A DNA stretch of 64,000 bases. It comes from Ostreococcus lucimarinus. Its lineage: Eukaryota. Location of the stretch: NCBI GenBank assembly GCA_000092065.1, contig CP000581.1. One strand, given 5' to 3'. The notes below the pieces were generated by a model, which made no database searches, was not told the DNA's origin, and worked only from the letters and a program-made list of their open reading frames with translations. Numbering within the stretch: the first letter of the stretch is position 1; the number at the start of each line of letters is the position of its first letter. Both the position numbers and the translations under genes were made by a program. Below, piece by piece: positions 1-64,000 of the stretch.

Positions 1-14
1 ACATCATTCATAAG

Positions 15-428
15 TTGTCGTTCGGGGAAGAATTTCCGGGCGTGGTGAACCCGCTGGACGGCGTGACGAGGACGATGGACGACGCGAACGCCGGCGTGTA
101 TCAGTACCGACTCTCCGTCGTCCCGGCGCGTTACAAGTACCTAGGCTTTCGCGCGCGCGTGGTGGAGAGTAACGATTACTCTGTCACCGATCATTTTCGT
201 GGTTTTGACGTGACGAAGAATCCAGGTCTGCCAGGCCTCTTCTTCTTTTACGATTTGTCGCCGTTGCGCGTCGAGTACGAGGAACGTCGAATCGGATTTT
301 TTCAATATCTGTCAAACGTCGCGGCCATCATAGGCGGCGTGAGCGCGGTGGTGAACATCGTAGACGGCTTGGTGTATCGCGGCCAGCGCGCGTTGCGAGA
401 AAAGGTCGATTTAGGGAAGCAAGGGTAG
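15..428 (+). CDS. C-terminal part of an ERGIC3/Erv41/Erv46-like ER-Golgi vesicle transporter, 5' truncated by the window edge
   Basis: The listed ORF starts with TTG, so the true start lies upstream of the window. The C-terminal motifs FFFYDLSPLRVEY and the TM segment FFQYLSNVAAIIGGVSAVVNIVDGLVY match the COPII-coated ERV family. Confidence 0.45.
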   Translation: MSFGEEFPGVVNPLDGVTRTMDDANAGVYQYRLSVVPARYKYLGFRARVVESNDYSVTDHFRGFDVTKNPGLPGLFFFYDLSPLRVEYEERRIGFFQYLSNVAAIIGGVSAVVNIVDGLVYRGQRALREKVDLGKQG

Positions 429-536
429 CGTTGTGATCAGATGTTGCATCAAATTACAGGACGTCAAAATACACTCGACGGCGAATTTTCATCCTTCCGT
501 CGTTTTATTGAAAGTTGCGAGAATTTAAGAGTTTGT

Positions 537-1379
537 TCAAGGCGGCGGGCCGTCTGGGTGGCACCTCTTGCGAAGATCCATAGCTTCCTTCGCGCACCGC
601 TGACCCAGCGCCGCTAACTTTCGCATGCCATCCAAGAAAGAAAGCGTACCGTCCGCGATGGCCGCCTTGATCGCGTCGTAATCGTCGTGGCACTGCCGTT
701 CGAGCCTTCGCGCCTCGGCGTCGCAGTCATCCGGGTCATCGCCGAAAGTCTCGCCACTTCCGACGACTTGGATCTCCCCGACGCACTTCGACACCTCCGC
801 CGCGGTCTCCGTCGCGCACGCCTGTCCGAGTTCGGCGAACGAAGCCGCGCACTCGAAAGGCGCCAGCTCGTTCTTTTCGCAACGCGTCTTCAACCGCGCC
901 GCCTTCTCCTCGCATTCCTTTTCGATCCTCGTCAGCTCGCGCTCGCACGCCTTCGTCATTTCCGCGCACGATTGTCCGATTTCCATCATCTTCGTCGCGC
1001 ACGCTTCGCCCACCGTCACGAATTCCTTCGCCGCGTCCTCCGCGCTCGCGTCGCCTCGCGAAAACGCCGCCGCCGCGTCCCGCAGCGCCTTCGCGCACTT
1101 CTCTCCCTCCTCCGCGACCTCGTCCACGCACGACCGCGCGTCATCGGCGTCACCGCCGCCGAGCGCCGCGAGCGCGCTCCGCACCAGCGTCGCGAGCGCG
1201 TCCCGCGCGCTCCCACCGTCGCGAACCGCGCGCGCCAGCGCGCGCGTCCCGTCGTCTCCCGCTCGACGATTCGCGACCGCGCGCGCGTTCGCACCGCGTA
1301 TTCCACCGCGCGAGGCGACGATCGCGACGAGCGCGACGAGCGCGACGCTCGAGCGCGCGCGCGCGCGTCTTCGAGGCAT
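537..1379 (-). CDS. hypothetical secreted Ala/Glu/Cys-rich protein with an N-terminal signal-peptide-like segment
   Basis: 280-aa ORF with a hydrophobic VALVALVAIVA stretch after a basic N-terminus. Regularly spaced Cys in KxCxE contexts. No recognisable family. Confidence 0.3.
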   Translation of the reverse strand: MPRRRARARSSVALVALVAIVASRGGIRGANARAVANRRAGDDGTRALARAVRDGGSARDALATLVRSALAALGGGDADDARSCVDEVAEEGEKCAKALRDAAAAFSRGDASAEDAAKEFVTVGEACATKMMEIGQSCAEMTKACERELTRIEKECEEKAARLKTRCEKNELAPFECAASFAELGQACATETAAEVSKCVGEIQVVGSGETFGDDPDDCDAEARRLERQCHDDYDAIKAAIADGTLSFLDGMRKLAALGQRCAKEAMDLRKRCHPDGPPP

Positions 1380-1528
1380 CGCGCGACGCGCTGTGCGACG
1401 ACGCGCGCGGGAGGATTCGACGCGCGTCTTGTAATCCGTGTGTTACATGTCCCGGTCGTGAGACTTTATCCACTCGGCGCGCCGACGCGCGCGCGACACA
1501 CGACGACGACGCGCGACGACGACGCGCG

Positions 1529-2284
1529 ATGCCGACGGCGATGACGACGACGATGGGCGCGCTCGCGTCGACGCGGAGCGGGACGCGACAGAGCGCGAAC
1601 GCGACGCGACGCGCGCGAAAAGCGCGCGGGACGATGATGGTGACGTCGGCGATGATGACGACGGCGGGACGACGCGCGGGACGCGCCTCGGTCGTGACGC
1701 GGGCGAGCGAGGAGACGGAGGATGAATTCGAGGCGAAACTCGGCGCGCTGCGAGGGAAGCGGTCGAAGCGGGCGGCGAACAGCTCGACGGGTGCGGCGGA
1801 TGAGGTCGGCGACGCGCCGAAGCGAAGCGCGGCGTCGCAGCAGAGCCGAGCGAAGGGCGTGCGCGAATTCACGGTGACGGAGAACATCGATGAGCCGGCG
1901 ATCGATTGGGGTAACGAGACGATTGTGTTCGAAGGACCGCCGGCGAGAGGGGAGGTGGTGGCGAACGTGGCGATGTCGTGGACGCTGGTGTGGATTCCGT
2001 TGGCGATTCAAGCCGTCGGTCGCGCGCTCTGGTTGAAGTATAAGATTACGGACAAGCGCGTGAGCGTGATTTCGGAATCTCCGTTGAGGAAGGAGCGCAC
2101 GGATATTCCGTTGGATCAAATCGCGGACGTCATCTCCGTCGGCCGCGGGATCGGGGCTTGGGGGGACATGGTCGTCACGCTTCGGAACGGAGAAAAGGTT
2201 GAGATTCGCTCGTTGCCGGATTTCAAAAAGTGCGAAGACGTGATTCGAGAGAAGATGTACAAGGAAAAAATCATCGATTTTTAA
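1529..2284 (+). CDS. membrane protein with a bacterial-type PH domain (bPH_2/YdbS-like) and a Ser/Thr/Arg-rich presequence
   Basis: ATG start. Hydrophobic segment WTLVWIPLAIQAVGRALWL followed by ITDKRVSVISESPLRKERTDIPLDQIADV...GDMVVTLRNGEKVEIRSLPDF, typical of the DUF304/bPH_2 family. AT-rich 3' region follows at 2285-2345. Confidence 0.4.
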   Translation: MPTAMTTTMGALASTRSGTRQSANATRRARKARGTMMVTSAMMTTAGRRAGRASVVTRASEETEDEFEAKLGALRGKRSKRAANSSTGAADEVGDAPKRSAASQQSRAKGVREFTVTENIDEPAIDWGNETIVFEGPPARGEVVANVAMSWTLVWIPLAIQAVGRALWLKYKITDKRVSVISESPLRKERTDIPLDQIADVISVGRGIGAWGDMVVTLRNGEKVEIRSLPDFKKCEDVIREKMYKEKIIDF

Positions 2285-2347
2285 ATTCTAAATAATATTC
2301 ATTCTCTACGAGCTAAAACTACCCCCACCGTAACCACCGCTTCGTCG

Positions 2348-3027
2348 TCAACCGCTTCGATAATCGAACTCGACGACGGATTGGCCCGCGACGGCCGGCA
2401 TTTCTTGCGCCTCCCACGCCGCGCGATCGTCCTCGTACGACGCGCGCTTCACGACGCACGGCTCGACGGGCACGCACTTCCCCAATCGCGCCGTTCGCGT
2501 CGGACTCACGAACCTATTCGGCAAATTCCTCGCCCCCGACGGTCGCTCGCGCCACCAATTCACGAGCACCGTCACGCGTTGCCCGCGAAACCCACCCTCG
2601 TTCGCCAAAACCCCGTGCCAACGATCGCCCTCGAACGCCATCAACCTATTCTTCCTCACCTCGCACGCGAACACCCTCTCCGGCGTCTCCGGCCAGAGTC
2701 CGCTCGCCGTCTCCTCGCCCGCCTCGCTCGCCGTCGTCTGATCGAACGCCGCCGTCGCGCCTCCCCCTCGCTCCCCGTCGACGTAAAACACGCTCGCCAT
2801 CGCCGGAAACGTCCTCGTCCCGACCCCATCGCGCATCGCCACGTCACAATCCGCGTGATACGCCTTCGGCCGCTCGTTCCACGCGACGTCTTGTATCCAC
2901 CACTCCGCGCCCGCGAGCGCGTCGTCGTCGGCGAGCCCGAGCGCCGCCGCGCACCCGCCCGCGAGCGCCTCGATCGCGCACCGCGGCGCCGCGAGCGCGC
3001 GTCTCGGCGTCCAGAACGCGCTCGTCA

Positions 3028-3067
<40 letters not shown>

Positions 3068-3226
3068 GTCGTCGTCGCCGCCGACCGCGTCCTCGTCCAA
3101 CCATCCCTCGCGCGACGTCGCGGGGTCGTACCCGCCGTCCGCGAGCGCGACGTACGCGTCGACGAACGCGCCGACGCGCGCGAACGCGTCGGCGTCGAGC
3201 GCGTCGTCGACGACGGCGAATCGCAT
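2348..3226 (-). CDS. putative 2-oxoglutarate/Fe(II) oxygenase-like protein with an internal poly-Thr tract
   Basis: First in-frame ATG (MRFAVVDD...) of a longer open frame. HxD (YHADCD), a second His (DRWHGV) and downstream Arg (RVTVLVNWW) are spaced as in the P4H-like cupin fold. The Thr12 run is encoded by a (CGT)n microsatellite. The 5' extension of the listed ORF overlaps the RRM gene on the other strand and is taken as non-coding. Confidence 0.35.
3028..3066. repeat. (CGT/ACG)12-13 trinucleotide microsatellite inside a CDS, encoding poly-Thr
   Basis: A perfect cgtcgtcgt... run is visible in the sequence. Confidence 0.8.
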
Positions 3227-3359
3227 CGCGCGCGTCGACGTGCGGGCGACGGATGGATGGATGGATGCCGAAACGCGACACGCCGACGCGCCGACGCGCG
3301 ACGCCGCGCGCGACGCCGCGCGCGACGTGACCGACGCGTCGCGACGCGTCGCGCGGCCA

Positions 3360-4567
3360 TGCCGCCGAAGAAGACGTTCACCGTGGCGACGAAGGAGGAC
3401 CTGGAACTGCGACGAAAGTATGAATTGCTGCGACAAAAGAAAGAGGCGCGCGCGCGGCGCGAGGAAGCCAAGGCGCGCGAGGACGCGCGCGTGAAGGGCG
3501 CGAGGATGCGCGCGGCGAGCGGCGCGCGGGGCGACGCGCGAGGGACGACGCGCGAGGGGGCGGAATCGAGCGGGCGCGGACGCGACGGCGGCGGCGGACG
3601 CGGAGGACGCGGCGGACGAGACGACGCGAGGGGAAACGCGCGCGTCGGAGGAGGGGGGGGGGACGAGAGGGCGGCGGAGGAACCGGTGGATCCCGCGCAC
3701 GCGCGCGCGAAGGCGATTCTGGCGGGATTGCATAAGAAGAAAGAGCCCGGCGTGGCGGCGTTGAACGCGCGGGCGGCGGCGACGACGGCGGCGGAGAAGG
3801 AATCGGAGGAGGATAAGAAGCCGAAGTTGGTGTTTACGATGGGGAAACGCGCGCCGAAGGTTGCTCCGGTGGTTGTGAAGGCGGCGGAGGAGGAGACGTT
3901 CGGGTACGCGGATACCGTGGTCGGGTACGCGTCGACGGAGACGAAGGCGCCGGAGCCCGAGGCGGCGCCCGAGGCGGAGGCGAAGCCTGAACCGGAGGCG
4001 GAACCCGTGGAAGAGGCACCGGCGCCCGTCGAAGAGGACGCGTCGCAGGGCAAGAAGGAGGTGAAGCGACCGAAGCGACCGGGTTTGCTCTCTCCTGGAA
4101 TCGCGAAACGACAGAAGATGAACACGCCTACGCCGTTCCCGGAAGCCACCGACGGCGTGGGGGAGAGGACGGACAAGGGCGAGCGCGAGATCTTCATCAG
4201 CGACTTACCGGACGGTTGCACGATCGAGAGTCTATCGTTGGCGTGCTATCGCTACGGCCGCGTCAACAGCTGTCGCGTGATCGAGAGAAAGCACTTCGGT
4301 TTCGTCACCTTTGCGGATTCGGCGTCGGCGGAGAAAATCGTAAACGCCGCCATCGCGCACATGAACGATCCCGACAAAGAGCCAGTGATCGTGGACGGGC
4401 GCGTCGTTATGGTTGAATACAGCGTGCAGGCCAAAGGCGACAAGCCTTTCGGAGATGAGATCCGCCAACGCGCGTTGGAGGAACTCGAACGCATTCGCGA
4501 CGGCGAAATAGTCGACGACGGCGGAGACGTCGTCAAGCGTGACATGCTCGTGTACGACGATATTTAG
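3360..4567 (+). CDS. RRM-domain RNA-binding protein with an RG/RD/KE-rich N-terminal half
   Basis: Internal ATG (MPPKKTFTVATKEDLELRRKYELLRQKK). The C-terminal RRM is REIFISDLPDGCTIESLSLACYRYGRVNSCRVIERKHFGFVTFADSASAEKIV. The listed ORF upstream of 3360 is Arg-rich antisense noise. Confidence 0.5.
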
Positions 4568-4669
4568 CATCGAAATTCTACCACCTGCACCGATTAGCGC
4601 GTTGGATTGTTTAATTCGTATCAATCTCCCGAAAACGCCGAAAACGTCGCTGAACACCCACCGCACACC

Positions 4670-6028
4670 ATGGACGATCGCACCGCGCTCCTCGGCGAAG
4701 AGCCCTCGACGCCGCGCGAGAAATCGCGCGGGAGTAGAATCATAGGCAAGGAGTTCGCGCGTTTCTTCGTCCTGGGCATATTCGTCGCCGTCGGCGTCTT
4801 CGTGAGCGCCGATTTCATCGCCAACATCCCGGCGCGGCGAGGCGCCGTGACGCGGCTCGGTCGGACGTGGACGTCCGCGGCCCCGCTCGCGCGTTGGGCG
4901 CACGTCGCGATCGAGGCGAACGTCGACGGGCGCAAGTTCGTCCCGGCGGTGGCCCATCGCGTGGTGGTGCTCGCGCTGTCGACCGGGGAGTCGCTCGCGC
5001 AGACTTACGAGTGGGCGTTGTCTTTGAAAGACGTCGGCGTGCGTAAATTCATGATTGGATGCGTCGACGACGCGTGTTTAAAGACGTTACAATCGCTGGA
5101 TGCGCCGGTGTTCGACGCGAGCGCGAGCGCGGAGAAATTTTCGCTCGACGGCGAGTCGCGCGAAGACGCGTGTCGGTGGGCTTCGCTCGAGAGCGCGAAG
5201 GAGCTTTTAAGCGAAGGGTACTCGGTGATCCTCGCGCAACCGACGATAAGATTTCGTAGGAATCCGATGGAAGTCGTCGCGGATTCGATTTCAAGACACG
5301 GGCGAAATAGCGTGTTCGCGATGCGAGGCGTGCACTCGAACGTCGTCACCGAGAAGGATTTGCGCGTTTGGACGGGTGGGACCTCGCTCGCAAGTCTTCG
5401 TGATGATTTCTTGATCTTCACCCCGGGCTCGCAGTCGTTGATTGATGATATGTTCACGAGTAGGGATGCGGACGTTCCCGCGGACGTTTTAGAGGCTGCG
5501 GGAGCGTCGAGCGATTTAGGATCGGCGGAACTCAGCTGGCGATCGAACGTTGCCTTCGTTCTCAACCACATCCTCAGCGTGAAGACGGGCTTGCGATGGA
5601 AATTAGCGAACGGGCAGGGTCCGGTCGATGCGGCGCCGTTCAAAACGAAACCGTACGAAGTCAGCGTCGACGCCGCGCTCTTGGGCAAAGATGGTTCGGT
5701 GCCAGGCACGACTGCGGAGTTAAGCGGCGTCGCGCGACTGAGCCACGACCGCGTCAAAGTCGTTCTCCTCGACACCGTCGTCGCCCGCGCGCACTGCAAC
5801 GACGCGTCGACGGATAACATGCCGAAGACGTACGTCGTCGGTTGCGATTTGGACGACGCCGCGCTCGCCGGCAGGCGCGTCGAAGTCGACCACCAGTGCA
5901 TGCTGATGAAAGGTTTGGAATCGCGCGTCGGCGGCCTCGGCATGTTCTCAGTTTTCGAGCACAAGGGTGAGAGTCCAATCTCGGATTCTCGCGGCTTCAT
6001 CGGCGCCCTCGACGCGTGCAGGCTTTAG
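4670..6028 (+). CDS. type II membrane protein with a nucleotide-diphospho-sugar transferase (Nucleotid_trans/GT77-like) domain, probable Golgi glycosyltransferase
   Basis: ATG in the context caccATGgac (MDDRTALL). Single TM helix FFVLGIFVAVGVFVSADFI, then VVVLALSTGESLAQTYEWALSLKDVGVRKFMIGCVDDACLKTL, typical of the DUF/GT77 fold. Confidence 0.4.
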   Translation: MDDRTALLGEEPSTPREKSRGSRIIGKEFARFFVLGIFVAVGVFVSADFIANIPARRGAVTRLGRTWTSAAPLARWAHVAIEANVDGRKFVPAVAHRVVVLALSTGESLAQTYEWALSLKDVGVRKFMIGCVDDACLKTLQSLDAPVFDASASAEKFSLDGESREDACRWASLESAKELLSEGYSVILAQPTIRFRRNPMEVVADSISRHGRNSVFAMRGVHSNVVTEKDLRVWTGGTSLASLRDDFLIFTPGSQSLIDDMFTSRDADVPADVLEAAGASSDLGSAELSWRSNVAFVLNHILSVKTGLRWKLANGQGPVDAAPFKTKPYEVSVDAALLGKDGSVPGTTAELSGVARLSHDRVKVVLLDTVVARAHCNDASTDNMPKTYVVGCDLDDAALAGRRVEVDHQCMLMKGLESRVGGLGMFSVFEHKGESPISDSRGFIGALDACRL

Positions 6029-6201
6029 AATTTAATGTAGTTTGCGTTCGCGCGACGACTGTAAAATAACATGTTTCTCTTCGTGCGCTCGAGTCGACGA
6101 CACACTGCGTGACGCGCGGAGTTTCATGCGCGGCGAGCGAGGGAAGACGCAGCAAGACCCGAGGACGGGGACGATCGAAGACGAGACCGCGCTCGACACG
6201 G

Positions 6202-6305
6202 GTGCGCGACGCGACGACGCGACGACGTTTCTCTGAATCGCTGCGTGAGAATCTCAATCAGCGTTTCCAACCGTGACTGACGCGCGCGCCTCGCGTGACG
6301 CACAG
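6202..6305 (+). other. spliceosomal intron in the 5' leader upstream of the Tfb4 gene
   Basis: 5' splice site G|GTGCGCGAC at about 6202, the same as the ALAD and PWWP introns. Branch point ACTGAC at about 6276. AG at about 6305. Confidence 0.45.
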
Positions 6306-6475
6306 AGATAGAGCGAGTCGTCGGTGCGGAACGTTTTGACGCGGGACAGGGCGCGGTGCGGACGGATATCGGGTTCTTCGACGACTTTGACGACGATTTC
6401 GACGAGAGGGCGATTCGAGGGGACGTCGCCGTCGCCGCCGAAGAGAGACGAGACGGCGCGTCGTCCGAGTAAATC

Positions 6476-7450
6476 ATGGCGGCTCGCGAAGACGACGTGG
6501 CGGACGATAAGTCACTTTTAGTTGTACTCGTGGAGACGAACCCGCGGTACTGGGCGGCGAGCGAGGGGAAGGGAGACGGCACCGCGGCGGCGAACGGGTT
6601 GTCGAGCGTGCTCGAGGCCACGACGGTGTTTCTGAATAGTTTCTTTGCTTTGAATCAGCAAAATAGAGCGGCGGTGATCGCGGTGCACGACGATGGATGC
6701 CATTATCTGTATACGTCGCCGTTGGGTGGGGCCATCGACGACGAGGCCGAGGACGCGGAGGACGCGCGTTGGACGAACAAGGTGGGCGGCTTGGATCCGT
6801 TGCAAACGGAAGCGGGACCGACGATGTTGACGCGGTTAGGAGAGTTAAACGCTGGAGACGCTTCGGCAAGTGCGACGGGTAAGAAGCGTACGAAGACGGC
6901 GACCCCATCGTCGCGCGCGGCGATGTCGTCGCCTTTCGCCGGCGCGTTGAGTCTGGCGCTGTGTTACTGCAACCGCGCGCAAACGCTGGAAACCGCCGCC
7001 GGTTTACGAGTCAGACCGCGCATTCTGTGCTTACAAGCATCTCAAGACAATCCCACGGATTACATCTCGATGATGAACGCGATATTTTCGGCGCAACGAC
7101 AATCAATACCCATAGACGCGTTCGCGCTCGGCGAGCACGATTTGCCGTTTCTCCAACAAGCCGCGCACATCACTCGCGGCGCCTACGTAAAGCCCACGCA
7201 TGGCGCCGGTTTGCTTCAATACCTCCTCTCCACCGCCGCCCTGGACATGCGCAGTCGCTCTCACCTCAAGCTCCCCGCCGCGCGCGGCGTCGACTTTCGA
7301 GCCTCTTGTTTCTGCCACAAGCGTCCGGTGAGCGTCGGCTTCGTGTGCTCGGTGTGCCTCAGCATCTTTTGCGAACGTCGATCGTCGTGCGATACCTGCG
7401 GCGCCGACTTCGCCGCCGACGCCCAAGTCACGAGCGTTCCATCCGCGTAG
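6476..7450 (+). CDS. TFB4: general transcription factor IIH subunit Tfb4/p34 (GTF2H3 homolog)
   Basis: ATG start. SLLVVLVETNPRYW opens the vWA-like domain. C-terminal zinc-binding region CFCHKRPVSVGFVCSVCLSIFCERRSSCDTCG. Confidence 0.7.
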   Translation: MAAREDDVADDKSLLVVLVETNPRYWAASEGKGDGTAAANGLSSVLEATTVFLNSFFALNQQNRAAVIAVHDDGCHYLYTSPLGGAIDDEAEDAEDARWTNKVGGLDPLQTEAGPTMLTRLGELNAGDASASATGKKRTKTATPSSRAAMSSPFAGALSLALCYCNRAQTLETAAGLRVRPRILCLQASQDNPTDYISMMNAIFSAQRQSIPIDAFALGEHDLPFLQQAAHITRGAYVKPTHGAGLLQYLLSTAALDMRSRSHLKLPAARGVDFRASCFCHKRPVSVGFVCSVCLSIFCERRSSCDTCGADFAADAQVTSVPSA

Positions 7451-7744
7451 TTTAGTCACCGCCGTCCGCCGCGCGTGTAACGCGACGCGTCCAATCAATC
7501 CAATCCGTTCCGTTCCCATCCGCCGCGCGTGGCGCCGGACCGCCGGAGACGGTTAAAAACAGTTGCGCCCGAGAATCATCATTCATCGTCGTCCCGCACA
7601 CCACCGCGCCGGTCGCGCGTCCCATCGCGAATCGTCGCGCGCGCGCGAACTCCGCGCGCGCGCGCGCGCGTTCGTCTCGCCTCTCTCGCGCGCGCGCGCG
7701 TCGAAACGAACGACGCGTCGCGACGAATTTCAAACTTGGCGAAC

Positions 7745-8509
7745 ATGTCGCGCGTCGCCGCGACGATGCGAGCGCAGCGCGCGGGAAACGCGGGAAATCG
7801 ACGCCCCGCGGCGCGCAAACGCGCGGCGAAGCGCGGGGACGACGCGCGAAGCGTCGGGGCGCACGCGAACGCGGTCGCGCTGCCGACGAGCTTGGTCAAG
7901 GAAGCGACGGATGGAAAGCTGGAGCTCGCGAGCGACGAACGCGTGTTGGTCCTGGACGTCGGGTATCAGACGATCGATATCGTGCCGTGGCAGCGAGCGA
8001 TGGTGCTGCAGATGATGATGAAGGTGGACGTGATCAGTTACTACGACGGGCCTTGGGCGCTGAGCGCGGAGGAGGCGTATTACGTGCCGGCGGTGGTGCG
8101 CACGCGATCTTACAATAGGCACCAGAGTCACAAAACGCCTTTGATTTCGTTGCATAGAAAAAATATCTTCATCAGGGATGGGTTTCGGTGTCAGTACTGT
8201 GGGAAGGGTGAGAATCTCACCGTCGATCACGTGGTGCCGGCGTCGAAAGGTGGGCCCTGGGCGTGGGAGAATCTCGCCACGGCGTGCGCGAAGTGCAACA
8301 ACAAGAAGGGCGACAAAACGTTGTCACAAAGCGGGATGCGGCTTCGAACGACGCCCACGGCGCCGACGGTGGCGAACATGTGCATGTATACGCGCCATGG
8401 ACGGTTCGTAAATCCACCGGAAGAGTGGGTGCCGTACATACCAGTCAATCAAATCGTTCGCACGCACAAGGACAAGAAAATTTCAAATCCCGCCGCGCGA
8501 ACAAGGTGA
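7745..8509 (+). CDS. HNH endonuclease domain protein with an organellar-type presequence
   Basis: HNH motif CQYCGKGENLTVDHVVPASKGGPWAWENLATACAKCNNKKG. Start taken at internal ATG (MSRVAATMRAQ); the listed ORF extends further upstream in an Arg-rich open frame. Confidence 0.55.
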   Translation: MSRVAATMRAQRAGNAGNRRPAARKRAAKRGDDARSVGAHANAVALPTSLVKEATDGKLELASDERVLVLDVGYQTIDIVPWQRAMVLQMMMKVDVISYYDGPWALSAEEAYYVPAVVRTRSYNRHQSHKTPLISLHRKNIFIRDGFRCQYCGKGENLTVDHVVPASKGGPWAWENLATACAKCNNKKGDKTLSQSGMRLRTTPTAPTVANMCMYTRHGRFVNPPEEWVPYIPVNQIVRTHKDKKISNPAARTR

Positions 8510-8600
8510 GCGCTCACGAATCGCCGCACGCTGTAATTACTAGTGTACGCTGCTCTCTGTTCAAATATGCAAGTTGTTATCAAATAATTATCACTTTCCT

Positions 8601-9557
8601 TCAACTTTTCGTCGTCATCAATCGTTCTAAGCGCGCGGCCTCGTCTTTGACGTTTACAGTCACCGTGCGCACGTCGCCGCTCAACTGCACCAGTCCAGGC
8701 TTGGCGCCGCGTGGTTTACTCACTTGCCGGCATCGCACTAGCGACACGGGCGCGCGCCCGACCTGATTGGCCTTACTATTCGCAGCCGCTAAAACCGCCG
8801 CGTCTATCATCGTTTCCTTCGGTAAATCGTCTCCGGTGTATCGAATGACGACGTGCGATCCCGGACACCCCGCCGCGTGCATCCACCAGTCTCTCGAGTC
8901 GCGACACTGCGGATCACAACTCACGCTATCGTTATCTGAGGACGTTCGCCCGACGCGTATATCAATCCCATCCACGCTGACGAACGTCCAGTACGGCATC
9001 CTCGGTTTATCCGACCTCGGCCCTTTCACCTTTGGCACTCGCGGCGGTCGCGCGGGCGGCGCGTCGTCCACGCGCAACGCCTTCGCGCGCTCGTACGCGT
9101 CATCGACGAACATCGGCGAATTCACGCTCTTACACCCACGCAATACGTCACTCAACGCATTTAAATCATTGAGCTCAGTCTTGCAACTCGTGAGATCGCT
9201 CGCGATCGCGTCGACGTCCGGACAGGCGGCTAACTCGGCTTCGCTCGCGTCCTCCTTTGCCATGAGCGCTTCCACCGTCTCTCGCGCCACGCGAAGTTTC
9301 GTCGTCGCCTTGCCCACCTTCTTCAGCGCGCGCTCGATGCGTCGCTGCGTTTCCTTGCGCATGCCGTCGAGGTTTATCTCATCCGCTGGCTTGAACGACG
9401 TGGATTCTTCCTCAGTTTGTCCCGAAGTCTCAGCCGCCCTGAGCGGGACGACGACTTTGCGAGCAAATTTACGCGTCAACGGCGCGCGGTGGTGCGTCGA
9501 GGAGGTGATACGCGCGCGTGTGTTCGCACATGGCGTCGCGAGGCGCGTCGCGAGCAT
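8601..9557 (-). CDS. DUF814/NFACT-R domain protein (CCDC25/Jlp2/FbpA C-domain type), likely organelle-targeted
   Basis: MPYWTFVSVDGIDIRVGRTSSDND...WWMHAAGCPGSHVVIRYTGDDLPKETMIDAAVLAAANSKANQVG matches the NFACT-R_1 signature. A presequence-like MLATRLATP... precedes it. Start assigned to an internal ATG about 100 nt inside the listed ORF. Confidence 0.5.
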   Translation of the reverse strand: MLATRLATPCANTRARITSSTHHRAPLTRKFARKVVVPLRAAETSGQTEEESTSFKPADEINLDGMRKETQRRIERALKKVGKATTKLRVARETVEALMAKEDASEAELAACPDVDAIASDLTSCKTELNDLNALSDVLRGCKSVNSPMFVDDAYERAKALRVDDAPPARPPRVPKVKGPRSDKPRMPYWTFVSVDGIDIRVGRTSSDNDSVSCDPQCRDSRDWWMHAAGCPGSHVVIRYTGDDLPKETMIDAAVLAAANSKANQVGRAPVSLVRCRQVSKPRGAKPGLVQLSGDVRTVTVNVKDEAARLERLMTTKS

Positions 9558-9655
9558 CGCGCGCGTCGTGCGTCCGGCGCGCGGTGCGTTATGACGCCGC
9601 GGGACGCTCGGGCGGCGCTGCGCGGCGTCGGCCGCGCTCGATCCGTCTCCAAGAT

Positions 9656-11042
9656 TCATCCGACGAACCCGAAGTATTCTGGATCGTTTTGTATGAGTTT
9701 CGTGCGATTATTCAATCGATGTGTGTCGTCGTCGCTCTCGCACTCGTCATCTTTGCGAGCGTCGCGTAAGGCTTCTTCCACGACGGCGGATGTCGGCACT
9801 GGGCGCGGAGCGAGCGCCTTCATCGCTTCCTCCAAAGTGGCGTATTGCGGGAGTGGACGGATCCCGAGGAGTTCTGGCGTTCGTGCTTGTTTGTTCTTCA
9901 CCAACATATCGTCGTCAGCTCGCATGAGGGCGTACATGATCATGTCTCGCGTATCTGCCATCGCGTCTTCGACGACGAAACGCGAGGCGCCGGCGACGAC
10001 GTACGCGCGCGACGATTTGGCGTTCATCGAAGCCGCTTTGACGATGAGCTCGGCGTCGCGCGCGTCGATGCGCGAGGAGTGTTCACCGTATACAACTGCG
10101 AAATGGCACGACACAGTTTCGATCGATCTCCACACTGAGTCTTCGTCGTACTCGCAATAAAACTCAGGATCCATTCGCCAGCGCCATAGCGCCTCTGCGC
10201 CATCGTCGCGTCGCGAACCGCGCGTGATCGTGCAAAGCGCGCGCAAGCACACGTGTTTCAAGTTACGCCGCTCCGGGTCCACGTCACTTGTGGTGATAGA
10301 CGGCGATAACAATGCGTGTACCGCACCTACCGCGTCCTCAAACGCCGCTGCTTGCAATGGGTGGAATGCAAACGCGTCGATCGGAGCCAGCGGCGAACAT
10401 TCCACCAGCACCGTCGACGCGACCAGCCTCGGGTTCTTGTTTTCCACCATCGTCGCGACGATGCCACCCATACCGATTCCGACGATCGTCAACGGTCGAA
10501 CGTATAAATCGAGCTCGATGATGAAAGACTCGATGTCGTCGGCTAAATCGCTCGGCGAGTATCGCTTTTCGCGCGACCACGTCGTCTCGCCGTGTCCACG
10601 CAAATCGATCGTGTACGCCCGATACCCGCGCTCACTCAAAGACTTTGCGATACCACAATACACGTCTCCACACTCCCCGACGTCGTGCAAAACGAGCACG
10701 ACGCGATCATCGCCGCCGTACTCGCGATACCGCATCCGCATCCCAGTCCCGACGTCCGCGAACCGCGCCTTTGCCCCCGAACCCAACTCGCGCTCGTGCG
10801 CCTCCGCCGCCACCATCGCGCGCTCCAAACGCCTTGTGTCAGCGTGCGGCGCAGTCAACGCTCGCACGATCACCGCGCTCGTCGCCATCGCCGTCAACGC
10901 GCTCGTCGGCGCCTTCAGTCCGAATAACGCTTCGCACTCCGCCCTTCGTCGTTCAGTTCGCGCGCGTCGGTGCGACGGCGTCGGCTCCCACGTCTCGAGC
11001 GGGATCGCGTCGAGCGCGGCATCGATGTCGTCGAGATCCATC
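9656..11042 (-). CDS. alpha/beta-hydrolase fold protein
   Basis: VVLVLHDVGECG, the nucleophile-elbow GIGMGG and a long C-terminal region. Start taken at internal ATG (MDLDDIDAALDAIP). Confidence 0.5.
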
Positions 11043-11182
11043 GCCGTTCGCCTCTCGCGCCGCGTCCGCGCGCGCGTCGTCGAGTGCGCCCGAGCGCGCG
11101 CGCGACTCGAGCGTTTATTAAAGTAACGCCTTTCGCGCGCGTCGAGCGAGTCAACGCCTGGCGCGCCAGTTTTAGTCGCGCG

Positions 11183-13219
11183 ATGTCGCGTCACGCGCGC
11201 AAGCGCGCGGCGAAACCGCCCGGGTCGAGCGCGAGCGCGAGCGTCGACGACGCGGGGAGCGCGCGACGGGTGTTCGACGACGACGGGCGCGAGGTGACGC
11301 CGCGACCGCTCGGCGGAAGATCAATCGGCGCGGAAGCGACGACGACGCGGGAACGCGCGGACGCGCGCGCGCCGAGACCGTCGCTCACGGCGTCGGTGAG
11401 CGCGTTCGAGACGGTTTTGAGCGAGACGAGCGAGACGACGAGCGCGGAGTGCGCGATAGGGCAAGATGCGCTCGCGCGTCGCGATCGAGGACGAGGAAGT
11501 CGAGGCGAACGCGAACGCGCGTCGACGATTGAGATTGTTCGCGCGGATGGATCTGAAAGCGAATCGTCGAGCGATGACGACGGCGATGCGCGCGCAAGAG
11601 ATTTGGCGTACTTGGCGAGGGTTGAAGATCGACGCGCGGCGCGCGTACGAGTGAACGACGCGAGCGCGCAAACGTTGGGCGCGCTGCGCTTCGACGCGCA
11701 CGCGTTGACCGAAAGAATCGAGCGGGAGGTGCGCGTGGTGCAAGCGGATGAGTTCGATTGTGATCGCGATGACGATGATAGTGTTAATGGCGCGTCGTCG
11801 TCGCGAGCGCCGGAGATTCGCGTGAACGTTTTACGCGCGATGGAATCCGCGCTGCGAGAACGCGAGCGATTGGAGTATTGCTTGAAGTATCGCGGTTTAC
11901 GTCCGAGCGACGACGACGCGAGCGCTCTGAGCGCGCTCACGATACTAACGTGCGAGCAAACGCGAGGGATGAACGTGTCGAGCGTGAAGTTAAATCCGGT
12001 ATGGGGAGACCTAGTGTGCGTCGCGTACGGCGAGTTTAGTTTTGCGGGGGCGAATCGGGAAACGCGTGAAAAGGGCGCGCTGGCTTTTTGGTCGATTAGA
12101 TCGGAAGCACCCCTGTGCGTCTTACGACTCGAAAGTGGTGTGATGTCCATAGATTGGTCGCGTCGCGATCCGAACTTACTCGCCGTGGGGTGTTACGACG
12201 GTGAAGTATTCGTTTACGACGTTGGAGAATTTGTGTCGCGCGATGGCTCGGCGACGACGAGCGATTCGACGACGATGACGACGACGACTCGACGTGGTCA
12301 AATCACGTCGAGCGAGCAAAGACACAGCGATCCGGTGTGGGCGGTCACGTGGGTTGCGGTGAAAGCAACCGATGGATTCGAAGACGAAGAGAATGTGGAT
12401 ACGGTAACCGCTCTGGTCTCGGCGTCGACGGATGGCAAAGTTATGCGATGGGATTTGCGCGATGGCTTGTACGGGACGGAGGTGCTCGCCGTGCGGTGGT
12501 CGCCGCCGGGTGTCGAGAACGATGGAGCCGTGAGCTCGAAGGCGAGTGAGACGCGCGGGGGGGATCTTGTTCAGCACAGCGGGGTGATGTGTCTGGACTT
12601 TTCGTCGGATGCAAAGTACTACGTCGTCGGAACGGAGGAAGGGAAAATCCACAAATGTTCCTTGTCGTACTCTGATCAATACTTGGCCTCGTACGCCTCA
12701 CACGTCGGTCCTGTGTACGCGATCAAGTTCAATCCGTTCCACGAACGCGTTTTCGTGACGTGCTCTGCGGATTGGACGGTGCGCGTTTTTCTCGATGATA
12801 CTCAAAGAGACGACGACGCATTTGCGTCCATCGACGAGGCATCATCACGATTGAAAGCATCGAGCCTGATTCAGCCTCGCGTTGTGATCGAGTACAGCCA
12901 ACAGCCCATCAATGCCGTGGACTGGAGCCCATGGTGCGCGACAGAATTCGCACTGGTGACGGACGCCGGGACGATCGAGATTTGGGATTTGGCATCCTCC
13001 TCGGTGGTGCCAAAACATGAACTTTCAATCACAGACGATAAAACAGCCGCGGTGAGCGTGACATACGCGCATGACGCGCCAGTCATTCTCGTCGGTTGCG
13101 CATCAGGATCGACGCACGTGTTGCGCATGAAATGGCGAGACCCTACGGAAGGCATCGCTGCTAAAGAGACTCAACGCGAGCGCCTTGAAGAGGTTTTAGG
13201 CACGTCGATAAAATCGTGA
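11183..13219 (+). CDS. dynein intermediate chain-like WD40 protein (axonemal or IFT dynein IC family)
   Basis: WD repeats, including the IC-family signature HVGPVYAIKFNPFHERVFVTCSADWTVRVF. Start at ATG MSRHARKRAAK, about 140 bp from the divergent hydrolase gene. Confidence 0.5.
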   Translation: MSRHARKRAAKPPGSSASASVDDAGSARRVFDDDGREVTPRPLGGRSIGAEATTTRERADARAPRPSLTASVSAFETVLSETSETTSAECAIGQDALARRDRGRGSRGERERASTIEIVRADGSESESSSDDDGDARARDLAYLARVEDRRAARVRVNDASAQTLGALRFDAHALTERIEREVRVVQADEFDCDRDDDDSVNGASSSRAPEIRVNVLRAMESALRERERLEYCLKYRGLRPSDDDASALSALTILTCEQTRGMNVSSVKLNPVWGDLVCVAYGEFSFAGANRETREKGALAFWSIRSEAPLCVLRLESGVMSIDWSRRDPNLLAVGCYDGEVFVYDVGEFVSRDGSATTSDSTTMTTTTRRGQITSSEQRHSDPVWAVTWVAVKATDGFEDEENVDTVTALVSASTDGKVMRWDLRDGLYGTEVLAVRWSPPGVENDGAVSSKASETRGGDLVQHSGVMCLDFSSDAKYYVVGTEEGKIHKCSLSYSDQYLASYASHVGPVYAIKFNPFHERVFVTCSADWTVRVFLDDTQRDDDAFASIDEASSRLKASSLIQPRVVIEYSQQPINAVDWSPWCATEFALVTDAGTIEIWDLASSSVVPKHELSITDDKTAAVSVTYAHDAPVILVGCASGSTHVLRMKWRDPTEGIAAKETQRERLEEVLGTSIKS

Positions 13220-13300
13220 TGAAATAAGACACATAAGGCAACATTACAGCGCAGTTCTATAAGAGAACCAGGTTAAACTACTCTAAAGTAAAAACGAAGA

Positions 13301-13999
13301 CTATTCTCCGGAAACCGGAGACGTCTCCGCGGGTCGGGTTTCGATGACTTCATCAATGAGTCCAAACTCCTTAGCGTCTTCAGGAGTCATGAACGTATCA
13401 CGCTCCAGAGTCACGCCGATCGAGTCGAAATTTTGCTTGGTATGTTTCATGTAAATCTGAACGAGCTTCTGGCGAACGTTCAATATCTCTTGCGCGTGAA
13501 TGGCGATATCGCTCGCCTGCCCCGAGGCCCCTCCGCTCGGTTGATGCAACATCACGCGCGAATGCGGTAAACTTCTCCTTTGACCCGGTTCGCCCGCCGC
13601 GAGCAACAGCGACCCCATACTACTCGCCTGTCCCACGCACAGCGTGTGTATGGGCGGCGACACGTACTGCATGGTGTCATAAATCCCCAATCCAGCCGTC
13701 ACGCTTCCTCCCGGGGAGTTGATGTACATCCAAATCGGCTGCGTCGGGCTCACGCTCTCGAGAAACAGCAGCTGCGCCACCGTGAGCGAGGACACGTTGT
13801 CGTCGATCGGTCCGTTCACGAAAACGATGCGCTCTTTGAGCAGGCGCGAGTAGATGTCGAACACGCGCTCGCCACGGTTCGTTTGCTCGAGCACCATCGG
13901 CACGAGGGCGTACGTTCGCGGGTGCGCGATGCGCGATGGGTGCGAAGACGTGCGCGATATGAGCGCGCGAGAAGCACCACGAAGCGCGTTTCGAAACAT
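13301..13999 (-). CDS. clpP: ATP-dependent Clp protease proteolytic subunit (nuclear-encoded, organellar presequence)
   Basis: [67 protein letters not shown] and the catalytic region [32 protein letters not shown]. Confidence 0.85.
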
Positions 14000-14128
14000 C
14001 GTGGCTTCTGAGCGCGCGCGCGACGGAGGTGAGCGCGCGGGTGTACGGATTGATTAATTGGCTCGCATAACTGTTTTGAACTGCCGCGCGGCGAAATATC
14101 TCAACACATTAAATTAAAATACTACGGG

Positions 14129-15583
14129 CTAGTCGAGTTGAATGGCGGCGATGCGCTGAACGATGTCGTCGAATAATAAACGACTGCCGCGCTCGCCGAG
14201 CAGCCCGGCGGCGAGCGCGGCGAGCGCGGCGATGGGATGGACGCCGTCGACGCCGTCGTGCCTCGCGCACACCTCCTCCAACACGGCGCCGAACGCTCGC
14301 GCTTCGTTGAGTTCTATCGTTCGTGCGTTCGATGAATCTCTTTCGTAGAACCAGGCGGCGCCGAAATCGCCGAGTTTTGCGCGTGGTTCGATGCCTGGAG
14401 ATTCTTTGACGTGCAAAATGTTGTGCGCGTAGACGTCGCCGTGGACGACGCCCATCGCGTGCAACTCTCGAAGCGCCGAACCAACGTCTCGCGCGACAGC
14501 CATGATTTCTTTCGCCGTGAATCGAACATCGTCATCGTACGTATCTCTCGCCACTGTATCAAAGCTCGGAGGTTTCCCGAGGTCCTTCCACGAAGCGTGG
14601 TCAAGATATTGCATCACCAAGCCTCGCGAATCGCCGCGTTGAAATCGCGCGATTGTCTTGATCGTACCCTCGCTCTTAATCGTCGCCGCGAGCACCGATG
14701 CCGTCATCTCATCTTCCGGGCGCCCGTCGCTTGTCTTTGCGGCGTTGTTGTACACCTTCACCGCCACGGTCTCGCCGTTCCATCGTCCCGCATACACGGC
14801 GCCCGACGCGCCTTTACCGAGCGGCTCGGCGTCCTCGGCCACGCCGAGCTCGGACCAATCCACCGTCACCACGTCTGCAGAATTTGCACGTGTCTTTGCT
14901 TTATCTCCGATCGTATCCGTCGCGGGATTCGCGGCGGCGGCGAACCAACTCAGTCGAGGCGACTCCAATATCCAACTCGGAAACGTTTCAAAGCGATTGT
15001 CCGCCAGTCTGAGTAACTCTAAATTCTTCAACTCCCGCATGCTCTCCGGCAACGCGCGCAACTTGTTCCCCGCTAACATCAACTTTCGCATCGGCGCGCA
15101 CCGTCCGAGCGACGCCGGCAACCGTTCGATTTGATTATCACTCAAAATCAACCACCCAAGACTCGGCGCCAGCGCGTCCTCGCTCACTTCTCGCACCGCG
15201 CACGCTTTGAACGAAACCATAAACAACTCTGGCAACCGTCCCAGCACCTCGGGCACGCGCTCGAACGCGTTCCCCAGAAAGAACGCCCGCTTCAATTTGC
15301 GACAATTCTCGATGCTCTCCGGCAACGTTCGCAGCGCGTTCCCGCCCGCGTTGAGAAACTCCAGGCGCGTCAGTCGCCCGACGGCGTCCGGCAGTTCGGT
15401 GAGCCCGCAGTTAGACACGTCCAGCTCCGTCGCGTCGTCCAGCGCGCCCGCGCGCAAGTCTTCGAGCACGCGCTCGCACTTCGTCGCCGCGTCGCCGCTC
15501 GCGCGCGCGTACGACACGACGCGCTTCGGCGCGACGACATCGATATCCACTCCGCCATCCTTCGTCGACGTTCCGGCGCCCAT
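14129..15583 (-). CDS. leucine-rich-repeat serine/threonine protein kinase, N-myristoylation-type start MGAGTS
   Basis: LRRs (LTELPDAVGRLTRLEFLNAGGNALRTLP...) followed by a kinase domain: GKGASGAVYAGRW, VAVKVY, HGDVYAHNIL, LGDFG. The listed ORF continues about 230 codons upstream with no stop. That extension is Arg/Ala-rich and overlaps the MinC-like gene, so the MGAGTS ATG is preferred. Confidence 0.55.
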   Translation of the reverse strand: MGAGTSTKDGGVDIDVVAPKRVVSYARASGDAATKCERVLEDLRAGALDDATELDVSNCGLTELPDAVGRLTRLEFLNAGGNALRTLPESIENCRKLKRAFFLGNAFERVPEVLGRLPELFMVSFKACAVREVSEDALAPSLGWLILSDNQIERLPASLGRCAPMRKLMLAGNKLRALPESMRELKNLELLRLADNRFETFPSWILESPRLSWFAAAANPATDTIGDKAKTRANSADVVTVDWSELGVAEDAEPLGKGASGAVYAGRWNGETVAVKVYNNAAKTSDGRPEDEMTASVLAATIKSEGTIKTIARFQRGDSRGLVMQYLDHASWKDLGKPPSFDTVARDTYDDDVRFTAKEIMAVARDVGSALRELHAMGVVHGDVYAHNILHVKESPGIEPRAKLGDFGAAWFYERDSSNARTIELNEARAFGAVLEEVCARHDGVDGVHPIAALAALAAGLLGERGSRLLFDDIVQRIAAIQLD

Positions 15584-15725
15584 CGCGCGCGGTGCGCGCG
15601 CGCGGCGCGCGACGAACGCGACGCACAGAGCCGCGAGCGCGAGCGCGAGCGATCGTCGCGCGCGCGGCGGCGCGCGGCGCGACGACACCGCGCGCGACGT
15701 GACGCCGAGCGCCACTGTGTGACGG

Positions 15726-16544
15726 ATGCGCGCGGCGGCGGCCCGCGTCGCCTCCGGGACGCGCGCGCGCGCGTCGCCGCGGTGTCGCGCGCGGGCGGCC
15801 TCGACGCCGCCGCGCGCGCCCGCGCTCGTGATTTCGCGCACGGTGCGCGCTGGAGAGCGCGTCGAACACGACGGCGATGTGTTGGTGTGCGGGGACGTCG
15901 AGCGGGACGGTGCGGTGCGCGCGACGCGCGGCGACGTCACCGTCTGGGGCTCGCTCTTGGGTGAAGTCGAGGCTTGCGAACCAGACGCGTGCGTGCGGGC
16001 GATCGACATGCGGCCGGCGGCGCTGCGCGTCGGCGGCGCGCGGTGGCGGTTGTCGACGGCGAAGGACGCGACTGGACGGCCGGCGGTCGCGCGCGCGGCG
16101 GCGGACGGCGTGGATGTGGTCGTATGCGATGAAAACGTCGGAGGAGATTGCTCGACGTCGACGAGCGTGCGGCGATCGAGTCTGTTGACGGGCGCGTACA
16201 TCGGCGCCGTCGGTTTGGCGTTGCTCGTCGCGCCCGCGGCGACGTTTTCCATCCTGTTTAACGCCGCAGACATCACGAGCGCGTGGATTCGCGTGTTTGG
16301 AGTGCTTTGCGTGACGTTTGGGGCGTATTACGTCGGCACGCCGCTGTACGAACTTCGAGGTTTCGGCGCCGAATCGTTTTACCGCAGCACCGTTCTCGGT
16401 CGAGCCTTTGTCTTCGCCTCGCTCTGCGTCTTGGCCGCGTTCGAGCGGCGCGCCAGGGTCGGTTTAATCGCACTCGGCGTCATAAACGCTTTGAGTGCGT
16501 CTGTCATGCATCGCGCGCTCGAGCGTGGGCGGGATCGCGAGTGA
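15726..16544 (+). CDS. MinC C-terminal-domain (beta-helix) protein fused to a C-terminal polytopic membrane domain, with a transit-peptide-like N-terminus
   Basis: RTVRAGERVEHDGDVLVCGDVERDGAVRATRGDVTVWGSLLGEVEACEPDACVRAIDMRPAALRV aligns position-by-position with the MinC_C consensus (RSGQ..EAEGDLVVLGDVNPGAEVVAGGNI.VMGSLRG.AHAG...I.ALDF.PTQLRI). It is followed by 3-4 predicted TM helices. ATG start. Confidence 0.45.
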   Translation: MRAAAARVASGTRARASPRCRARAASTPPRAPALVISRTVRAGERVEHDGDVLVCGDVERDGAVRATRGDVTVWGSLLGEVEACEPDACVRAIDMRPAALRVGGARWRLSTAKDATGRPAVARAAADGVDVVVCDENVGGDCSTSTSVRRSSLLTGAYIGAVGLALLVAPAATFSILFNAADITSAWIRVFGVLCVTFGAYYVGTPLYELRGFGAESFYRSTVLGRAFVFASLCVLAAFERRARVGLIALGVINALSASVMHRALERGRDRE

Positions 16545-16695
16545 ATAGGCGCGCGCGCGCCCGCTCTCGCGTACACCGCCCTGTTTTTGCCAATCAAAAT
16601 CGAAAACGCCCCAGGGGGACGACGTTCGAACAAACAATCCGCACACTCGACCTCGCGACGCCGCGCGAGCGCCGAACGCGCGCCTCTCGTCGTAG

Positions 16696-18468
<1,773 letters not shown>

Positions 18469-18665
18469 ATAAGGCGATCAAATGAGGCGGTTTTCTCTCG
18501 CGCGTCTCGGCGGCGCGTCTCTCGACGCGACCAACCAACCGACGGCGCGCGTTTCGTCTCGCCGCCTCTGCCTCGCGTTTCGGCGCATTCTAGACACCCA
18601 CGGTTAGCGTAGGACACAATCGATGCCTTTTCGAGCAACATATGTAAACGACAAACGATGATTAA

Positions 18666-19643
<978 letters not shown>

Positions 19644-19758
19644 ACGCATTGTTTTATCTCTGGAATACCACACAACCATTCATTAAAGATGCCCTCGTCC
19701 TCGTCGCGCGCGTATTTTTCTCGTTGAAGACTTGAATATTGTTTACAAAAACTCGACG

Positions 19759-20883
19759 TTAGTCGACGACTTTTACGCGCGGACCTTTTGCCCAAGGATT
19801 ACTCCTCTTGTAGTACCCGCCCACATACACGATTTCCGGTTTCGGCGGGGGCGGCTCTTCGATCTGTTGCTGTTGCGCCTGAGGCGCTTCGAGCAAGCGA
19901 CGACGTTCGGTGTCTTCGCGTTCTTCGGATTTCGGCGGCGCGACTTCTACTTGGACGACGGGTTCAGGCTCCAGTTCGGCGATTCGTTCGGGCTCTGGTT
20001 CTGATTCCACGACCGGTTCGATCGCACGCGGCTCGGGCGACGGTTCCGGTTCTGGTTCGCGAACGTCAGGCACCGGTGGGAGTTCGTCGACGGCTTCGGC
20101 GATGTCGATCGCTTCGTCTCGCGCTTCCTCCTCGACTTCGACTTTGCGCGCGTCCTTCTTCCCACCGAAGCGTGAAAATAAACCTCCGATGAAACCTTCA
20201 TTGCTATCGTCCGCGTCTTCGTCGGCGTCTTCGACGAGTTCCATCGCACCTTCGACGTCGGCGGCGGTCTCGTCCGTCGGCTCGGCCTCCGTCGGCTCCG
20301 CCGTGGACGCCGCCGTGGGCGCCGCCGCGGCCCAGTCCTCGACGGACGCGTCTTCGTCCGCGGTCTCGACGACTTCAACCGCCGCCGCGGGCGTTTCCTC
20401 TTCCTCGACCGTTTCGACCGTTTCGATCGTTTCGACCCAATCCACCGCCGAGGCTTCGACGTCGTTCGAATCGTCCGCCGCCGCCGCCGCCGCCGCCTCG
20501 GGCGCGTCTTCACTCGCGTCCGCGTCCTCGACCTCCGTCGCGCCGTCGCTCTCGACCGCGGCGCCTTCCCTTCCCTCGTCCTCGTCCTCGAGCGCGTCCG
20601 CCGCCGCCGCCGCCGCCGCGAGCTCCCGCATCACCGCCGCCGCGTCGTCCTCGAACGCGTCGCGCGCGTCGTCGTCCTCGTCCTCGAGCGTCGTCGCCGC
20701 GTCGTGCGTCGCGCCTTCGAATTCAAAATCGCCCCGCGGCTCGTCGACGACGTCGTCCTCCACCGCGTCCAACCACGCGTCGTCGAACGCGCGCGCGCGC
20801 GCGACGCGCGACGCGAGGCACGCGCACGCGCACGCGAGCGCGAGCGCGAGCGCGCGTCGACCGCGCGACCGCGCGCGCGACAT
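19759..20883 (-). CDS. hypothetical secreted highly acidic (Asp/Glu/Ala/Pro-rich) protein
   Basis: Start at internal ATG giving MSRARSRGRRALALALACACACLASRVARA (signal-peptide-like). Then long acidic low-complexity sequence with PEPEP repeats and a basic C-terminus. The upstream half of the listed 694-aa ORF is antisense to the next gene. Confidence 0.3.
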   Translation of the reverse strand: MSRARSRGRRALALALACACACLASRVARARAFDDAWLDAVEDDVVDEPRGDFEFEGATHDAATTLEDEDDDARDAFEDDAAAVMRELAAAAAAADALEDEDEGREGAAVESDGATEVEDADASEDAPEAAAAAAADDSNDVEASAVDWVETIETVETVEEEETPAAAVEVVETADEDASVEDWAAAAPTAASTAEPTEAEPTDETAADVEGAMELVEDADEDADDSNEGFIGGLFSRFGGKKDARKVEVEEEARDEAIDIAEAVDELPPVPDVREPEPEPSPEPRAIEPVVESEPEPERIAELEPEPVVQVEVAPPKSEEREDTERRRLLEAPQAQQQQIEEPPPPKPEIVYVGGYYKRSNPWAKGPRVKVVD

Positions 20884-20934
20884 CGTCCGGCCGTCGCGAT
20901 GTGCGACCGCGACCGCACGCACGCGCGCGCGCGA

Positions 20935-22537
20935 CATGTCGCGCGCGAGCGCGTCCGAGAGCCTGCGCGCGCTCGCGCGCGATTGTCTCGTCGTTCCCGG
21001 GACGCCCAGGTGCGACGGCGCGCGACGGCGCGCGATGATGGATTCGCGCGCGGGCGCGCTCGGTCGACTGACGACGACGACGCGACGCAGCGAAGACGCG
21101 GCGACGGCCATCCTGCGCGCGCACCCGTGGCGGGACATTTTCGAAGCGCTCGAGCGCGCGTCGACGACGGACGGCGGCGAGGAGGACGCGGCGGCGGCGC
21201 GAGCGCTCGCGAGGAAGCTCGGCGAGACGCGCGCGGGCGTCGACGCGCTCGCGCGAGCGTTCGACGAAAACGACGCGACGTTCGCGATGCGATTCGAGAG
21301 AGGGTTCGAGGACGCGGAGACGGTGGAGACGGCGTGCGCGCTGGTGCGAGGGGTGTACGAACGGGCGACGATGGAGGAGGGGGCGCGCGCGGCGGCGGCG
21401 GCGACGCGCGCGGCGACGACGCGGCGGTGCGGAGAAAAGGATACGGGAACGGCGATCGCGGCGAGCGGGGCGCTGTTGGCGCTGTGCGCGCGGTTTCCAG
21501 AGATGCTGGAAGATGTTTTAGGGGATGTGCTGGAGGAGACGTCGCGGGAGGGTGGGACGAGCGAGGCGAAGGTGCGCGGTTTGGCGTTCGCCGCGAGCGC
21601 GGCGGCGGCGAACGAGGACGCGGCGAGCGTCGTGGTGAAATCGGGCGCGCTCGACGCGTGCGTGCGTGAGATTGATGGTCCGGATTTATTATCGTCTCTC
21701 GCGTCGCTCGAGATTCTCGCCGAAGTCGCGGAATCGTCCTCCGCGGCTGCGAGAGGGTTGAAGAGCGTGGGGTCGCTGGGCGACGCGCTCGTGCGGGCGA
21801 CGCTGGACGAAACCGCGGACCCGGCGCTCCGCACGCGCGCCATGATCGTCGGTGCGAGAATCGCGGCGACTTGCGCGACGAGCGATGAGGCGCTCGTTCA
21901 GGAGATGGCGCGCGTGCTGACGGCCCAGGAATCGAATTTTCGCGACGCCGTCGTCGACGCCGCCGGCGAGCTGTGCTTGACGAACGCGATCGTCGCGACA
22001 AACTTTGTCAAGACGACGAAGACCGTCGTCTTCACCGCGGCCGACAGCGCGCTGCGAGGACGCGGCGAGTCGCAAGTGGTCGCATTGCACGCGTTGGCGA
22101 ACGTGTTCGGCGCCGAACGAGGCGAACAAGAAATCCTGGACGACGAAGCCGAGTCCATCCTCGCCGACGCGATTTTCGCCGCGTGCGGCTCAAAATCTTT
22201 CGGCGACATCATCTCCACCGCCTTGGCGAACAAGAGCGACCATTTCGTCAACCTTCGCGTCGCCGTCTATCGCCTCCTGTCCACCGCGGGCCATCGCGCG
22301 CGTTTCGCCGAGGAAATCGCCGCGCATCCCTCCGCGCGAGACGCCCTCGCGCTCGACGTCGAGCCCGCCCTCGTCGCCGCGCGCGCGCGTCGCCGCGCGC
22401 TCGCCGCCCTCGCCGACGCCGACATCGCCGACGCTCGCGCGCGCGACCTCTTTCGCGTCGCCGCCACCGCGTCGCCGCGCGCCTCGACCTCGCGTCCGAG
22501 CGCCGTCCCGGACGTCCTCGCGTCCCATCGCCAGTAG
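20935..22537 (+). CDS. hypothetical alpha-helical (ARM/HEAT-like) protein
   Basis: Start taken at ATG MSRASASESL; the listed ORF 5' region is antisense noise. It has alpha-solenoid character and may be PSMD5-like, but no firm family assignment. Confidence 0.3.
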
Positions 22538-22546
22538 CGTCGCCGC

Positions 22547-22580
22547 GTCAAACGTCAAATGTCAAACGTCAAATGTCCAC
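22547..22580. repeat. short tandem repeat (GTCAAAYGTCAAA)n in the intergenic region
   Basis: cgtcaaacgtcaaatgtcaaacgtcaaatgtcc. Confidence 0.6.
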
Positions 22581-22643
22581 ACCGCGCGAATCCCGCGATT
22601 CGCGCGACGCGCCGTCGTCAGCGCGCGACGCCCGCCTCTCGCG

Positions 22644-24608
22644 ATGCGCGCGAGCCGCGGGGACATCAAGCCCGAGCTCGACGACGATAATCCGTGCGTG
22701 CGACGACGCGAACGCGACGACGCGCGCGAACCGACGACGAAAGAGACGCCGCCGCCGCCGCTGACGACGGACGACTGACGACGCGTTTCGACGGACGCAG
22801 CGTCGTCGAGACGATCCCGGTGTACTTTAATCGCCCGCCGGACGATGGCGGAGAGATGGTTCTGATTCAGGTGCGAAAACCGCGCGGAAAGCGCGCGCGA
22901 GACGCGCGCGAGGCGAGCGAGAGAGCGATCGATGGGGACTGACGAGACGCCGCGACGGCGACGAGGAACGCAGTACCCGCTGCGACCGCCCGATCGGCCG
23001 TACGACGTGGCGAACGTGGAGAGCGTGCGATATAAACCCGATGCGGCGAAACTAGAGATGACGATGCCGATCGAGGAGAGCGAAAGAAATCGAGACGAGG
23101 ACGCGGCGGAGCACACGCGAATTTCTTCGCTGCTGTTGACGAGCTCGAGCGCGAAGGCGGAGGCGCACGGAGACGGAGTGGTCGTGGGCACGATACATAA
23201 CGGGGCTATGTATTTGACGCCGATCGAGGCGGTTTATCAGATGCGACCGAGTTTACAGCATTTGGACGCGGCGGATAGCGCGAGGCAACCGCACGACGCG
23301 GCGCGAGAGGAGCGAGAGTTGCAAGAGGAGGAGGAACGCATGCTGCTGCCTCTTCAGGTGCAAGTGCGACGACGAGAGACGGCGAAACAGACGGAAATGC
23401 GAGTGCAGTCGCACGCGTTTTTGCGGCAGCGTGAGCACGAGGAGGCATGGATTCCGTTGCAGCCCTCCATGCCGGGAGATGCGGATACAGAGTTCGTCAA
23501 GGCGTACGTGACGACGACGCACGGCGAGTCGTGCGGACAGGCGGTGACGGCGAGAGAATACCTCGACGTCATGTGCCCTGTGAGCGGAAGCAAACGCGTC
23601 GCTCCCGAGGACGAAAATGCCAACACTTTGGGCGATGGAACTGGGTTGAGCAAGTCTCAGCTCGCGTCTCTGCCGCTCGATAGACGTATTCGAGCGTTGT
23701 TCGCCAAGGGTCAAAAGTCGTGCATGAAATTTAGCAGGATTCGTCAATTCGTGACGGAACCCATAGAGCCTGAACAATTGATCGCGGTGATTCAAGACAG
23801 CGCACACTTGGTGCAAGGTAATTGGGTGGCCAAGTCCACGCTGCGGTGCGGTGGGAACGTGACCTGGGAAAACATGCGAGACTCGGCGCTCTTTCAGTTC
23901 GCGCGTTCGCGCAACGTCAAACCAGAGTTGGTATCCAACTGTTTGAAGCGTAACAGCACAAAATCGGATCCAACGTTGGCAAAGATGCGTCGCGAAGTTC
24001 TCGCAGAATTCTCTCGTCCTCGAGGTTACGGTAGCGCAGCAGATGGTTTCGAGTTCAACGAAGCCACCGACGAGGCGTTCGAAGCAGAATTCCCCGACGT
24101 CGTCTCGCGAGAGATGGAATCGTGGCTCGCCTTGGCGCCATCCCTCGACATCACGTTGCTCACCAACGAATTGACGACGCCGAGCGTACCGCCACACGTC
24201 TCACAAATTCGCCTCACCACCGTTCGCTCGCTCGTGTACGCGAAGTTTGAGAAGAGGACCCACCTGAGCTTGGCGGACATTCGCGCGTTTTTGCTGACGC
24301 AAGCCCCCGACGTCGCGGCGTGCGCATACTTTCGACAAGCCGAACTTCTGGGGATGTTCGACGGTGATATCGCGTGCATCGAGGGTATTTGCGTTCTGGT
24401 ATCCGTGAACGACCCCGCGATCGACCCTCTTCGCAGGAAAATCTTAGGTTTGCTCTACAAGCAGAGCGGCGTTGTCAAGCGTTCCGAAATCATGGACGCC
24501 CTCGGCGACGGCGCGCCCAGTCAGCACACCTACACCAAAGTCCTCTCAGACTTGTGCTCATCGAAAGGAAGCATTTGGACCATTAAGGCGGCGGAGGAGA
24601 TGAGGTAA
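22644..24608 (+). CDS. RPC5: DNA-directed RNA polymerase III subunit Rpc5 (POLR3E/Sin-like), three exons: about 22644-22693, 22801-22870, 22974-24608
   Basis: The spliced N-terminus MRASRGDIKPELDDDNP|VVETIPVYFNRPPDDGGEMVLIQ|YPLRPPDRPYD matches the human POLR3E N-terminus (DDPVVQEIDVYL...LFQYPVRP). Further in, AMYLTPIEAVYQMRPSLQHLD matches LHLTPLHGILQLRPSFSYLD. Both introns show GTGCG 5' splice sites and ACTGAC branch points. The track ORF starting MGTDETP begins inside intron 2; its ACTGAC is the branch point. Confidence 0.6.
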
Positions 24609-24681
24609 TACGCGAACATTCGTCGTTGTATAATCCTACACAATAGCTACGCTACAAACATTTTCTAGGTTCTTCAAACCT

Positions 24682-25101
24682 CTACTTCTTCCCGCCCTGT
24701 TGATCTTGCATCCGAATCTTCAGCGTCTTCTCCGACTTCGTCAGCACGAAATCATCCCACGTCTTATCCAATCCCTTCGCTTTGCTTCGCATCCGCGCCC
24801 TATACGCCGCGATGAGCTCCGGCTGTTTCGCCAGCGCCTCCGCCCGCGCCGCCTCCCTCGCCGGCTTTTCGCGATCGCACTTGTGTCCCTTCCCCGGTCG
24901 CGTCAGCGTCTTCTGCGTCCCGCGCGGTTTATCGTGCGTCCACTCGTACCCGTTCGCGATCGCCGCCTTGCGCAGCTCGGCGACGACGCGTCCGGAGAAC
25001 TCGGGCGCGCGAAACCGTCCGTTCGCCGGGTTCACGCTCGCGCGCGCGGCGTCCGGCATCTTCGCCAGCGCCGCGCGCAGGCGCTCGACGTTGCGAAACA
25101 T
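24682..25101 (-). CDS. small Lys/Arg-rich protein, possibly a mitochondrial ribosomal or other organellar small protein
   Basis: Internal [23 protein letters not shown]. About 139 aa, basic, C-terminus [27 protein letters not shown]. No confident family assignment. Confidence 0.25.
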
Positions 25102-25281
25102 GGCGCGTCGCGTCGTTCGGTCGCGCGCTCGGTCGTCGCGCTCGGTCGCGCGCGCGCGTGTGACGACGCGCGCGCGCTCGGTCGCGACCTCGACCATCCG
25201 TCCGTGCCGCCACACGCGCGCGCGCGACGACGACGACGCGTCCTCGCGCGCGGGAACCGCGCCCGGGCGTCGCGCTCCGCG

Positions 25282-26532
25282 ATGTCGAGCGACGCGCACA
25301 CGCGCCCGGCCGTGGTGATCGACAACGGCACCGGGTACACGAAGATGGGATTCGCCAAAAATGTCAATCCGACGCACGTGATCCCGACCTGCGTCGCCGA
25401 GAACGCGCCCGCGAGCGCGTCGAAGCGGCGGGGCGCGATGGATGACTTAGACTTCGCGATCGGTGACGAAGCGATGGCGCTGAGTGGGTCGAGAGACGTG
25501 CGATGGCCGATCAGACACGGACAAGTGGAGAATTGGGAACACATGGAAAAGTTTTGGGAGGCGTCGATTTGTCGATACCTGAGGTGCGATCCCGAGGATC
25601 ACTACTTTTTGTTGACCGAACCGCCGTTGAATCCGCCGGAGAATCGAGAGTACACGGCGGAGATCATGTTTGAATCGTTCAACGCGCCGGGGATGTACAT
25701 CGGCGTGCAGGCGGTGTTGGCGCTCGCGGCGAGCATAGCGAGCAAGAAGCAGAGTCAGTACGCGTCGGCGTTGACGGGGACGGTGATTGATATCGGGGAT
25801 GGGGTGACGCACGTGATACCGGTGAGTGATGGGTACGTGTTGGGGAGCTCGATCAAGAGCGTGCCGTTGGCGGGGAGAGATTTGACGACGTTTGTACAAT
25901 ATCTGATGCGAGAGCGCGGCGAACGCGTGCCGCCGGAGGACGCGATGGAGGTGGCGAGAAAGGTTAAGGAGGATTACTGCTACGTGTGCAAAGATGTTGT
26001 GAAAGAGTTCTTGCAGCACGAGCGCATGCCGGGCGAGTACGTGGTGCAAATACACGGCGTGCGGGGGAAAACCGGCGACACGTGGACGGCGGATGTCGGT
26101 TACGAACGATTTCTCGCCCCAGAGGTCTTCTTCGAGCCCGAGATATACTCGTCGGACTACATCACCCCGTTACCAGAGCTAGTGCACCAGGCGATTGCGT
26201 CGAGCCCGATCGATACCAGACGTAATCTGTACGGTAACATTGTGCTCTCGGGCGGAAGCACGATGTTTAAAGGATTCGGCAAGCGCATCAAACGCGACGT
26301 CAAAAGGCTCGTGGACGGGCGAATAGCGGCGACGACGAAAGGCGCCACGTTCGAGTCGAAAGAAGTCGAAGTCGAGGTCGTGACGCACAACTTCCAGCGC
26401 ACCGCAGTTTGGTTCGGTGGAAGCGTACTCGCGTCCACGCCCGGTTTTTACTCGAGCTGCGTCACCAAAGCCGAGTACGAGGAAAAGGGCGCGAGCGTCG
26501 TTCGGCAGAATCCCGTGTTTCGAGGTATCTAA
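25282..26532 (+). CDS. ARP3: actin-related protein 3 (Arp2/3 complex subunit)
   Basis: [39 protein letters not shown], the Arp3-specific insertions, and the C-terminus [42 protein letters not shown]. Start at internal ATG. Confidence 0.85.
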
Positions 26533-26584
26533 ACCAATTACGTTGTTAACGTCTAGAGTGTGTATTCTAAGTTAAGCCCCTGAG

Positions 26585-27328
26585 CTAACGACGCCCACGC
26601 TTATTCGCGTGTCCGTACCCAGCGCAATACTTCGTCTCGAGCCCGTCGTTCAACAGCGCAGCTTCGCGCGTCGATTCCTTCCTCTCCCGCTCCAATCGCT
26701 CGCTCCGAAGTCGTTCGAGATCATCGTTTTCCCTTCGATATTTCTTCTTCTCGCGATGCCTCTTCTTCTCGTGTCGATCGTTCCTCTCTCGCCTCTTCTC
26801 GTCGTCTCGCTCGGGCGTCAACCGCCGCGACTTCGACTTTAACTTCGCGTCGCTCGTAGCTCGAATCGCCTCCTCTTCCTCCCGTCGCCTACGCACTCGC
26901 GACGGAAGTGATGCGTACGCATCATCGTTCGCATCCTCTCTCTCTCTCACCCCGCTCGCGTACCACGGCGTCCGCGCGTCCCGACCGACGCCGCGTCCGC
27001 CGAAGCGCGTCCCGTCGTCCTCGCGCGCGTCCCCTCTCTCTTCTCTTCCATCTCTCGTCCGTCCCGTCGCGCGCGCCGCCGCCTCTTCCTCCGCGAAAAG
27101 GTTTACGTGCGCGTCGTTCGCACCGATCGTCGACGCGGACGTCGTCGTCGCCGCGCCGCGAAGCGCGCGCAAACGTTCCGCTCGGGACGCGTCCAACGCC
27201 TCCTTCGCCGCTTCCTCTCGCGCCTCGCGCGCCGCGGCCTCGTCCCTGGCCACGCGCGCGCGCTGTTTCGCGCCGTACACGTTCCAGGACTTGTGCGGCA
27301 GGATGTTCAGTCCGCCGTGCCCGCCCAT
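26585..27328 (-). CDS. CWC25: pre-mRNA splicing factor CWC25 homolog (Cir_N domain)
   Basis: The N-terminus MGGHGGLNILPHKSWNVYGAKQRARVARDE matches the CWC25/Cir_N start (MGGGDLNLKKSWHP...). Followed by an RE/KR-rich tail. Confidence 0.6.
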   Translation of the reverse strand: MGGHGGLNILPHKSWNVYGAKQRARVARDEAAAREAREEAAKEALDASRAERLRALRGAATTTSASTIGANDAHVNLFAEEEAAARATGRTRDGREERGDAREDDGTRFGGRGVGRDARTPWYASGVREREDANDDAYASLPSRVRRRREEEEAIRATSDAKLKSKSRRLTPERDDEKRRERNDRHEKKRHREKKKYRRENDDLERLRSERLERERKESTREAALLNDGLETKYCAGYGHANKRGRR

Positions 27329-27520
27329 CGCGCGTCGCGCGCGTCGACGTCTGCGGCTTCGCGGCTTCGCGCCGCGCGTCTCGCGCGCTCCGACTAAAAT
27401 TACAACGACGCCCGCGACCGCGCTGGAGGCGCGTCGCGACCGCGCGCGTCGCTAATTCGCCCAATCTCTCGCCGCGTCCGCGTCCGCGTCTCGCTCGCGC
27501 GCGCGCCGTCCCTCCTCCGC

Positions 27521-27550
27521 TCTCGCGCTCGCGCTCGCGCTCGCGCTCGC
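27521..27550. repeat. (CGCTCG)n hexanucleotide microsatellite in a 780-bp extremely GC-rich divergent intergenic region
   Basis: gcgctcgcgctcgcgctcgcgctcgc. Confidence 0.6.
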
Positions 27551-28107
27551 CCGTCTCGCCGCCCGTCCCGCCGCGCTCGCCTCGAACGCGCGCTCTCGCG
27601 CGCGCGCCGCCTCGCTCGCCGCGCGTCGCGCCTCCAGCGCGTTCGCGCGCTCCGTCTCCGCCGCGCGCGCGCGCCTCCGGCGCCATCGCGCGCCGCCGAG
27701 GCCGCAGCACCCCGCGCAACATCCGTCGTCGTCGCTCTCGTCGCTCTCGTCGCTCGCGCGCGACGTCGCGCGTCGCGCGCCGGCGTCGACGCGCGCGGAG
27801 TCCTCGCGCGCGTCGCCTCGCGCCGCCAAGAGCGCGTCGCCGTCGTCGAGCGCGGCGTACGACGCCGACGCCATCGCGCGTCCAACTGTCCGGTCGAGCG
27901 GCGACGGCGCGTCGCGCGACACCGCGACGCGACGCGACGCGCGCGCGGGTCCCGGCGCGCCGGCGCGGCGCGCGAACGCGGTTCCGGCGATCGCGCGACG
28001 CGCGCGCGCCCGACGACGCGCGCGCGACGCGCGCGAGGGTCGAGACGGCGCGCGCGCGAAAGCCCTGGCGCGACGACGCGCGCGACGGCTCTCGCGCGCG
28101 ACGCGCG

Positions 28108-29673
28108 ATGATCGTCGCGAGACACGCGGAGGGGAAGCGAGGGGAACATCATTACTGCGTCGACGCGAGGATCGAGCTGTGGAGCGCGGCGCAGGTGGAG
28201 GGACTCGGGGACGCGCGCGGGCGGGGGTCGACGGAGCGAGAGCGAAGGACGCCGAACGCGCGCGTGGGCGCGGTGCGGTGCGATATACGCGGCGCGAAGG
28301 ACGAGGACGCGAGAGCGAGAGCGAATGCGGTGGTGAGGGACGCCGGGATGACGGCGGCGCTCGCGAGAGGGGTCGGAGAGGCGATGAAGAAGGCGGGAGG
28401 GACGACGACGACGAAGCGAGGACGACGCGCGACGACGGCGTGCGTGGCGAAACGACGGAATGAACGCACCGGGACGGAGTTTTGGGTGGTCATCGCGCGT
28501 GGGGGGGGTGAAGACGAGGACGAGGACGCGTCGCGGGAGATGCGAACGATGTCGTTTCGCGTGGGCGCCGGCGAAAACGCAGAGGCGGAGGCGAGAAATC
28601 GGGCGGCGGCGTTCACCGCGAGCGCGGCGTTCGACGCGTGGGTGCGCGGGACGAAGTGCGTGCCGGGACCGAAGAAAGCTGGATTGGGTGGGTCTCGTGT
28701 GCGGGCTAAGAAGCATCCGTACGCGTACAGCGGGATCATGGGCGACGACATCATTGATTGCGTGTGCGGCGACAACGAGGAGTACGGGTTCATGGTGGCG
28801 TGCGAGACGTGCGGGGCTTGGGAGCACGGCGAATGCTGTAGAATCTACGCCGAGGAAGAAATTCCGAAAGATTACAAGTGCTCTTCGTGCGTTCGTCGGA
28901 GCGAGAAGGTGGTCGTGTTGCTCGAGTTTGCGTCGGATGACAAAGCCGCGTCGCTGCGAACGGCGCCCACCCCGGTGCGCTCGCCCGAAGGCGACGAGAT
29001 TAAAGACGATTATTTTGGTACTATAGACGGTGTCGCCGCGTTGCTAAAGGAAGATCGCATCGCCGTGTGCTGCGTGTGTGGATGCGAAGATTGCGATGGA
29101 GAGTATGGTTCAATGATTCGAGCGTGCGCGTGCGACAGCGGCGGCGCCATCGCGCACGAGAGCTGCATGAAGAATTGGAGCGATAAGTACTCACCACAAA
29201 AAGCAGGGAATGGAAGGTCACGCACGACGTCTCGAGCGCCCGACACCGTGCGCTGCAAAGCGTGTGGTGACGTAGGTGGAAAAGCTTCTGGTGTCACCGA
29301 AGTCGCGAAGCTTGATGAAATGCTGAAGGCGTTCGGCAAAGCCGTCGACGACACCTCGTCGAGATACGAAGCCGAAGCCATGGCGTATCGCGCCAACCCA
29401 CGACCGCGCCCTAGAACGCCCGTCGTTGAGACTAAGCCGAAGAAGGAGAAGCCTAAAGTCGAGAAGAAGAAGGTTCCCGCGGAGAAGCCAGCCCAAACGC
29501 AAGCTGAGGCTGCGCCGCCGACGCCGAAACCCTCCGTGAAGGAAGAAAAGTTTTCTGGAACGCCGCTGTCTATGTTACCTTTGAAGAAGAGGCGCATGAT
29601 GGCGTGGCATTCCGAACAAACTGGACTTAGTGAAAACGTCAAGCACGAGCTCAAGAATAATATCGCAGTGTGA
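28108..29673 (+). CDS. PHD-finger protein with a second C4HC3/RING-CH-like zinc finger and a Lys/Pro-rich tail
   Basis: PHD: IDCVCGDNEEYGFMVACETCGAWEHGECCRIYAEEEIPKDYKCSSC. Second finger: CCVCGCEDCDGEYGSMIRACACDSGGAIAHESC. Start at internal ATG MIVARHAEG; the listed ORF 5' 400 codons are GC-rich open frame. Confidence 0.5.
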   Translation: MIVARHAEGKRGEHHYCVDARIELWSAAQVEGLGDARGRGSTERERRTPNARVGAVRCDIRGAKDEDARARANAVVRDAGMTAALARGVGEAMKKAGGTTTTKRGRRATTACVAKRRNERTGTEFWVVIARGGGEDEDEDASREMRTMSFRVGAGENAEAEARNRAAAFTASAAFDAWVRGTKCVPGPKKAGLGGSRVRAKKHPYAYSGIMGDDIIDCVCGDNEEYGFMVACETCGAWEHGECCRIYAEEEIPKDYKCSSCVRRSEKVVVLLEFASDDKAASLRTAPTPVRSPEGDEIKDDYFGTIDGVAALLKEDRIAVCCVCGCEDCDGEYGSMIRACACDSGGAIAHESCMKNWSDKYSPQKAGNGRSRTTSRAPDTVRCKACGDVGGKASGVTEVAKLDEMLKAFGKAVDDTSSRYEAEAMAYRANPRPRPRTPVVETKPKKEKPKVEKKKVPAEKPAQTQAEAAPPTPKPSVKEEKFSGTPLSMLPLKKRRMMAWHSEQTGLSENVKHELKNNIAV

Positions 29674-29711
29674 TAATTATCTATGTGTTGATATTGCCTA
29701 AAACGATGCTC

Positions 29712-31490
29712 CTACGCGCCTACTGCCTGCAATTTTTTTTCTATGTATGATTTCGCGCTCACCGCACCCGCACCCCACTCCACCTGCCACTCGAAATATG
29801 GCACGGTGACCACTTTCCAACCGCGCACCGCGAGCGCCTTGTCTCGCAGCTTTGTTTTCTGCGTCAATCCTTCCGTCAAGTTTGTGTAAAAGTGCGACGG
29901 CCCATCGCACTCGATGGCGACTCGCTTGTCCTTTAAGCATATATCCATGCTAAGTAATCCATCGTCCGTGAGTTCCTCCATGTATGGCTCGTGACCTAGG
30001 CTTTTGACCGTCTCCAAGACTTCCTTTTGAAACGTACTCACGCGAGTGTCCTCGGTTTGTTGAAGCCACGCCGAGCGGCCGAGCTCAGCCACCCAGTCTG
30101 GGTAAACAACATCCACAGTTTCACGTTCTGGATCGAAATCGTGCTGCATCAGCCTCGCGTGAAAGAGCATCTTCAATCCCTCCAGCTGGAAATCCATAGA
30201 ATCCCTGCGGAAAAGCTCGCGCACGGCAGCTTTGTACAGGTCTGATTGAAACGCTCCCACGGAAGCGATGGCCCAAGTGATATTGGAAAGATCTTGGCTG
30301 TTACATTCACTGAGACGAAACCACGATGGGGTGACGTCATTGAAGAGCTTGTTCAGGCCATCGTCTTCTGAGCCACCGAAGACAGAGAGACCGATGGTTG
30401 TGTTGGCCAAAGCTTGAGTGGTGTATTCTTCTCTTCGTTCCAGGAGCGAGCGTTCAAAAGTGCGCAGAGCCTCGTTCCCCGGATGGTGTGCAAACTGCGC
30501 AAAAGCCCACACTGAATTGGAAAGCTCTTGTGCTTTGAAGTTTTGGGACGACTTCACGACAAAAATCGCCAAACGATCGAGAAGCTCGTATCCGGGATGC
30601 ACGCCCAATGACGACAGCGTCCAAAGCGCGTTGGACACCGTCTGCGTGCTGAACTCTCCTCCCGTCGCGCTCTCCGCTTGCATCAACTCTTTGTCCGGTT
30701 CGGGGAGCTTTGACAATATCACTGGTGCGAGAATTTCCGCCAACCTTTGCGCACGAGGATGTTTCAGCACCGTATACGCCCACAACGTATTCGTCAGCGC
30801 TTGCGGGTAAAATTCATCCACCTTCTGCTCCATGCGATCCGCCACTAAACCCAAGAGATCATCTCTCGGTTTGTATTTCAGCACCGCGCACGACCACGCA
30901 AAGTTGCTCAAGTTCTGAATCTGAAACGTCGCGAGCAACCGCTTGGTCGTCGCCTCCAAATCCATCACCCTCGCGTCGCTTCCGGCTTCCCACGCTCGCG
31001 GTAACAACCGCTGCCGCGCCTTCTTCGCCAATCTGTGCCACGCCGTCGCGCAATTCACCCGATTATATAGATGTGACCGCACGCGAACGTGTTCTAATAT
31101 CTCCTCCCCCGTGCGCGCGCTCGTGATCTCACCGTTTAACTCCGTGCTCAGTCTCCGGTCGACGCGCTCGCCGCCGTACGCGAACCCCTCCGACGCGCCC
31201 TCGTACCGCCCCCTCGCGCGCGTCGCGCTCGCCCCTCGCCCCGAATCGTTCGCGCGCGCTTTTTGCTCGCCATCGCGTCGATATCTCGGCACGAACGCCG
31301 CTCTTTCGCGCGCGCCTCGCTGCGCGCTCGCGATTTCGGCATCATCATCGCGCGCGCGCGATTTCTCCCCCCCCTCGCTCTCGCGCGCGTCCCGCGCGAG
31401 CGAGGACGTCGACAGCGACGCCGCGCATCGATCGCGAAGGTCTCGCGCGAGGCGGCGCAGCGACGACGTCGCGAGGACGCCGCGCGTCAT
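29712..31490 (-). CDS. RAP-domain protein with FAST/OPR-like helical repeats (organellar RNA-binding family) and a presequence
   Basis: C-terminal RAP domain ECDGPSHFYTN...KLRDKALAVRGWKVVTVPYFEW. Repeats NLSNFAWSCAVL / TNTLWAYTVL / SNALWTLSSLG / SNSVWAFAQF / SNITWAIASVG. First ATG is MTRGVLATSSL at 31490; the track start at 31736 is a TTG. Confidence 0.55.
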   Translation of the reverse strand: MTRGVLATSSLRRLARDLRDRCAASLSTSSLARDARESEGGEKSRARDDDAEIASAQRGARERAAFVPRYRRDGEQKARANDSGRGASATRARGRYEGASEGFAYGGERVDRRLSTELNGEITSARTGEEILEHVRVRSHLYNRVNCATAWHRLAKKARQRLLPRAWEAGSDARVMDLEATTKRLLATFQIQNLSNFAWSCAVLKYKPRDDLLGLVADRMEQKVDEFYPQALTNTLWAYTVLKHPRAQRLAEILAPVILSKLPEPDKELMQAESATGGEFSTQTVSNALWTLSSLGVHPGYELLDRLAIFVVKSSQNFKAQELSNSVWAFAQFAHHPGNEALRTFERSLLERREEYTTQALANTTIGLSVFGGSEDDGLNKLFNDVTPSWFRLSECNSQDLSNITWAIASVGAFQSDLYKAAVRELFRRDSMDFQLEGLKMLFHARLMQHDFDPERETVDVVYPDWVAELGRSAWLQQTEDTRVSTFQKEVLETVKSLGHEPYMEELTDDGLLSMDICLKDKRVAIECDGPSHFYTNLTEGLTQKTKLRDKALAVRGWKVVTVPYFEWQVEWGAGAVSAKSYIEKKLQAVGA

Positions 31491-31536
31491 CGTGTGCGGC
31501 TTCGCGCTGGGTTTCGCGTCACTGCGCGACGCCGAG

Positions 31537-33117
31537 ATGGAACCGGGAGCGATCGCGCTCGGCAAGGTGGCGCGCGCGCCGGCGCAGCCGTGCAGGGTGC
31601 GCGCTCGATCGACCGCGCGCGGCGACGACGACGACGAAGGACGAGGCGACGACGCGAACGGCGGACTGACAATTCGACATCGAACGCGTCGCGCGCCGTA
31701 GATTCTGCGCGATGACGAAGCCGCGGACGCGCTCAAGGCGAAGAAGGGTTCGCGCAGGGTGTATTGGTTCGGCGCGAGGTCCCTCGGTCACGTGGCGGAG
31801 AAGGAGTTGAAGGCGTGGGACGCGGACGCGTTCGAGGCGTCGCTGGCGGAGGTGAAACGCGGGAGGGATAAACTGGAACTCGCGCTGGAAGAGGCGAGAG
31901 CGCACGAGAACGGTGGCGGTGCGGTGAGCGTGGACGTGGGATCGACCCCAGAGGCGGTCGTGGAGACGGCGGCGAAGGAGGGGAGCGAGGCGGAGACGCC
32001 GGCGCCGGCGCCGGCGGCGAAGAAGAAGCGCGGAGGAGGCGGGCGTAAGAAAGTCATCGAGGAAGAGGAAGAGGCGGCCCCGGCGGAGGTGGCGGGAGAA
32101 GAAGAGACGCAAGCGGCGAATGATGACGTTGAAGATTACAAACCGAACGCCGAGGAGGAGGAGGCGAAGCCGAGCGGCAAGAAGCGCAAGCTCAGTAAAA
32201 AGGCTGACGGCGAAGACAAAAAGGATAAACAGCCCGCGGAGAAGAAGCCGGCGAAATCGAAAAAGGTAGAAATCGAAAAACCAGTGATCAAAGTACCGTC
32301 GAGTACACCTAGATTGTTAGAGTTGAAAACCGAGCTCGAGGATGGGCTGCAGGCGTACGAGGACACGCAAGAGCAACAAGAGCGTGCTCGATTGGAGCTT
32401 GAAAAAGCAAAGGAAGCCGTGGCTGCGGCGCAGATGAAAGTGGAGCAGGCAAATTCGCACGCCAACCGCGTCGTTCGAAGATTGAAGCAAACCGCTCGGC
32501 ATATTCAGGAGCAAAGCGTGAACCCAGTCATGTTGCAGGAAACGTTAATCACCAAAACCGTGAAAAAAGGTAGCAAGGTGAAGGATCCTTCGCTCGCAGA
32601 CTTTGCAAAGACGTGTGGAACGGTGATGGTAGAGTGGATCGAGCTTGTACGAACCTCTGCAGTGAACATGGTCGCCGTTCAGCCCGTGGAAGAGGTGAAG
32701 AAAGTGGTCAAGGAGGAAAATTCGGCGGAGGACGTGAAGATGGAAGACGCTGAAGACAAGCCCGCGACGGATTCACCTGCCAAGTTAAACTTGCCTCCGG
32801 TATTAGCGGAAACATTTGCTAAGAAGGGGTCGGTTGCCAAGCCCGCGGCTCCGGCTGCTGGCGGAGTACCTAAAGAGCCCGCGCACGACGCCACTCGTCT
32901 CCGCGTGGCACGCTACTTGGAGCAAGAGCACGGCTTATCTCGAAACGCCTCGCTCACGCTCGAAGCTGCGCTTTTCGATCAAGCGGGGGAACCAGGTATG
33001 GCGTACAAAGCCGCGCTCAAGCGCATCGTGAACCAGCCGTCCATCATGTCGTCCAACGCGCCGGCGCTCGATTCAGGCACAGTCAAACCGGCGCTCTTGC
33101 TCGCGTTTCGAGGTTAA
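31537..33117 (+). CDS. PWWP-domain protein with a charged/coiled-coil middle region, two exons: about 31537-31596 and 31702-33117
   Basis: Exon 1 MEPGAIALGKVARAPAQPCR plus exon 2 ILRDDEAADALKAKKGSRRVYWFGARSLGHVAEKELKAWD reconstitutes a PWWP domain (compare HDGF GDLVFAKMKGYPHWPARI...[23 protein letters not shown]). The 105-nt intron carries an in-frame TAG, a GTGCGCG 5' splice site and an ACTGAC branch point. Confidence 0.5.
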
Positions 33118-33265
33118 CGCGACGGTTAGCGCTGGCAAACGAACGAACGAACGAACGAACAAACGAACAAACTTTTGTAATTCATTCACTCCCTACTACG
33201 ACCTAAAAGTCTCGCATAAATCACACCCAATCCCTCTCCGTCTCCCGACGTCGTCCCGCAAACCT

Positions 33266-33541
33266 TCAACGCAACTTAAATCCGAGTTTCCGCATCGGCT
33301 GCATCAGCGTCTCGTGCACCAGCGTCGACGACCGCAACCGCATCCTCTGTTTCGGCGTCTTCGCGAACGCGCAGTGTCTCTTTCCCTTTCGTTTCCGCAG
33401 TATCTTCCCGCTCGCCGTGACTTGAAACCTGCCCTTGTACGACGAGTACGGCTTAATCTTCACCTTCGTCTTCCCGTTCGCCCCGACCTTGACCTTGCGC
33501 GCGTACGCGCGCCGCGCCGCGACGCCGCCGATCGACGATCG

Positions 33542-33582
<41 letters not shown>

Positions 33583-33766
33583 CGCGCGCCGTCGTCGCCG
33601 TCACCATCGCCGTCGACGCGAACGCGCGACACCGCGCGCGCGCCGCCTCGACGGCGCCCGTCGACGACTCGCGCGCGCGCGCGGGCGCGAGCGCGGCGCG
33701 CCGGACGACGCGCGACGTCGTCGCGCGCGCGGACGCGAGCGCGCGGCGCGCGACCGCCGCGAGCAT
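33266..33766 (-). CDS. organellar ribosomal protein bL35 with a transit peptide
   Basis: C-terminus YKGRFQVTASGKILRKRKGKRHCAFAKTPKQRMRLRSSTLVHETLMQPMRKLG matches bL35 (KRFKKTGKG...RHILTKK...RHLR). The presequence contains an (Ala-Thr)n run encoded by a (GCCGTC)n repeat. Start at internal ATG MLAAVARRALAS. Confidence 0.55.
33538..33577. repeat. (GCCGTC)6 hexanucleotide microsatellite inside the bL35 presequence coding region
   Basis: cgccgtcgccgtcgccgtcgccgtcgccgtcgcc. Confidence 0.7.
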
Positions 33767-33842
33767 GACGCGACCGAGTCTGCAGACGCGGTCGCGGCGA
33801 CGGCGACGGCGACGGCGACGACGGCCGGCGACGGCGCGCGCG

Positions 33843-34853
33843 ATGGCGCACGTCGCGCTCGCGCTCGTCGCGCTCGTCGCGCTCGCGCGCGCGACGACGC
33901 GGGACGAGGGCGAGGCGCTGCGACGCGCGGAGGACGCGCGCGCGGCGGAGCGGCGCGGGCGAACGACGGCGGAGCGCGCGCTGCGCGAGGCGCGCCTGGA
34001 GCTCGAGCGCTGCCGACGAGCGATGGACGCGCGCGGAGGCGCGACGCGAGCGAGGGCGTCGACGTCGCACGAGATGATGGCGATGGGGACGTTCGCGAGC
34101 GCGTTCGATCGAAGGCTGGGGACGCCGCGGCAACCGTCGCTGGTGCCGCTGGCGCGAGGACGCGTCGAACTCGACGCCCGGGTGCCGGCGAGCGCGCTGG
34201 AGGGATTGGACGAGTTCACGCACTGTTGGTTGGTGTACGTGTTTCATGAGAACACGGATCTGGGCGCGGGGGCGGAGAAAAATGGGAAAGTGGGCGCGGC
34301 GGATGGGCCGAAATCGACGCTTCGCGGGAAGATTCGGGTGCCGAGATTGAACGGGGAGAAGCGAGGGTGCTTGGCGACACGAACGCCGCATCGACCGTGT
34401 CCGATAGGACTTAGCTTAGTGCGAATCGTTCGCGTGAATGGGAAATCGTTGGACGTGGCGGGGGCGGACTTAGTGCACGGGACGCCGGTTTTGGACGTAA
34501 AACCATACGTGCCGTACAGCGATTGCGTCGTCGACGCTCGCGCGCCGGAGTGGGTCGGAAACGATCTCGCCGATGGTGACGGACCGTTGACCGTAGATGA
34601 AGTGAAACTTACGGACGCCGGCGAGGCTGCTTTGCGCGCGGCGTGGGAGCGTCGGCGCAAAGATTCACTGTACGAAAGCGCCGACGAATTCGTCGCGTTT
34701 GTGACGCAGGCGCTCGGGCGAGACATTCGGTCGTATCACCAGCGCTTGGGCGATGTTGCGCCAGACACGGATTGGCGCGTAAGTTTAGATGGTGTTATCG
34801 TCGTGTACCGTCAGTCAGCGAAGCGCGTGGTCGTCGTCGGGGCTGAAAACTAG
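33843..34853 (+). CDS. TrmO/YaeB (TsaA-like) domain protein, putative tRNA methyltransferase
   Basis: GTPRQPSLVPLARGRVEL...FTHCWLVYVFHEN...RPCPIGLSLVRIVRVNGKSLDVAGADLVHGTPVLDVKPYVPYSD matches the UPF0066/TrmO fold. The start is uncertain: MAHVALALVALVALA at about 33843, or MTRPSLQ at 33765, which overlaps the bL35 start. Confidence 0.45.
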   Translation: MAHVALALVALVALARATTRDEGEALRRAEDARAAERRGRTTAERALREARLELERCRRAMDARGGATRARASTSHEMMAMGTFASAFDRRLGTPRQPSLVPLARGRVELDARVPASALEGLDEFTHCWLVYVFHENTDLGAGAEKNGKVGAADGPKSTLRGKIRVPRLNGEKRGCLATRTPHRPCPIGLSLVRIVRVNGKSLDVAGADLVHGTPVLDVKPYVPYSDCVVDARAPEWVGNDLADGDGPLTVDEVKLTDAGEAALRAAWERRRKDSLYESADEFVAFVTQALGRDIRSYHQRLGDVAPDTDWRVSLDGVIVVYRQSAKRVVVVGAEN

Positions 34854-34868
34854 TGTTAGAAACTTGTA

Positions 34869-37283
34869 TTACTGCTGCTCTACTTGGCGCCCTTCCGTCG
34901 TCGCGTTGACAAACTTTTTAAATACGACGTTCTCGTCGGCTTTAGTCGGGTTCTTCGAAGAATCCGACGGACTTTCTGCGGTGATTTCTTTTAAGATTTC
35001 ACTGGCTCGTTGCACGGCGCGGCTCGAAGCACCGTCTTGCGTGTTGTTTTGGAGCACCGTCTCGACAGCGCGCTCCGCCTCTTCGTCTGTCACCTTGTTC
35101 GAGGCGGCGACTATCTTTTCAACGATATCTTCCTGACTATCGACGTCTTTGCCCTTGCCCTTCTTCCACGCACGTGGTGCGATATTTATGGGTTCTTTCA
35201 GATTCTTGATGAGTTCATCTTTATTCTCCGTCTCTTCGACCACATTAGTCGCCGCTTGCCACACGGCCTCCGCTCCAGACTTTTTCGCCCCTCGTACCTC
35301 CTCCAACGTTTGCTCGATGATCGTGTCCGTCATTTCTAACCGTTCAGACGCAACCTGTAATCCATCGAGATCGGTGTTGACGTCTTCGGTCAGTTCTAGG
35401 ACGTCCGATGTTTCTTCGAGCGCATCGTCCGTTGCTCGTACTTTCTCAAGCGCCTCATCTGCGCGCTCGTGAACGTCGTCGGAGCTCTCATCAGCCTGGC
35501 TCGCTTCCCCTTCCTCTTCTATATCTCTCAACGTCTCGCGAACCTCGCGTAGGGTATCGCTTACATTTCTGTACGATTCTCTCGCTTTGGCGAATTTCTC
35601 CTTTGCCTCTCGCACGTCCTCTTCGTCGACATCTTTTCGAAACGGATTGAGCGAGTCGAATTCGCGCATCGCCGCTGAACGCGTTTCCTGACTTGAAGCG
35701 AGCGCGAGCGTGGATGTCACATCTTTCACCACGCTCTCGCTTAATTTCGACTCTTCGGAAAGTTGTGAAACAACTCGTTCTACGGCATCGATTCTTCTGA
35801 ATTTCGCCGCCGCGGTGAGAATCCTGTCGTAAACTTGCACCCTCGATCGTACGAATGTTTGAGCGGCGACGAGTCGTTGTATGATGACGACAACCTCAGC
35901 TTCTTCTTTCAAGGACTGCAGTGTGCTTCGTGTACATGCGATACCAATAAATACGCCAAATAGAATTAGCGCGTGCGCGCTGAGACGCACACCGCTCCCG
36001 AGCTGCTGCAGTAGTTTGAAATCATTCATACTTTTCTTCGAGCTCGACGACGGACACGTGCGCAGAAACATCATCCCAGGAAGAATGAATGTAAGTATCG
36101 AGCATGTCGTGCTACCGATGAGACCGAACACGTGTTGAATGTTTGGCACTGAAATGGACACGCGCAAGCAGCTGTAAAGCACGAGAACATCAAACACTAA
36201 TTCGGTGTGTCTTCCCGCCACGCGCGAGAGCGACAGCAAGAGCGAGGGCGATATTTCTCGCAAGGAAATGAAGAGAAGCGGCACGCCGGTGCATATAGCG
36301 CACCCGTACAAGAACCGTACCAACTGCGTGTAAATCCCAAACCATCCACTTTCCGCACCAAAGTTGCGCAAAACGTTACCGTTCACGCTCGACCCGAACG
36401 CCACGTATCCGCACGCGCCGGTGACGATGTAAAAGATCAACAAATGCACCATCGTCTCGTTCGCGATGCCGACGACGCGCGAGGTCGACATCACCGCCGT
36501 GCCCGAACTCTTCAACGCTGGAAACACCATCACGTGCGCCGCAAAATTAAATACCATGATCGGTAGCACCAGACCCAGCCCGCTCGCGTCCCACGTCTTC
36601 GACGCGCTCGATTTCCCGTCGCCGAGCGCCAACCGTCGCGCCGCGAGCGTCACCAAACACAATCCAAACAACCCCGTCGTCGCCAACCCGAACCCCACCA
36701 CTTTTTCGAGTCTTTTTTGACTCTTCACGAACGTCGCCAACGGCAAAAACACCCCAAACGTCACCCCCGCCATGACGCGTTCGCGATTCACCTCCACCCC
36801 AGCCGGCAGCACGCCGCTCGACGCCGCCGTGAAGAAATTATCCCCCACGATGTTTACGTACGCCACCACCACCCCGACCAACAGCGCGGCGATGCTATAC
36901 TTCGCGACGATCCTCCCTCGTCGTCCCAGCGTCGCGCTCGTCAAATCTTCGTACGACCACGCGCCGTGCGCGTTCGCGCAGTACAACATTTGCTCGAGCG
37001 ACAGCGCGCACGCCAGGCACGCCCCCGCGCTCGTCGCCGTCGTCAGCGCCAATCCGCACGCCGCGAAGCACGACGGCACCGCGAGCGCGCCGCTGCCGAG
37101 CATCGAGTTCAGGAGGCTCTTCGAGCTCGCGCGCGACGACGACGACGGCGCGAACGCGCGACGACGCGCCGCGCTCGAGCTCAGAATCTCATCTTGCGTC
37201 CGCCGCGGCGTCGAGCGCGCGCGCGCCGCGGCGTCGAGCGCGCTCGCGCTCGCGCGGGCGACCGCGCGCGCGGGGTCGCGCAT
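34869..37283 (-). CDS. amino-acid transporter (Aa_trans/SLC38/AVT-like), about 11 TM, with a roughly 330-aa acidic coiled-coil C-terminal extension
   Basis: ATG start. N-terminus SLLNSMLGSGALAVPSCFAACGL is the Aa_trans signature. Multiple TM helices through about aa 470, then an E/D/K-rich helical tail to the stop. Confidence 0.6.
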   Translation of the reverse strand: MRDPARAVARASASALDAAARARSTPRRTQDEILSSSAARRRAFAPSSSSRASSKSLLNSMLGSGALAVPSCFAACGLALTTATSAGACLACALSLEQMLYCANAHGAWSYEDLTSATLGRRGRIVAKYSIAALLVGVVVAYVNIVGDNFFTAASSGVLPAGVEVNRERVMAGVTFGVFLPLATFVKSQKRLEKVVGFGLATTGLFGLCLVTLAARRLALGDGKSSASKTWDASGLGLVLPIMVFNFAAHVMVFPALKSSGTAVMSTSRVVGIANETMVHLLIFYIVTGACGYVAFGSSVNGNVLRNFGAESGWFGIYTQLVRFLYGCAICTGVPLLFISLREISPSLLLSLSRVAGRHTELVFDVLVLYSCLRVSISVPNIQHVFGLIGSTTCSILTFILPGMMFLRTCPSSSSKKSMNDFKLLQQLGSGVRLSAHALILFGVFIGIACTRSTLQSLKEEAEVVVIIQRLVAAQTFVRSRVQVYDRILTAAAKFRRIDAVERVVSQLSEESKLSESVVKDVTSTLALASSQETRSAAMREFDSLNPFRKDVDEEDVREAKEKFAKARESYRNVSDTLREVRETLRDIEEEGEASQADESSDDVHERADEALEKVRATDDALEETSDVLELTEDVNTDLDGLQVASERLEMTDTIIEQTLEEVRGAKKSGAEAVWQAATNVVEETENKDELIKNLKEPINIAPRAWKKGKGKDVDSQEDIVEKIVAASNKVTDEEAERAVETVLQNNTQDGASSRAVQRASEILKEITAESPSDSSKNPTKADENVVFKKFVNATTEGRQVEQQ

Positions 37284-37382
37284 GGCGCGCGCGACGACGC
37301 GGCGCGCGGCGCCGTGTGCCGACGCGCGGGGCCGTTATCGTTCAAAGCGACCGGCGACGCGGCAGAGCGCGACGCGCGCGCG

Positions 37383-40300
37383 ATGCGGCGCGCGACGCCG
37401 CGCGCGCGCGAGCGTCGAGCGGCGCGCGTCGAGCGAGACGCGACGTCGAGCGACGACGACGACGACGACGACGCGCCGCGAGTGGACGATTTGTTGGTGC
37501 CGTCGTCGAGCGACGACGAAGACGAAGACGAAGGCGACGACGACGGCGGCGAGACGACGCGCGAGGCGACGCGCGACGTCGGAACGATGCCGCTGTCGCT
37601 GTCGCGATCGATCGGGGACGCGAGCGACGCGGCGGTGCGAGTGCTCGTGCGACGAGTGTCGAGACGCGCGGAGGCGTCGGCGGCGGACGAAGACGACGAG
37701 GACGACGCGAGCGCGGACGACGCGAACGAGGACGAGAGCGAAGAGGATGGTTTAGCGATCGCGGCGATGCGCGAGGCGAGGTTGCTCGCCGGAGAGCGAG
37801 GGAAGAGCGAGGTGGGGACGTCGACGGCGGACGACGCGCGAGACGAGGCGAGACGAGCGCTTCGCGCGCTGCGAGCTCGAACGGAAAAGAATAGGACGGT
37901 GGGGACGGCGGCGAGCGCGGGTGGGGTGGTAGATTTAGTGAATGTGGAGAGAGTGACGAACGCTATGATGGATACCGTCGACGCGGGGAGGGCGATGTGT
38001 TGCGCGCTGGGTCCCGGAGAACGCGTCGCCGTGGGAACGGAGGGCGGTTTTATTTTTCTCGAACGCGGCGTGAACGATGAGCGGACGGTTTCGTGCCTGA
38101 AATCGGCGAATACTTTTGCTGGAATTTCAGCCACGCCCGGGGTGACGAGTTTGTGCTTCGATGAAAGGGGTGAGTGGCTCTTGGTGGGACACGACGACGG
38201 CGGTCTCACGCTGTGGGATATCAAGCGCACGCCGACGATTTTGAAAACAATCGTCGGCGCGCATCGAACGCCCGTGATAGCGCTCGTAATGCTTTCAAAA
38301 GTGGAGTCAAACGGTGTTGTTGACGTGATATCGTCCGAGGAGGGTGGCCTCGTCATTCATCACACGCTTTCGCCTCTCGGAATGGGTGTCGTTCGAGTCA
38401 AATCGGCGTCGCTCGGCGAGCGGACGTTCGTGATAGCGGCGCACGCGCTGCCTCGAGTCGGCTCGGTGAGTGTATCAGATATTAACGCCCATGATAATGG
38501 TATCATCAGTCCTACGTACGGTGAAACGCTGAGCGCAGCGAAGAATATTGCAGACGCCGCAGGCGTTGCGGCGTTGTGCACGATGAACGCCGTGCTCATC
38601 ATGCGACTCAATCCACGAGCTGAGGTCATCGCAAAGATCGTTCGGCCGCCAAACATCGCGGCTACCGTGCTACCTGTGATGTGTTGGAGCCCGAGGTGGG
38701 CGGATGAAGTCACTACGCATGACAACGTAGAAGAATGCAATCTTGTCGTGGTATGGGGCGCGAGCGTGTACGTGCTCTCCGTCGACGTTGAATCGATCAA
38801 GCGATCGCCTGGAGAAAATGAACGAACTAAACGCGCCGCAAATACATCGCGTATCCTGAATTCGTGGAGCATCGATCCAGAAGGCGTCGTTGCGAGTGCG
38901 ATGGCGACGGCTTGGCTGTCGCAAGACTTGATTTGTGTCCTTAGTAGCCGAAACAAGCTATTTGTTTACACGTCTCATGGGCAGCTCATAGAACGTGTTG
39001 CGACGAGCGAGCCTCCGATTGCTCGTGAAATTGTACAAGCCACCGCGAGCCATGACGCTGTTTTCGAGCGTTTGCCATATTGGCATGGATCTGTCGCCGT
39101 GCGCGGCGTTCATTTCGCTATGCTATCACCTTCGAGATTACGACGCGGCAAATTTTTCGGTTGGTTCGAGCGAATGCAAGCAAAGAAGGCGGAAGGCAAC
39201 TGGGTTGGTACTTTGAACACGCTTATTGAAGTCGCATCGGATGAGCTGCCGTTGTGGCCGAGCTTGTCGAAAAAGTATGCAGATCCGGAGACTACCCGGG
39301 AAAGGGCGGTGCAAGCGTTTGTCGACGTAGTCCCACAGTTCCTTGATGAATCTTTGAACAAACGTGGTATCGACTCTGACGATGCTGCGTATTTCGAACT
39401 AATAACAAGTGTCGTTTTCGGTCTGTTGCTTGCGTTTAACGCACTGAATCAAGTGTATGCGCCGGTGGTATTCGGTGCCTTCCTAAACTCAAAATGCAAA
39501 GCGGCGTTTTTGAAAGGCATGGTGCCCCATATCTTATCGGACAAGTTGCGTTCGTTACCTGCAGAAGTGATGCAAGCGCTCGTGGAGCACTATGCTGCGC
39601 TTGATGCGGCAAATGTGATTGAACAGTGCGTTCTGCATATGGATGTAGAATCGCTTGATTTGAATCAAGTCGCTCGACTCTGCAAACATCATGGCATGTA
39701 CAGCGCGCTCGCGCACGTGTTCACGAGAGCTTTAAATGATTTCATCACACCGGTCGAAGCCATGTTTCAAGCCTCGCTGGAGCCCAAGTTTGGTGATAAA
39801 GCTCGCGTTCGACAGGTCTTGCTGTTTATTTTCAAGACTATTCAAGGCGAACAGTTTCCAACAAACGGTTGTAGATTGTCGAGCGAAATCGTTAGTCAGT
39901 TTCGAATGGAGGTGATGAAATTTCTGTTTGAGCCAGTCGATCTTAATGTGTTTACAATGAGCACGCATGATTCCGAGTCAAGTTTGAGTACCACGTGGAA
40001 CGCAGCGATGGCGCTCGCCGTACGAGAAGACGATTCATCATGTCCACCATTGCGTCTTTTGTATCTTCTTCTTGCCGAACCCAAAGCCTCGACTGTTGTG
40101 CTGACGGAAATTTTGAAAGACTGGGACGCAAGTGAGAGCGAAATACTCGCCATAGATGGCCTTCCAACCGATCGCATGGGATCTCAGGTTATTGTTGAAG
40201 CCGTGGTTTTCGCCGCCGGTGCGTGTGGTCCCGTAAATTCAGCTCCAACTCGTTCAAGACTTCTCACGTTTGCCGCAAGCATCGTCGGTACCGGCCGCGC

Positions 40301-41678
40301 CACAGTGACGCAGCAAGTTGAACGGGAGCTCTTGGAAACTTTGGCGCTCGCGAAGACGAAACATGACGTCATAGAAAGAGAGAAGGCGATGGTATCCATC
40401 ATCGGACGGCGCATAGACGAAGATATTACGTTGAATGACGAGTGTCAAATCCTCAATCTCGCGCGAGAAGCACATTTTGCTCAAGCCGAAGCCGTGATAT
40501 ACATCGCATCTGGTGATCATATCAACGCTTTGAAGGCGCTCGCCGGTGATGAGCACCGGAGAAACGCTGCTGTACATTATGTAGACGTGTGCCTTGGTAA
40601 ATCAGGTCCAGGCATCGTGCATGCAGAGCAAATGAACGCTGGACCAGCGGTGGCACGAGCGCATCCACTCGACACCGAGAGCGCCAAGGTCTTTCAAAAC
40701 GAGCTCCTTGCGATCATGCCCGTCGTCGCCGCTAAATCCGCTGATGTATGCGCTCGTATTGCAATCGCGTACTTCCCACACGCACAAGCTGAAGTTCTGA
40801 ACGCACTATCATCGGAGCCTGTCTTGCAGTTTCAATACCTGCGACAAGTTCTCGAAGCCGTGCACGAAGTTAAAGACGGCGTCGGCAGCCCTCACGACAT
40901 GAGTCTCGTGGACTTGGTGTCGGCGACAAAATCCGTCGTAACGACGGAAATGGCTGAGTTGTACTTTCGACTCATGTGTCAATTCGAACCACAAGATGTG
41001 TTGAAGTACTTAAAAAGTGAAGACGTGAAGAGTTTAGACGAAGCTCGGTGCCTTGAATACTGCCGAGAGTTCAACGTCATGGATGCTACGGCCTACTTGC
41101 TCGAGGCTGCGGGTAACTACAACGAAGCGCTCAGTATTCATCTATGCAACTACTCCACTGGTATTCGCGCGATGGCGCAGCTCTTCACGACGAGTGGGGC
41201 AGAGTGGACAAAGACTGCGCCCGCGGAGAGTTTGATGAAGGGATTCGTCATCGAGACAAACGAAGCTTTACATGTAGCCGTCGGGATGTGTAGACGCGTC
41301 TCGAGCGAAGTATCAAATAGTGAAGAAATGTGGTGGTCTTGCCTCGATAGTGTGTTCCGTTCGTTGTTAGAGCTCACGGATGGCGCTTACAAGAGAGTGC
41401 GCGATGTTCTTGACGAACACTTGGAAGATGTTTTACGAGTGATGCTCGGACGTGTAGATAACGCGCATCTTTTGGAGATGATTATCAGCCGCTACGGCGG
41501 TAGAGATATCTCCGAACTTAGAAAATTACTCACACGCGTTTTCGGAAATTGCGCACTCGAGAGAGAGTTCTTAAAATCAGAGGGATCTAGCGTTAAGCAA
41601 GAGGCAGATAAAAAAGTTCTCGAGGATTTCCAAATTCGTCGCCGCGCTCAACGAGGGACGCGGCGCACGGTTCGATAG
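37383..41678 (+). CDS. VPS8: vacuolar protein sorting-associated protein 8 (CORVET subunit) homolog
   Basis: N-terminal WD40 region (LLVGHDDGGLTLWDI). Vps8 central-domain signature LCKHHGMYSALAHVFTRALNDFITPVEAMF. Long alpha-solenoid. No C-terminal RING is visible. Start at internal ATG MRRATPRARE; the upstream part of the listed ORF is antisense to the transporter. Confidence 0.55.
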   Translation: MRRATPRARERRAARVERDATSSDDDDDDDAPRVDDLLVPSSSDDEDEDEGDDDGGETTREATRDVGTMPLSLSRSIGDASDAAVRVLVRRVSRRAEASAADEDDEDDASADDANEDESEEDGLAIAAMREARLLAGERGKSEVGTSTADDARDEARRALRALRARTEKNRTVGTAASAGGVVDLVNVERVTNAMMDTVDAGRAMCCALGPGERVAVGTEGGFIFLERGVNDERTVSCLKSANTFAGISATPGVTSLCFDERGEWLLVGHDDGGLTLWDIKRTPTILKTIVGAHRTPVIALVMLSKVESNGVVDVISSEEGGLVIHHTLSPLGMGVVRVKSASLGERTFVIAAHALPRVGSVSVSDINAHDNGIISPTYGETLSAAKNIADAAGVAALCTMNAVLIMRLNPRAEVIAKIVRPPNIAATVLPVMCWSPRWADEVTTHDNVEECNLVVVWGASVYVLSVDVESIKRSPGENERTKRAANTSRILNSWSIDPEGVVASAMATAWLSQDLICVLSSRNKLFVYTSHGQLIERVATSEPPIAREIVQATASHDAVFERLPYWHGSVAVRGVHFAMLSPSRLRRGKFFGWFERMQAKKAEGNWVGTLNTLIEVASDELPLWPSLSKKYADPETTRERAVQAFVDVVPQFLDESLNKRGIDSDDAAYFELITSVVFGLLLAFNALNQVYAPVVFGAFLNSKCKAAFLKGMVPHILSDKLRSLPAEVMQALVEHYAALDAANVIEQCVLHMDVESLDLNQVARLCKHHGMYSALAHVFTRALNDFITPVEAMFQASLEPKFGDKARVRQVLLFIFKTIQGEQFPTNGCRLSSEIVSQFRMEVMKFLFEPVDLNVFTMSTHDSESSLSTTWNAAMALAVREDDSSCPPLRLLYLLLAEPKASTVVLTEILKDWDASESEILAIDGLPTDRMGSQVIVEAVVFAAGACGPVNSAPTRSRLLTFAASIVGTGRATVTQQVERELLETLALAKTKHDVIEREKAMVSIIGRRIDEDITLNDECQILNLAREAHFAQAEAVIYIASGDHINALKALAGDEHRRNAAVHYVDVCLGKSGPGIVHAEQMNAGPAVARAHPLDTESAKVFQNELLAIMPVVAAKSADVCARIAIAYFPHAQAEVLNALSSEPVLQFQYLRQVLEAVHEVKDGVGSPHDMSLVDLVSATKSVVTTEMAELYFRLMCQFEPQDVLKYLKSEDVKSLDEARCLEYCREFNVMDATAYLLEAAGNYNEALSIHLCNYSTGIRAMAQLFTTSGAEWTKTAPAESLMKGFVIETNEALHVAVGMCRRVSSEVSNSEEMWWSCLDSVFRSLLELTDGAYKRVRDVLDEHLEDVLRVMLGRVDNAHLLEMIISRYGGRDISELRKLLTRVFGNCALEREFLKSEGSSVKQEADKKVLEDFQIRRRAQRGTRRTVR

Positions 41679-41740
41679 CTAGTTTAGGAAAATCAGAAAA
41701 GTAAAAACAAATTGCTAACATTGCTAAAGCTCGACGCGTT

Positions 41741-43024
41741 TCAATCTCCTGTTTCTTGGCGAACAAGCTTGCCAGACGGTGTTTCTGTGTAGTCGACGAC
41801 CACGTCCCCTGTTGGAATGTCAACCATCGATCGCGAGCGATGCAACCCGTTTTCAGATTCCGTATCTTCGTCAAACGACAGGCGTGGGGGCTTCCAGCCA
41901 TCTTTCACCGCCTTCGTTAAAGGTGGAACGAAGTCTTTCTTGCGGCTCACCAGGCCCGGAAGTTTCAGCATCGTTCCATCGTTCTCGAGCACTCCACTGT
42001 ACGCCGCCACGGCGAGCGAGGCCTCGACGCGTCCGCAGATCAGCAGTGTGGACGTGAGGTTGACAATGTCGACGATAGCTAGAAGCATGGCTTTCGTGGA
42101 TGGCGTCACCAACTTTACGGCGCGCATTTCCGGAAGTATATCCGCCGCTCGCGAGAGCGATGCGTCCGCATCCGTCGTCTCGATGACCGAATACGCCACC
42201 TCGTACGTCTCCTGATCACCAGTGAACTTGAACTGCTTCATATCACCGTTCACGAGTGCATACGGTGTCATCAGACTCAGCGACTGACTCTTCGCGCGAA
42301 ACTGTCGGGCTGCGAGCTCGTTCACATCCTGGACCTCTAAGTACTGCACCAGCATCGTCACGACGCGCTCATCCCACGTCGTCGTCGTTGGAGACTTCAA
42401 GTTTAGCGTGTCACTCAAAATCGCGCTAAGCAACATTCCGGCTATGTGTTTGGGCAAAAACTTCCCTTGTACCGCGTGATTATGCGCGATGATGGACGAC
42501 ATGCACCCCCACGGTCGAATGTCGACGAAAATCGGTCGCTCAGTCACGATGGTGTTCGACTGCAGCGCGTGATGATCGATAATCCCCACGATGTTCCCCA
42601 TCGGAATCGCCGGGTTCAACTGCGACTGCTGCTGAAAATCAACCAAGCAGACGTTCCTATCCGGTCGTTCCGCTAAAAGTGTCTCCACGGGTTCGGGCAG
42701 CGTCGCGCCCCACGTATCCAGCGCGAATCGCGTCTCCGTGTTCACGGCGCTCGCGACCGCCGCGCTCCCTCCGTACAGATTCGCCGCCCCGATCGCCCCC
42801 GCGACGGAATCTAAATCTGTCACCAAGTGTCCGACGAATATCGCGTCGTCCAGGCTCGGAAAGAACGCGTTCGTCTCCCCCTCGCGCGTCGGCAGGTGCG
42901 CCAGGAGTTTTTCAGCCTCCGCCCAGTTCGCGTCGACCGCGTGCTCCAGCGTCGTCTCTTCGCGCGCGCTGTACGTCTCCCGCCGCTCGCGCTTCAGCGT
43001 CATCTTCATCGACGCGATCGCGAC
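41741..43024 (-). CDS. ppaC: family II (DHH/DHHA2, Mn-dependent) inorganic pyrophosphatase-like protein
   Basis: IFVGHLVTDLDSVAGAIGAANLY (motif I/II), IIDHHAL (DHH), LSAILSDTLNLKSPTTT (DHHA2). Start set at ATG MKMTLKRERRE. The open frame continues upstream through a hydrophobic stretch AAWACVVAVAIA with no ATG, so the 5' end is uncertain. Confidence 0.5.
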   Translation of the reverse strand, partial: VAIASMKMTLKRERRETYSAREETTLEHAVDANWAEAEKLLAHLPTREGETNAFFPSLDDAIFVGHLVTDLDSVAGAIGAANLYGGSAAVASAVNTETRFALDTWGATLPEPVETLLAERPDRNVCLVDFQQQSQLNPAIPMGNIVGIIDHHALQSNTIVTERPIFVDIRPWGCMSSIIAHNHAVQGKFLPKHIAGMLLSAILSDTLNLKSPTTTTWDERVVTMLVQYLEVQDVNELAARQFRAKSQSLSLMTPYALVNGDMKQFKFTGDQETYEVAYSVIETTDADASLSRAADILPEMRAVKLVTPSTKAMLLAIVDIVNLTSTLLICGRVEASLAVAAYSGVLENDGTMLKLPGLVSRKKDFVPPLTKAVKDGWKPPRLSFDEDTESENGLHRSRSMVDIPTGDVVVDYTETPSGKLVRQETGD

Positions 43025-43267
43025 CGCGACGACGCACGCCCACGCCGCCGTTCGGCGCGGCGTCGCCGGTCGCGCGCGCGGTGTCGTAACCGCCTCGACG
43101 CTCGCGTCGGCGCGCGCGCGAGCGCGTCGCGCGCGCGAGCGCGTCGCCGTCGTCCGCGACGACGCGGCGATGACGCGTCGCGCCTCGCTCGCGCGCGCTC
43201 GAGGCGCGCGCGCGTCGCGATGTCGCGTCGTCGCCGTCCGTCGCCGCGCGTCGTCGAGCGATGCATC

Positions 43268-43290
43268 GGTCGATCGATCGATCGATCGAT
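43268..43290. repeat. (CGAT)5 tetranucleotide microsatellite in a divergent promoter region
   Basis: cggtcgatcgatcgatcgatcgatgg. Confidence 0.7.
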
Positions 43291-43326
43291 GGACGCGCGC
43301 CAGACGACGACGCGCGATGAGCCGCG

Positions 43327-44294
43327 TGGACGTGTTCCTGGAGTCGAGCGATAGTAAATACCGCGAGCGCGACGTCGTGCGCGGCGAGGTGGTGGTGCGC
43401 GTCGAACGCGAAGACGCGCCGTTCGCGCACAACGGTGTTCTGCTCACGGCGTGTGGAAACGTGCAGCTGCGCGTCGGAGACTCGAGCGTGAGCGTGCTGG
43501 AATCGCTGTTCATGGTCGTCGAACCGGTGCGCGTGCTGGACGTGTCGCTGGTGCTGGCGCCGCCGGGACGGCTGGCGGTGGGGGTGCACGCGTTTCCGTT
43601 TTCGTTCACGCTGGGGAGCTTTCCGCCGACGACGCCGATGTACGAGACGTTTCACGGGCAGAACACGCAGATAGTGTACGCGATCGATGCGGAGGTGGTG
43701 CGGCCGATCCTGCGTGGGGGGTCGCTGTCGACGGGGATGTGCGAATTTTTAGTGGAGACGAAGCCGGACGAGGACGACGTCGCCGACGCGGCGGCGAGCG
43801 AGACGATGGCGTTCGAGATCACGGAGGAGCGGCAAGATTTGGGACCGGCGCCTGGATTGTTAGCGAGCGAAGGGTTCTTGATTCGCGGATCGTTCGATAA
43901 GACGAGTTGGTTTTTAGAGGAGGCGATCACGGGGCGGCTCGTCGTCGAACGCTCGGCGGCGCCGCTCAGGGCGATCGAAATCGAGCTGTGTCGCATCGAG
44001 GGTTGCAGCACGAGCGAGGGTCAGGTGGTGAGTGAGACATCGCCCGTGCAGTTCACGCAAATCGTCGACGGCGACTGTCCGCGCGGGGTGGAGATTCCGA
44101 TACACGTCGTCATCCCGCGCCTGTTCGCGTGTCCGAGCGTGCAGGCGCCGACGTTTAGCGTCGCCTTCATGCTGCGCGTTCTGTGCGTGTTCGAGCCATT
44201 GAACCCTGGAAATAAAGAACCGGTGGCCGTTCGCGCGGTGCCAATTCAGTTATACCGAGGCGGGCCCGACATCCCGAGCGCGTTGGCGTATTAA
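43327..44294 (+). CDS. Vps26-family (arrestin-fold) protein, possibly the VPS26C/DSCR3 retriever-type
   Basis: Internal ATG MSRVDVFLESS. Vps26-like beta-sandwich: RGEVVVRVERED...VLDVSLVLAPPGRL and AIEIELCRIEGCSTSEGQVVSETSPVQFTQIVDGDCPRGVEIPIHVVIPRLFACPS (compare HMELQLIKKEITGIG...IPIRLFLAGYD). Confidence 0.5.
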
Positions 44295-44506
44295 ATCTCG
44301 TAGTGCGAATAGCGTTAGCGTCTCGAAGAGACATACAATCAAATCAAACCCCCGTCGACCCGGGTCACGGCGTCGTCGCGCGCATCGCGCTTACTTCGTT
44401 CGCGCGCGCGCGTGCGCTATTTTCTCGCTCACTCGTCGTTCATTATCATCACAACGAACGAACGACGACGTCCCGTTCGTTCTTCTACATAGCCTTCTAA
44501 TCAATC

Positions 44507-44782
44507 TCAATCCTCCTCCTCGCTCTCGTCCTCGTCCTTGGCGTTGATCCTCTCGCACGCGTCGATCCAATCGCTGTACACGTCGATCGGTTCGCTCAGG
44601 TGCGTGATGTTGCACGTGTACTTCTGTCCGCACGTCCCGCACTCCACCAGCCCCTTCTCGGCGACGTGATCGAGTCGCGCGAACACGCTCTTGTCGTGAT
44701 TGCAAAACGGACACGTGAACGTCGTGTCCACCTTCGGGGCCACCTTCTTGGGCGGCGGCTTGGAGCTCTTGCGCTTGCCCAT
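44507..44782 (-). CDS. ELF1: transcription elongation factor 1 homolog (ELOF1/Elf1), zinc-ribbon
   Basis: MGKRKSSKPPPKKVAPKVDTTFTCPFCNHDKSVFARLDHVAEKGLVECGTCGQKYTCNITHLSEPIDVYSDWIDACE is near-identical to the ELOF1 consensus. Acidic tail. Confidence 0.8.
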   Translation of the reverse strand: MGKRKSSKPPPKKVAPKVDTTFTCPFCNHDKSVFARLDHVAEKGLVECGTCGQKYTCNITHLSEPIDVYSDWIDACERINAKDEDESEEED

Positions 44783-45036
44783 GGCGAGCGCGCGCGGGCG
44801 GTCGTGCGACGAGCGATGCGGCGCGCGCGCGACTCTGCGGACGGGACGACGGACGACGGACGACGGACGACGGACGACGCGCGCGCCACACGCGCGCGCG
44901 AACGACGCGCGGCGCGAGCGATGGCGACGCGCGCGAACGCGCGCGGCGCGCGCGCGACGCGCGCGAGCGCGCCGACGGTGACGTCGCGCGTCGCGCGGGG
45001 ACGGCGCGTCGCGGATAAAACGCGTGGGACGCGCGG

Positions 45037-46025
45037 GATGACGGCGGCGGCGAGCGTGGCGTCGACGAACGAGTCCGCGGAGGCGGCCGCGGCGCCGGCG
45101 GTGGTGTCGACGTCGACGTTCGCGAGCGCCGACGACGCGGAGCTGCGCATGACGTGCGAGGCGTTCGCGCCGGGGAGCGCGTTCGCGCTGACGGATACGA
45201 GCGGCGGCGTGAATAATCACGTGCGATATTGCGATTGCGAGAACGGTGAGCGATTCGTCGTTCGATTATATAATAATGGACGCGAAACCGAGCGTGTTTG
45301 AACTCATTCCTGGTTCGCTCCCGAAGACGCGCTTCGCCGACGCGGTGGGAGAGGCGACGGCGGCGCTTTCGAAGTGTATGGAAGAAGCCGAAAGCGAAGT
45401 GCGTGCCGTTGCTCCGGTGAGCCCGACGAGCGTGTATCGGGACATCTTCGGAGCGTTCATCAAGAAAGGTGGGTCGCGCGATGCATTTTTCGTCGAGGCG
45501 GAGACGAACCCAGGTTTGGATGCCGTTCGAGTTTCGGTGAACGACTTGCTCAACTCTATTCGCGTACTTGAAGAAAAATTGGCCGACATCGAATCTTCGG
45601 GAGGCTTACCCGAGACGCTGATCCACGGCGACGTCCATTACGATAATTCCCTCGCGGATGAGACGACGGGTAAAGTCACGGGCATCATCGACTTTGAGTT
45701 TGCATCGTACGACTGGCGTATGATGGAAGCCGCCGCAGGTTTGTCCAAGTACGTCGGCGAACGCGATCCTCTGCCGTTCGTTGTCGACTACATCAAGGGA
45801 TTTTGCCGGCGCGCGACGCCGACCGAGGCCGAGATCGACGCCCTTCCGGACTTGATAAAACTTCGCGTGCTCGAAACCGTCGTGTACTTCGTCGCGAGAA
45901 GCGCCGCGAAAGAAGACGACATCTCGCAACTAGCGCTCAGAGCCGAAAACTACGCCGCGCGCGTTCGATGGATCGACGCCAACGCGCAAGTCATTCGCGA
46001 CACCATGCGCACCGCGCTCGCGTAA
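45037..46025 (+). CDS. aminoglycoside-phosphotransferase/CHK-like kinase-fold protein with a reading-frame disruption near 45280-45300
   Basis: The N-terminal piece (frame of ORF 44600-45301: TDTSGGVNNHVRYCDCENGERFVVRLYNNG) and the C-terminal piece (ORF 45246-46025: LIHGDVHYDNSL...VTGIIDFEFASYDWRMMEAA, Brenner motif plus DFE) are in different frames with a stop between. No GT...ACTGAC...AG intron is apparent. Confidence 0.4.
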
Positions 46026-46186
46026 ACGATCGTTATTTTTTAACTATTCTTTCTCCATTCACTCGCGCGCTCGCGCGCTCGCGTTTTCGCTCTTCACTAA
46101 AACCGTAAAATCCACGCCTGGATGCAATCTCGAGATCTTCGTATGCGCAAACAGTCGCGGGCGACGCGACGGCACAACTCGACACG

Positions 46187-47557
46187 ATGCTTTCGACGAC
46201 CATCACCACCCCGAGCGCTTTCGTGAAGCCGCAAGCGCCGCGAACGCGCGTCAAGGCGCGCGCCGACAGCACCATGGCCCCGCCCACGACGCGCGTGCCG
46301 CCGAGAAACCCCGAAGGTGCGCGACGGCGCGATCGATGCGCGCCGACGCGATGTCGTGGTTTATCCAGTGCGATGGGTGACGATGACGACGCGTGTGACG
46401 GCGTGCGATGCGTGAACGACGCGATGGGGATGAGAAAGGATGTGAAATGATATCGATCGCCGCGAAACGCGTCGACGCGGGCGAACGCGATGACTGACGA
46501 GTGTGGATGACGATTGATTGCTCCAGGCGCGCCGACGGTGGTGCCGCAAGATTTGCCGAGCCGACCGCGACGCAACCGCCGCTCGCCGACGGTGCGAAAG
46601 GCGTTCCGCGAGACGATTCTCACGCCGGATAACTTCATTTACCCGATTTTCGTGCACGAGGGCGATGAGAACATTCCCATCGGTTCTATGCCGGGACAAG
46701 ACCGCCTGAGCTTCAAGAATGGCATGATCAAGCAAGTGCGCGAGGCGCGCGCGGCCGGCGTGAACCAAGTGGTCGTCTTCCCGAAGACCCCGGATAACTT
46801 GAAGACGGCTTGCGGGAAGGAGGCGTTCAATCCGAACGGCTTAGCCCAACGCTCGATCTCGTTGTTGAAGGATACGTTCCCCGATTTGGAAGTGTACACC
46901 GACGTCGCGCTCGATCCGTACAACACTATGGGCCACGACGGCATGGTGCGCTCCGACGGCGTCGTCATGAACGACGAAACGGTGTACTATTTGTGCCAAC
47001 AAGCCGTGTCCCAAGCGCGCGCGGGTGCTGATGTTATTTCTCCGTCCGATATGATGGATGGTCGCGTCGGTGCCATTCGCCAAGCGCTCGACGACGAAGG
47101 TTTCACCAACGTCGCCATCATGAGTTACACCGCCAAGTACAACAGCGCGTACTACGGTCCGTTCCGTGATGCCTTGGCGTCGGCGCCGCGTCCGGGTAGT
47201 GAAGACTGGAAGATTCCGAAGGACAAGGCTGAGTACCAAATGGACCCGGCCAACTACCGTGAGTGCTTGCGCGAAGCTGCTCTCGATGAACAAGAGGGCG
47301 CGGACATCATGATGGTCAAGCCGGCGGGCGCCTACTTAGACATCATCCGCGCGCTTAGAGACAGCACCACGCTCCCAATTTCCGCGTACCAAGTGTCTGG
47401 CGAATACTCCATGTTGAAGGCTGCCGCCGCGGCGGGTTACCTTAACGAACGCGATGCGGTCTTGGAATCCTTGATCGCCATCAAGCGCGCCGGAGCCGAC
47501 TTGACGTTAACGTACTATGCCATCGATGCCGCCAAGTGGATCCAAGAAGGCAACTAA
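46187..47557 (+). CDS. HEMB: delta-aminolevulinic acid dehydratase (porphobilinogen synthase), plastid-type, two exons: about 46187-46316 and 46527-47557
   Basis: Exon 1 encodes the transit peptide MLSTTITTPSAFVKPQAPRTRV...RNPE. Exon 2: GAPTVVPQDLPSRPRRNRRSPTVRKAFRETILTPDNFIYPIFVHEGDENIPIGSMPGQDRLS...YTDVALDPYNTMGHDGMV. Intron has a GTGCGCGACGG 5' splice site, ACTGAC branch point 28 nt before the AG, and is about 210 nt. Confidence 0.85.
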
Positions 47558-47795
47558 GTTGAACGCGAGTAGGACATACATTTTTAATATCGATGATTAC
47601 GCAATGATTTACGAACGAGCGCCGACGAAGGAGGCAAAACAGGGCGAATGCGCATGAGGTCGGCGAAGCTTCTGACTTTTCACTACACCGCTGATGAAAT
47701 CTAACTCAAACCTCGAGACGCTCCAGCGCTAGACACCGCTCTCGACGATCTAGGGTCGATCATATTCGATCGAATTCTCCACTCCACGCGACCAC

Positions 47796-48549
47796 TTAGT
47801 AGAAGTAGCCGAGCACCTTGCCACCAACCTTCTTGCGACGGGCCTCCTCGTGGTCCATGATGCCCGACGACGTGGTGAGCACGATGACACCAAACAAACG
47901 AGAGGGCAAAAGTCGACCAACCCAGTCCTCAAGGTCGTGGTGGGACAAATCATAACGCGGGCTACGAGTTTAAAACCATTCATCGTCAGTCTCCGAGTCT
48001 TAATCGACGTTTAAAGAAGACGCGCTTCTCGACGAGCGTTCGCGCAGACCCTAAAACACACGCACCTGATGACGCCGCACTTGTTGATACGTCCGTTAAG
48101 CTCAACGACGATCTTTCCCGCTCTGTGATCATCAATGAACTCGAATTCGTTGATGTAGCCTATTCGTTGTAAACCATTCCGTCGTCAGTCTCCACATTCA
48201 TCCTGTGATGCGCGCGCCGCTTTCAGGATCGTTCGCGCGCGTCCCGCTCGCGTTCCCCTCTCTTCACACGTACCGTGCTTTTGCATCACTTGCAAGAACT
48301 TGATCACCACCTTGGAAACCGGGCGCACGAGCACCTGACGCTTCCCACGCTTTTCCGCGTTGTACATCGACTCTGCAGAGCGCGCGAACACGATCGATCG
48401 CGAGGTTAGTCACAGACCCTAAAACACCACAGCGCGAGGACGCGATTCGGCGCCGTCGCGACACGCGCGACGTCGCGACGCGTCATAACGCGCGTGCGAA
48501 CGATGATAGACGTACTGAGAGTGTCATTCAAGACGCTGATTCGGACCAT
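47796..48549 (-). CDS. RPS15A: 40S ribosomal protein S15a (uS8), four exons: about 48549-48516, 48372-48274, 48159-48066, 47961-47796
   Basis: Spliced product [12 protein letters not shown]|[33 protein letters not shown]|[31 protein letters not shown]|[54 protein letters not shown] is co-linear with eukaryotic S15a over about 130 aa. Introns are 143, 115 and 104 nt, with GTACGT/GTGCGT 5' splice sites and ACTGAC branch points. Hand-derived coordinates may be off by 1. Confidence 0.85.
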
Positions 48550-48664
48550 GGCGCTTGTCTCTTGACCGCACGCGTCGTCTAAAGGCGGATGCGACTGGCC
48601 GCGCGAGGGCTTTCGACTTCGTGGTCCGTGTGGCAAGACCGACATTAGGGCTTTCAGCGCTTTC

Positions 48665-48830
48665 GAGGCCGTCGGGCGTCTGAAGGAGTCTGCTCGTGAT
48701 ACGGACGACGACGATGGTCATCTGAAGGAGTCTACTCGTGATACGGACGACGACGATGGTCATCTGAAGGAGTCTACTTGTAATACATACATACGATGAA
48801 GATCGTCATCTAAAGGATTCTAGGACGCCG
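48665..48830. repeat. tandem minisatellite, about 3.5 copies of a 42-bp unit (CTGAAGGAGTCTACTCGTGATACGGACGACGACGATGGTCAT)
   Basis: The repeats are visible directly. The track ORF 48524-48763 shows MTIVVVRITSRLLQ repeated. It spans the cyclophilin stop codon and 3' region and lies upstream of RPS15a. Confidence 0.7.
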
Positions 48831-49894
48831 GCGCGGACGATTTTTGCCTCGCCCGTGGGCTCGCCGTCGGAAGAGGCCAACTTGTTGATCGCCCAAGCGT
48901 GCTCCATGCCGTCGACGACTTCGCCAAAGATGACGTACGAGCCATCTAAATGCGGCGCTGGGGCCATGACGATACTAAAGTGCCCTGTGTTGGTGTTTGG
49001 TCCGGCGTTGGCGACGCTTAGCAAACCAGGCCGGTCGTGTTTGAGTCGCAAGCCGCCGGGATCGTCGTCGAACGCTTTTCCCGGATTCACAGCACTTCCC
49101 GAGGCGGTGTGCGACCCTGTCTGGTCAATGAATCGGTCGAGAATTCTATAAAACTTCGAACCGACCCATGTATACTCTTCCGAAGGTTCGCCCACGCACA
49201 TTCGTCGGAAATTTTCCGCCGCGAGCGGGCTCGTGTCGGCGTACAATACAAATTCGATGCGCTCCGCGTCAGCGCCGTCGATGGAGACGTCGAGGTACAC
49301 GCGATGATTCCCTTTGGCGTGGCGTCTTTTAGTCTTCGCTCTTTCTTCTGCGTTGACTTCTTCCTCCGCTTTTTCCGCTTCTTCCGATGAAAACAACGCC
49401 CCGCTCGTCCATCGAGAGTCACCGCCTCGTCGTTCCGCGGCAAACAGTGCCCGCGCCGCGTTCTTCGCGTCGTACTTCAACCAACACTCCCCGCGCTTTC
49501 TATCACCTCCGCACCCCCCTTCGTCGCCGCACCAGACCCATACGTTACATTTTCTCGCGCTCTCTTCGCACGCTCGGCAGCACGCCTCGGCGCTCGACGT
49601 CTTGAAATCGCTGCCCCAGCGCACGACGCCGCCGTCGAGCTCAACGCGAGCCCCGACGTCCGCACCGCACGTTCCGGTCATCGATGATCGTCGTGAATCG
49701 ATCGCGCGCACGACATCGACGTCATCGACGCCATTTACGTCGCTCACGAACGCGCGCGAGTGCGACGTGATTGGATTGTTCACGATGACGTAAAACGCGA
49801 GCGCAACGGCGGCGGCCACGGAGTAACGCACCGTACGCAGAAGCGCTCGAGCGTCGACATTTCGTCTGTACTGCCCGCCACGCGCGAGAGCCAT
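48806..49894 (-). CDS. membrane-anchored cyclophilin-type peptidyl-prolyl isomerase with an N-terminal PAN/Apple-like cysteine-rich domain
   Basis: TM anchor VAAAVALAFYVIV. PAN-like ACCRACEESARKCNVWVWCGDEGGC...GECWLKY. C-terminal cyclophilin domain VYLDVSIDGADAERIEFVLYADTSPLAAENFRRMCVGE...FYRILDRFIDQTG...GLLSVANAGPNTNTGHFSIV...HLDGSYVIFGEVVDGME. Confidence 0.6.
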   Translation of the reverse strand: MALARGGQYRRNVDARALLRTVRYSVAAAVALAFYVIVNNPITSHSRAFVSDVNGVDDVDVVRAIDSRRSSMTGTCGADVGARVELDGGVVRWGSDFKTSSAEACCRACEESARKCNVWVWCGDEGGCGGDRKRGECWLKYDAKNAARALFAAERRGGDSRWTSGALFSSEEAEKAEEEVNAEERAKTKRRHAKGNHRVYLDVSIDGADAERIEFVLYADTSPLAAENFRRMCVGEPSEEYTWVGSKFYRILDRFIDQTGSHTASGSAVNPGKAFDDDPGGLRLKHDRPGLLSVANAGPNTNTGHFSIVMAPAPHLDGSYVIFGEVVDGMEHAWAINKLASSDGEPTGEAKIVRAGVLESFR

Positions 49895-49972
49895 CGCCGC
49901 GCGGAGGTCTGACGAGGAAGGACGACGCGAGCCAGTCGAAAATATCTATTTCTACGTTACAACTAAGATGAG

Positions 49973-51901
49973 CTAGTACGCGTTGGAAAACGCGGTATTC
50001 GCGCGCCCGTCGAGATGGCGAGGACTTTCACCGCTCGTCAACGCGGTGTACATGGACGGCTCCGCGGCGGGCTGTTTTGGATTCGGCGCGGCGGCGCCCG
50101 ACGCCGTCGGAGGAAGACCAGACTTCTTCGCAAGCTTGGCAGATACTTCGTACTTCATCGTCGGCTTTATGGCCATATGGAACTGCGCTTCAAGACCGGC
50201 AAAGGAGCCAAAAATCATGTCAGCCAAGGGCATGAGCATCCATTGCACTTGGCTCACGAGTTGCCACCACATTGGCGCGACGTTGCACTCGAAGTGTTCT
50301 CTGTCGTGAATGACGAAGAGACGAATGTAAAATTCACTGATGATGATGGCCCAGCACGCAAACGTCATCGGAAAGAACGCTACTACGGTGAGAGAGCGTA
50401 ACCCAATTCCAAATGGATACGTCTCGAGCACTGGGTTCGCCCAAGTCGAGCATAAACCGCCCAACATGCACGTAAACCAAAAGAGAGTCCACGAAATGTG
50501 GTGCTCCGCCGCGTGCACGTACAGCTTCATCATCCGCGTGAATGAAACCTTGTCTCGTCTCTCTAAGTAATTCATCACGATGTACGACAGATCGATCGCC
50601 CCCCAGGCGTGTCTTTTGGCTTGAATGTATCGAGCCTTAATGGCCTCATTCCATGACCGCTCTTCGATGGCATCGTTGCCCATCACCATGAAGATGGGCA
50701 CAACGCGGTAATCACCATCCTTTTTAAACCAGCACTTTAAATAGTGGTGCCAATCTTCGGGGATGATATCCACATCCCAACCACCGCACTCGATGGACGT
50801 TCTGAGACTTTGCGAATAAATCGCAAATGGGAACGGATGACTAAACGGCGACGCGAGTTGACCGAGGAAACCGACGCTATCAATCACAGCCTTGATACGA
50901 ATGAGAATCGGTACGTTCCAAATGTTCGGGAAAAAAGTCTCCGCAGCCTGGTACGTGGTGTTGTACGGCTTTGGATTTTGCACGTGATTATACGCCAAGC
51001 AGTCCATGAACTGCGAGTCAAAGTACGTATCCGCGTCGCACACCGTGAGCATAATTTGCTCCGGCGCCAATCCGCGCTTCTCCACAAACTCTCTCTTGAC
51101 GCATCGAACCGACCACGCACAGTTCGAACTTTTCCCGACCGCCTCGCCTGCGCCGAGCACGTGCTTGGTGTAATACAGTCCCAGGAGCGACGACCCGAAC
51201 TCGTCGATTAGTTCTCCCACCTTGGCCGGCGCCTCGGTGTCTCGACTCTCCGTCGCGAGTACGACGATTAATCGCTCTTTCGCACACGTCTGCGTCGCCA
51301 ACGTCCCTACAGTCTTACGCAGTGTCCCGAGAGGCTCTTTGTACGTGGGAATCACGCACACATGGATGATATCGTTAAACTTATCCGTGAGTCCGCGCTT
51401 CAACTTCCCGTCCACGCCGCTCGTCCACGTGTGCTCGTCGTCCCCAACCAACGTCGGTTTTTCGTTCGCCTTGTACACCTGTCCGGCGCCGCCAAAGAAC
51501 CTATCGTAACACGGTGATTTCAACGTTCCATCGTTTCCGAGTCGATGCCAATCCGCATCCTTATACGTGTGTAACAACGGAATCCCAACCAGCAACGCCG
51601 CGAAGCCGCTGTGAATGCCTTTCACCCACCCATAACAAATGTACGCGCAGATGAACGCCACCGTCAGCGCTGGGCTCAGGCGCGCCCCCCACAGCAAAAC
51701 AAACGTAATCAGCGTCATGCTCATCGCGAATGGCAGCGTGAACATCACCCGTTCCAACGCTCCGCCGCGGTACGCGATGTTGTCCCGAAGATCCTCGCTC
51801 GCGTCGTCGAGCAACGCGGCGTCGCCGACGTCCATCGAGCGCACTTTCGGGCGCGCGAGGGCGTCGGAGACGACCAAGCGCACTCGCGTCGATCGAGTCA
51901 T
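49973..51901 (-). CDS. polytopic family-2 glycosyltransferase (processive beta-glycan synthase-like)
   Basis: N-terminal TM helices. A cytosolic GT2 core with TVCDADTYF (DxD), ESRDTE and QAKRHAWG (QxxRW-like). C-terminal TM bundle. Family assignment is by motif only. Confidence 0.5.
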   Translation of the reverse strand: MTRSTRVRLVVSDALARPKVRSMDVGDAALLDDASEDLRDNIAYRGGALERVMFTLPFAMSMTLITFVLLWGARLSPALTVAFICAYICYGWVKGIHSGFAALLVGIPLLHTYKDADWHRLGNDGTLKSPCYDRFFGGAGQVYKANEKPTLVGDDEHTWTSGVDGKLKRGLTDKFNDIIHVCVIPTYKEPLGTLRKTVGTLATQTCAKERLIVVLATESRDTEAPAKVGELIDEFGSSLLGLYYTKHVLGAGEAVGKSSNCAWSVRCVKREFVEKRGLAPEQIMLTVCDADTYFDSQFMDCLAYNHVQNPKPYNTTYQAAETFFPNIWNVPILIRIKAVIDSVGFLGQLASPFSHPFPFAIYSQSLRTSIECGGWDVDIIPEDWHHYLKCWFKKDGDYRVVPIFMVMGNDAIEERSWNEAIKARYIQAKRHAWGAIDLSYIVMNYLERRDKVSFTRMMKLYVHAAEHHISWTLFWFTCMLGGLCSTWANPVLETYPFGIGLRSLTVVAFFPMTFACWAIIISEFYIRLFVIHDREHFECNVAPMWWQLVSQVQWMLMPLADMIFGSFAGLEAQFHMAIKPTMKYEVSAKLAKKSGLPPTASGAAAPNPKQPAAEPSMYTALTSGESPRHLDGRANTAFSNAY

Positions 51902-52191
51902 CGCTCGCGCGAGCGTGGCGGTCGCGCGCGACGACGTGTGCGGCCGCAGACGAGCCGTAACACCCTCCGGCGCGGTGACAGTCCGTGTGGCTGCGCAATC
52001 GAGTTCACGATAGAAATCGCGCGCGCGGGCGCGTCAGACTCATGCGCGGCGCTCGACGGGGCGTCCTGAACGTCTTACGCGCGACGTTTGAACTCTCCGT
52101 CGCGTCTCGAGGGGCGCTGCGTCGATACTCAGCGCGGACGCACGGTTTAATCGCGCGTACTCCGAGCGTGGAACCGACCGCGTCGAGCGCG

Positions 52192-54303
52192 ATGCGAACG
52201 AAAGTCAGCGCATCGACGGTCGCGCGCACGTTTGACGGTGCGCGGCGATGCGCGCGATCGTTCGCAACGCCGGCGCGAAGGGTGGTGACTCGAGCGGCGT
52301 CGCGCGAGGACGACAGCGAGCGGACGTATTTGCAAACTTTGAAAATTGCAAACTTTGCGTTGGTGAGCGAGCAGACGATTGAGTTTGAGAAGGGGTTGAA
52401 TGTCATCACCGGGAAGTCGGGATCGGGTAAATCGGTGCTGTTGGACGCCATCGCGCAGATTTGTGGATCACCGGCGAAGGAGGAGAGCATTCGGGCGAAC
52501 GCGGGTGGGGCGAAACTGGAGGCGACGTTTCGCGTGGCGACGGCGTCTCTCGGATCGATTTACGACATCGTGAACGATCAGATTACGTCTTTGTCCACGA
52601 AGGATGGGAAAAATGTCAAGCCGTTCGCACCGCCGAAAGAAGACGCAAATGCGTTGAATATCACGAGGGAGTTGCAGTACGTCGACTCGAGCGGGAAGAC
52701 GAAGCGCATTCGAAGCGTGTGTCGCATCAATGGCAGAGTGGTCCCACTGAAAGCACTCAAGGCTTTGGGTGAGATTCTCATGGATTTCAATGGTCAAGGC
52801 GCTGCGTCGACGCTGAGCGACGAGAACGCGCAGCTAGAGTTGTTGGATGAGTGGGCAGGCACGAAGGCGATGCGACAAAAATTTGAGCGCCTGTCCACGG
52901 AGTTGGCGGTACAGTTCAACAAGGTGAAGAACGCGGTAGAGCTCTTGCCGGGCGAGCGCGAAGAACTCGAAGCTTTGTTGGAGGAGTATTACGCAGTTGA
53001 TCCGGAGCCACTCGAAGACGTCGCCTTGAAAGCTGAACTTAGAAGGTTGGAGTCGAGCCGAGTCGCCGTGGAAATGTGCGGTTCTGTGATTTCAACCATC
53101 GCGGGCGAGCGTGGAGCGAGAGGTTTGCTTCGTGAAGCTGCGCACGAAGTGAAAGGCTTGATCGCCGCTGCCGAACGCCGCGCTGAGAGCGCGAGTTCGT
53201 CAACGCGCACCCCAGGAGATGAGGACTCAGCGTCTGAACCGGAACCAGGCCTCGACGAGGCGTCGCTGCAAGGCTTGAACGATGCGCTCGACCTCCTTTA
53301 CCAGGCCGAACAAATCTCCGAGAACGCGGAGGAGCAGGTGGGAAAGTACGCCGAAGCCCTCGCGAGCTCGCCACACCGGCGAGAGGAAGCGCAGGCACGT
53401 TTGCGCGAACTCGATAGATTGTTCAAAACGCTGCGAGTGCGAACCGCCGACGCTGCCATTGAAGCCGCTCAAGCTGCTCAGGAAAGGCTCGAAGCCGCGG
53501 AGGTGGGCGAAGAAGAACGCGAAGAAAGTATCGCGGAGTTGGATCGCTTACGCAAGGCCACCGCGGATTGTGCGTTCCAATTAGCGCTTGCTCGTCGAGA
53601 AGCCGCGGGCGCCCTCAGAGGTGCCGTCACGTCGGCTTTGACGGACCTGGAGATGGCTGGAAGCCGATTCGACGTCACTCTTTCGTGGACTGCGCGCGAG
53701 GGAGCGAGTGAGGATACGAATGGAAACGTTTTGCGCGTCCCGAGAGCGAGCGAAATCGGTGAAGACGACCATCTTGTCTTTGCGGTGCGTCCGACTGGTT
53801 TGGATCGCGCGACGTTTTTGCTCGCCGCCGGACAAAACGAACCGCTCCGACCGATGGCGTCGATCGCTTCCGGTGGTGAAAAGGCTCGATTAATGCTCGC
53901 ATTGAAAATGGCTCCAGTCATGACGGATGATTACGCGAGCACGCGCGCTAATCGAGAGCTCGCGAGCGGTGGCATCTCCGTCTTTGACGAAGTCGACAGC
54001 GGCGTCGGCGGTCGCGTCGGCGCTCGCATCGGCCACGCCCTTCGTCGCCTCACCACCACGGGCTCGCAGCAAGTTTTGTGTGTCACCCATCTCCCTCAAG
54101 TCGCCGCGTGCGGCGATACCCACCTCATAGTTTCCAAATCACCCGACGACGACGCCGACGGTCGCACCACCATCGACATCCGCCGCATCGATTCTCGCGA
54201 CTCTCGCGTCGAGGAAATCTCCCAAATGCTCGGCATCGGCGACGTCGAGGGTCGCGAGAGCGCCAACAGACTCGTCGACGAGGCCGTCGCCGCGTTTTCC
54301 TAA
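52192..54303 (+). CDS. recN: bacterial-type DNA repair protein RecN (SMC-like) with an organellar presequence
   Basis: Walker A LKIANFALVSEQTIEFEKGLNVITGKSGSGKSVLLDAIAQICG. A central coiled-coil. C-terminal signature ASGGEKARLMLALK and Walker B ISVFDEVDSGVGG...VLCVTHLPQVAACGDTHLIV. Start at internal ATG MRTKVSAST after an Arg-rich leader. Confidence 0.65.
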   Translation: MRTKVSASTVARTFDGARRCARSFATPARRVVTRAASREDDSERTYLQTLKIANFALVSEQTIEFEKGLNVITGKSGSGKSVLLDAIAQICGSPAKEESIRANAGGAKLEATFRVATASLGSIYDIVNDQITSLSTKDGKNVKPFAPPKEDANALNITRELQYVDSSGKTKRIRSVCRINGRVVPLKALKALGEILMDFNGQGAASTLSDENAQLELLDEWAGTKAMRQKFERLSTELAVQFNKVKNAVELLPGEREELEALLEEYYAVDPEPLEDVALKAELRRLESSRVAVEMCGSVISTIAGERGARGLLREAAHEVKGLIAAAERRAESASSSTRTPGDEDSASEPEPGLDEASLQGLNDALDLLYQAEQISENAEEQVGKYAEALASSPHRREEAQARLRELDRLFKTLRVRTADAAIEAAQAAQERLEAAEVGEEEREESIAELDRLRKATADCAFQLALARREAAGALRGAVTSALTDLEMAGSRFDVTLSWTAREGASEDTNGNVLRVPRASEIGEDDHLVFAVRPTGLDRATFLLAAGQNEPLRPMASIASGGEKARLMLALKMAPVMTDDYASTRANRELASGGISVFDEVDSGVGGRVGARIGHALRRLTTTGSQQVLCVTHLPQVAACGDTHLIVSKSPDDDADGRTTIDIRRIDSRDSRVEEISQMLGIGDVEGRESANRLVDEAVAAFS

Positions 54304-54493
54304 TCATCGCTTGTAACGCAGTCGTCGCCGCCGCCCGCGCGCCGGTTACCATCAATTTGAAACCCGATCTTTTTTTCCCAAACGACGGGACTCCGCGTCG
54401 AGTCCTGATTCGTCGTTCTTCTCGAACTTTCGAGAGAAACGAGAAACTGCCGCTGACGCGGCAGTTCGCGGCGCGAGCGAGCGAGCGCGAGCG

Positions 54494-57400
54494 ATGGAGC
54501 GCGCGGAGAGCCCGCCGCGCGCGCGGCGAACCTCCGTCGACGGCGGACGCATGGGAAGCCCGCGAAACAGCCAAGACCTGAGCGGCACGCTCGCGTCGTC
54601 GCCGCTGAGGAACTTGCACGCCGACTCCGAGGCTGGACGACTGGCGCGCGCGTCCATGAGCTCGCTCACGGGCGCCGTGGCCAGCCGAGGCTCGATCGAT
54701 GACTTGCGACAACGCATGGAGACGATCGGGACGCCCGCGACCGTGGCCGCGGGGGCGGGAGCGAACGCGGGGGAGATTGAAACCACGCGCGTCGATCGGT
54801 TGTTGCGCGAACGCGAGCAGATGCGAAAGACTCGATCGCAGACGAATCTGAACGCGAGCGATGAGGGCGATGATTTTGATGGTGAATCCGTTGGACGCGT
54901 GCAGTCCCTCATCATCGCGGCGAATCGATTGCCGATCAGTGTGAAGAAGAAGCCGGACGGGACGTGGGATCTTCGGACGTCGGCGGGCGGACTGGTGAGC
55001 GCGCTGTTGGGCGTACGAAAGACGTACGACATGACGTGGATTGGATGGCCGGGGGTGTTCGTAGAAGAGGGACCCGATCGCGACGCGCTCACGGCGACGT
55101 TACGTAAGCAGAACTTCTTGCCGGTGTACTTGACGAAGACGCAAGTCGAGCTGTATTACAATGGGTACTGCAACAATGTGCTGTGGTCGCTGTTTCACTA
55201 CGTGCCGCTGAGTTTCGAAGCCAAGCTCAGCGAAGATACGAACATGCACGCGCAATGGTTGGCTTATAAGGAAGCCAATCGCGCGTTTAGCGATGCCATC
55301 ATGAGCGTGTATCGCACAGGGGACGTCGTCTGGGCGCACGATTACCATTTGATGCTCGTGCCGCAAATGTTGCGAGCGTACGAAGATAGCATGAAAATTG
55401 GTTGGTTTCTGCACACGCCGTTTCCGAGTTCGGAAATTTACCGAATGTTGCCGATGAGAGAAGAGCTGTTGCACGGGTGTTTGGCGGCTGATCTCGTTGG
55501 CTTTCACACGTACGATTACGCGCGGCACTTTGTATCGGCGACGAGCCGAATTCTTGGTTTAGAGGCGACACCCGAGGGCGTGGAAAATAACGGGAGCTTT
55601 ACGCGTGTTGCGGCGTTTCCCATCGGTATCGATCCGGGTCGCTTCACCTCGGCTCTACGCACAAATGAGGTGCAGGTGCACATTAACGAGCTCCGCGAAC
55701 GCTTCCGAGGTCGCAAAGTCATGCTCGGTGTCGACCGTCTCGACATGATCAAGGGTATCCCGCACAAGTTGTTGGCGTTTGAGAAATTTTTGAGTGAGAA
55801 TCCTGATTGGGCGAATAAGGTGATTCTCATCCAGATCGCCGTGCCGACTCGCAGCGACGTTCCGGAGTACCAACGACTCGCCTCGCAAGTGCACGAACTT
55901 GTTGGGAGAATCAACGGCCGTTTCGGCTCCATCGGGAGCGTTCCGATTCAGCATTTGGATTGTACTATGCAGTTTCCTGAGCTTTGCGCGCTTTATGCAG
56001 TTACAGACGTCATGCTCGTCACTTCTCAGCGCGACGGTATGAACCTCGTCTCTTATGAGTTTGTTTCGTGCCAAAGCAAGAACGACGCCGGCGTGTTGGT
56101 TCTATCCGAATTCGCGGGCGCCGCGCAGTCTATCGGCGCTGGGGCTCTTTTAGTGAACCCGTACAACGTCACCGACGTCGCAAGCGCCATTAAAGACGCG
56201 TTAACGATGCCTGAAGTGGAAAAGATTGAGCGACACAGAAGCAGCTTCTCGCACGTGAGCATTCACACTTCGCAAGCGTGGGCGGACACGTTCATCAGTG
56301 AACTCAACGACACGCACGTCGAAGCAGAATTACGTCAAAAGCGTATTCCGCCGCATCTCAAGCCCGAAGCGATGGTCAAATCGTTTCAAATGGGTAAAGA
56401 ACGGCTCATCATTCTGGGCTACAACGCCACACTCACCGATCCCATGGAGAGCAAGACCAAGATACGGCCGAAGCTCGAGTCGCAGAAGAGTCGTCACAAG
56501 ATTCATCCGGTCGCACAGGAGTGCCTCACGCGCCTGTGCGATGATCCTAATACCACTGTTTGTATCTTCAGCGGTTCCGAGCGCAACAAGTTGGCGCAAA
56601 TCTTTGCGATGTTGCCCAAGGTTTGGATCGCGGCGGAAAATGGCGTTTTTATTCGACCACCACTTCAAGGCAAGAACGGCACCGACACTCCAAAGTGGCT
56701 GACCATGATTGAGACTACGAATTTGGACTGGTTGGAGAGCGTTGAAGTCGTTTTTGAGTACTTTTGTGAGCGTACTCCGAGAAGTCACGTGGAGATGCGC
56801 GAAACGTCGCTGGTGTGGAGTTACAAGTACGCCGATCCGGACTTTGGTCGTCAACAAGCGCGCGACTTGCTACAGCACTTATGGACTGGCCCGATTTCGA
56901 ATGCTCCCGTGGATGTCATCATGGGTGCAAAGTCTGTCGAAGTGCGTCCGGTCGGCTTGAGCAAGGGAACCGCAGTCGAGCGCATCGTGCAAATGATCGG
57001 CGGACACGGCAAAGAACTCATTGAAGTCGATTTCGTCGCGTGCTGCGGTCACTTCTTAGGCCGTGACGAGGATATCTTCTCGTTCTTGGAGATGAAGTCT
57101 TTGCCTCCGGAGGATCAGTTGCCAGCTGTGCAAACTTCGCCGGGATCTCCCATCAAAATGAACAGCGCCGTCGGCATTTCCAGCCCGATTGCGGGCGACC
57201 CTGATTCCGACGACGAAAAGAAAGAAGCCGATATTCGATTCCACGACGTCTTCACCTGCACCGTTGGACGCAAACGTTCGAGTGCTCGGTACTACGTGAA
57301 CGATTCCGACGAGATTGCGCAGTGTCTCGCAGCCCTGACGAACAGCTTGAACGACGGAAAAGGCTTCATCGAACTCTTGCAGTTTGAGGACTCGTTGTCG

Positions 57401-57511
57401 AGCGCTCCTTCGATGAGCAGCTCTAGAAACAACTTACGCGAACGAATCGGGAGTTTACCCCTCGTCAACGAGAAGGAGGTCTTTCGAACCTCAAGCGGAC
57501 AGAGCATTTAA
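54494..57511 (+). CDS. TPS: trehalose-6-phosphate synthase/phosphatase fusion (GT20 TPS domain plus TPP domain)
   Basis: IIAANRLPISVKK, NNVLWSLFHYVP, VWAHDYHLMLVPQMLR, GFFLHTPFPSSEIYR, MLGVDRLDMIKG. The C-terminal TPP region LIILGYNATLTD...VWIAAENGVF also fits. Single 1005-aa ORF with ATG start. Confidence 0.85.
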   Translation: MERAESPPRARRTSVDGGRMGSPRNSQDLSGTLASSPLRNLHADSEAGRLARASMSSLTGAVASRGSIDDLRQRMETIGTPATVAAGAGANAGEIETTRVDRLLREREQMRKTRSQTNLNASDEGDDFDGESVGRVQSLIIAANRLPISVKKKPDGTWDLRTSAGGLVSALLGVRKTYDMTWIGWPGVFVEEGPDRDALTATLRKQNFLPVYLTKTQVELYYNGYCNNVLWSLFHYVPLSFEAKLSEDTNMHAQWLAYKEANRAFSDAIMSVYRTGDVVWAHDYHLMLVPQMLRAYEDSMKIGWFLHTPFPSSEIYRMLPMREELLHGCLAADLVGFHTYDYARHFVSATSRILGLEATPEGVENNGSFTRVAAFPIGIDPGRFTSALRTNEVQVHINELRERFRGRKVMLGVDRLDMIKGIPHKLLAFEKFLSENPDWANKVILIQIAVPTRSDVPEYQRLASQVHELVGRINGRFGSIGSVPIQHLDCTMQFPELCALYAVTDVMLVTSQRDGMNLVSYEFVSCQSKNDAGVLVLSEFAGAAQSIGAGALLVNPYNVTDVASAIKDALTMPEVEKIERHRSSFSHVSIHTSQAWADTFISELNDTHVEAELRQKRIPPHLKPEAMVKSFQMGKERLIILGYNATLTDPMESKTKIRPKLESQKSRHKIHPVAQECLTRLCDDPNTTVCIFSGSERNKLAQIFAMLPKVWIAAENGVFIRPPLQGKNGTDTPKWLTMIETTNLDWLESVEVVFEYFCERTPRSHVEMRETSLVWSYKYADPDFGRQQARDLLQHLWTGPISNAPVDVIMGAKSVEVRPVGLSKGTAVERIVQMIGGHGKELIEVDFVACCGHFLGRDEDIFSFLEMKSLPPEDQLPAVQTSPGSPIKMNSAVGISSPIAGDPDSDDEKKEADIRFHDVFTCTVGRKRSSARYYVNDSDEIAQCLAALTNSLNDGKGFIELLQFEDSLSSAPSMSSSRNNLRERIGSLPLVNEKEVFRTSSGQSI

Positions 57512-57610
57512 ATCACTCGAACGATCCGTTCAAACCTACGCATTCAAAGCACGCACCACTAGCGACGAGTTGAGCATGTAAAAAATAACAATTACAACAT
57601 TGAGGCGTGG

Positions 57611-58984
57611 CTACAACATAGGAATATACGCAGGCAAAGCTTCAGTCCCGGAGTAATCGGGACTATAATCATCGTCTGATTTAGGCAAAGTTCGTTTATG
57701 CTCGTGAAGGAGCTTCATAATGCGCTCTTTAAGCTCATCGATTCCTCGACCTTCGTCGGCACTCGTCGCGGTCGCGTTTGGAATTTGCGCCATCGCGCGT
57801 TCAGCCTCCTTAACGTCCTCTTCGCTCCATAACTCTTGCGTATCCGGGTCTGTCTCACCTCCTAAAACCGGTACTAGTGCCGACTTGGAGAAGACGTCGA
57901 TCCACGGTCGACGCTCGGCGAATTGTTTGTAGAGCTCTTCTCTGAGCTGCAACTGGTCGTCGATGGACGTGCCCGATAGCCCGGTTAAATCGGTGACGAA
58001 AATCACGCACGTCGGCAAGTGCTCCAACGTCGCGATGGTGAGCATTTCAATTTTATTTCGATCGGCCTCCGATCGATTAATCAAGCCCGGGGTGTCCGTG
58101 ACCACGTGTCGCTCGTCGTCGACGAAAAAGTGCCCCATCTTGATGCCCTTCGTCGTGAACGGGTAGTTACACACTTCCGGCAATCCACTAGACAGCACGC
58201 GCACCAACGAGCTCTTCCCCACGTTCGGTGCACCGACGAGCGCGACTGTGGGCGTCTCGAGCTCCGCCACCGGAAGCTTCCGGAGCAACTTGGCGATGGA
58301 TTTCAAATCGTCCACGCACCTCGCGTACTTTCTGTAATACGCCTCCATCTCCGCGAACCCCTTCTCTCGCATCTCTTCCGCCTCTTTCAGCGCCGTCGTC
58401 TTCGTGACTTGCGACGCGTACCCTTTACCTATCCCAAGCATCCCCTTCCGCATCGAATCCACCGCCGCGAGCGTCGTTCTATACTTTTTATCGCTCAGCG
58501 TCAGCTCCAACAGCGCCCGCTCAAACGGGTGCAACCGCTCCGGCGGCGGAAACCCCTTCACGTACTCCTTCAACGGTTTACACACCCCCGTCGTCAGCGC
58601 GTCGAGTTGTTTCGCGCTCTTATTCCTCTCCCTCGCCGCATCCTTCAATCCCCGCGTCGGCGTCACCCGTCCCGCTCGTTTCACCGCGCTCGCGATCAAT
58701 TGCTCCGCGGGCGACACGTTCGGCAACCGCCCGAACGCTCCCGGCCGGTGCGCTCGCCTCGTCGTCGCCGCCACCGTTTCGTCCGTTCGCGCGTCCGCGT
58801 CTTCGTCCTCGCGTCCGCGCTCGCGCGGTTCGTCGCGCGCGTCCCTCGTCGACGTTCCCGCGTCGTCGCGCGCGTCGCCGCCGCCACCGCGCGCGCGCGT
58901 CGTCGTCGTCGTCGTCGCGCGTCGCGCTCGCGTCGTCCACGGTCGTCGCGACAGCGCGCCGGCGATCGCGCGCGCCGTCGCCAT
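57611..58984 (-). CDS. NOG1-family GTP-binding protein paralog with an N-terminal presequence
   Basis: G-domain PTVALVGAPNVGKSSLVRVLSSGLPEVCNYPFTTKGIKMGHF...VTDTPGLINR followed by a NOG-type segment TCVIFVTDLTGLSGTSIDDQLQLREEL. The N-terminus MATARAIAGALSRRPWTTRARRA is transit-peptide-like. Confidence 0.5.
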   Translation of the reverse strand: MATARAIAGALSRRPWTTRARRATTTTTTRARGGGGDARDDAGTSTRDARDEPRERGREDEDADARTDETVAATTRRAHRPGAFGRLPNVSPAEQLIASAVKRAGRVTPTRGLKDAARERNKSAKQLDALTTGVCKPLKEYVKGFPPPERLHPFERALLELTLSDKKYRTTLAAVDSMRKGMLGIGKGYASQVTKTTALKEAEEMREKGFAEMEAYYRKYARCVDDLKSIAKLLRKLPVAELETPTVALVGAPNVGKSSLVRVLSSGLPEVCNYPFTTKGIKMGHFFVDDERHVVTDTPGLINRSEADRNKIEMLTIATLEHLPTCVIFVTDLTGLSGTSIDDQLQLREELYKQFAERRPWIDVFSKSALVPVLGGETDPDTQELWSEEDVKEAERAMAQIPNATATSADEGRGIDELKERIMKLLHEHKRTLPKSDDDYSPDYSGTEALPAYIPML

Positions 58985-59077
58985 CGCGATCGCGCGCGCC
59001 GTCGACGCGTCGCGCCGTGCCGACGCCGTCGACGCGGCGCCGTCGCGCGCGAATGAATCGGCGCGCGGCGACCGACC

Positions 59078-59096
59078 TAAACCCTAAACCCTAGGA
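59078..59096. repeat. interstitial telomere-like repeat (CCCTAAA)2.5, a telo-box-like element in the divergent promoter between the NOG1-like and PP2C genes
   Basis: gacctaaaccctaaaccctagg is visible. It lies about 95 bp upstream of the minus-strand NOG1-like start. Confidence 0.6.
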
Positions 59097-59298
59097 AGCC
59101 CTCATCAGGCGAACGCGACCGACCGACCGACCGACGGACGGCGCGACGGCGCGACGCGTCCGACGACGCCGCAGACGCGCGCGGCGTCGACGCGCGCGGC
59201 GAAACGTCGAAAAAAACGCGCGTTCGCGATCGACGCGCTCCGAGGCGGCGCGAGCGACGCGCGCGCGACGGGAAGGCGCGATCGGAGACGCGATTGGA

Positions 59299-60273
59299 TT
59301 GGCGACGCGATCGAGCGAACGACGCGCGATGGCGACGCGAGTGCGCGCGAGCGACGCGGGAACGGCGCGCGCGATGCGGGTGAACGCTTGGAGATCGCGC
59401 GGACGCGGCGGTGGGGGGGTCGGGACGACGCGAGGAGGCGCGAGAAGGGCGAGGGGAGGGACGGCGGCGCGCGCGGCGGCGACGAGGTTGGAGGTTTCGA
59501 GCGCGGGGGCGATTTTAGTGCCGCATCCGGATAAGGCGGATAAGGGCGGCGAAGACGCGTGCTTCGTGTTGAAGCAAAGCGGTGCGTTCGGGGTGTTCGA
59601 CGGCGTCGGAGGATGGGCGGAGGAGGGGGTGGATCCGGCGGAGTATAGCGAAAAGTTTGCCGAGAAATCCGCGCAGAGCGTGTTGGCGGGACAACGCGAC
59701 CCGGTCGCGGTGATGAGGGACGCGCACGAGGCGACGCAGGTGATCGGTTCGTGCACGGCGTGCATCGCGGTGTTGAAAAATGGAAACGTGCTGGATATCG
59801 CGAACTTGGGCGACGCCGGGGCGTTGGTTTCGCGCGACGGCGGCGTGGTGTTTCACACAAAGTCGCAACAGCACGAGTTCAACTTGCCGTATCAGCTCGG
59901 CTGGACGAAGGTGTATCCCGAAGGCGATCGCCCGGACGCGGCGGATCGCGTCGAGGTAGAGATGAAACCGGGCGATGCCGTCGTTTTGGGGTCGGATGGT
60001 TTATGGGACAACGTGCCGTACGCTGAAGTCGCGGCGCTGTGCGCCGAGCACCAAGGCGACGCCGAAGAGTGCGCCGAGGCCATCGCGACGCTCGCGTTCG
60101 GTTACTCTTGTGATCCCGAGTACGACTCGCCTTTCACGCAAGAAGCGCGAAAAGCGGCGGAGGGGAGACCGGAATGGGCCGATAGAAGAAACTTGATTGG
60201 TGGGAAGATGGACGACATCGCCGTCGTGTGCATGTTCGTAGAAGCTTCGCGAGGTTTGAGCGGTGGGACTTAG
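59299..60273 (+). CDS. PP2C-family (SpoIIE/PPM-like) protein phosphatase with a presequence
   Basis: PHPDKADKGGEDACFV...GVFDGVGGW...LGDAGALVSRDG...VVLGSDGLWDNV...GGKMDDIAVVCMFV is the PP2C metal-binding signature. Confidence 0.6.
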   Translation: MATRSSERRAMATRVRASDAGTARAMRVNAWRSRGRGGGGVGTTRGGARRARGGTAARAAATRLEVSSAGAILVPHPDKADKGGEDACFVLKQSGAFGVFDGVGGWAEEGVDPAEYSEKFAEKSAQSVLAGQRDPVAVMRDAHEATQVIGSCTACIAVLKNGNVLDIANLGDAGALVSRDGGVVFHTKSQQHEFNLPYQLGWTKVYPEGDRPDAADRVEVEMKPGDAVVLGSDGLWDNVPYAEVAALCAEHQGDAEECAEAIATLAFGYSCDPEYDSPFTQEARKAAEGRPEWADRRNLIGGKMDDIAVVCMFVEASRGLSGGT

Positions 60274-60349
60274 AGGCATTTTTAAAACTTCAAATCGCGA
60301 CATAGACTACAATCATCTGCTAAACTAACGTCGCCTCAACGACGTCGCT

Positions 60350-61432
60350 TCACGCAAGCTCGTCGTCGAGACCGCGCACGAGGAGCATGAACCACAGAGC
60401 GCTCGTGAAACTCTTCTCTTTAATCGTCATCGTCAACGCGCCGGCGAGGACGGTTTTCACGAGCTGCGCGTCGAGACCTTTGTACATACCACTCACGCCT
60501 TCTTCTCTGTGCACTCGCTTGAGCGTGCCTAATAGCGAACGTCTATCTTCCTCGCGCGTTCCCGCCTTTTGCAAAACCTTGGCGCGCACGAGAGGGTACG
60601 TCAGCATCGTCGCCGTCGCCTTGGACGCGGCGCCGAGGACAAAGGCGTCAAACATCGACAACTCCACGACGGGCTTTAAGATCCCACGCCGCTGCGCGCG
60701 AGCGTTGTGCACGATCATCAACTTTTGACGAAGTTGCTCGAAGACGGTGTATTGAATCGCGGGATTGATCGTCAGCGCGAGTGAAGCGCCGAGACCGCTA
60801 TACAATCCGCCGCGCGCGTCGGCGGCGCCTCGTCCGCCTCGCAACGCTCGTAAAGTGTTTTTGAACCCATCATCGCCCTCGTCGTCATCGAACGCCTTTG
60901 AGCCAGTATCACCGACCGTTTTCTTTCCTTCCAGTTGTTTCCGCGTCGTGTACGTATCTAAAGGCTCCGTGACGAGCACGTTACAGCATCCCGCCGCCGC
61001 CGCCGCCGCGAGCGTCGCCCCCACCCCAATCTTTTTCCCCGTTCGCTCCTCGTACGTCCGCTTCAGCGCGCTGAACGCTAAAAAGTACAAAAAGCTCGAC
61101 GAAAGCGAATGTGCCGACTTCGCCAACGCCCCACCGTACGCCCCCGCCGCGCCTTCCTCGCGAAACACCCGCGCCAACTTTGTCACCCACTGGGGACACC
61201 AAAAACCGTTACCGTCGTCGTCGGCTTCCGAGTTGTTTCCGCGCGCCGCGCTCTCGGCCTGGATCCGCGTCTTCACCGTGTCGATCGGGTATAACGCGAG
61301 CGTGCCGAACAATCCGCCGAGCGCGCCTGCGAACGCGCGCGTCGTCGTCAGTCGCGCGGTTTCGTCGGAAGCGATCGAGCCGTGCGAACGCGTCGAGCCG
61401 TCGAGACGCGCGCGGCGCGACGCGAGACGCAC
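60350..61432 (-). CDS. mitochondrial carrier family (SLC25) protein, possibly a peroxisomal/adenine-nucleotide carrier type
   Basis: Three carrier repeats: AGALGGLFGTLALYPIDTVKTRIQ, a second PxD/ExxK-type, and AGALTMTIKEKSF. The first signature is close to PMP34/Ant1-type YPLDTVKTRLQ. Confidence 0.6.
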   Translation of the reverse strand: MRLASRRARLDGSTRSHGSIASDETARLTTTRAFAGALGGLFGTLALYPIDTVKTRIQAESAARGNNSEADDDGNGFWCPQWVTKLARVFREEGAAGAYGGALAKSAHSLSSSFLYFLAFSALKRTYEERTGKKIGVGATLAAAAAAGCCNVLVTEPLDTYTTRKQLEGKKTVGDTGSKAFDDDEGDDGFKNTLRALRGGRGAADARGGLYSGLGASLALTINPAIQYTVFEQLRQKLMIVHNARAQRRGILKPVVELSMFDAFVLGAASKATATMLTYPLVRAKVLQKAGTREEDRRSLLGTLKRVHREEGVSGMYKGLDAQLVKTVLAGALTMTIKEKSFTSALWFMLLVRGLDDELA

Positions 61433-61608
61433 CGGCCAAGGCCTCGACGAGGATCTTATCGTTCGACGTGAGCTTGCTCGACGCCTTGATGACGGACGTC
61501 GTCGGCGTCGGCGTCGACATCGCGAGAAGAGCGTGGAGAAGTGCGGCGCGGCGCGACGCGACGGGCGACGCGGAGGAAGTCGACTCGTGGAATATTATAT
61601 TGAAAAGC

Positions 61609-61839
61609 TTACTTGAGGAGGAGTTCGGCGCATTGCACGGCGTTTAAGGCGGCGCCCTTCTTGATTTGGTCACCACACACGAACAAATCCAAGCCCTTGT
61701 TGTTGGGCTGGGAGATGTCTTGACGGATGCGACCGACGTAGACGTCGTCGTTATCCGTGGCGTCGAGACACGCCGTAACGCGTCTGCGCGCGATCGTCTC
61801 TCTCGTCAGTCTCCCGCGTCGCGTCGTCCTCGCGCGCAC
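61609..61839 (-). CDS. unassigned small coding segment, probably a terminal exon (..[57 protein letters not shown])
   Basis: Minus-strand ACTGAC at about 61811-61806 followed by AG about 21 nt later suggests a 3' splice site at about 61790. Coding-like composition downstream to a TAA at 61609. No family recognised. Confidence 0.2.
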
Positions 61840-62204
61840 GCACCGGCACCTCGCGACGACTCTCGCGTCGGTCGTCGACCGTCAACGCGCCGAGACGCGC
61901 GCGCGCGCCCACCGTCTCGCGCGAGGACGACGACGGTGAAGACGACGCATCGTCTCGCGACGCGTCGGCTCGCGACGCGTCGGCTCGCGACGAGCGCGCC
62001 TCCACGCGCGCGCGAGGGCGCGCGTCCACGAGCTTGTCGCGCCGGGACGCCCGGCGCGCATGCCCCCAGCGCTTGTGCGTGAGACGCCCGCGCGCGTCAT
62101 CAATCAGTTCGCAGCATGGGGAATCCCCATGCCCGAAGAGCGACGCGACGCGGGCGACGAACACTGACGCGCGCGACCAAGACTCGTGCCCGGGTGGGCA
62201 CCTG

Positions 62205-62400
62205 CCGTTTTTTGTTTTTTTGTTTTTTGTCTATCTACTGTAAAGAGAATGTTAAATATGTAACATCGTGTGGGTCCGCTTTAAGTAGTTTAGGTCCGCT
62301 TTAGTACCTAGTAGTGTTTGGATCCGTTATAGTGCTATCTTGGGTCCGCCCTCAGTGGTCGTCCCGACCGACCGACCGACCGACCGATCGACATTCTGGC
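62205..62400. promoter_or_regulatory. AT-rich island with a T-rich tract and degenerate GGGTCCGCTTTA-type direct repeats immediately upstream of the peroxidase gene
   Basis: ttttttgtttttttgttttttg, then gggtccgctttaagtag / taggtccgctttagtac / ggatccgttatagtgc / gggtccgccctcagtgg. It ends with (CCGA)n ccgaccgaccgaccgaccgatcgac. Confidence 0.35.
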
Positions 62401-62419
62401 GCGCGCGCGTCGCCCCGCG

Positions 62420-64000
62420 ATGGACGAATCGACGCCGTTGATCGGGCGGCGACGGGAAGGGAGACGCGGCGCGCGCGGCGCGCTCGTCGTCGGCGCGCTC
62501 GCGTGCGCGTGCGGAACGCTCGTGGCGTTGGCGAATTGCCCGCACCTGGTGTCGACACTCTCACGGGCGATTGGTGTTGGAGACGCGGACGGCGCGGGTG
62601 CGCGCGGGGTGAACGCGGTCTTCGCGCGCCTCGGTGCGGTGTGGGGACGCGATGATTCTGATTACGTGTACACGTCGCTCGAACGTGATTTACTGCGCCC
62701 TCACGAAGACGACGATGAAATCGAAGACGAAATCGACGAAATTGACGCCGACGCGAAGGACGGAAAGGTTGCCGAACACACTTCGACAGACCAACTGCAC
62801 GGTCGAGGAAACGAAGGCTTGGCAAAGGTCGCAACTCTGGGCGAGCCCGCACTTCCGACCGATTTGCCGCCGTCACGCGCGTTGGCGACGCTCGACGAGA
62901 TTGAAGCTGTTTTACTGGGCAACTGGCGAAAGTGGACGCGCTTGGACGTCGTGCGCGGACGCGCTGAACTGGAAACCGTGCGAGATAAACTCGCTGCTCT
63001 CGTTGGTGATGACGTGAATGAAACAACTGTCGCCAACTCTGCCGCAGAGGTGACAAACGAGACGTCGTTTATTTCTTGCAAGGCTGAACAACTCGTACGT
63101 GAAATCCTGAGTGAGTACGGCGGCGCACCCAAACTTCTACTCCCAAAATTGTTGCGCTTCATTTTCCACGACGCGGTTGACGAGAACAACTTATTAATCC
63201 AAAAGGATGGAGGCTATGTACCGTTTAGGGCACCAACTGGCTCGATATACGGCGGTTTGGACCTTTGCCTTTACTCTCCCCTGACGCATGGAACGTCTGG
63301 GAAACCAGACCCTGGGCATAACAGAAATGTTCGAATGAACCGCGAGGTTATCAAATTGTGTGACGCTGTCTGTAAAGATTTGAATACTGGTTTATGTGAA
63401 CTGCAGAATGATAAACCTAAACGGTGCTATACGGACATGTTAGCGTTTAGTTCCATAATCGTTCTGGAGAAGCACTCAAAGCTTAGTGCCCCATCTTCAA
63501 TGGTTTGGGGAAGGCGAGGCGGTGAGTGTGGCAACAGCATCGTTACACCATTTACCAAAAGCAGGGAGAAGCTTGAATCCTACGTTGGAAAACCTGCGCT
63601 GAACTTTGCGCCGGCGCTTCATGCCATGGACGATCCCGGCACCTTCTCGAGAGTCTTTGCAAAACTTGGATTTACGCCTTCAGAGCACGTCGCGTTGATG
63701 GGAGCTCACAGTGTGGGTAAAATTTCACCATGCGCGAGTGGACTCAACGGTATCGAAAAAGGTAACTTTTGCCCGATGAAGAAGCGATATGATCCACCCA
63801 TCGAGATAGGGAATGAATCCCCACAGTGCCAGCCACAAAAACACGTTCAGGGCAACTGTTGGAAACCCTCTGGACCGAAGTCTTATGCCACTCCGTATTA
63901 CTACTTCTTTCGTGGTGGGAGAACAGGGTACAAGACCGGCTTCGCCGACGGTGGGGTTTGGGATCACACGCCTGATTCGCTTGACAATCAGTATTACAAG
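62420..64000 (+). CDS. plant-type heme peroxidase (peroxidase-catalase superfamily class II/III-like), 3' truncated by the window end
   Basis: Open frame with no stop from ATG (MDESTPLIGRRR) to position 64000. It is absent from the ORF track because there is no stop. Signal/TM ALVVGALACACGTLVALA. Distal-His motif LLRFIFHDAV. Proximal-His motif HVALMGAHSVGK. Many Cys in the C-terminal half. Confidence 0.6.
   Translation, partial: MDESTPLIGRRREGRRGARGALVVGALACACGTLVALANCPHLVSTLSRAIGVGDADGAGARGVNAVFARLGAVWGRDDSDYVYTSLERDLLRPHEDDDEIEDEIDEIDADAKDGKVAEHTSTDQLHGRGNEGLAKVATLGEPALPTDLPPSRALATLDEIEAVLLGNWRKWTRLDVVRGRAELETVRDKLAALVGDDVNETTVANSAAEVTNETSFISCKAEQLVREILSEYGGAPKLLLPKLLRFIFHDAVDENNLLIQKDGGYVPFRAPTGSIYGGLDLCLYSPLTHGTSGKPDPGHNRNVRMNREVIKLCDAVCKDLNTGLCELQNDKPKRCYTDMLAFSSIIVLEKHSKLSAPSSMVWGRRGGECGNSIVTPFTKSREKLESYVGKPALNFAPALHAMDDPGTFSRVFAKLGFTPSEHVALMGAHSVGKISPCASGLNGIEKGNFCPMKKRYDPPIEIGNESPQCQPQKHVQGNCWKPSGPKSYATPYYYFFRGGRTGYKTGFADGGVWDHTPDSLDNQYYK

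What the first reader, a model, noticed from the sequence alone, without database searches (positions are those of the whole stretch)
1..64000. Strict intron grammar: GT(A/G)CG donor plus ACTGAC branch point 20-40 nt before the AG in every intron found
All 13 introns I could define carry ACTGAC (once GCTGAC) 21-38 nt upstream of the 3' AG. They are the tubulin (3), Rpc5 (2), PWWP (1), ALAD (1), RPS15a (3), Tfb4 leader (1), the 61.8-kb unknown (1) and the proposed tubulin intron 1. Donors are GTACGT or GTGCG(C/T). Lengths cluster at 100-160 nt, with one of 210 nt. Such a constrained branch point is unusual for green-lineage introns and is more typical of intron-poor compact genomes. It gives a practical rule for finding the exons that six-frame ORFs miss, as done here.
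Basis: seen in the sequence. Interest (0 to 1): 0.5.

Follow-up and report, generated by a model that had tools for sequence, protein, structure and literature searches.

The report
Known Ostreococcus intron splice signals
The window is Ostreococcus lucimarinus chromosome 1, and its introns do carry very uniform splice signals (GT[A/G]CG start, ACTGAC branch site about 21-35 bases before the end), but this was published for this same species in 2008, so the finding is real and ordinary.

Summary
I confirmed 12 introns by protein homology or by ORF conservation across Ostreococcus clades. All 12 start with GT[AG]CG. All have [AG]CT[AG]AC with the branch A 21-35 nt from the intron end. All end at the first YAG after that motif. 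ACTGAC itself occurs in 10 of 12.

- Tubulin has 3 introns, not 4.
- RPS15a intron 1 uses ACTAAC, not ACTGAC.
- The RPC5 intron 2 donor is GTGCGA.
- The "61.8-kb" intron is not confirmed. Its "exon" is a 178-nt perfect duplicate of the 3' end of the aspartate-semialdehyde dehydrogenase gene, with no start codon upstream.
- The "Tfb4 leader" intron actually interrupts a conserved small ORF upstream of Tfb4.
- A mitochondrial-carrier intron (61327-61432) was missed.

The composite signal gives 13 hits against 2.2 expected by chance.

The window is O. lucimarinus chromosome 1, shown by an exact protein match to XP_001415810.1. Irimia & Roy 2008 reported for exactly this species that 87% of EST-confirmed introns outside chromosome 2 contain ACTGAC, 66.5% contain GACTGACG, and the donor consensus is GTGCGTG.

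Verdict: real, correctly interpreted, already known.

The parts
6202..6305 (+). Intron (104 nt) in a conserved small ORF (ATG 6126, stop 6470-6472) just upstream of Tfb4. Donor GTGCGC, branch motif GACTGACG, branch A 25 nt from the end, acceptor CAG.
   Evidence: The spliced ORF of 69-84 aa, with the motif ERFD...GF[FY]DDFxDD, is kept in 7 loci of at least 5 Ostreococcus clades. The intron sits at the same position in all.
16703..16850 (+). Beta-tubulin intron 1 (148 nt). Donor GTGCGT, branch motif CGCTGACG, 33 nt, CAG. It splits codon 2.
   Evidence: ATGCG|...|CGAAATC reads MREIVHIQ. O. tauri has an intron at the same place, inside its annotated gene.
16912..17041 (+). Beta-tubulin intron 2 (130 nt). 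Donor GTACGT, GACTGACG, 35 nt, TAG.
   Evidence: 46/46 residues match across the junction (FWE|VICDEHG). The position is conserved in O. tauri.
17145..17302 (+). Beta-tubulin intron 3 (158 nt). Donor GTACGT, GACTGACG, 33 nt, TAG.
   Evidence: 51/51 residues match across the junction. The position is conserved in O. tauri. The three O. tauri introns sum to 440 nt, which equals the annotated gene span minus the CDS.
22694..22800 (+). RPC5 intron 1 (107 nt). Donor GTGCGT, GACTGACG, 22 nt, CAG.
   Evidence: The spliced N-terminus reads DDDNPVVETIPVYF. The position is conserved in O. tauri, whose annotation implies 254 nt of intron, matching 160 + 94.
22871..22973 (+). RPC5 intron 2 (103 nt). Donor GTGCGA, GACTGACG, 31 nt. 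The acceptor is the CAG at 22973; a GAG 8 nt upstream is skipped.
   Evidence: Only the 22973 acceptor gives VLIQ|YPLRPPDRPY in frame with the Pfam RPC5 match. The position is conserved in O. tauri.
31597..31701 (+). Intron (105 nt) in a PWWP-domain gene (ATG 31537). Donor GTGCGC, GACTGACA, 32 nt, TAG.
   Evidence: The spliced product matches Pfam PWWP positions 1-91 of 93 across the junction (E = 1.4e-8). The unspliced downstream ORF gave no hit.
46317..46526 (+). ALAD (porphobilinogen synthase) intron (210 nt). Donor GTGCGC, GACTGACG, 29 nt, CAG.
   Evidence: The spliced CDS is 386 aa against 385 aa annotated in O. tauri. That annotation implies a 111-nt intron, which I found at the same position. 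The position is also conserved in two further clades.
48373..48515 (-). RPS15a intron 1 (143 nt). Donor GTACGT, branch motif GACTAACC (ACTAAC, not ACTGAC), 33 nt, CAG.
   Evidence: 28/28 residues match across the junction ([11 protein letters not shown]|[10 protein letters not shown]). The position is conserved in 4 clades. ACTAAC occurs in three of them and ACTGAC in O. tauri.
48160..48273 (-). RPS15a intron 2 (114 nt). Donor GTACGT, GACTGACG, 25 nt, TAG.
   Evidence: 43/43 residues match across the junction. The position is conserved in 4 clades.
47962..48065 (-). RPS15a intron 3 (104 nt). Donor GTGCGT, GACTGACG, 24 nt, TAG.
   Evidence: 52/52 residues match across the junction. The position is conserved in 4 clades. 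The O. tauri total of 424 nt equals the annotated span minus the CDS.
61327..61432 (-). Donor GTGCGT, GACTGACG, 21 nt, CAG.
   Evidence: The spliced N-terminus matches Pfam Mito_carr positions 3-90 of 96 across the junction (E = 3.7e-15). The same position holds in three other clades, one of which uses ACTAAC.
61784..61843 (-). UNCONFIRMED intron-like signal set (60 nt): GTGCGT, GACTGACG, 22 nt, CAG.
   Evidence: No model joins an ATG exon to it with a GT[AG]CG donor. The downstream 'exon' is a duplicate of the ASD 3' end: 178 nt (61590-61767), 100% identical to L053. The donor and branch motif lie inside a 235-267-nt repeat whose second copy follows the peroxidase gene.

Best explanation
These are ordinary U2-type spliceosomal introns of Ostreococcus lucimarinus chromosome 1. 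They carry the lineage's known, unusually uniform splice signals.

**The signals.**
- A 5' splice site |GT[A/G]CG[T/C/A].
- A branch site (G)ACT[G/A]AC(G).
- An acceptor that is the first CAG or TAG downstream, placed 21-35 nt after the branch adenosine.

**Likely mechanism.** This follows from established knowledge of splicing; it was not tested here.
- U1 and then U6 recognise the donor.
- SF1/BBP and then the U2 snRNA GUAGUA box pair with ACU(G/A)-A-C and bulge the penultimate A as the branch nucleophile.
- The second step uses the first YAG reached downstream, so GAGs and AGs very close to the branch are passed over.

**Why so uniform.** In a genome with few introns (about 0.3 per gene here), nearly all splicing information sits in these core motifs. 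That is why they are near-invariant, as in hemiascomycete yeasts.

**Shown here:** the motifs, their spacing, correct exon junctions, and conservation across clades.

**Inferred:** the actual branch nucleotide and the snRNA pairings.
For: - **Species.** The window ORF 13301-13999(-) is exactly XP_001415810.1 of O. lucimarinus CCE9901, on a 1,152,508-nt contig. Gene order matches O. tauri chromosome 1.
- **Junctions.** Tubulin, RPS15a, RPC5, ALAD, PWWP and carrier proteins are restored by splicing.
- **Signals.** All 12 introns fit the grammar.
- **Statistics.** The composite pattern gives 13 hits against 2.2 +/- 1.5 expected. Ten of the 20 ACTGAC copies lie in 1.2% of the sequence.
- **Across clades.** In 38 orthologous intron instances, GT[AG]CG occurs in 36/38. 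The branch motif is ACTGAC in 30, ACTAAC in 5 and GCTGAC in 3. The distance is 21-37 nt. The acceptor is CAG in 26 and TAG in 12. Outside the splice signals (and two short conserved elements, see side observations) the introns share little alignable sequence.
- **Annotation.** O. tauri's annotated gene span minus CDS equals the intron lengths I derived: RPS15a 424, ALAD 111, tubulin 440, RPC5 254.
- **Literature, signals.** Irimia & Roy 2008 (PMC2483917, section 8) report, for EST-confirmed O. lucimarinus introns outside chromosome 2, 87.15% ACTGAC, 89.97% ACTRAC and 66.5% GACTGACG. They give the 5' consensus as GTGCGTG at 4.8 bits.
- **Literature, U1.** bioRxiv 10.1101/2022.06.08.495308 reports the same atypical donor in five Mamiellales, with a standard U1 snRNA.
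Against: - No transcript data could be consulted, so splice junctions rest on homology and conservation.
- The branch nucleotide is inferred.
- Polymorphism within the species was too low to show selection on the signals: 0/204 signal positions variable against 9/1328 elsewhere in the introns, p = 0.6.
- One motif set (61784-61843) could not be tied to a gene model.
- Two strict-pattern hits are probably false positives inside coding sequence (21010-21090 and 35355-35441 minus strand).
- Introns lacking the motif cannot be excluded in parts of the window where no annotated relative was available: 1-7 kb, 29-36 kb and 60-64 kb.
Confidence: 0.95

Rival explanations
1. The motif co-occurrences are chance matches in GC-rich sequence. 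The 'introns' are artefacts of selecting sequences that fit a pattern.
For: ACTGAC is not over-represented in the window as a whole: 20 copies against 21.6 expected. The strict pattern yields about 2 hits by chance. Two hits do look spurious.
Against: There are 13 composite hits against 2.2 +/- 1.5. Eleven of them restore conserved proteins or domains exactly. The same positions carry the same signals in other clades, although the intron sequence has diverged.
Confidence: 0.01
2. The introns look alike because they are copies of a mobile intron family, like the introner elements of Micromonas. On this view the similarity is not due to constraint on splice signals.
For: The donor and branch motif at 61793-61843 lie inside a 235-267-nt repeat. 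A second copy, 92-93% identical, lies about 5 kb away.
Against: The 12 confirmed introns share only the donor, the branch motif and the acceptor. Their orthologues in other clades occupy the same positions, so they predate the clade splits. The repeat has only two copies in the sequence examined, and it is the one case not confirmed as an intron.
Confidence: 0.02
3. ACTGAC is a transcriptional or other regulatory motif that happens to sit in introns. On this view it is not the branch site.
For: Other short conserved elements do sit in these introns. TTTTAGGGTCT occurs in RPS15a introns 1 and 3, and TTATCCA in the ALAD intron.
Against: - The motif keeps a fixed distance of 21-37 nt to the acceptor in 38/38 instances, while intron length varies from 94 to 211 nt.
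- It fits the universal CTRAY branch consensus.
- It interchanges with ACTAAC and GCTGAC between clades at the same intron, which is what U2 pairing tolerates.
- It is strand-specific with respect to the gene.
Confidence: 0.02

Closest known systems
O. lucimarinus introns outside chromosome 2 (Irimia & Roy 2008, PLoS Genet 4:e1000148; PMC2483917)
   Same: Same species, and a chromosome outside chromosome 2. Same branch motif: published ACTGAC 87%, ACTRAC 90%, GACTGACG 66.5%; here 10/12, 11/12 and 9/12. Same atypical donor consensus GTGCGTG. Same interpretation as the strong signals of an intron-poor genome.
   Different: Nothing essential. This window adds exact coordinates for 12 introns, the 21-35 nt spacing, the first-YAG rule, and conservation in several uncultured Ostreococcus clades.
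Hemiascomycete yeast introns (S. cerevisiae GTATGT ... TACTAAC ... YAG)
   Same: It works the same way. The genome is intron-poor. The donor and the branch site are near-invariant. The branch site sits at a short, constrained distance from the first usable YAG. Introns are concentrated in highly expressed genes such as ribosomal-protein and tubulin genes.
   Different: The fixed branch variant is ACTGAC rather than ACTAAC. That puts G opposite a U of the U2 GUAGUA box, from general knowledge of U2 pairing. The donor is GT[AG]CGT with C at +4 instead of GTATGT. The lineages are unrelated, so this is convergence (PMC2483917).
Small AT-rich introns of the Mamiellales 'big outlier' chromosome region (O. 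lucimarinus/O. tauri chromosome 2)
   Same: Same genomes and, as far as is known, the same spliceosome.
   Different: Those introns are 40-65 bp, AT-rich, and lack a recognisable branch point or strong donor (PMC3491373; PMC2483917). The window's introns are 103-210 nt, 49-73% GC, and carry strong signals.
Micromonas introner elements (Simmons et al. 2015, PMC4540971)
   Same: They are spliceosomal introns in a related Mamiellales genus.
   Different: By definition (from general knowledge and the abstract), introner elements are repeated families with sequence identity over the whole intron. The introns here share only splice signals.

Membership tests
Ostreococcus 'normal-chromosome' U2-type spliceosomal introns (Irimia & Roy 2008) | GT...AG boundaries whose removal restores the reading frame and the homologous protein | tested here: met
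   Met for 12 introns: tubulin x3, RPS15a x3, RPC5 x2, ALAD, PWWP, carrier and the small ORF.
Ostreococcus 'normal-chromosome' U2-type spliceosomal introns (Irimia & Roy 2008) | Strong atypical donor, consensus GTGCGTG | tested here: met
   GT[AG]CG occurs in 12/12 introns in the window and in 36/38 instances across clades. The two exceptions are GTGTGT and GTAAGT.
Ostreococcus 'normal-chromosome' U2-type spliceosomal introns (Irimia & Roy 2008) | ACTGAC (extended form GACTGACG) branch-like motif near the 3' end | tested here: met
   ACTGAC 10/12, GACTGACG 9/12, and [AG]CT[AG]AC 12/12, at 21-35 nt from the intron end. The published values are 87% and 66.5%.
Ostreococcus 'normal-chromosome' U2-type spliceosomal introns (Irimia & Roy 2008) | Located outside the low-GC, intron-dense part of chromosome 2 | tested here: met
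   The window is 57-67% GC throughout. It is syntenic with O. tauri chromosome 1. It holds an exact O. lucimarinus protein from a 1.15-Mb contig. Only about 7 of about 38 genes have introns.
Ostreococcus 'normal-chromosome' U2-type spliceosomal introns (Irimia & Roy 2008) | Removal from transcripts (EST or RNA-seq junctions) | not testable with these tools
   No transcript data are available here. Indirect support comes from the O. tauri annotation, where gene span minus CDS equals the derived intron lengths.
U12-type (minor spliceosome) introns | Donor [AG]TATCCTT and branch site TCCTTRAY 10-15 nt from the acceptor | tested here: not met
   No donor or branch motif in the table has the U12-type sequences. 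All branch motifs are CTRAC, 21-35 nt from the acceptor.
Introner elements (repeated intron families) | Sequence similarity over the whole intron among many introns of one genome | tested here: not met
   Alignments show identity almost only at the splice signals. The only repeat found (61793-62059) has two copies and is not a confirmed intron.
Chromosome-2 (big outlier chromosome) introns of Mamiellales | 40-65 bp, AT-rich, no conserved donor or branch motif | tested here: not met
   Lengths are 103-210 nt, GC is 0.49-0.73, and the motifs are strong.

The most novel reading that the evidence does not exclude
Some of the few introns retained in this compact genome may persist because they carry conserved transcriptional elements. 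On this reading the strict splice grammar is what allows such introns to be kept cheaply.

- An 11-nt telomere-repeat-like block, TTTTAGGGTCT, is invariant in RPS15a introns 1 and 3 in four Ostreococcus clades.
- TTATCCA is kept in the ALAD intron in four clades.
- Around both elements, little beyond the splice signals stays conserved.

Separately, the unconfirmed signal set at 61.8 kb lies in a repeat that flanks an inserted peroxidase gene, next to a perfect 178-nt copy of the ASD 3' end. It could mark an unusual duplication-insertion event or an alternative terminal exon.
Probability: 0.15. Interest if true: 0.4.

Novelty: already known. Interest (0 to 1): 0.12.

Why it matters
The result has practical value only. 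The grammar is a reliable aid for annotating Ostreococcus genes that ORF-based or prokaryote-style gene callers truncate.

- The metagenome gene calls seen miss the first exons of RPS15a, ALAD, tubulin and the carrier.
- The grammar also revealed an apparently unannotated small ORF upstream of Tfb4.

Conceptually, it illustrates the known link between intron paucity and strong core splice signals. That link, the ACTGAC/GTGCGTG consensus and the unchanged U1 snRNA have all been published for this lineage.

Tried and rejected
- **Within-species polymorphism at signals versus the rest of the intron.** I used about 25 metagenome loci of the same species. The result was 0/204 against 9/1328 variable sites, which has no power. 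A first attempt timed out.
- **Rfam and tRNA scans.** I scanned the window and seven related loci to find U1, U2 or U6 snRNA genes for a pairing test. Nothing was found.
- **A gene model for the 61.8-kb 'intron'.** I enumerated all GT..AG combinations with any upstream ATG. None used a canonical donor. That led instead to the ASD-relic explanation.
- **Candidate 21010-21090(+).** Rejected. It would remove the ATG and an N-terminus that aligns with the O. tauri orthologue, which is a single exon.
- **Candidate 35355-35441(-).** Probably coding. It is 87 nt and in frame, it translates into the same acidic repeat-like sequence as its flanks, and its GC3 is no different.
- **Candidates 42203-42316(+) and 25723-25812(-).** Rejected. 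They lie antisense to the DHH and actin-related genes.
- **Candidate 62075-62181(+).** Not supported. It has an AAG acceptor only 14 nt after the motif and no coding evidence.
- **Pfam on the small ORF.** It gave only a weak MYEOV2/COPS9 hit, E = 0.3.

Full report
**Organism**

The window is about 60% GC and densely coding. Its gene order matches O. tauri chromosome 1 gene for gene. The ClpP ORF at 13301-13999(-) is identical to XP_001415810.1/ABO94102.1 of Ostreococcus lucimarinus CCE9901, on a 1,152,508-nt contig. The window is therefore O. lucimarinus chromosome 1, or a near-identical strain. Many marine metagenome contigs carry the same sequence.

**Checking the observation**

ACTGAC is not enriched in the window overall: 20 copies against 21.6 +/- 4.5 in shuffles. 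What is non-random is where the copies sit.

I rebuilt gene models from three sources:
- ORF composition;
- Pfam domains;
- spliced comparison with relatives.

Twelve introns are confirmed (table).

| Gene | Introns | Main evidence |
|---|---|---|
| Beta-tubulin | 3 | The spliced CDS is 444 aa and begins MREIVHIQ...FWEVICDEHG...NEANGGRYVPR |
| RPS15a | 3 | 130 aa, every junction exact |
| RPC5 | 2 | N-terminus DDDNPVVETIPVYF...VLIQ/YPLRPPDRPY |
| ALAD | 1 | 386 aa against 385 aa in O. tauri |
| PWWP gene | 1 | The Pfam PWWP domain spans the junction, E = 1.4e-8 |
| Mitochondrial carrier | 1 | The first Mito_carr repeat spans the junction, E = 3.7e-15 |
| Small ORF upstream of Tfb4 | 1 | The spliced ORF is conserved across clades |

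All 12 introns share these features:
- They start with GT[AG]CG.
- They carry [AG]CT[AG]AC with the branch A 21-35 nt from the last intron base.
- They end in CAG or TAG, which is always the first YAG after the motif. GAG triplets in between are skipped, for example at RPC5 intron 2.
- ACTGAC itself is present in 10, GACTGACG in 9, GCTGAC in 1 (tubulin intron 1) and ACTAAC in 1 (RPS15a intron 1).
- Lengths are 103-158 nt, plus 210 nt for ALAD.

**Statistics**

- Ten of the 20 ACTGAC copies lie within 1,532 nt of intron sense strand, out of 128,000 nt on both strands. The expectation is 0.24 (p ~1e-14).
- A strict composite pattern is GT[AG]CG, 35-200 nt, ACT[AG]AC, 14-32 nt, YAG. It has 13 hits against 2.2 +/- 1.5 (maximum 8) in 300 second-order Markov simulations.
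- Eleven hits are confirmed introns.
- The other two look like the chance background. 21010-21090 would delete a conserved start and N-terminus. 35355-35441(-) reads as ordinary coding sequence.

- Tubulin has three introns, not four.
- RPS15a intron 1 has ACTAAC.
- One donor is GTGCGA (RPC5 intron 2).
- The carrier intron at 61327-61432(-) was missed.
- The "Tfb4 leader" intron is not in an untranslated leader. It interrupts a small ORF of 80 aa, with ATG at 6126 and stop at 6470-6472, three bases before the Tfb4 ATG. The spliced reading frame and the motif ERFD...GF[FY]DDFxDD are kept in at least five Ostreococcus clades.
- The "61.8-kb unknown" intron is not confirmed.
  - Its downstream sequence is the last ~52 codons of aspartate-semialdehyde dehydrogenase (ASD).
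  - The 178 nt at 61590-61767 are 100% identical to the 3' end of an intact single-exon ASD gene of the same species (P0261/L053).
  - Judged from contig overlaps, that intact gene lies about 6.4 kb further upstream, beyond a peroxidase gene. The insertion is absent from the O. tauri-like locus L022 and from L024, where ASD directly precedes the carrier.
  - No start codon or canonical upstream exon can be joined to the signal set.
  - Its donor and branch motif lie in a 235-267-nt repeat that flanks the peroxidase gene.

**Conservation across clades**

I recovered orthologous loci from several sources:
- O. tauri (L005, L020, L021);
- an O. tauri-like metagenome contig (L022);
- several uncultured Ostreococcus clades (L006-L009, L023, L024, L028-L044).

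All intron positions that could be compared are conserved.

Across 38 intron instances:
- Donors: GTGCGT 11, GTACGT 10, GTGCGC 9, GTGCGA 4, GTACGG 2, GTGTGT 1, GTAAGT 1.
- Branch motifs: ACTGAC 30, ACTAAC 5, GCTGAC 3.
- Branch-to-end distance: 21-37 nt.
- Acceptors: CAG 26, TAG 12.

The same intron can have ACTGAC in one clade and ACTAAC in another. RPS15a intron 1, the carrier intron and the small-ORF intron all show this.

Outside the signals the introns are largely unalignable. This is the footprint expected of functional splice signals, and it argues against a repeated-element origin.

O. tauri's annotated gene spans minus CDS lengths equal the intron sums I derived: 424, 111, 440 and 254 nt. 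In the two O. tauri loci, about 28 genes in all, no other gene has a CDS intron. So in the corresponding parts of the window there is no sign of introns without the motif.

**Mechanism**

The pattern is what a U2-type spliceosome with most of its information in core signals would use.
- ACU(G/A)AC pairs with the U2 GUAGUA box, with the penultimate A bulged.
- The first YAG 21-35 nt downstream is taken as acceptor.
- The donor GT[AG]CGT is atypical at +4.

These steps rest on established splicing knowledge. They were not tested here, and no snRNA gene lies in the sequences available.

**Comparison with what is known**

Irimia & Roy 2008 (PMC2483917, section "The Peculiar Case of Ostreococcus") analysed EST-confirmed O. 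lucimarinus introns. Outside chromosome 2 they found:
- ACTGAC in 87.15%;
- ACTRAC in 89.97%;
- GACTGACG in 66.5%;
- a 4.8-bit donor with the "atypical consensus GTGCGTG".

They interpreted this as the strong-signal state of intron-poor genomes, convergent with yeasts. They contrasted it with the weak signals of chromosome-2 introns, which the Bathycoccus genome paper also describes (PMC3491373).

A 2022 preprint (10.1101/2022.06.08.495308) notes the same donor preference in five Mamiellales and finds a standard U1 snRNA, so there is no compensatory change.

The window's figures (83%, 92% and 75%) match the published ones. The finding is a correct rediscovery.

**Verdict**

Novelty: already known. 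Interest is low. The practical rule is useful for annotation, recovering 11 of 12 introns with 11 of 13 hits true in this window.

**Side observations**

These are listed separately in the report:
- the small ORF abutting Tfb4;
- the ASD relic and insertion;
- conserved telomere-repeat-like and TTATCCA elements inside introns;
- a gene present here but absent from O. tauri;
- a stop/start overlap between two genes.

Noticed in passing
window 6126-6472 (+), intron 6202-6305; Tfb4 ATG at 6476: A conserved small ORF of 80 aa here, and 69-84 aa in other clades, carries the motif ERFD...VRxDxGF[FY]DDFxDD. It ends 3 nt before the Tfb4 start codon (TAAATCATG); the gap is 2-51 nt in other Ostreococcus clades. 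It may be a bicistronic small-protein/Tfb4 locus of the kind described in green algae (PMC7896298). There is only a weak similarity to COPS9/CSNAP (Pfam MYEOV2, E = 0.3).
   Followed up: partly
window 61590-61767 (-), repeat 61793-62059; L001 22235-22463; L053 10994-11171: A 178-nt segment is 100% identical to the 3' end (last ~52 codons plus 19 nt) of the intact aspartate-semialdehyde dehydrogenase gene. It sits just upstream of the mitochondrial-carrier gene. Compared with the O. tauri-like locus L022 and with L024, about 6.4 kb (a peroxidase gene and a small gene) appear inserted between ASD and the carrier. A 235-267-nt direct repeat (92-93% identical) flanks the peroxidase gene.
   Followed up: partly
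window 48046-48056 (-) and 48414-48424 (-); also 59075-59090 (-): TTTTAGGGTCT, which resembles the plant telomere repeat or 'telo-box', is invariant in RPS15a introns 1 and 3 in four Ostreococcus clades, although the surrounding intron sequence diverges. A (TTTAGGG)2 copy lies about 95 nt upstream of the NOG1 (ribosome-biogenesis GTPase) start codon. TTTAGGGT occurs 3 times in the window against 0.18 expected.
   Followed up: partly
window 46361-46367 (+), inside the ALAD intron: TTATCCA is the only block besides the splice signals that is kept in the ALAD intron in all four clades compared. It could be an intronic regulatory element of this tetrapyrrole-pathway gene. The heptamer alone is not significantly enriched in the window: 5 copies against 2.0 expected.
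   Followed up: partly
window 44673-46028 (+): An APH/choline-kinase-like gene lies between Elf1 and ALAD. It is absent at that position in O. tauri (L005) and in two other clades (L006, L008), where Elf1 and ALAD are neighbours.
   Followed up: no
window 9656-9659 (-): The stop codon of the alpha/beta-hydrolase gene overlaps the ATG of the downstream NFACT-R gene (ATGA). The same 4-nt overlap appears in all ten metagenome copies of this species. In O. tauri the two genes are 82 nt apart.
   Followed up: no
window 48679-48786: A 42-nt tandem repeat (2.6 copies, 95% matches) lies in the short spacer between the PAN-cyclophilin gene and RPS15a.
   Followed up: no
L002 1-7140 versus window 44.5-51.6 kb: One metagenome contig (L002) is 99.5% identical to the window from 51.6 kb onward. 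Upstream it carries different genes (Cpn60/TCP1 fragments) instead of the ALAD/RPS15a/cyclophilin genes. This is either a structural variant or a chimeric assembly.
   Followed up: no

Follow-up and report, generated by a model that had tools for sequence, protein, structure and literature searches.

At which codon does translation of the gene that occupies positions 22,644 to 24,608 of this stretch begin, and how is its 5′ end put together? A mechanical open reading frame (ORF) call on the 64,000-nucleotide stretch of Ostreococcus lucimarinus DNA that we analysed (the window; GC content 61%) opens the gene at an ATG at 22932 to 22934 on the + strand (MGTDETP...) and gives a product of 558 amino acids. 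A preliminary description, which had been made from the letters alone, proposed that this ATG lies within an intron and that two short exons upstream of it encode the true N-terminus. Our analysis leaves little doubt that this region holds the start of the nuclear gene for RPC5 (POLR3E; C37 in yeast), a subunit of RNA polymerase III (Pol III), and that the 5′ end of the gene is organised in three exons. The three-exon model was already known: it re-derives the reference annotation, and is a correct reconstruction rather than a discovery.

Exon-intron layout at the 5′ end of RPC5

According to the three-exon model, all parts of which lie on the + strand, translation would begin at the ATG at 22644, downstream of a 106-nt spacer (22538 to 22643), and two short introns of the U2-type spliceosomal class would be excised. 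Exon 1 (22644 to 22693, 50 nt) encodes MRASRGDIKPELDDDN and ends with the CC of a proline codon, in phase 2. It is followed by intron 1 (22694 to 22800, 107 nt, phase 2), which has the 5′ splice site GTGCGTG, the 3′ splice site CAG, and the branch-point motif GACTGACG at 22773 to 22780, whose branch A, at 22778, precedes the 3′ splice site by 22 nt. Exon 2 (22801 to 22870, 70 nt) supplies the C that finishes the proline codon, so that the residue at the exon 1/exon 2 border is encoded by a split codon (CC/C), and continues with VVETIPVYFNRPPDDGGEMVLIQ. Intron 2 (22871 to 22973, 103 nt, phase 0) has the 5′ splice site GTGCGAA and the 3′ splice site CAG, and carries the same branch-point motif at 22937 to 22944; here the distance between the branch A (22942) and the 3′ splice site is 31 nt. 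Exon 3 (22974 to 24608) starts with YPLRPPDRPYD..., runs through the TAA stop codon and contains the remaining RPC5 coding sequence. The two small exons encode about 40 residues, comprising an acidic DDDNP stretch, then VVETIPVYF, and then a segment ending in LIQ that is joined to YPLRP; with these conserved residues the RPC5 domain begins.

The joins 22693^22801 and 22870^22974 are in frame and yield a protein of 584 amino acids. The frame is kept because exons 1 and 2 sum to 120 nt. Translation across either intron runs into stop codons, and neither intron length is a multiple of 3. The coordinates and peptides given in the preliminary description for both junctions proved exact on inspection of the sequence and its translation. 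A second GTGCG within intron 1, at 22698, was considered as an alternative donor and rejected, as the resulting join of 54 and 70 nt from the ATG at 22644 to 22801 breaks the frame.

The window as a whole was also scanned for an intron-shaped pattern, GTGCG-N(50-80)-ACTGAC-N(12-40)-CAG, which occurs six times compared with 0.52 expected from shuffled sequence. The six matches represent five distinct stretches, with two of them (donors 22694 and 22698) nested in intron 1, and both proposed RPC5 introns are among them.

Exon 3 shares its frame with the mechanical ORF (22932 to 24608), the first codons of which, ATG GGG ACT GAC, occupy 22932 to 22943 and include an ACTGAC motif at 22938 to 22943. 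The ATG therefore stands directly upstream of, and its reading frame runs into, the branch-point motif GACTGACG of intron 2, just as had been proposed from the letters; it is inside the intron and is not the start codon of the gene. The 14 intron-derived residues of the ORF product, MGTDETPRRRRGTQ, fall outside the match to the RPC5 profile, which begins at ORF residue 14. The 558-residue ORF from 22932 is an artefact of treating a eukaryotic gene as a continuous reading frame.

The N-terminus of the spliced protein and alternative gene models

The spliced protein matches the Pfam RPC5 profile (PF04801) with 326.5 bits over profile positions 1 to 425 of 429, the gathering cut-off being 23.1 bits, compared with 299.1 bits over positions 25 to 425 for the 558-residue ORF product alone. 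Exons 1 and 2 thus supply profile positions 1 to 24 and raise the score by 27 bits. In a search of solved structures, residues 4 to 443 of human RPC5 (7a6h_M) aligned with residues 13 to 444 of the spliced protein (E=1e-29), and yeast C37 was matched with E=1.5e-8. The human alignment begins at residue 4 of the human protein, EEDDPVVQEIDVYLAKSLAEKLYLFQYPVRP, placed against residue 13 of the alga protein; the aligned N-termini read EEDDPVVQEIDVYL...LYLFQYPVRP in human RPC5 and DDDNPVVETIPVYF...MVLIQYPLRP in the spliced protein. The N-terminal motif, consisting of the acidic stretch, VVxxIxVY/F and LxQYPLRP, is present in the spliced model only, and aligns to human residues 4 to 35 and to homologues from Mesostigma, an MMETSP transcript, a land plant and Pyramimonas. 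The preliminary description had held that joining the exons reproduces the conserved POLR3E N-terminus and that the match is too close to be chance. Both statements are borne out, the former by the starting points of the human and Pfam alignments, and the latter by the gain on the Pfam profile together with the excess of the intron pattern described above.

We enumerated all combinations of ATG, GT and AG between 22538 and 23010 that contain 0, 1 or 2 introns of at least 35 nt and give a stop-free join to exon 3, which yielded 646 models. Each was scored with a hidden Markov model (HMM) built from homologues outside Ostreococcus (human, Mesostigma, an MMETSP transcript, a land plant and one other green alga). 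The three-exon model ranks first of the 646 with 69.4 bits, and no better-scoring N-terminus was found among them; the ORF-only model ranks 142nd with 37.2 bits. Exon 2 and intron 2 appear as proposed in the best 12 of the 646 models. The HMM of distant homologues discriminates exon 1 weakly, with the runner-up scoring 68.2 bits. The choice of exon 1 rests on conservation within the Mamiellales, on the donor consensus and on contig L008, which is described below. First exons starting from the ATG at 22559 or 22573 reached nearly equal scores but were rejected, given that their peptides are not conserved in any relative and their donors are off consensus.

Structure prediction bears on the body of the protein. 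An AlphaFold2 run on the spliced protein with an alignment of 18 sequences returned pLDDT values below 50 for residues 1 to 29, 31 to 36 and 42 to 47, and means of 30 to 49 for the blocks of ten residues over residues 1 to 50, and is uninformative on the fold of the N-terminus. Foldseek places chain M of human Pol III first among the matches of the model (E=6e-20), the stretch from exons 1 and 2 being at low pLDDT, and the rest of the model superimposes on the tWHD1 crystal structure 7asu with a TM score of 0.80 and an rmsd of 2.4 Å. RPC5/C37 pairs with RPC4/C53 in a TFIIF-like heterodimer; the contact is made by an N-terminal dimerisation module that sits on the lobe of Pol III (PMC7747717; abstracts of PMC10404625 and PMC3592421). 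This pairing of the RPC5 domain is known from the yeast and the human polymerase. The roughly 40 residues from exons 1 and 2 would be the start of the module that pairs with RPC4, and a predicted protein starting at 22932 would be without a conserved part of it.

Conservation of the exons and transcript-type evidence

The corresponding loci of four other Ostreococcus lineages were compared, namely that of O. tauri (L001) and those on the metagenome contigs L002, L003/L004 and L005. In these four lineages RPC5 is found in a common gene order, with a Proteasom_PSMB-like gene before it and, after it, mL59, which is encoded on the other strand, and a gene of the actin family.

All four lineages share the two exons and the places of the two introns, while the length and sequence of the introns drift. 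The exon 1 motif M-x(3-5)-RG[DE][IV]KPEL[DE]DDNP is conserved in L001, L002, L003 and L005; exon 2 follows YAG and reads (P)VV[ET]T[IM][PA]VYFN...[LV][LIV]Q; and in each lineage intron 2 ends just before YPLRP. Intron 1 measures 105 to 160 nt and intron 2 measures 94 to 153 nt in the other lineages. The 5′ splice sites in Ostreococcus fit GT[AG][CA]G (GT[AG]CG for intron 2), and the acceptors are YAG. A CTGAC motif is found in 10 of 10 Ostreococcus introns, with its branch A 21 to 32 nt from the acceptor, and in nine of the ten it extends to ACTGAC, the exception being intron 1 of L003, where it reads GCTGAC. Averaged over pairs, nucleotide identity is 0.81 in exon 1, 0.70 in exon 2 and 0.70 at the start of exon 3, compared with 0.56 and 0.55 in the two introns and 0.56 in the upstream spacer, the baseline from shuffled sequences being 0.49. 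Such a pattern is to be expected where coding exons are split by unconstrained introns.

Two Micromonas-like loci, L006 (GC 0.70) and L007 (GC 0.61), have an intron at the identical position and in the same phase as intron 1 (AACCC/GTGCGT), and DNP is conserved there as well. Because position and phase are the same in these loci, intron 1 is older than the genus Ostreococcus. Intron 2 is missing from both, the coding sequence being contiguous at that point (CTTCAG TACCC); among the loci compared, the predicted intron 2 is specific to Ostreococcus. A profile search also recovered the peptide of a Micromonas bravo transcript (MMETSP1401), MAAEDALRDEDGDNPVVRRIPVFFNRARAADQTLCVLQYPLRP..., in which DGDNP is followed directly by VVRRIPVFFNR. 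This transcript is spliced exactly where the genomic locus L006 has the orthologous intron 1.

Transcript-type evidence from the gene itself comes from the ENA contig L008 (ERZ4843228; 1483 nt, coverage 4.7), which corresponds to window positions 22199 to 22693 joined to 22801 to 23788. Contig and joined window are of equal length and differ at five positions, three of which form a GGG at the 5′ end of the contig. Intron 1 is missing with single-base precision, and intron 2 is still present. A search with the spliced N-terminus as protein query identified a 63-residue ORF on this contig (P0079), which covers exon 1 and exon 2 and runs into intron 2. L008 represents either a transcript whose processing was incomplete or an allele devoid of intron 1; under both readings it marks 22694 to 22800 as an intron. 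The unmatched GGG would fit cDNA synthesis by template switching. If L008 is a cDNA, then at least some transcripts retain intron 2.

Junction 2 (22870/22974) was searched for as well. Neither the sequence spanning both spliced junctions nor a 24-mer across junction 2 had any match in JGI metagenome contigs, and no cDNA-derived Ostreococcus protein across junction 2 was among the matches listed from a non-exhaustive word index that holds cluster representatives only. Direct transcript evidence came to light for junction 1 only, and what supports the predicted junction 2 is comparative and family evidence. We would expect intron 2 to be spliced efficiently in vivo.

One could envision three other readings of the region. 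One is that the continuous ORF is the real gene, with its start at 22932 and 558 residues, and that the upstream "exons" resemble RPC5 by chance. The frame is indeed open from 22932, the 299 bits of its product pass the Pfam RPC5 threshold on their own, the 558-residue product is present on 525 contigs in public metagenome catalogues (where its IMG name is RPC5), and an O. tauri entry, OUS42752.1, uses an equivalent start. However, the catalogue entries stem from ORF-style gene calling on metagenome contigs, and the RefSeq proteins of both O. lucimarinus and O. tauri follow the spliced model. Moreover, the 14 residues that precede YPLRP in the ORF are not conserved in any relative, with stops or a different frame at this place in other lineages, and the ATG lies in the segment that diverges like non-coding DNA (0.55 identity). 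Considering also the loss of profile positions 1 to 24 and the rank of 142 among the 646 models, we regard this reading as highly improbable. Another is that exon 2 and intron 2 are as proposed and the first exon is a different one, for example from the ATG at 22573, with a donor at 22614 spliced to the acceptor at 22800. The HMM of distant homologues separates this first exon from the proposed one by little (68.2 compared with 69.4 bits), but nothing in the other Ostreococcus loci, all of which have RG[DE][IV]KPEL[DE]DDNP, corresponds to its peptide, MSTPRESRDSRDAP, and the donor sequence GTCGTC is off the GTGCGTG consensus. Because L008 shows the join 22693^22801 and the RefSeq protein starts with MRASRGD, a first exon of this kind is exceedingly improbable.

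The remaining reading accepts the exons and holds that intron 2 is often retained, through regulation or inefficient splicing, so that the gene would give rise to a 63-residue peptide or to a truncated RPC5 from 22932. It draws on L008, from which intron 1 is gone and in which intron 2 is intact, on P0079, which is exactly the 63-residue product, and on the 5′ GGG, which template-switch cDNA synthesis would explain. Yet it depends on a single contig, with a coverage of 4.7, that could be pre-mRNA of which only part has been processed, a chimera assembled from cDNA reads and genomic ones, or an allele in the genome that has lost intron 1. In addition, intron 2 combines the complete GACTGACG branch motif with a donor of the GTGCG type, and five lineages preserve the reading frame from exon 2 into exon 3. 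We think that frequent retention is quite unlikely, and that the three-exon model with both introns removed describes the gene. A related suggestion, that L008 is a natural intron-1-loss allele of O. lucimarinus or reflects regulated retention of intron 2, seems to us scarcely less doubtful. If it were true, then the allele would be a case of intron presence/absence polymorphism, and regulated retention would turn off full-length RPC5 or give the N-terminally truncated form from 22932, without the conserved segment at the start of the RPC4-binding module.

Relation to existing annotations and to known introns and proteins

In an exact look-up, the spliced 584-residue protein was identical over its full length to XP_001415474.1/ABO93766.1, which is labelled "predicted protein" of O. 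lucimarinus CCE9901; UniRef100_A4RQY9 names the same protein DNA-directed RNA polymerase III subunit RPC5. Because the proteins are identical, the same two junctions are fixed, given GT-AG introns, and the reference gene model does not differ from the three-exon model. The preliminary description stands, with the qualifications that a prokaryote-style ORF track is all that the two short 5′ exons are hidden from, since the reference annotation has them, and that the proline at the first junction comes from a split codon. The biological import is small: RPC5 is a housekeeping gene for a subunit of Pol III, and its two introns are ordinary. The practical value lies in data quality, since ORF-style gene calling on picoeukaryote DNA yields a truncated RPC5 that starts within an intron, and this truncated form has entered hundreds of catalogue contigs and one O. 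tauri annotation. The case also illustrates that a correct eukaryotic gene model can be recovered without tools when splice signals are read together with a known protein motif.

Both introns belong to the GTGCGTG/GACTGACG/CAG class that typifies the O. lucimarinus genome apart from chromosome 2. For introns of this class that are confirmed by ESTs, Irimia and Roy 2008 (PMC2483917) report GTGCGTG as an atypical 5′ consensus. In the same article, ACTGAC is present in 87% of these EST-confirmed introns and the extended form GACTGACG in 66.5%, and the median predicted intron length is 111 nt. Set against this class, the 5′ splice site of RPC5 intron 1 (GTGCGTG) agrees at seven of seven consensus positions and that of intron 2 (GTGCGAA) at five of seven, GACTGACG is present in both, and the lengths are near the median, so that the RPC5 introns show no notable difference from it. 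Neither of them is individually named as EST-confirmed in the accessible part of Irimia and Roy 2008 (PMC2483917).

The RPC5 protein of O. tauri (XP_022838199.1/CEF96623.1, 585 amino acids) has the same three-exon N-terminus, composed of MVGVARGDVKPELDDDNP, VVTTMPVYFNRVLPQSREGLALVQ and YPLRP in turn, and is about 78% identical over the shared part (cluster representative P0002). Its locus, L001, has introns at the same positions, but these measure 160 and 94 nt, and its exon 2 is one codon longer. The O. tauri re-annotation from which this entry derives had 89% of introns validated by RNA-seq genome-wide (PMC4378021). In contrast, OUS42752.1 (548 amino acids, MRFEQYPLRP...) is truncated, its ATG lying inside its own intron 2. 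At a greater distance, human POLR3E/RPC5 (7a6h chain M) has a structural-alignment identity to the alga protein of only about 24% (top human chains), and yeast C37/Rpc37 (5fj8 chain M) is shorter than the alga RPC5 and matches the dimerisation part only.

Introns 1 and 2 of RPC5 in relatives and in a public contig

The first intron of the RPC5 gene (22694-22800) is found at the identical position and in the identical phase (AACCC|GTGCGT) in both Micromonas-like RPC5 loci, L006 (approximately 1606-2010) and L007 (approximately 1130-1500). Neither locus carries the second intron (22871-22973), which, among the loci seen, is thus confined to Ostreococcus, having been either gained there or lost elsewhere.

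The two introns also differ in their presence in a public contig (L008; ENA ERZ4843228 NODE_7669), which, when compared with the window, corresponds to 22199-22693 joined to 22801-23788. Intron 1 is absent, exact to the base, and intron 2 is present in the same contig. The 5′ start of the contig, where three G residues have no match in the window, falls within the coding region of the gene upstream of RPC5. There are two explanations: either the contig represents a partly spliced read-through transcript, or it derives from an allele from which intron 1 was lost.

Other intron-like stretches, overlapping ORFs and the upstream spacer

The species intron signature (GTGCG, ACTGAC, CAG) marks candidate introns in other genes of the window at 6202-6305 (plus strand) and 61327-61432 (minus strand). 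An 81-nt stretch of the same shape as the RPC5 introns, GTGCG...GACTGACG...CAG, lies at 21010-21090 of the plus strand, in frame within the long mechanical ORF at 19910-22537. This stretch probably represents a 5′ intron of the Proteasom_PSMB-like gene that lies upstream of RPC5, and the first ~1 kb of the ORF is likely to be non-coding on the plus strand. Very long mechanical ORFs of 694 aa (minus) and 875 aa (plus) overlap on opposite strands at 19759-22537, showing that ORF length alone is no evidence of a gene in such GC-rich DNA.

The 106-nt spacer between the stop codon of the upstream gene (22535-22537) and the RPC5 ATG contains a perfect 14-nt tandem repeat at 22547-22577 (GTCAAACGTCAAAT, 2.2 copies), which can alternatively be read as a 7-nt unit, CGTCAAA. 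The repeat is higher in AT than the flanking sequence and could serve as a terminator, polyadenylation or promoter element.

The C-terminal extension and truncated records of RPC5

The C-terminal extension of the algal protein (residues about 270-584, encoded within 22974-24608) matches tWHD1 of human RPC5 (7asu; TM 0.80, rmsd 2.4 Å) and, more weakly, tWHD2 (7asv; probability 1.0, E=3.6e-3). The tWHD architecture was described in the human Pol III structure paper as one that "appears to be found exclusively in metazoan RPC5" (PMC7747717).

The 558-aa truncated ORF product of the window (22932-24608) is represented in public catalogues by 525 contigs, where it is labelled RPC5. The O. tauri record OUS42752.1 (548 aa; L001, 3001-4647; GCA_002158475.1), in which the start ATG lies within intron 2 and both 5′ exons are missing, carries the equivalent truncation.

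What the first reader, a model, noticed from the sequence alone, without database searches (positions are those of the whole stretch)
52192..54303. Bacterial-type RecN (SMC-like recombination-repair ATPase) encoded in a eukaryotic nuclear genome with a presequence
Full-length RecN architecture is present: N-terminal Walker A, about 400-aa coiled-coil, then the signature and Walker B (ASGGEKARLMLALK...DEVDSGVGG...CVTHLPQVAA). RecN is characteristically bacterial. An intron-free nuclear copy with an Arg/Ser/Thr-rich leader suggests an endosymbiont-derived organellar DNA double-strand-break repair factor. This is not a standard component in most eukaryote annotations.
Basis: partly seen in the sequence, partly recalled or inferred. 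Interest (0 to 1): 0.5.

Follow-up and report, generated by a model that had tools for sequence, protein, structure and literature searches.

The report
Green-algal nuclear RecN with organelle-type leader
This is a real, intact, selectively maintained copy of the bacterial DNA-break-repair ATPase RecN in the nuclear genome of an Ostreococcus green alga; it belongs to a RecN clade found only in green algae among named hits, all carrying an N-terminal leader, already named in databases but never studied, and it does not look cyanobacterial or mitochondrial in origin.

Summary
Window 52192-54303(+) encodes a 703-aa protein, or 753 aa from a conserved upstream ATG at 52042. It matches the RecN model TIGR00634 end to end (E 9.6e-88) but scores below the curated cut-off. 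All ATPase motifs are intact. An AlphaFold model has a split head, a coiled coil of about 260 aa and no hinge, and its best solved match is Deinococcus RecN.

It is not contamination. The neighbours are eukaryotic genes, and GC/GC3 match those neighbours. The gene order cyclophilin/GT2/RecN/TPS-TPP is kept in O. tauri (with NOG1 next as well) and in a 44%-identical relative. dN/dS is about 0.07, and another relative has a GT-AG intron.

The O. tauri orthologue is already annotated as recN. Homologues form one clade (100% NJ bootstrap) whose named members are all chlorophyte or streptophyte algae. No land plant or non-green eukaryote was seen.

Nearly all complete-looking models carry a fast-evolving, mostly basic Ser/Thr/Ala-rich leader that bacteria lack. 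Organelle targeting is therefore plausible but untested.

An endosymbiont origin is not supported. Cyanobacteria were never sister (0/200) and alphaproteobacteria almost never. Chloroflexota-type RecNs are closest, with a composition caveat.

Verdict: a new member of a known kind, of modest interest.

The parts
51985..54303 (+). Whole open reading frame (772 codons from a GTG). The real start is one of the two in-frame ATGs below.
52042..52044 (+). Upstream in-frame ATG giving a 753-aa product. The first residues MRGARRGVL recur as MRGARAGVL in an 86%-identical species and as MRSGARGFV upstream in frame of the O. tauri model. It is therefore a plausible true start.
52192..52323 (+). It has 11 R/K and 10 S/T, and four of its five acidic residues lie in the last six residues. 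In the model residues 1-38 have pLDDT below 50. It is 36% identical to O. tauri, against 85% for the mature part. No bacterial RecN has such a leader.
52324..52863 (+). N-terminal half of the ATPase head (aa 45-224). It contains Walker A TGKSGSGKS (52408-52434) and the Q-loop FNGQGA (52786-52803). Small clade-specific insertions lie around aa 136-152 and 163-172.
52864..53646 (+). Antiparallel helical coiled coil (about aa 225-485). A disordered acidic loop STRTPGDEDSASEPEPGLD (53200-53256) sits near its midpoint, and I infer that this is the apex. There is no hinge domain and no CxxC hook.
53647..54300 (+). C-terminal half of the head (aa 486-703). It holds the signature IASGGEKA (53863-53886) and a clade-specific insertion MAPVMTDDYASTRANRELASGG (53908-53973) between the signature and Walker B. 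It also holds Walker B/D-loop ISVFDEVDSGVG (53974-54009) and the H-loop LCVTHLPQVAA (54076-54108).
54301..54303 (+). TAA stop codon.
49973..51901 (-). Divergently transcribed neighbour, a family-2 glycosyltransferase-like protein. It is part of the conserved gene order.
54494..57511 (+). Downstream neighbour, a trehalose-6-phosphate synthase/phosphatase fusion (Glyco_transf_20 plus Trehalose_PPase). It is part of the conserved gene order.

Best explanation
The gene is a functional, nuclear-encoded member of the RecN family. RecN proteins are SMC-like ABC ATPases with a split head and a short antiparallel coiled coil. This one belongs to an old, vertically inherited clade whose named members are all green algae.

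Shown here: RecN identity and architecture, intact ATPase motifs, nuclear chromosomal context, conserved gene order, strong purifying selection on the mature part, and an N-terminal leader shared by nearly all complete-looking models of the clade.

Inferred: the leader is a cleavable presequence that delivers the protein to the plastid, the mitochondrion or both. There the protein would dimerise and bind and hydrolyse ATP. It would load onto DNA at double-strand breaks and help the organellar RecA recombinase find and invade the homologous genome copy, as bacterial RecN does.

On origin, the gene most likely entered the common ancestor of green plants from a bacterium that was neither the plastid nor the mitochondrial ancestor. 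Chloroflexota-type RecNs are the nearest relatives. No land-plant copy was detected, which suggests loss on the way to land plants.
For: RecN identity:
- TIGR00634 E 9.6e-88, end to end.
- Pfam SMC_N and AAA_23.
- The best PDB sequence and fold matches are D. radiodurans RecN, ahead of SMC, cohesin and Rad50 heads.
- Across 33 aligned algal and bacterial RecNs the catalytic residues are invariant: Walker A G74/G77/G79/K80/S81, signature S560/G562/E563, Walker B D599/E600, D-loop D602 and H-loop H633. Q-loop Q202 is conserved in at least 90%.
- The AF2 model has pLDDT 83.4 and shows the head plus coiled-coil architecture.

Nuclear and old:
- The neighbours are Vps8, RPC5, NOG1, PHD, FAST/RAP and TPS-TPP proteins.
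- The same gene order occurs on a 1.13-Mb O. tauri scaffold and, through TPS-TPP, in a 44%-identical relative.
- GC is 0.594 and GC3 0.667, like the neighbours.
- A 120-nt GT..AG segment is present in one relative's genomic contig and exactly absent from another contig.

Functional:
- For the mature part dN is 0.10 and dS 1.54. For the leader dN is 0.83.

Clade:
- It is monophyletic in 100/100 and 200/200 NJ bootstraps.
- Named members are Ostreococcus, Chlorokybus, Mesostigma, Spirogloea, Myrmecia, Bryopsis, Edaphochlamys, Astrephomene, Tetradesmus, Coccomyxa and Trebouxia.

Leader:
- Nearly all complete-looking models have 33-293 extra N-terminal residues, whereas bacterial RecNs start at the domain.

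Mechanism by analogy:
- RecN stimulates RecA strand invasion, loads topologically on DNA, drives RecA filament translocation and co-evolves with its own RecA (PMC5442325, PMC6856136, PMC9674259, PMC13235916).

Origin.
Against: - No localisation predictor or experiment was available, so the compartment, and even organellar targeting itself, is unproven.
- The TIGR00634 score (295.5 bits) is below the curated equivalog cut-off (407.85). The clade also carries four insertions, including one near the middle of the coiled coil (the inferred apex, where bacterial RecN dimerises) and one between the signature and Walker B. The mode of action may therefore have changed.
- The Chloroflexota affinity rests on neighbour-joining trees and identity ranking, with uneven sampling. 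The amino-acid composition of the algal clade is closest to Chloroflexota (distance 0.137, against 0.246 for cyanobacteria). Compositional or long-branch attraction cannot be excluded.
Confidence: 0.62

Rival explanations
1. The gene arrived by endosymbiotic gene transfer. On this view it descends from the RecN of the cyanobacterial plastid ancestor (or the alphaproteobacterial mitochondrial ancestor), and its apparent distance from those groups is an artefact of fast evolution after transfer.
For: RecN is a near-universal core repair gene in cyanobacteria (PMC5101192). Among named hits the clade is restricted to plastid-bearing green lineages. The algal clade sits on a long branch, only 26-40% identical to any bacterial RecN, so the deep placement is weakly resolved. 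The immediate sister reached at most 22% support in the large tree.
Against: Cyanobacteria were never sister to the clade in 200 bootstraps, and under Dayhoff-6 recoding they appeared only inside large mixed sister groups. Sister groups including alphaproteobacteria appeared in 4/200 or fewer. The sampled cyanobacterial RecNs (Nostocales plus one unclassified) rank 170-190 of 192 bacterial sequences by identity to the clade. No cyanobacterial-type representative could be recognised among the top 150 of the exhaustive profile search. Alphaproteobacterial RecNs match only the C-terminal head, at E 1e-11 to 1e-14. No red-algal or glaucophyte member was seen.
Confidence: 0.22
2. The protein has been recruited to a nuclear or cytosolic role, for example an extra SMC-like factor in nuclear break repair. 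On this view the N-terminal extension is a disordered linker or regulatory region rather than a targeting peptide.
For: Localisation is untested. The clade has its own insertions and scores below the RecN equivalog cut-off. Several leaders (Spirogloea, Coccomyxa viridis, Mesostigma) have at least as many acidic as basic residues, although those gene models may be wrong.
Against: The Ostreococcus leader is basic, Ser/Thr/Ala-rich, disordered and fast-evolving, as presequences are. Bacterial RecN works through its cognate RecA (PMC5442325, PMC13235916). From general knowledge, RecA-type recombinases in green plants are organellar.
Confidence: 0.13
3. The gene is bacterial contamination, a misassembly, or a very recent transfer that is not a working alga gene.
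For: The protein family is otherwise bacterial.
Against: Eukaryotic genes flank it on both sides in one 64-kb window. The same gene order occurs on a 1.13-Mb O. tauri scaffold and in a more distant relative. GC and GC3 are like the neighbours. dN/dS is about 0.07. A relative carries a GT-AG intron. The best bacterial identity is only about 34%.
Confidence: 0.01

Closest known systems
Bacterial RecN (for example D. radiodurans RecN, PDB 4ad8/4aby/4abx; E. coli RecN)
   Same: It matches the RecN HMM end to end. It has the same split ABC-type head with all catalytic motifs, a short antiparallel coiled coil and no hinge. These are the best sequence and fold matches.
   Different: It is only 26-34% identical to bacterial RecNs and scores below the curated equivalog cut-off. 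It has an N-terminal leader of 44-94 aa. It also carries four clade-specific insertions:
- in the N-terminal half of the head;
- an acidic loop in the coiled coil;
- before the C-terminal half of the head;
- between the signature motif and Walker B.
The Q-loop context is NGQGAAS instead of HGQHEH. The gene is encoded in a eukaryotic nucleus with no operon or SOS context.
Ostreococcus tauri 'DNA repair protein recN' (NCBI/UniRef; P0007) and the UniRef 'DNA repair protein RecN' entries of Myrmecia, Edaphochlamys, Astrephomene and Coccomyxa
   Same: The O. tauri protein is the orthologue: 81% identity and the same flanking genes. The others belong to the same monophyletic algal clade.
   Different: The window comes from another Ostreococcus species. 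It is 99% identical only to metagenome and JGI sequences. These database names are automatic, and I found no paper that discusses or tests an algal RecN.
Nuclear-encoded bacterial-type organellar recombination proteins of green plants (RecA, RecG)
   Same: The general pattern is the same: a bacterial recombination or repair protein encoded in the nucleus with an N-terminal extension. RecG is likewise reported in plants and green algae but not in other eukaryotes (PMC3542137).
   Different: RecN has no detected land-plant copy and shows no cyanobacterial or alphaproteobacterial affinity. Its localisation is unknown.
Eukaryotic/archaeal Rad50 and SMC proteins
   Same: They share the ABC-type head fold and the coiled-coil principle. 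Foldseek finds their heads at E 1e-10 to 1e-16.
   Different: HMM matches to Rad50 and SMC cover only the ~45-aa P-loop region, at E 1e-5 to 1e-8. The coiled coil is much shorter, and there is no hinge and no CxxC zinc hook.

Membership tests
RecN (TIGR00634 / NF008121) | Whole-protein score at or above the curated equivalog cut-off of the RecN model | tested here: not met
   TIGR00634 scores 295.5 bits against a cut-off of 407.85. NF008121 scores 199.9 against 418. RecN is nevertheless by far the best family (E 9.6e-88) and the match covers profile positions 2-562 of 563. This makes it a divergent member rather than a non-member.
RecN (TIGR00634 / NF008121) | Split ABC/SMC-type ATPase head, with Walker A at the N terminus and Q-loop, signature, Walker B, D-loop and H-loop residues all intact | tested here: met
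   The motif residues G74, G77, G79, K80, S81, S560, G562, E563, D599, E600, D602 and H633 are invariant across 33 algal and bacterial RecNs. Q202 is conserved in at least 90%. Motif coordinates were verified.
RecN (TIGR00634 / NF008121) | Short antiparallel coiled coil between the head halves, with no SMC hinge and no Rad50 zinc hook | tested here: met
   The AF2 model (pLDDT 83.4) has helices over aa 225-485 that fold back on each other, and a disordered loop at 337-355. No CxxC occurs in the sequence. About 50 aa in the middle of the coiled coil (the inferred apex) have no counterpart in bacterial RecN.
RecN (TIGR00634 / NF008121) | Head fold closest to solved RecN structures rather than to other SMC-like heads | tested here: met
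   Foldseek against the PDB gives 4ad8 at E 1.3e-21 (TM 0.74 on the target) and 4aby at 5e-18. The best SMC head is 5xei at 3.8e-16, and Rad50 heads are at about 1e-11.
RecN (TIGR00634 / NF008121) | Nearest bacterial relatives are RecN proteins | tested here: met
   Every bacterial hit that carries a name is called RecN.
RecN (TIGR00634 / NF008121) | ATP-dependent DNA tethering or loading, and stimulation of RecA-mediated double-strand-break repair | not testable with these tools
   This is a biochemical and genetic property, known for bacterial RecN (PMC5442325, PMC6856136, PMC9674259).
Eukaryotic Rad50 / SMC | Full-length similarity, a long coiled coil, and a hinge or zinc hook | tested here: not met
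   Rad50, SMC and SbcC models match only aa 46-102. There is no hook or hinge.
Organelle-targeted nuclear gene product (presequence or transit peptide) | N-terminal extension absent from bacterial homologues that is basic, hydroxylated, poor in acidic residues, unstructured and poorly conserved | tested here: met
   The leader is 44-94 aa, with 11-20 R/K and 10-20 S/T. Residues 1-38 have pLDDT below 50. It is 36% identical to O. tauri, against 85% for the mature part. Extensions occur in nearly all complete-looking algal models, and bacterial RecNs start at the domain.
Organelle-targeted nuclear gene product (presequence or transit peptide) | Predicted by a trained targeting predictor, or shown experimentally to be in an organelle | not testable with these tools
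   No TargetP or PredAlgo-type tool was available, and no localisation data were found in the literature library.
Endosymbiotic gene transfer from the plastid (cyanobacterial) or mitochondrial (alphaproteobacterial) ancestor | The eukaryotic clade branches within or as sister to cyanobacteria or alphaproteobacteria | tested here: not met
   In NJ bootstraps cyanobacteria were sister in 0/200, and sister groups including alphaproteobacteria appeared in 4/200 or fewer. Chloroflexota-type sequences were in the sister group in about 128/200 (about 107/200 after Dayhoff-6 recoding). Identity ranking agrees. These are distance methods only, and a composition caveat applies.
Endosymbiotic gene transfer from the plastid (cyanobacterial) or mitochondrial (alphaproteobacterial) ancestor | Present in the other primary-plastid lineages (red algae, glaucophytes) | tested here: inconclusive
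   All named members are Viridiplantae. About half of the eukaryote-clade representatives come from unnamed metagenome or transcriptome assemblies.

The most novel reading that the evidence does not exclude
RecN was acquired once, by horizontal transfer from a Chloroflexota-like bacterium, in the common ancestor of green plants. It was fitted with a targeting leader and co-adapted to an organellar RecA of different (endosymbiont) ancestry. Every major green-algal lineage then kept it under strong selection, and it was lost when plants moved to land. Green-algal organelles would then repair double-strand breaks with an SMC-like cohesion or homology-search factor that land-plant organelles lack.
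Probability: 0.3. Interest if true: 0.5.

Novelty: new member of a known kind. Interest (0 to 1): 0.35.

Why it matters
Organelle genomes of algae are highly polyploid and recombine actively, yet the known nuclear-encoded toolkit (RecA, RecG, MutS-type proteins and others) has no SMC-like factor.

A conserved RecN with a leader, found across green algae and not detected in land plants, would add such a factor. It would also give a testable candidate for how RecA finds a homologous genome copy in a plastid or mitochondrial nucleoid. O. tauri can be transformed and supports gene targeting, so the test is practical.

The apparently non-endosymbiont ancestry is also a small, clean case for the debate on how much of the 'bacterial' gene set of plants came from donors other than the two endosymbionts.

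The identity of the protein is ordinary, and the gene is already named in databases.

Tried and rejected
- Contamination or misassembly: rejected by the flanking eukaryotic genes, the conserved gene order, GC3 and dN/dS.
- Rad50/SMC identity: rejected.
- Literature: nine searches combining RecN with Ostreococcus, Micromonas, Chlamydomonas, chloroplast, plastid, organelle, algae or SMC found no paper on an algal or eukaryotic RecN. The hits were 'RecName' strings, bacterial partners in co-culture, or the Pfam domain name of the flagellar protein FAP59.
- Genome-collection scan: it was driven by two short motifs (QQVLCVTH, LN[VI]ITG[KQ]SG) and capped at 600 matches. It returned mostly Pyrinomonadaceae and other Acidobacteriota plus a few Nostocales. 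It gives names, not an unbiased sample.
- A group of unnamed representatives clustered near the cyanobacterial loci in the first tree. By BLAST they proved to be only about 40-45% similar to Chloroflexota or Acidobacteriota references, so I did not count them as cyanobacteria.
- No maximum-likelihood tree program was installed, so only neighbour-joining with Kimura-corrected and Dayhoff-6 distances was run.
- Choosing between plastid and mitochondrion from leader composition alone was considered and dropped as unreliable for prasinophyte-type leaders.
Full report
WHAT IS THERE. An uninterrupted ORF runs from 51985 to 54303 on the + strand. It has two in-frame ATGs. The stop is TAA at 54301-54303.
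- Walker A TGKSGSGKS (aa 73-81).
- Q-loop FNGQGA (199-204).
- Signature IASGGEKA (558-565).
- Walker B/D-loop ISVFDEVDSGVG (595-606).
- H-loop LCVTHLPQVAA (629-639).

IDENTITY. Against NCBIfam the protein matches the RecN equivalog model TIGR00634 from profile position 2 to 562 of 563 in one stretch, at E 9.6e-88 and 295.5 bits. That is below the curated cut-off of 407.85. Rad50, SMC, SbcC and RecF models match only the ~45-residue P-loop region. Pfam gives SMC_N and AAA_23. The best solved-structure sequences are D. radiodurans RecN 4ad8/4aby, and Rad50 follows only through the P-loop.

An AlphaFold2 model built on 33 aligned sequences has mean pLDDT 83.4 and pTM 0.66. Its parts are:
- a disordered N terminus (residues 1-38, pLDDT below 50);
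- an N-terminal head half (about aa 45-224);
- helices over about aa 225-485 that form the coiled coil, with a disordered acidic loop at 337-355 near its midpoint;
- a C-terminal head half (aa 486-703).

Foldseek against the PDB ranks the D. radiodurans RecN structures first (4ad8 at E 1.3e-21, target TM 0.74). SMC, cohesin, condensin and Rad50 heads rank lower. The Walker A, signature, Walker B, D-loop and H-loop residues are invariant across the 33 sequences, and the Q-loop glutamine is conserved in at least 90%. The protein is therefore predicted to be an active ATPase.

NOT CONTAMINATION; AN OLD NUCLEAR GENE.
- The window is eukaryotic throughout. It encodes Vps8, RNA polymerase III subunit RPC5, NOG1, a PHD-finger protein, a FAST/RAP protein, an LRR kinase, a cyclophilin and a TPS/TPP fusion.
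- The closest named protein is O. tauri 'DNA repair protein recN' at 81% identity. The window is 99% identical only to metagenome and JGI sequences, so it comes from another Ostreococcus species.
- On the 1.13-Mb O. tauri scaffold KZ155838.1 the order cyclophilin(-)/GT2-like(-)/RecN(+)/TPS-TPP(+)/NOG1(-) is the same as in the window. A relative only 44% identical keeps cyclophilin/GT2/RecN/TPS-TPP.
- Gene GC (0.594) and GC3 (0.667) are like the neighbours.
- Against O. tauri the mature region has dN 0.10 and dS 1.54, so dN/dS is about 0.07 with dS near saturation. The leader has dN 0.83.
- In another relative a genomic contig (L090) has a 120-nt segment, GTAAGG...GCGCAG, at 5870-5989. It is exactly absent from a second contig (L091). 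This is a canonical spliceosomal intron or an intron presence/absence polymorphism.

DISTRIBUTION. I searched a profile of Mamiellales sequences against 1.84 billion representative proteins. About 30 clusters score between the Ostreococcus sequences and the best bacterial RecNs. Every member that carries an organism name is a green alga:
- Streptophyte algae: Chlorokybus, Mesostigma and Spirogloea.
- Chlorophytes: Myrmecia, Trebouxia, Coccomyxa, Bryopsis, Edaphochlamys, Astrephomene and Tetradesmus.

One member is an MMETSP transcript, so a homologue is transcribed in a cultured alga. No land plant and no non-green eukaryote appeared, including in a profile search seeded with the streptophyte and chlorophyte sequences. 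About half of the representatives are unnamed, so absence elsewhere is likely but not proven. The clade is monophyletic in 100/100 and 200/200 neighbour-joining bootstraps. Its internal branching roughly follows green-plant groups.

THE LEADER. Bacterial RecNs begin directly with the domain, with Walker A at residues 29-30. Nearly all complete-looking algal models have 33-293 extra N-terminal residues. The Ostreococcus leader is rich in Arg, Ser, Thr and Ala. Four of its five acidic residues lie just before the domain. It is disordered in the model and 36% identical between two Ostreococcus species, against 85% for the mature part. These are the usual properties of organellar presequences, but I had no predictor and found no localisation data.

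The start codon is uncertain. The O. tauri model uses the equivalent of the second ATG. However, the upstream ATG and its first residues (MRGARRGVL, MRGARAGVL, MRSGARGFV) are conserved in frame in three species.

ORIGIN. Bacterial RecNs are only 26-40% identical to members of the algal clade.
- In the exhaustive search the top bacterial representatives are Chloroflexota-type. P0264 has the highest mean identity to the clade, and its named relatives are Dehalococcoidia, Anaerolineae and Thermoflexus. In the 219-sequence tree set, 53 of the 140 P-numbered sequences are at least 45% identical to named Chloroflexota RecNs.
- The sampled cyanobacterial RecNs (Nostocales plus one unclassified) rank 170-190 of 192.
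- Alphaproteobacterial RecNs match only the C-terminal head, at E 1e-11 to 1e-14.
- I built a balanced 78-sequence NJ analysis that added Sinorhizobium, Paracoccus, Sphingomonas, E. coli, Listeria and Parabacteroides RecNs. Chloroflexota-type sequences were in the sister group in about 128/200 bootstraps, and in about 107/200 after Dayhoff-6 recoding. Cyanobacteria were sister in 0/200. Sister groups including alphaproteobacteria appeared in 4/200 or fewer.

There are caveats. These are distance methods only, the sampling is uneven, and the immediate sister is unresolved in the large tree (at most 22%). The algal clade's amino-acid composition is also closest to Chloroflexota. I conclude that an endosymbiont origin is not supported. 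Horizontal acquisition from another bacterium before the split of chlorophytes and streptophytes is the better reading, and the donor is only tentatively Chloroflexota-like.

HOW IT MOST LIKELY WORKS. Shown here: a RecN fold with a competent ATPase site, kept under strong selection, in the nucleus, with a presequence-like leader. Inferred from bacterial RecN:
- It stimulates RecA strand invasion (PMC5442325).
- It loads topologically onto ssDNA and dsDNA (PMC6856136).
- It drives RecA filament translocation during homology search (PMC9674259).
- It co-evolves with its own RecA (PMC13235916).

By that analogy, after import the protein would dimerise, bind ATP, load at resected breaks in organellar DNA and help the organellar RecA pair the break with another genome copy. 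The clade-specific insertions may reflect adaptation to a RecA of different ancestry. They are the acidic loop near the middle of the coiled coil and the 22-aa insert between the signature and Walker B. This is speculation.

NOVELTY. The gene is already named recN by automatic annotation in O. tauri and several other algae. I found no paper that mentions or tests an algal or eukaryotic RecN. It is a divergent new member of a known family, and the interesting points are its distribution and ancestry rather than its mechanism. Interest is modest (0.35).

Noticed in passing
Its first residues (MRGARRGVL) are conserved in an 86%-identical species (MRGARAGVL) and upstream in frame of the O. tauri gene model (MRSGARGFV). 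The annotated start of the O. tauri gene may therefore be too far downstream.
   Followed up: partly
L090 5870-5989 versus L091 around 1456: A Mamiellales relative of this gene has a 120-nt in-frame GT..AG segment in a genomic contig that is exactly missing from another contig. Prokaryote-style gene callers read through it, which produces the 991-aa 'protein' P0015. Whether L091 is a transcript assembly or an intron-less strain could not be determined.
   Followed up: partly
P0217, P0224, P0229, P0232 (Chlamydomonadales-type homologues): The Chlamydomonadales versions are very long (1140-1873 aa), with N-terminal extensions of 222-293 aa in the two measured (P0224, P0217), rich in Ser, Ala and Pro. 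P0369 (Coccomyxa C-169) and P0376 carry unrelated Pfam domains (PF13640/PF13661, and Myb plus methyltransferase), which probably means merged gene models.
   Followed up: no
window 41741-43609 (-): A 622-aa ORF has DHH and DHHA2 domains (the RecJ/exopolyphosphatase-like phosphoesterase family) preceded by about 250 residues with no Pfam match.
   Followed up: no
window 29712-31736 (-): A 674-aa ORF has FAST kinase-like and RAP domains. From general knowledge this domain type is linked to organellar RNA metabolism. It is unrelated to the finding.
   Followed up: no
window 38001-42000: GC drops to 0.51-0.52 here, against about 0.61 for the window, inside or next to the long Vps8-like ORF (36717-41678).
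   Followed up: no
window 49973-51901 (-) and 54494-57511 (+): The RecN gene is wedged between a GT2-type glycosyltransferase and a TPS/TPP fusion. The gaps are short, 140-290 bp upstream and 190 bp downstream. The arrangement has stayed intact across Mamiellales genera even though the proteins have diverged to 44% identity.
   Followed up: yes
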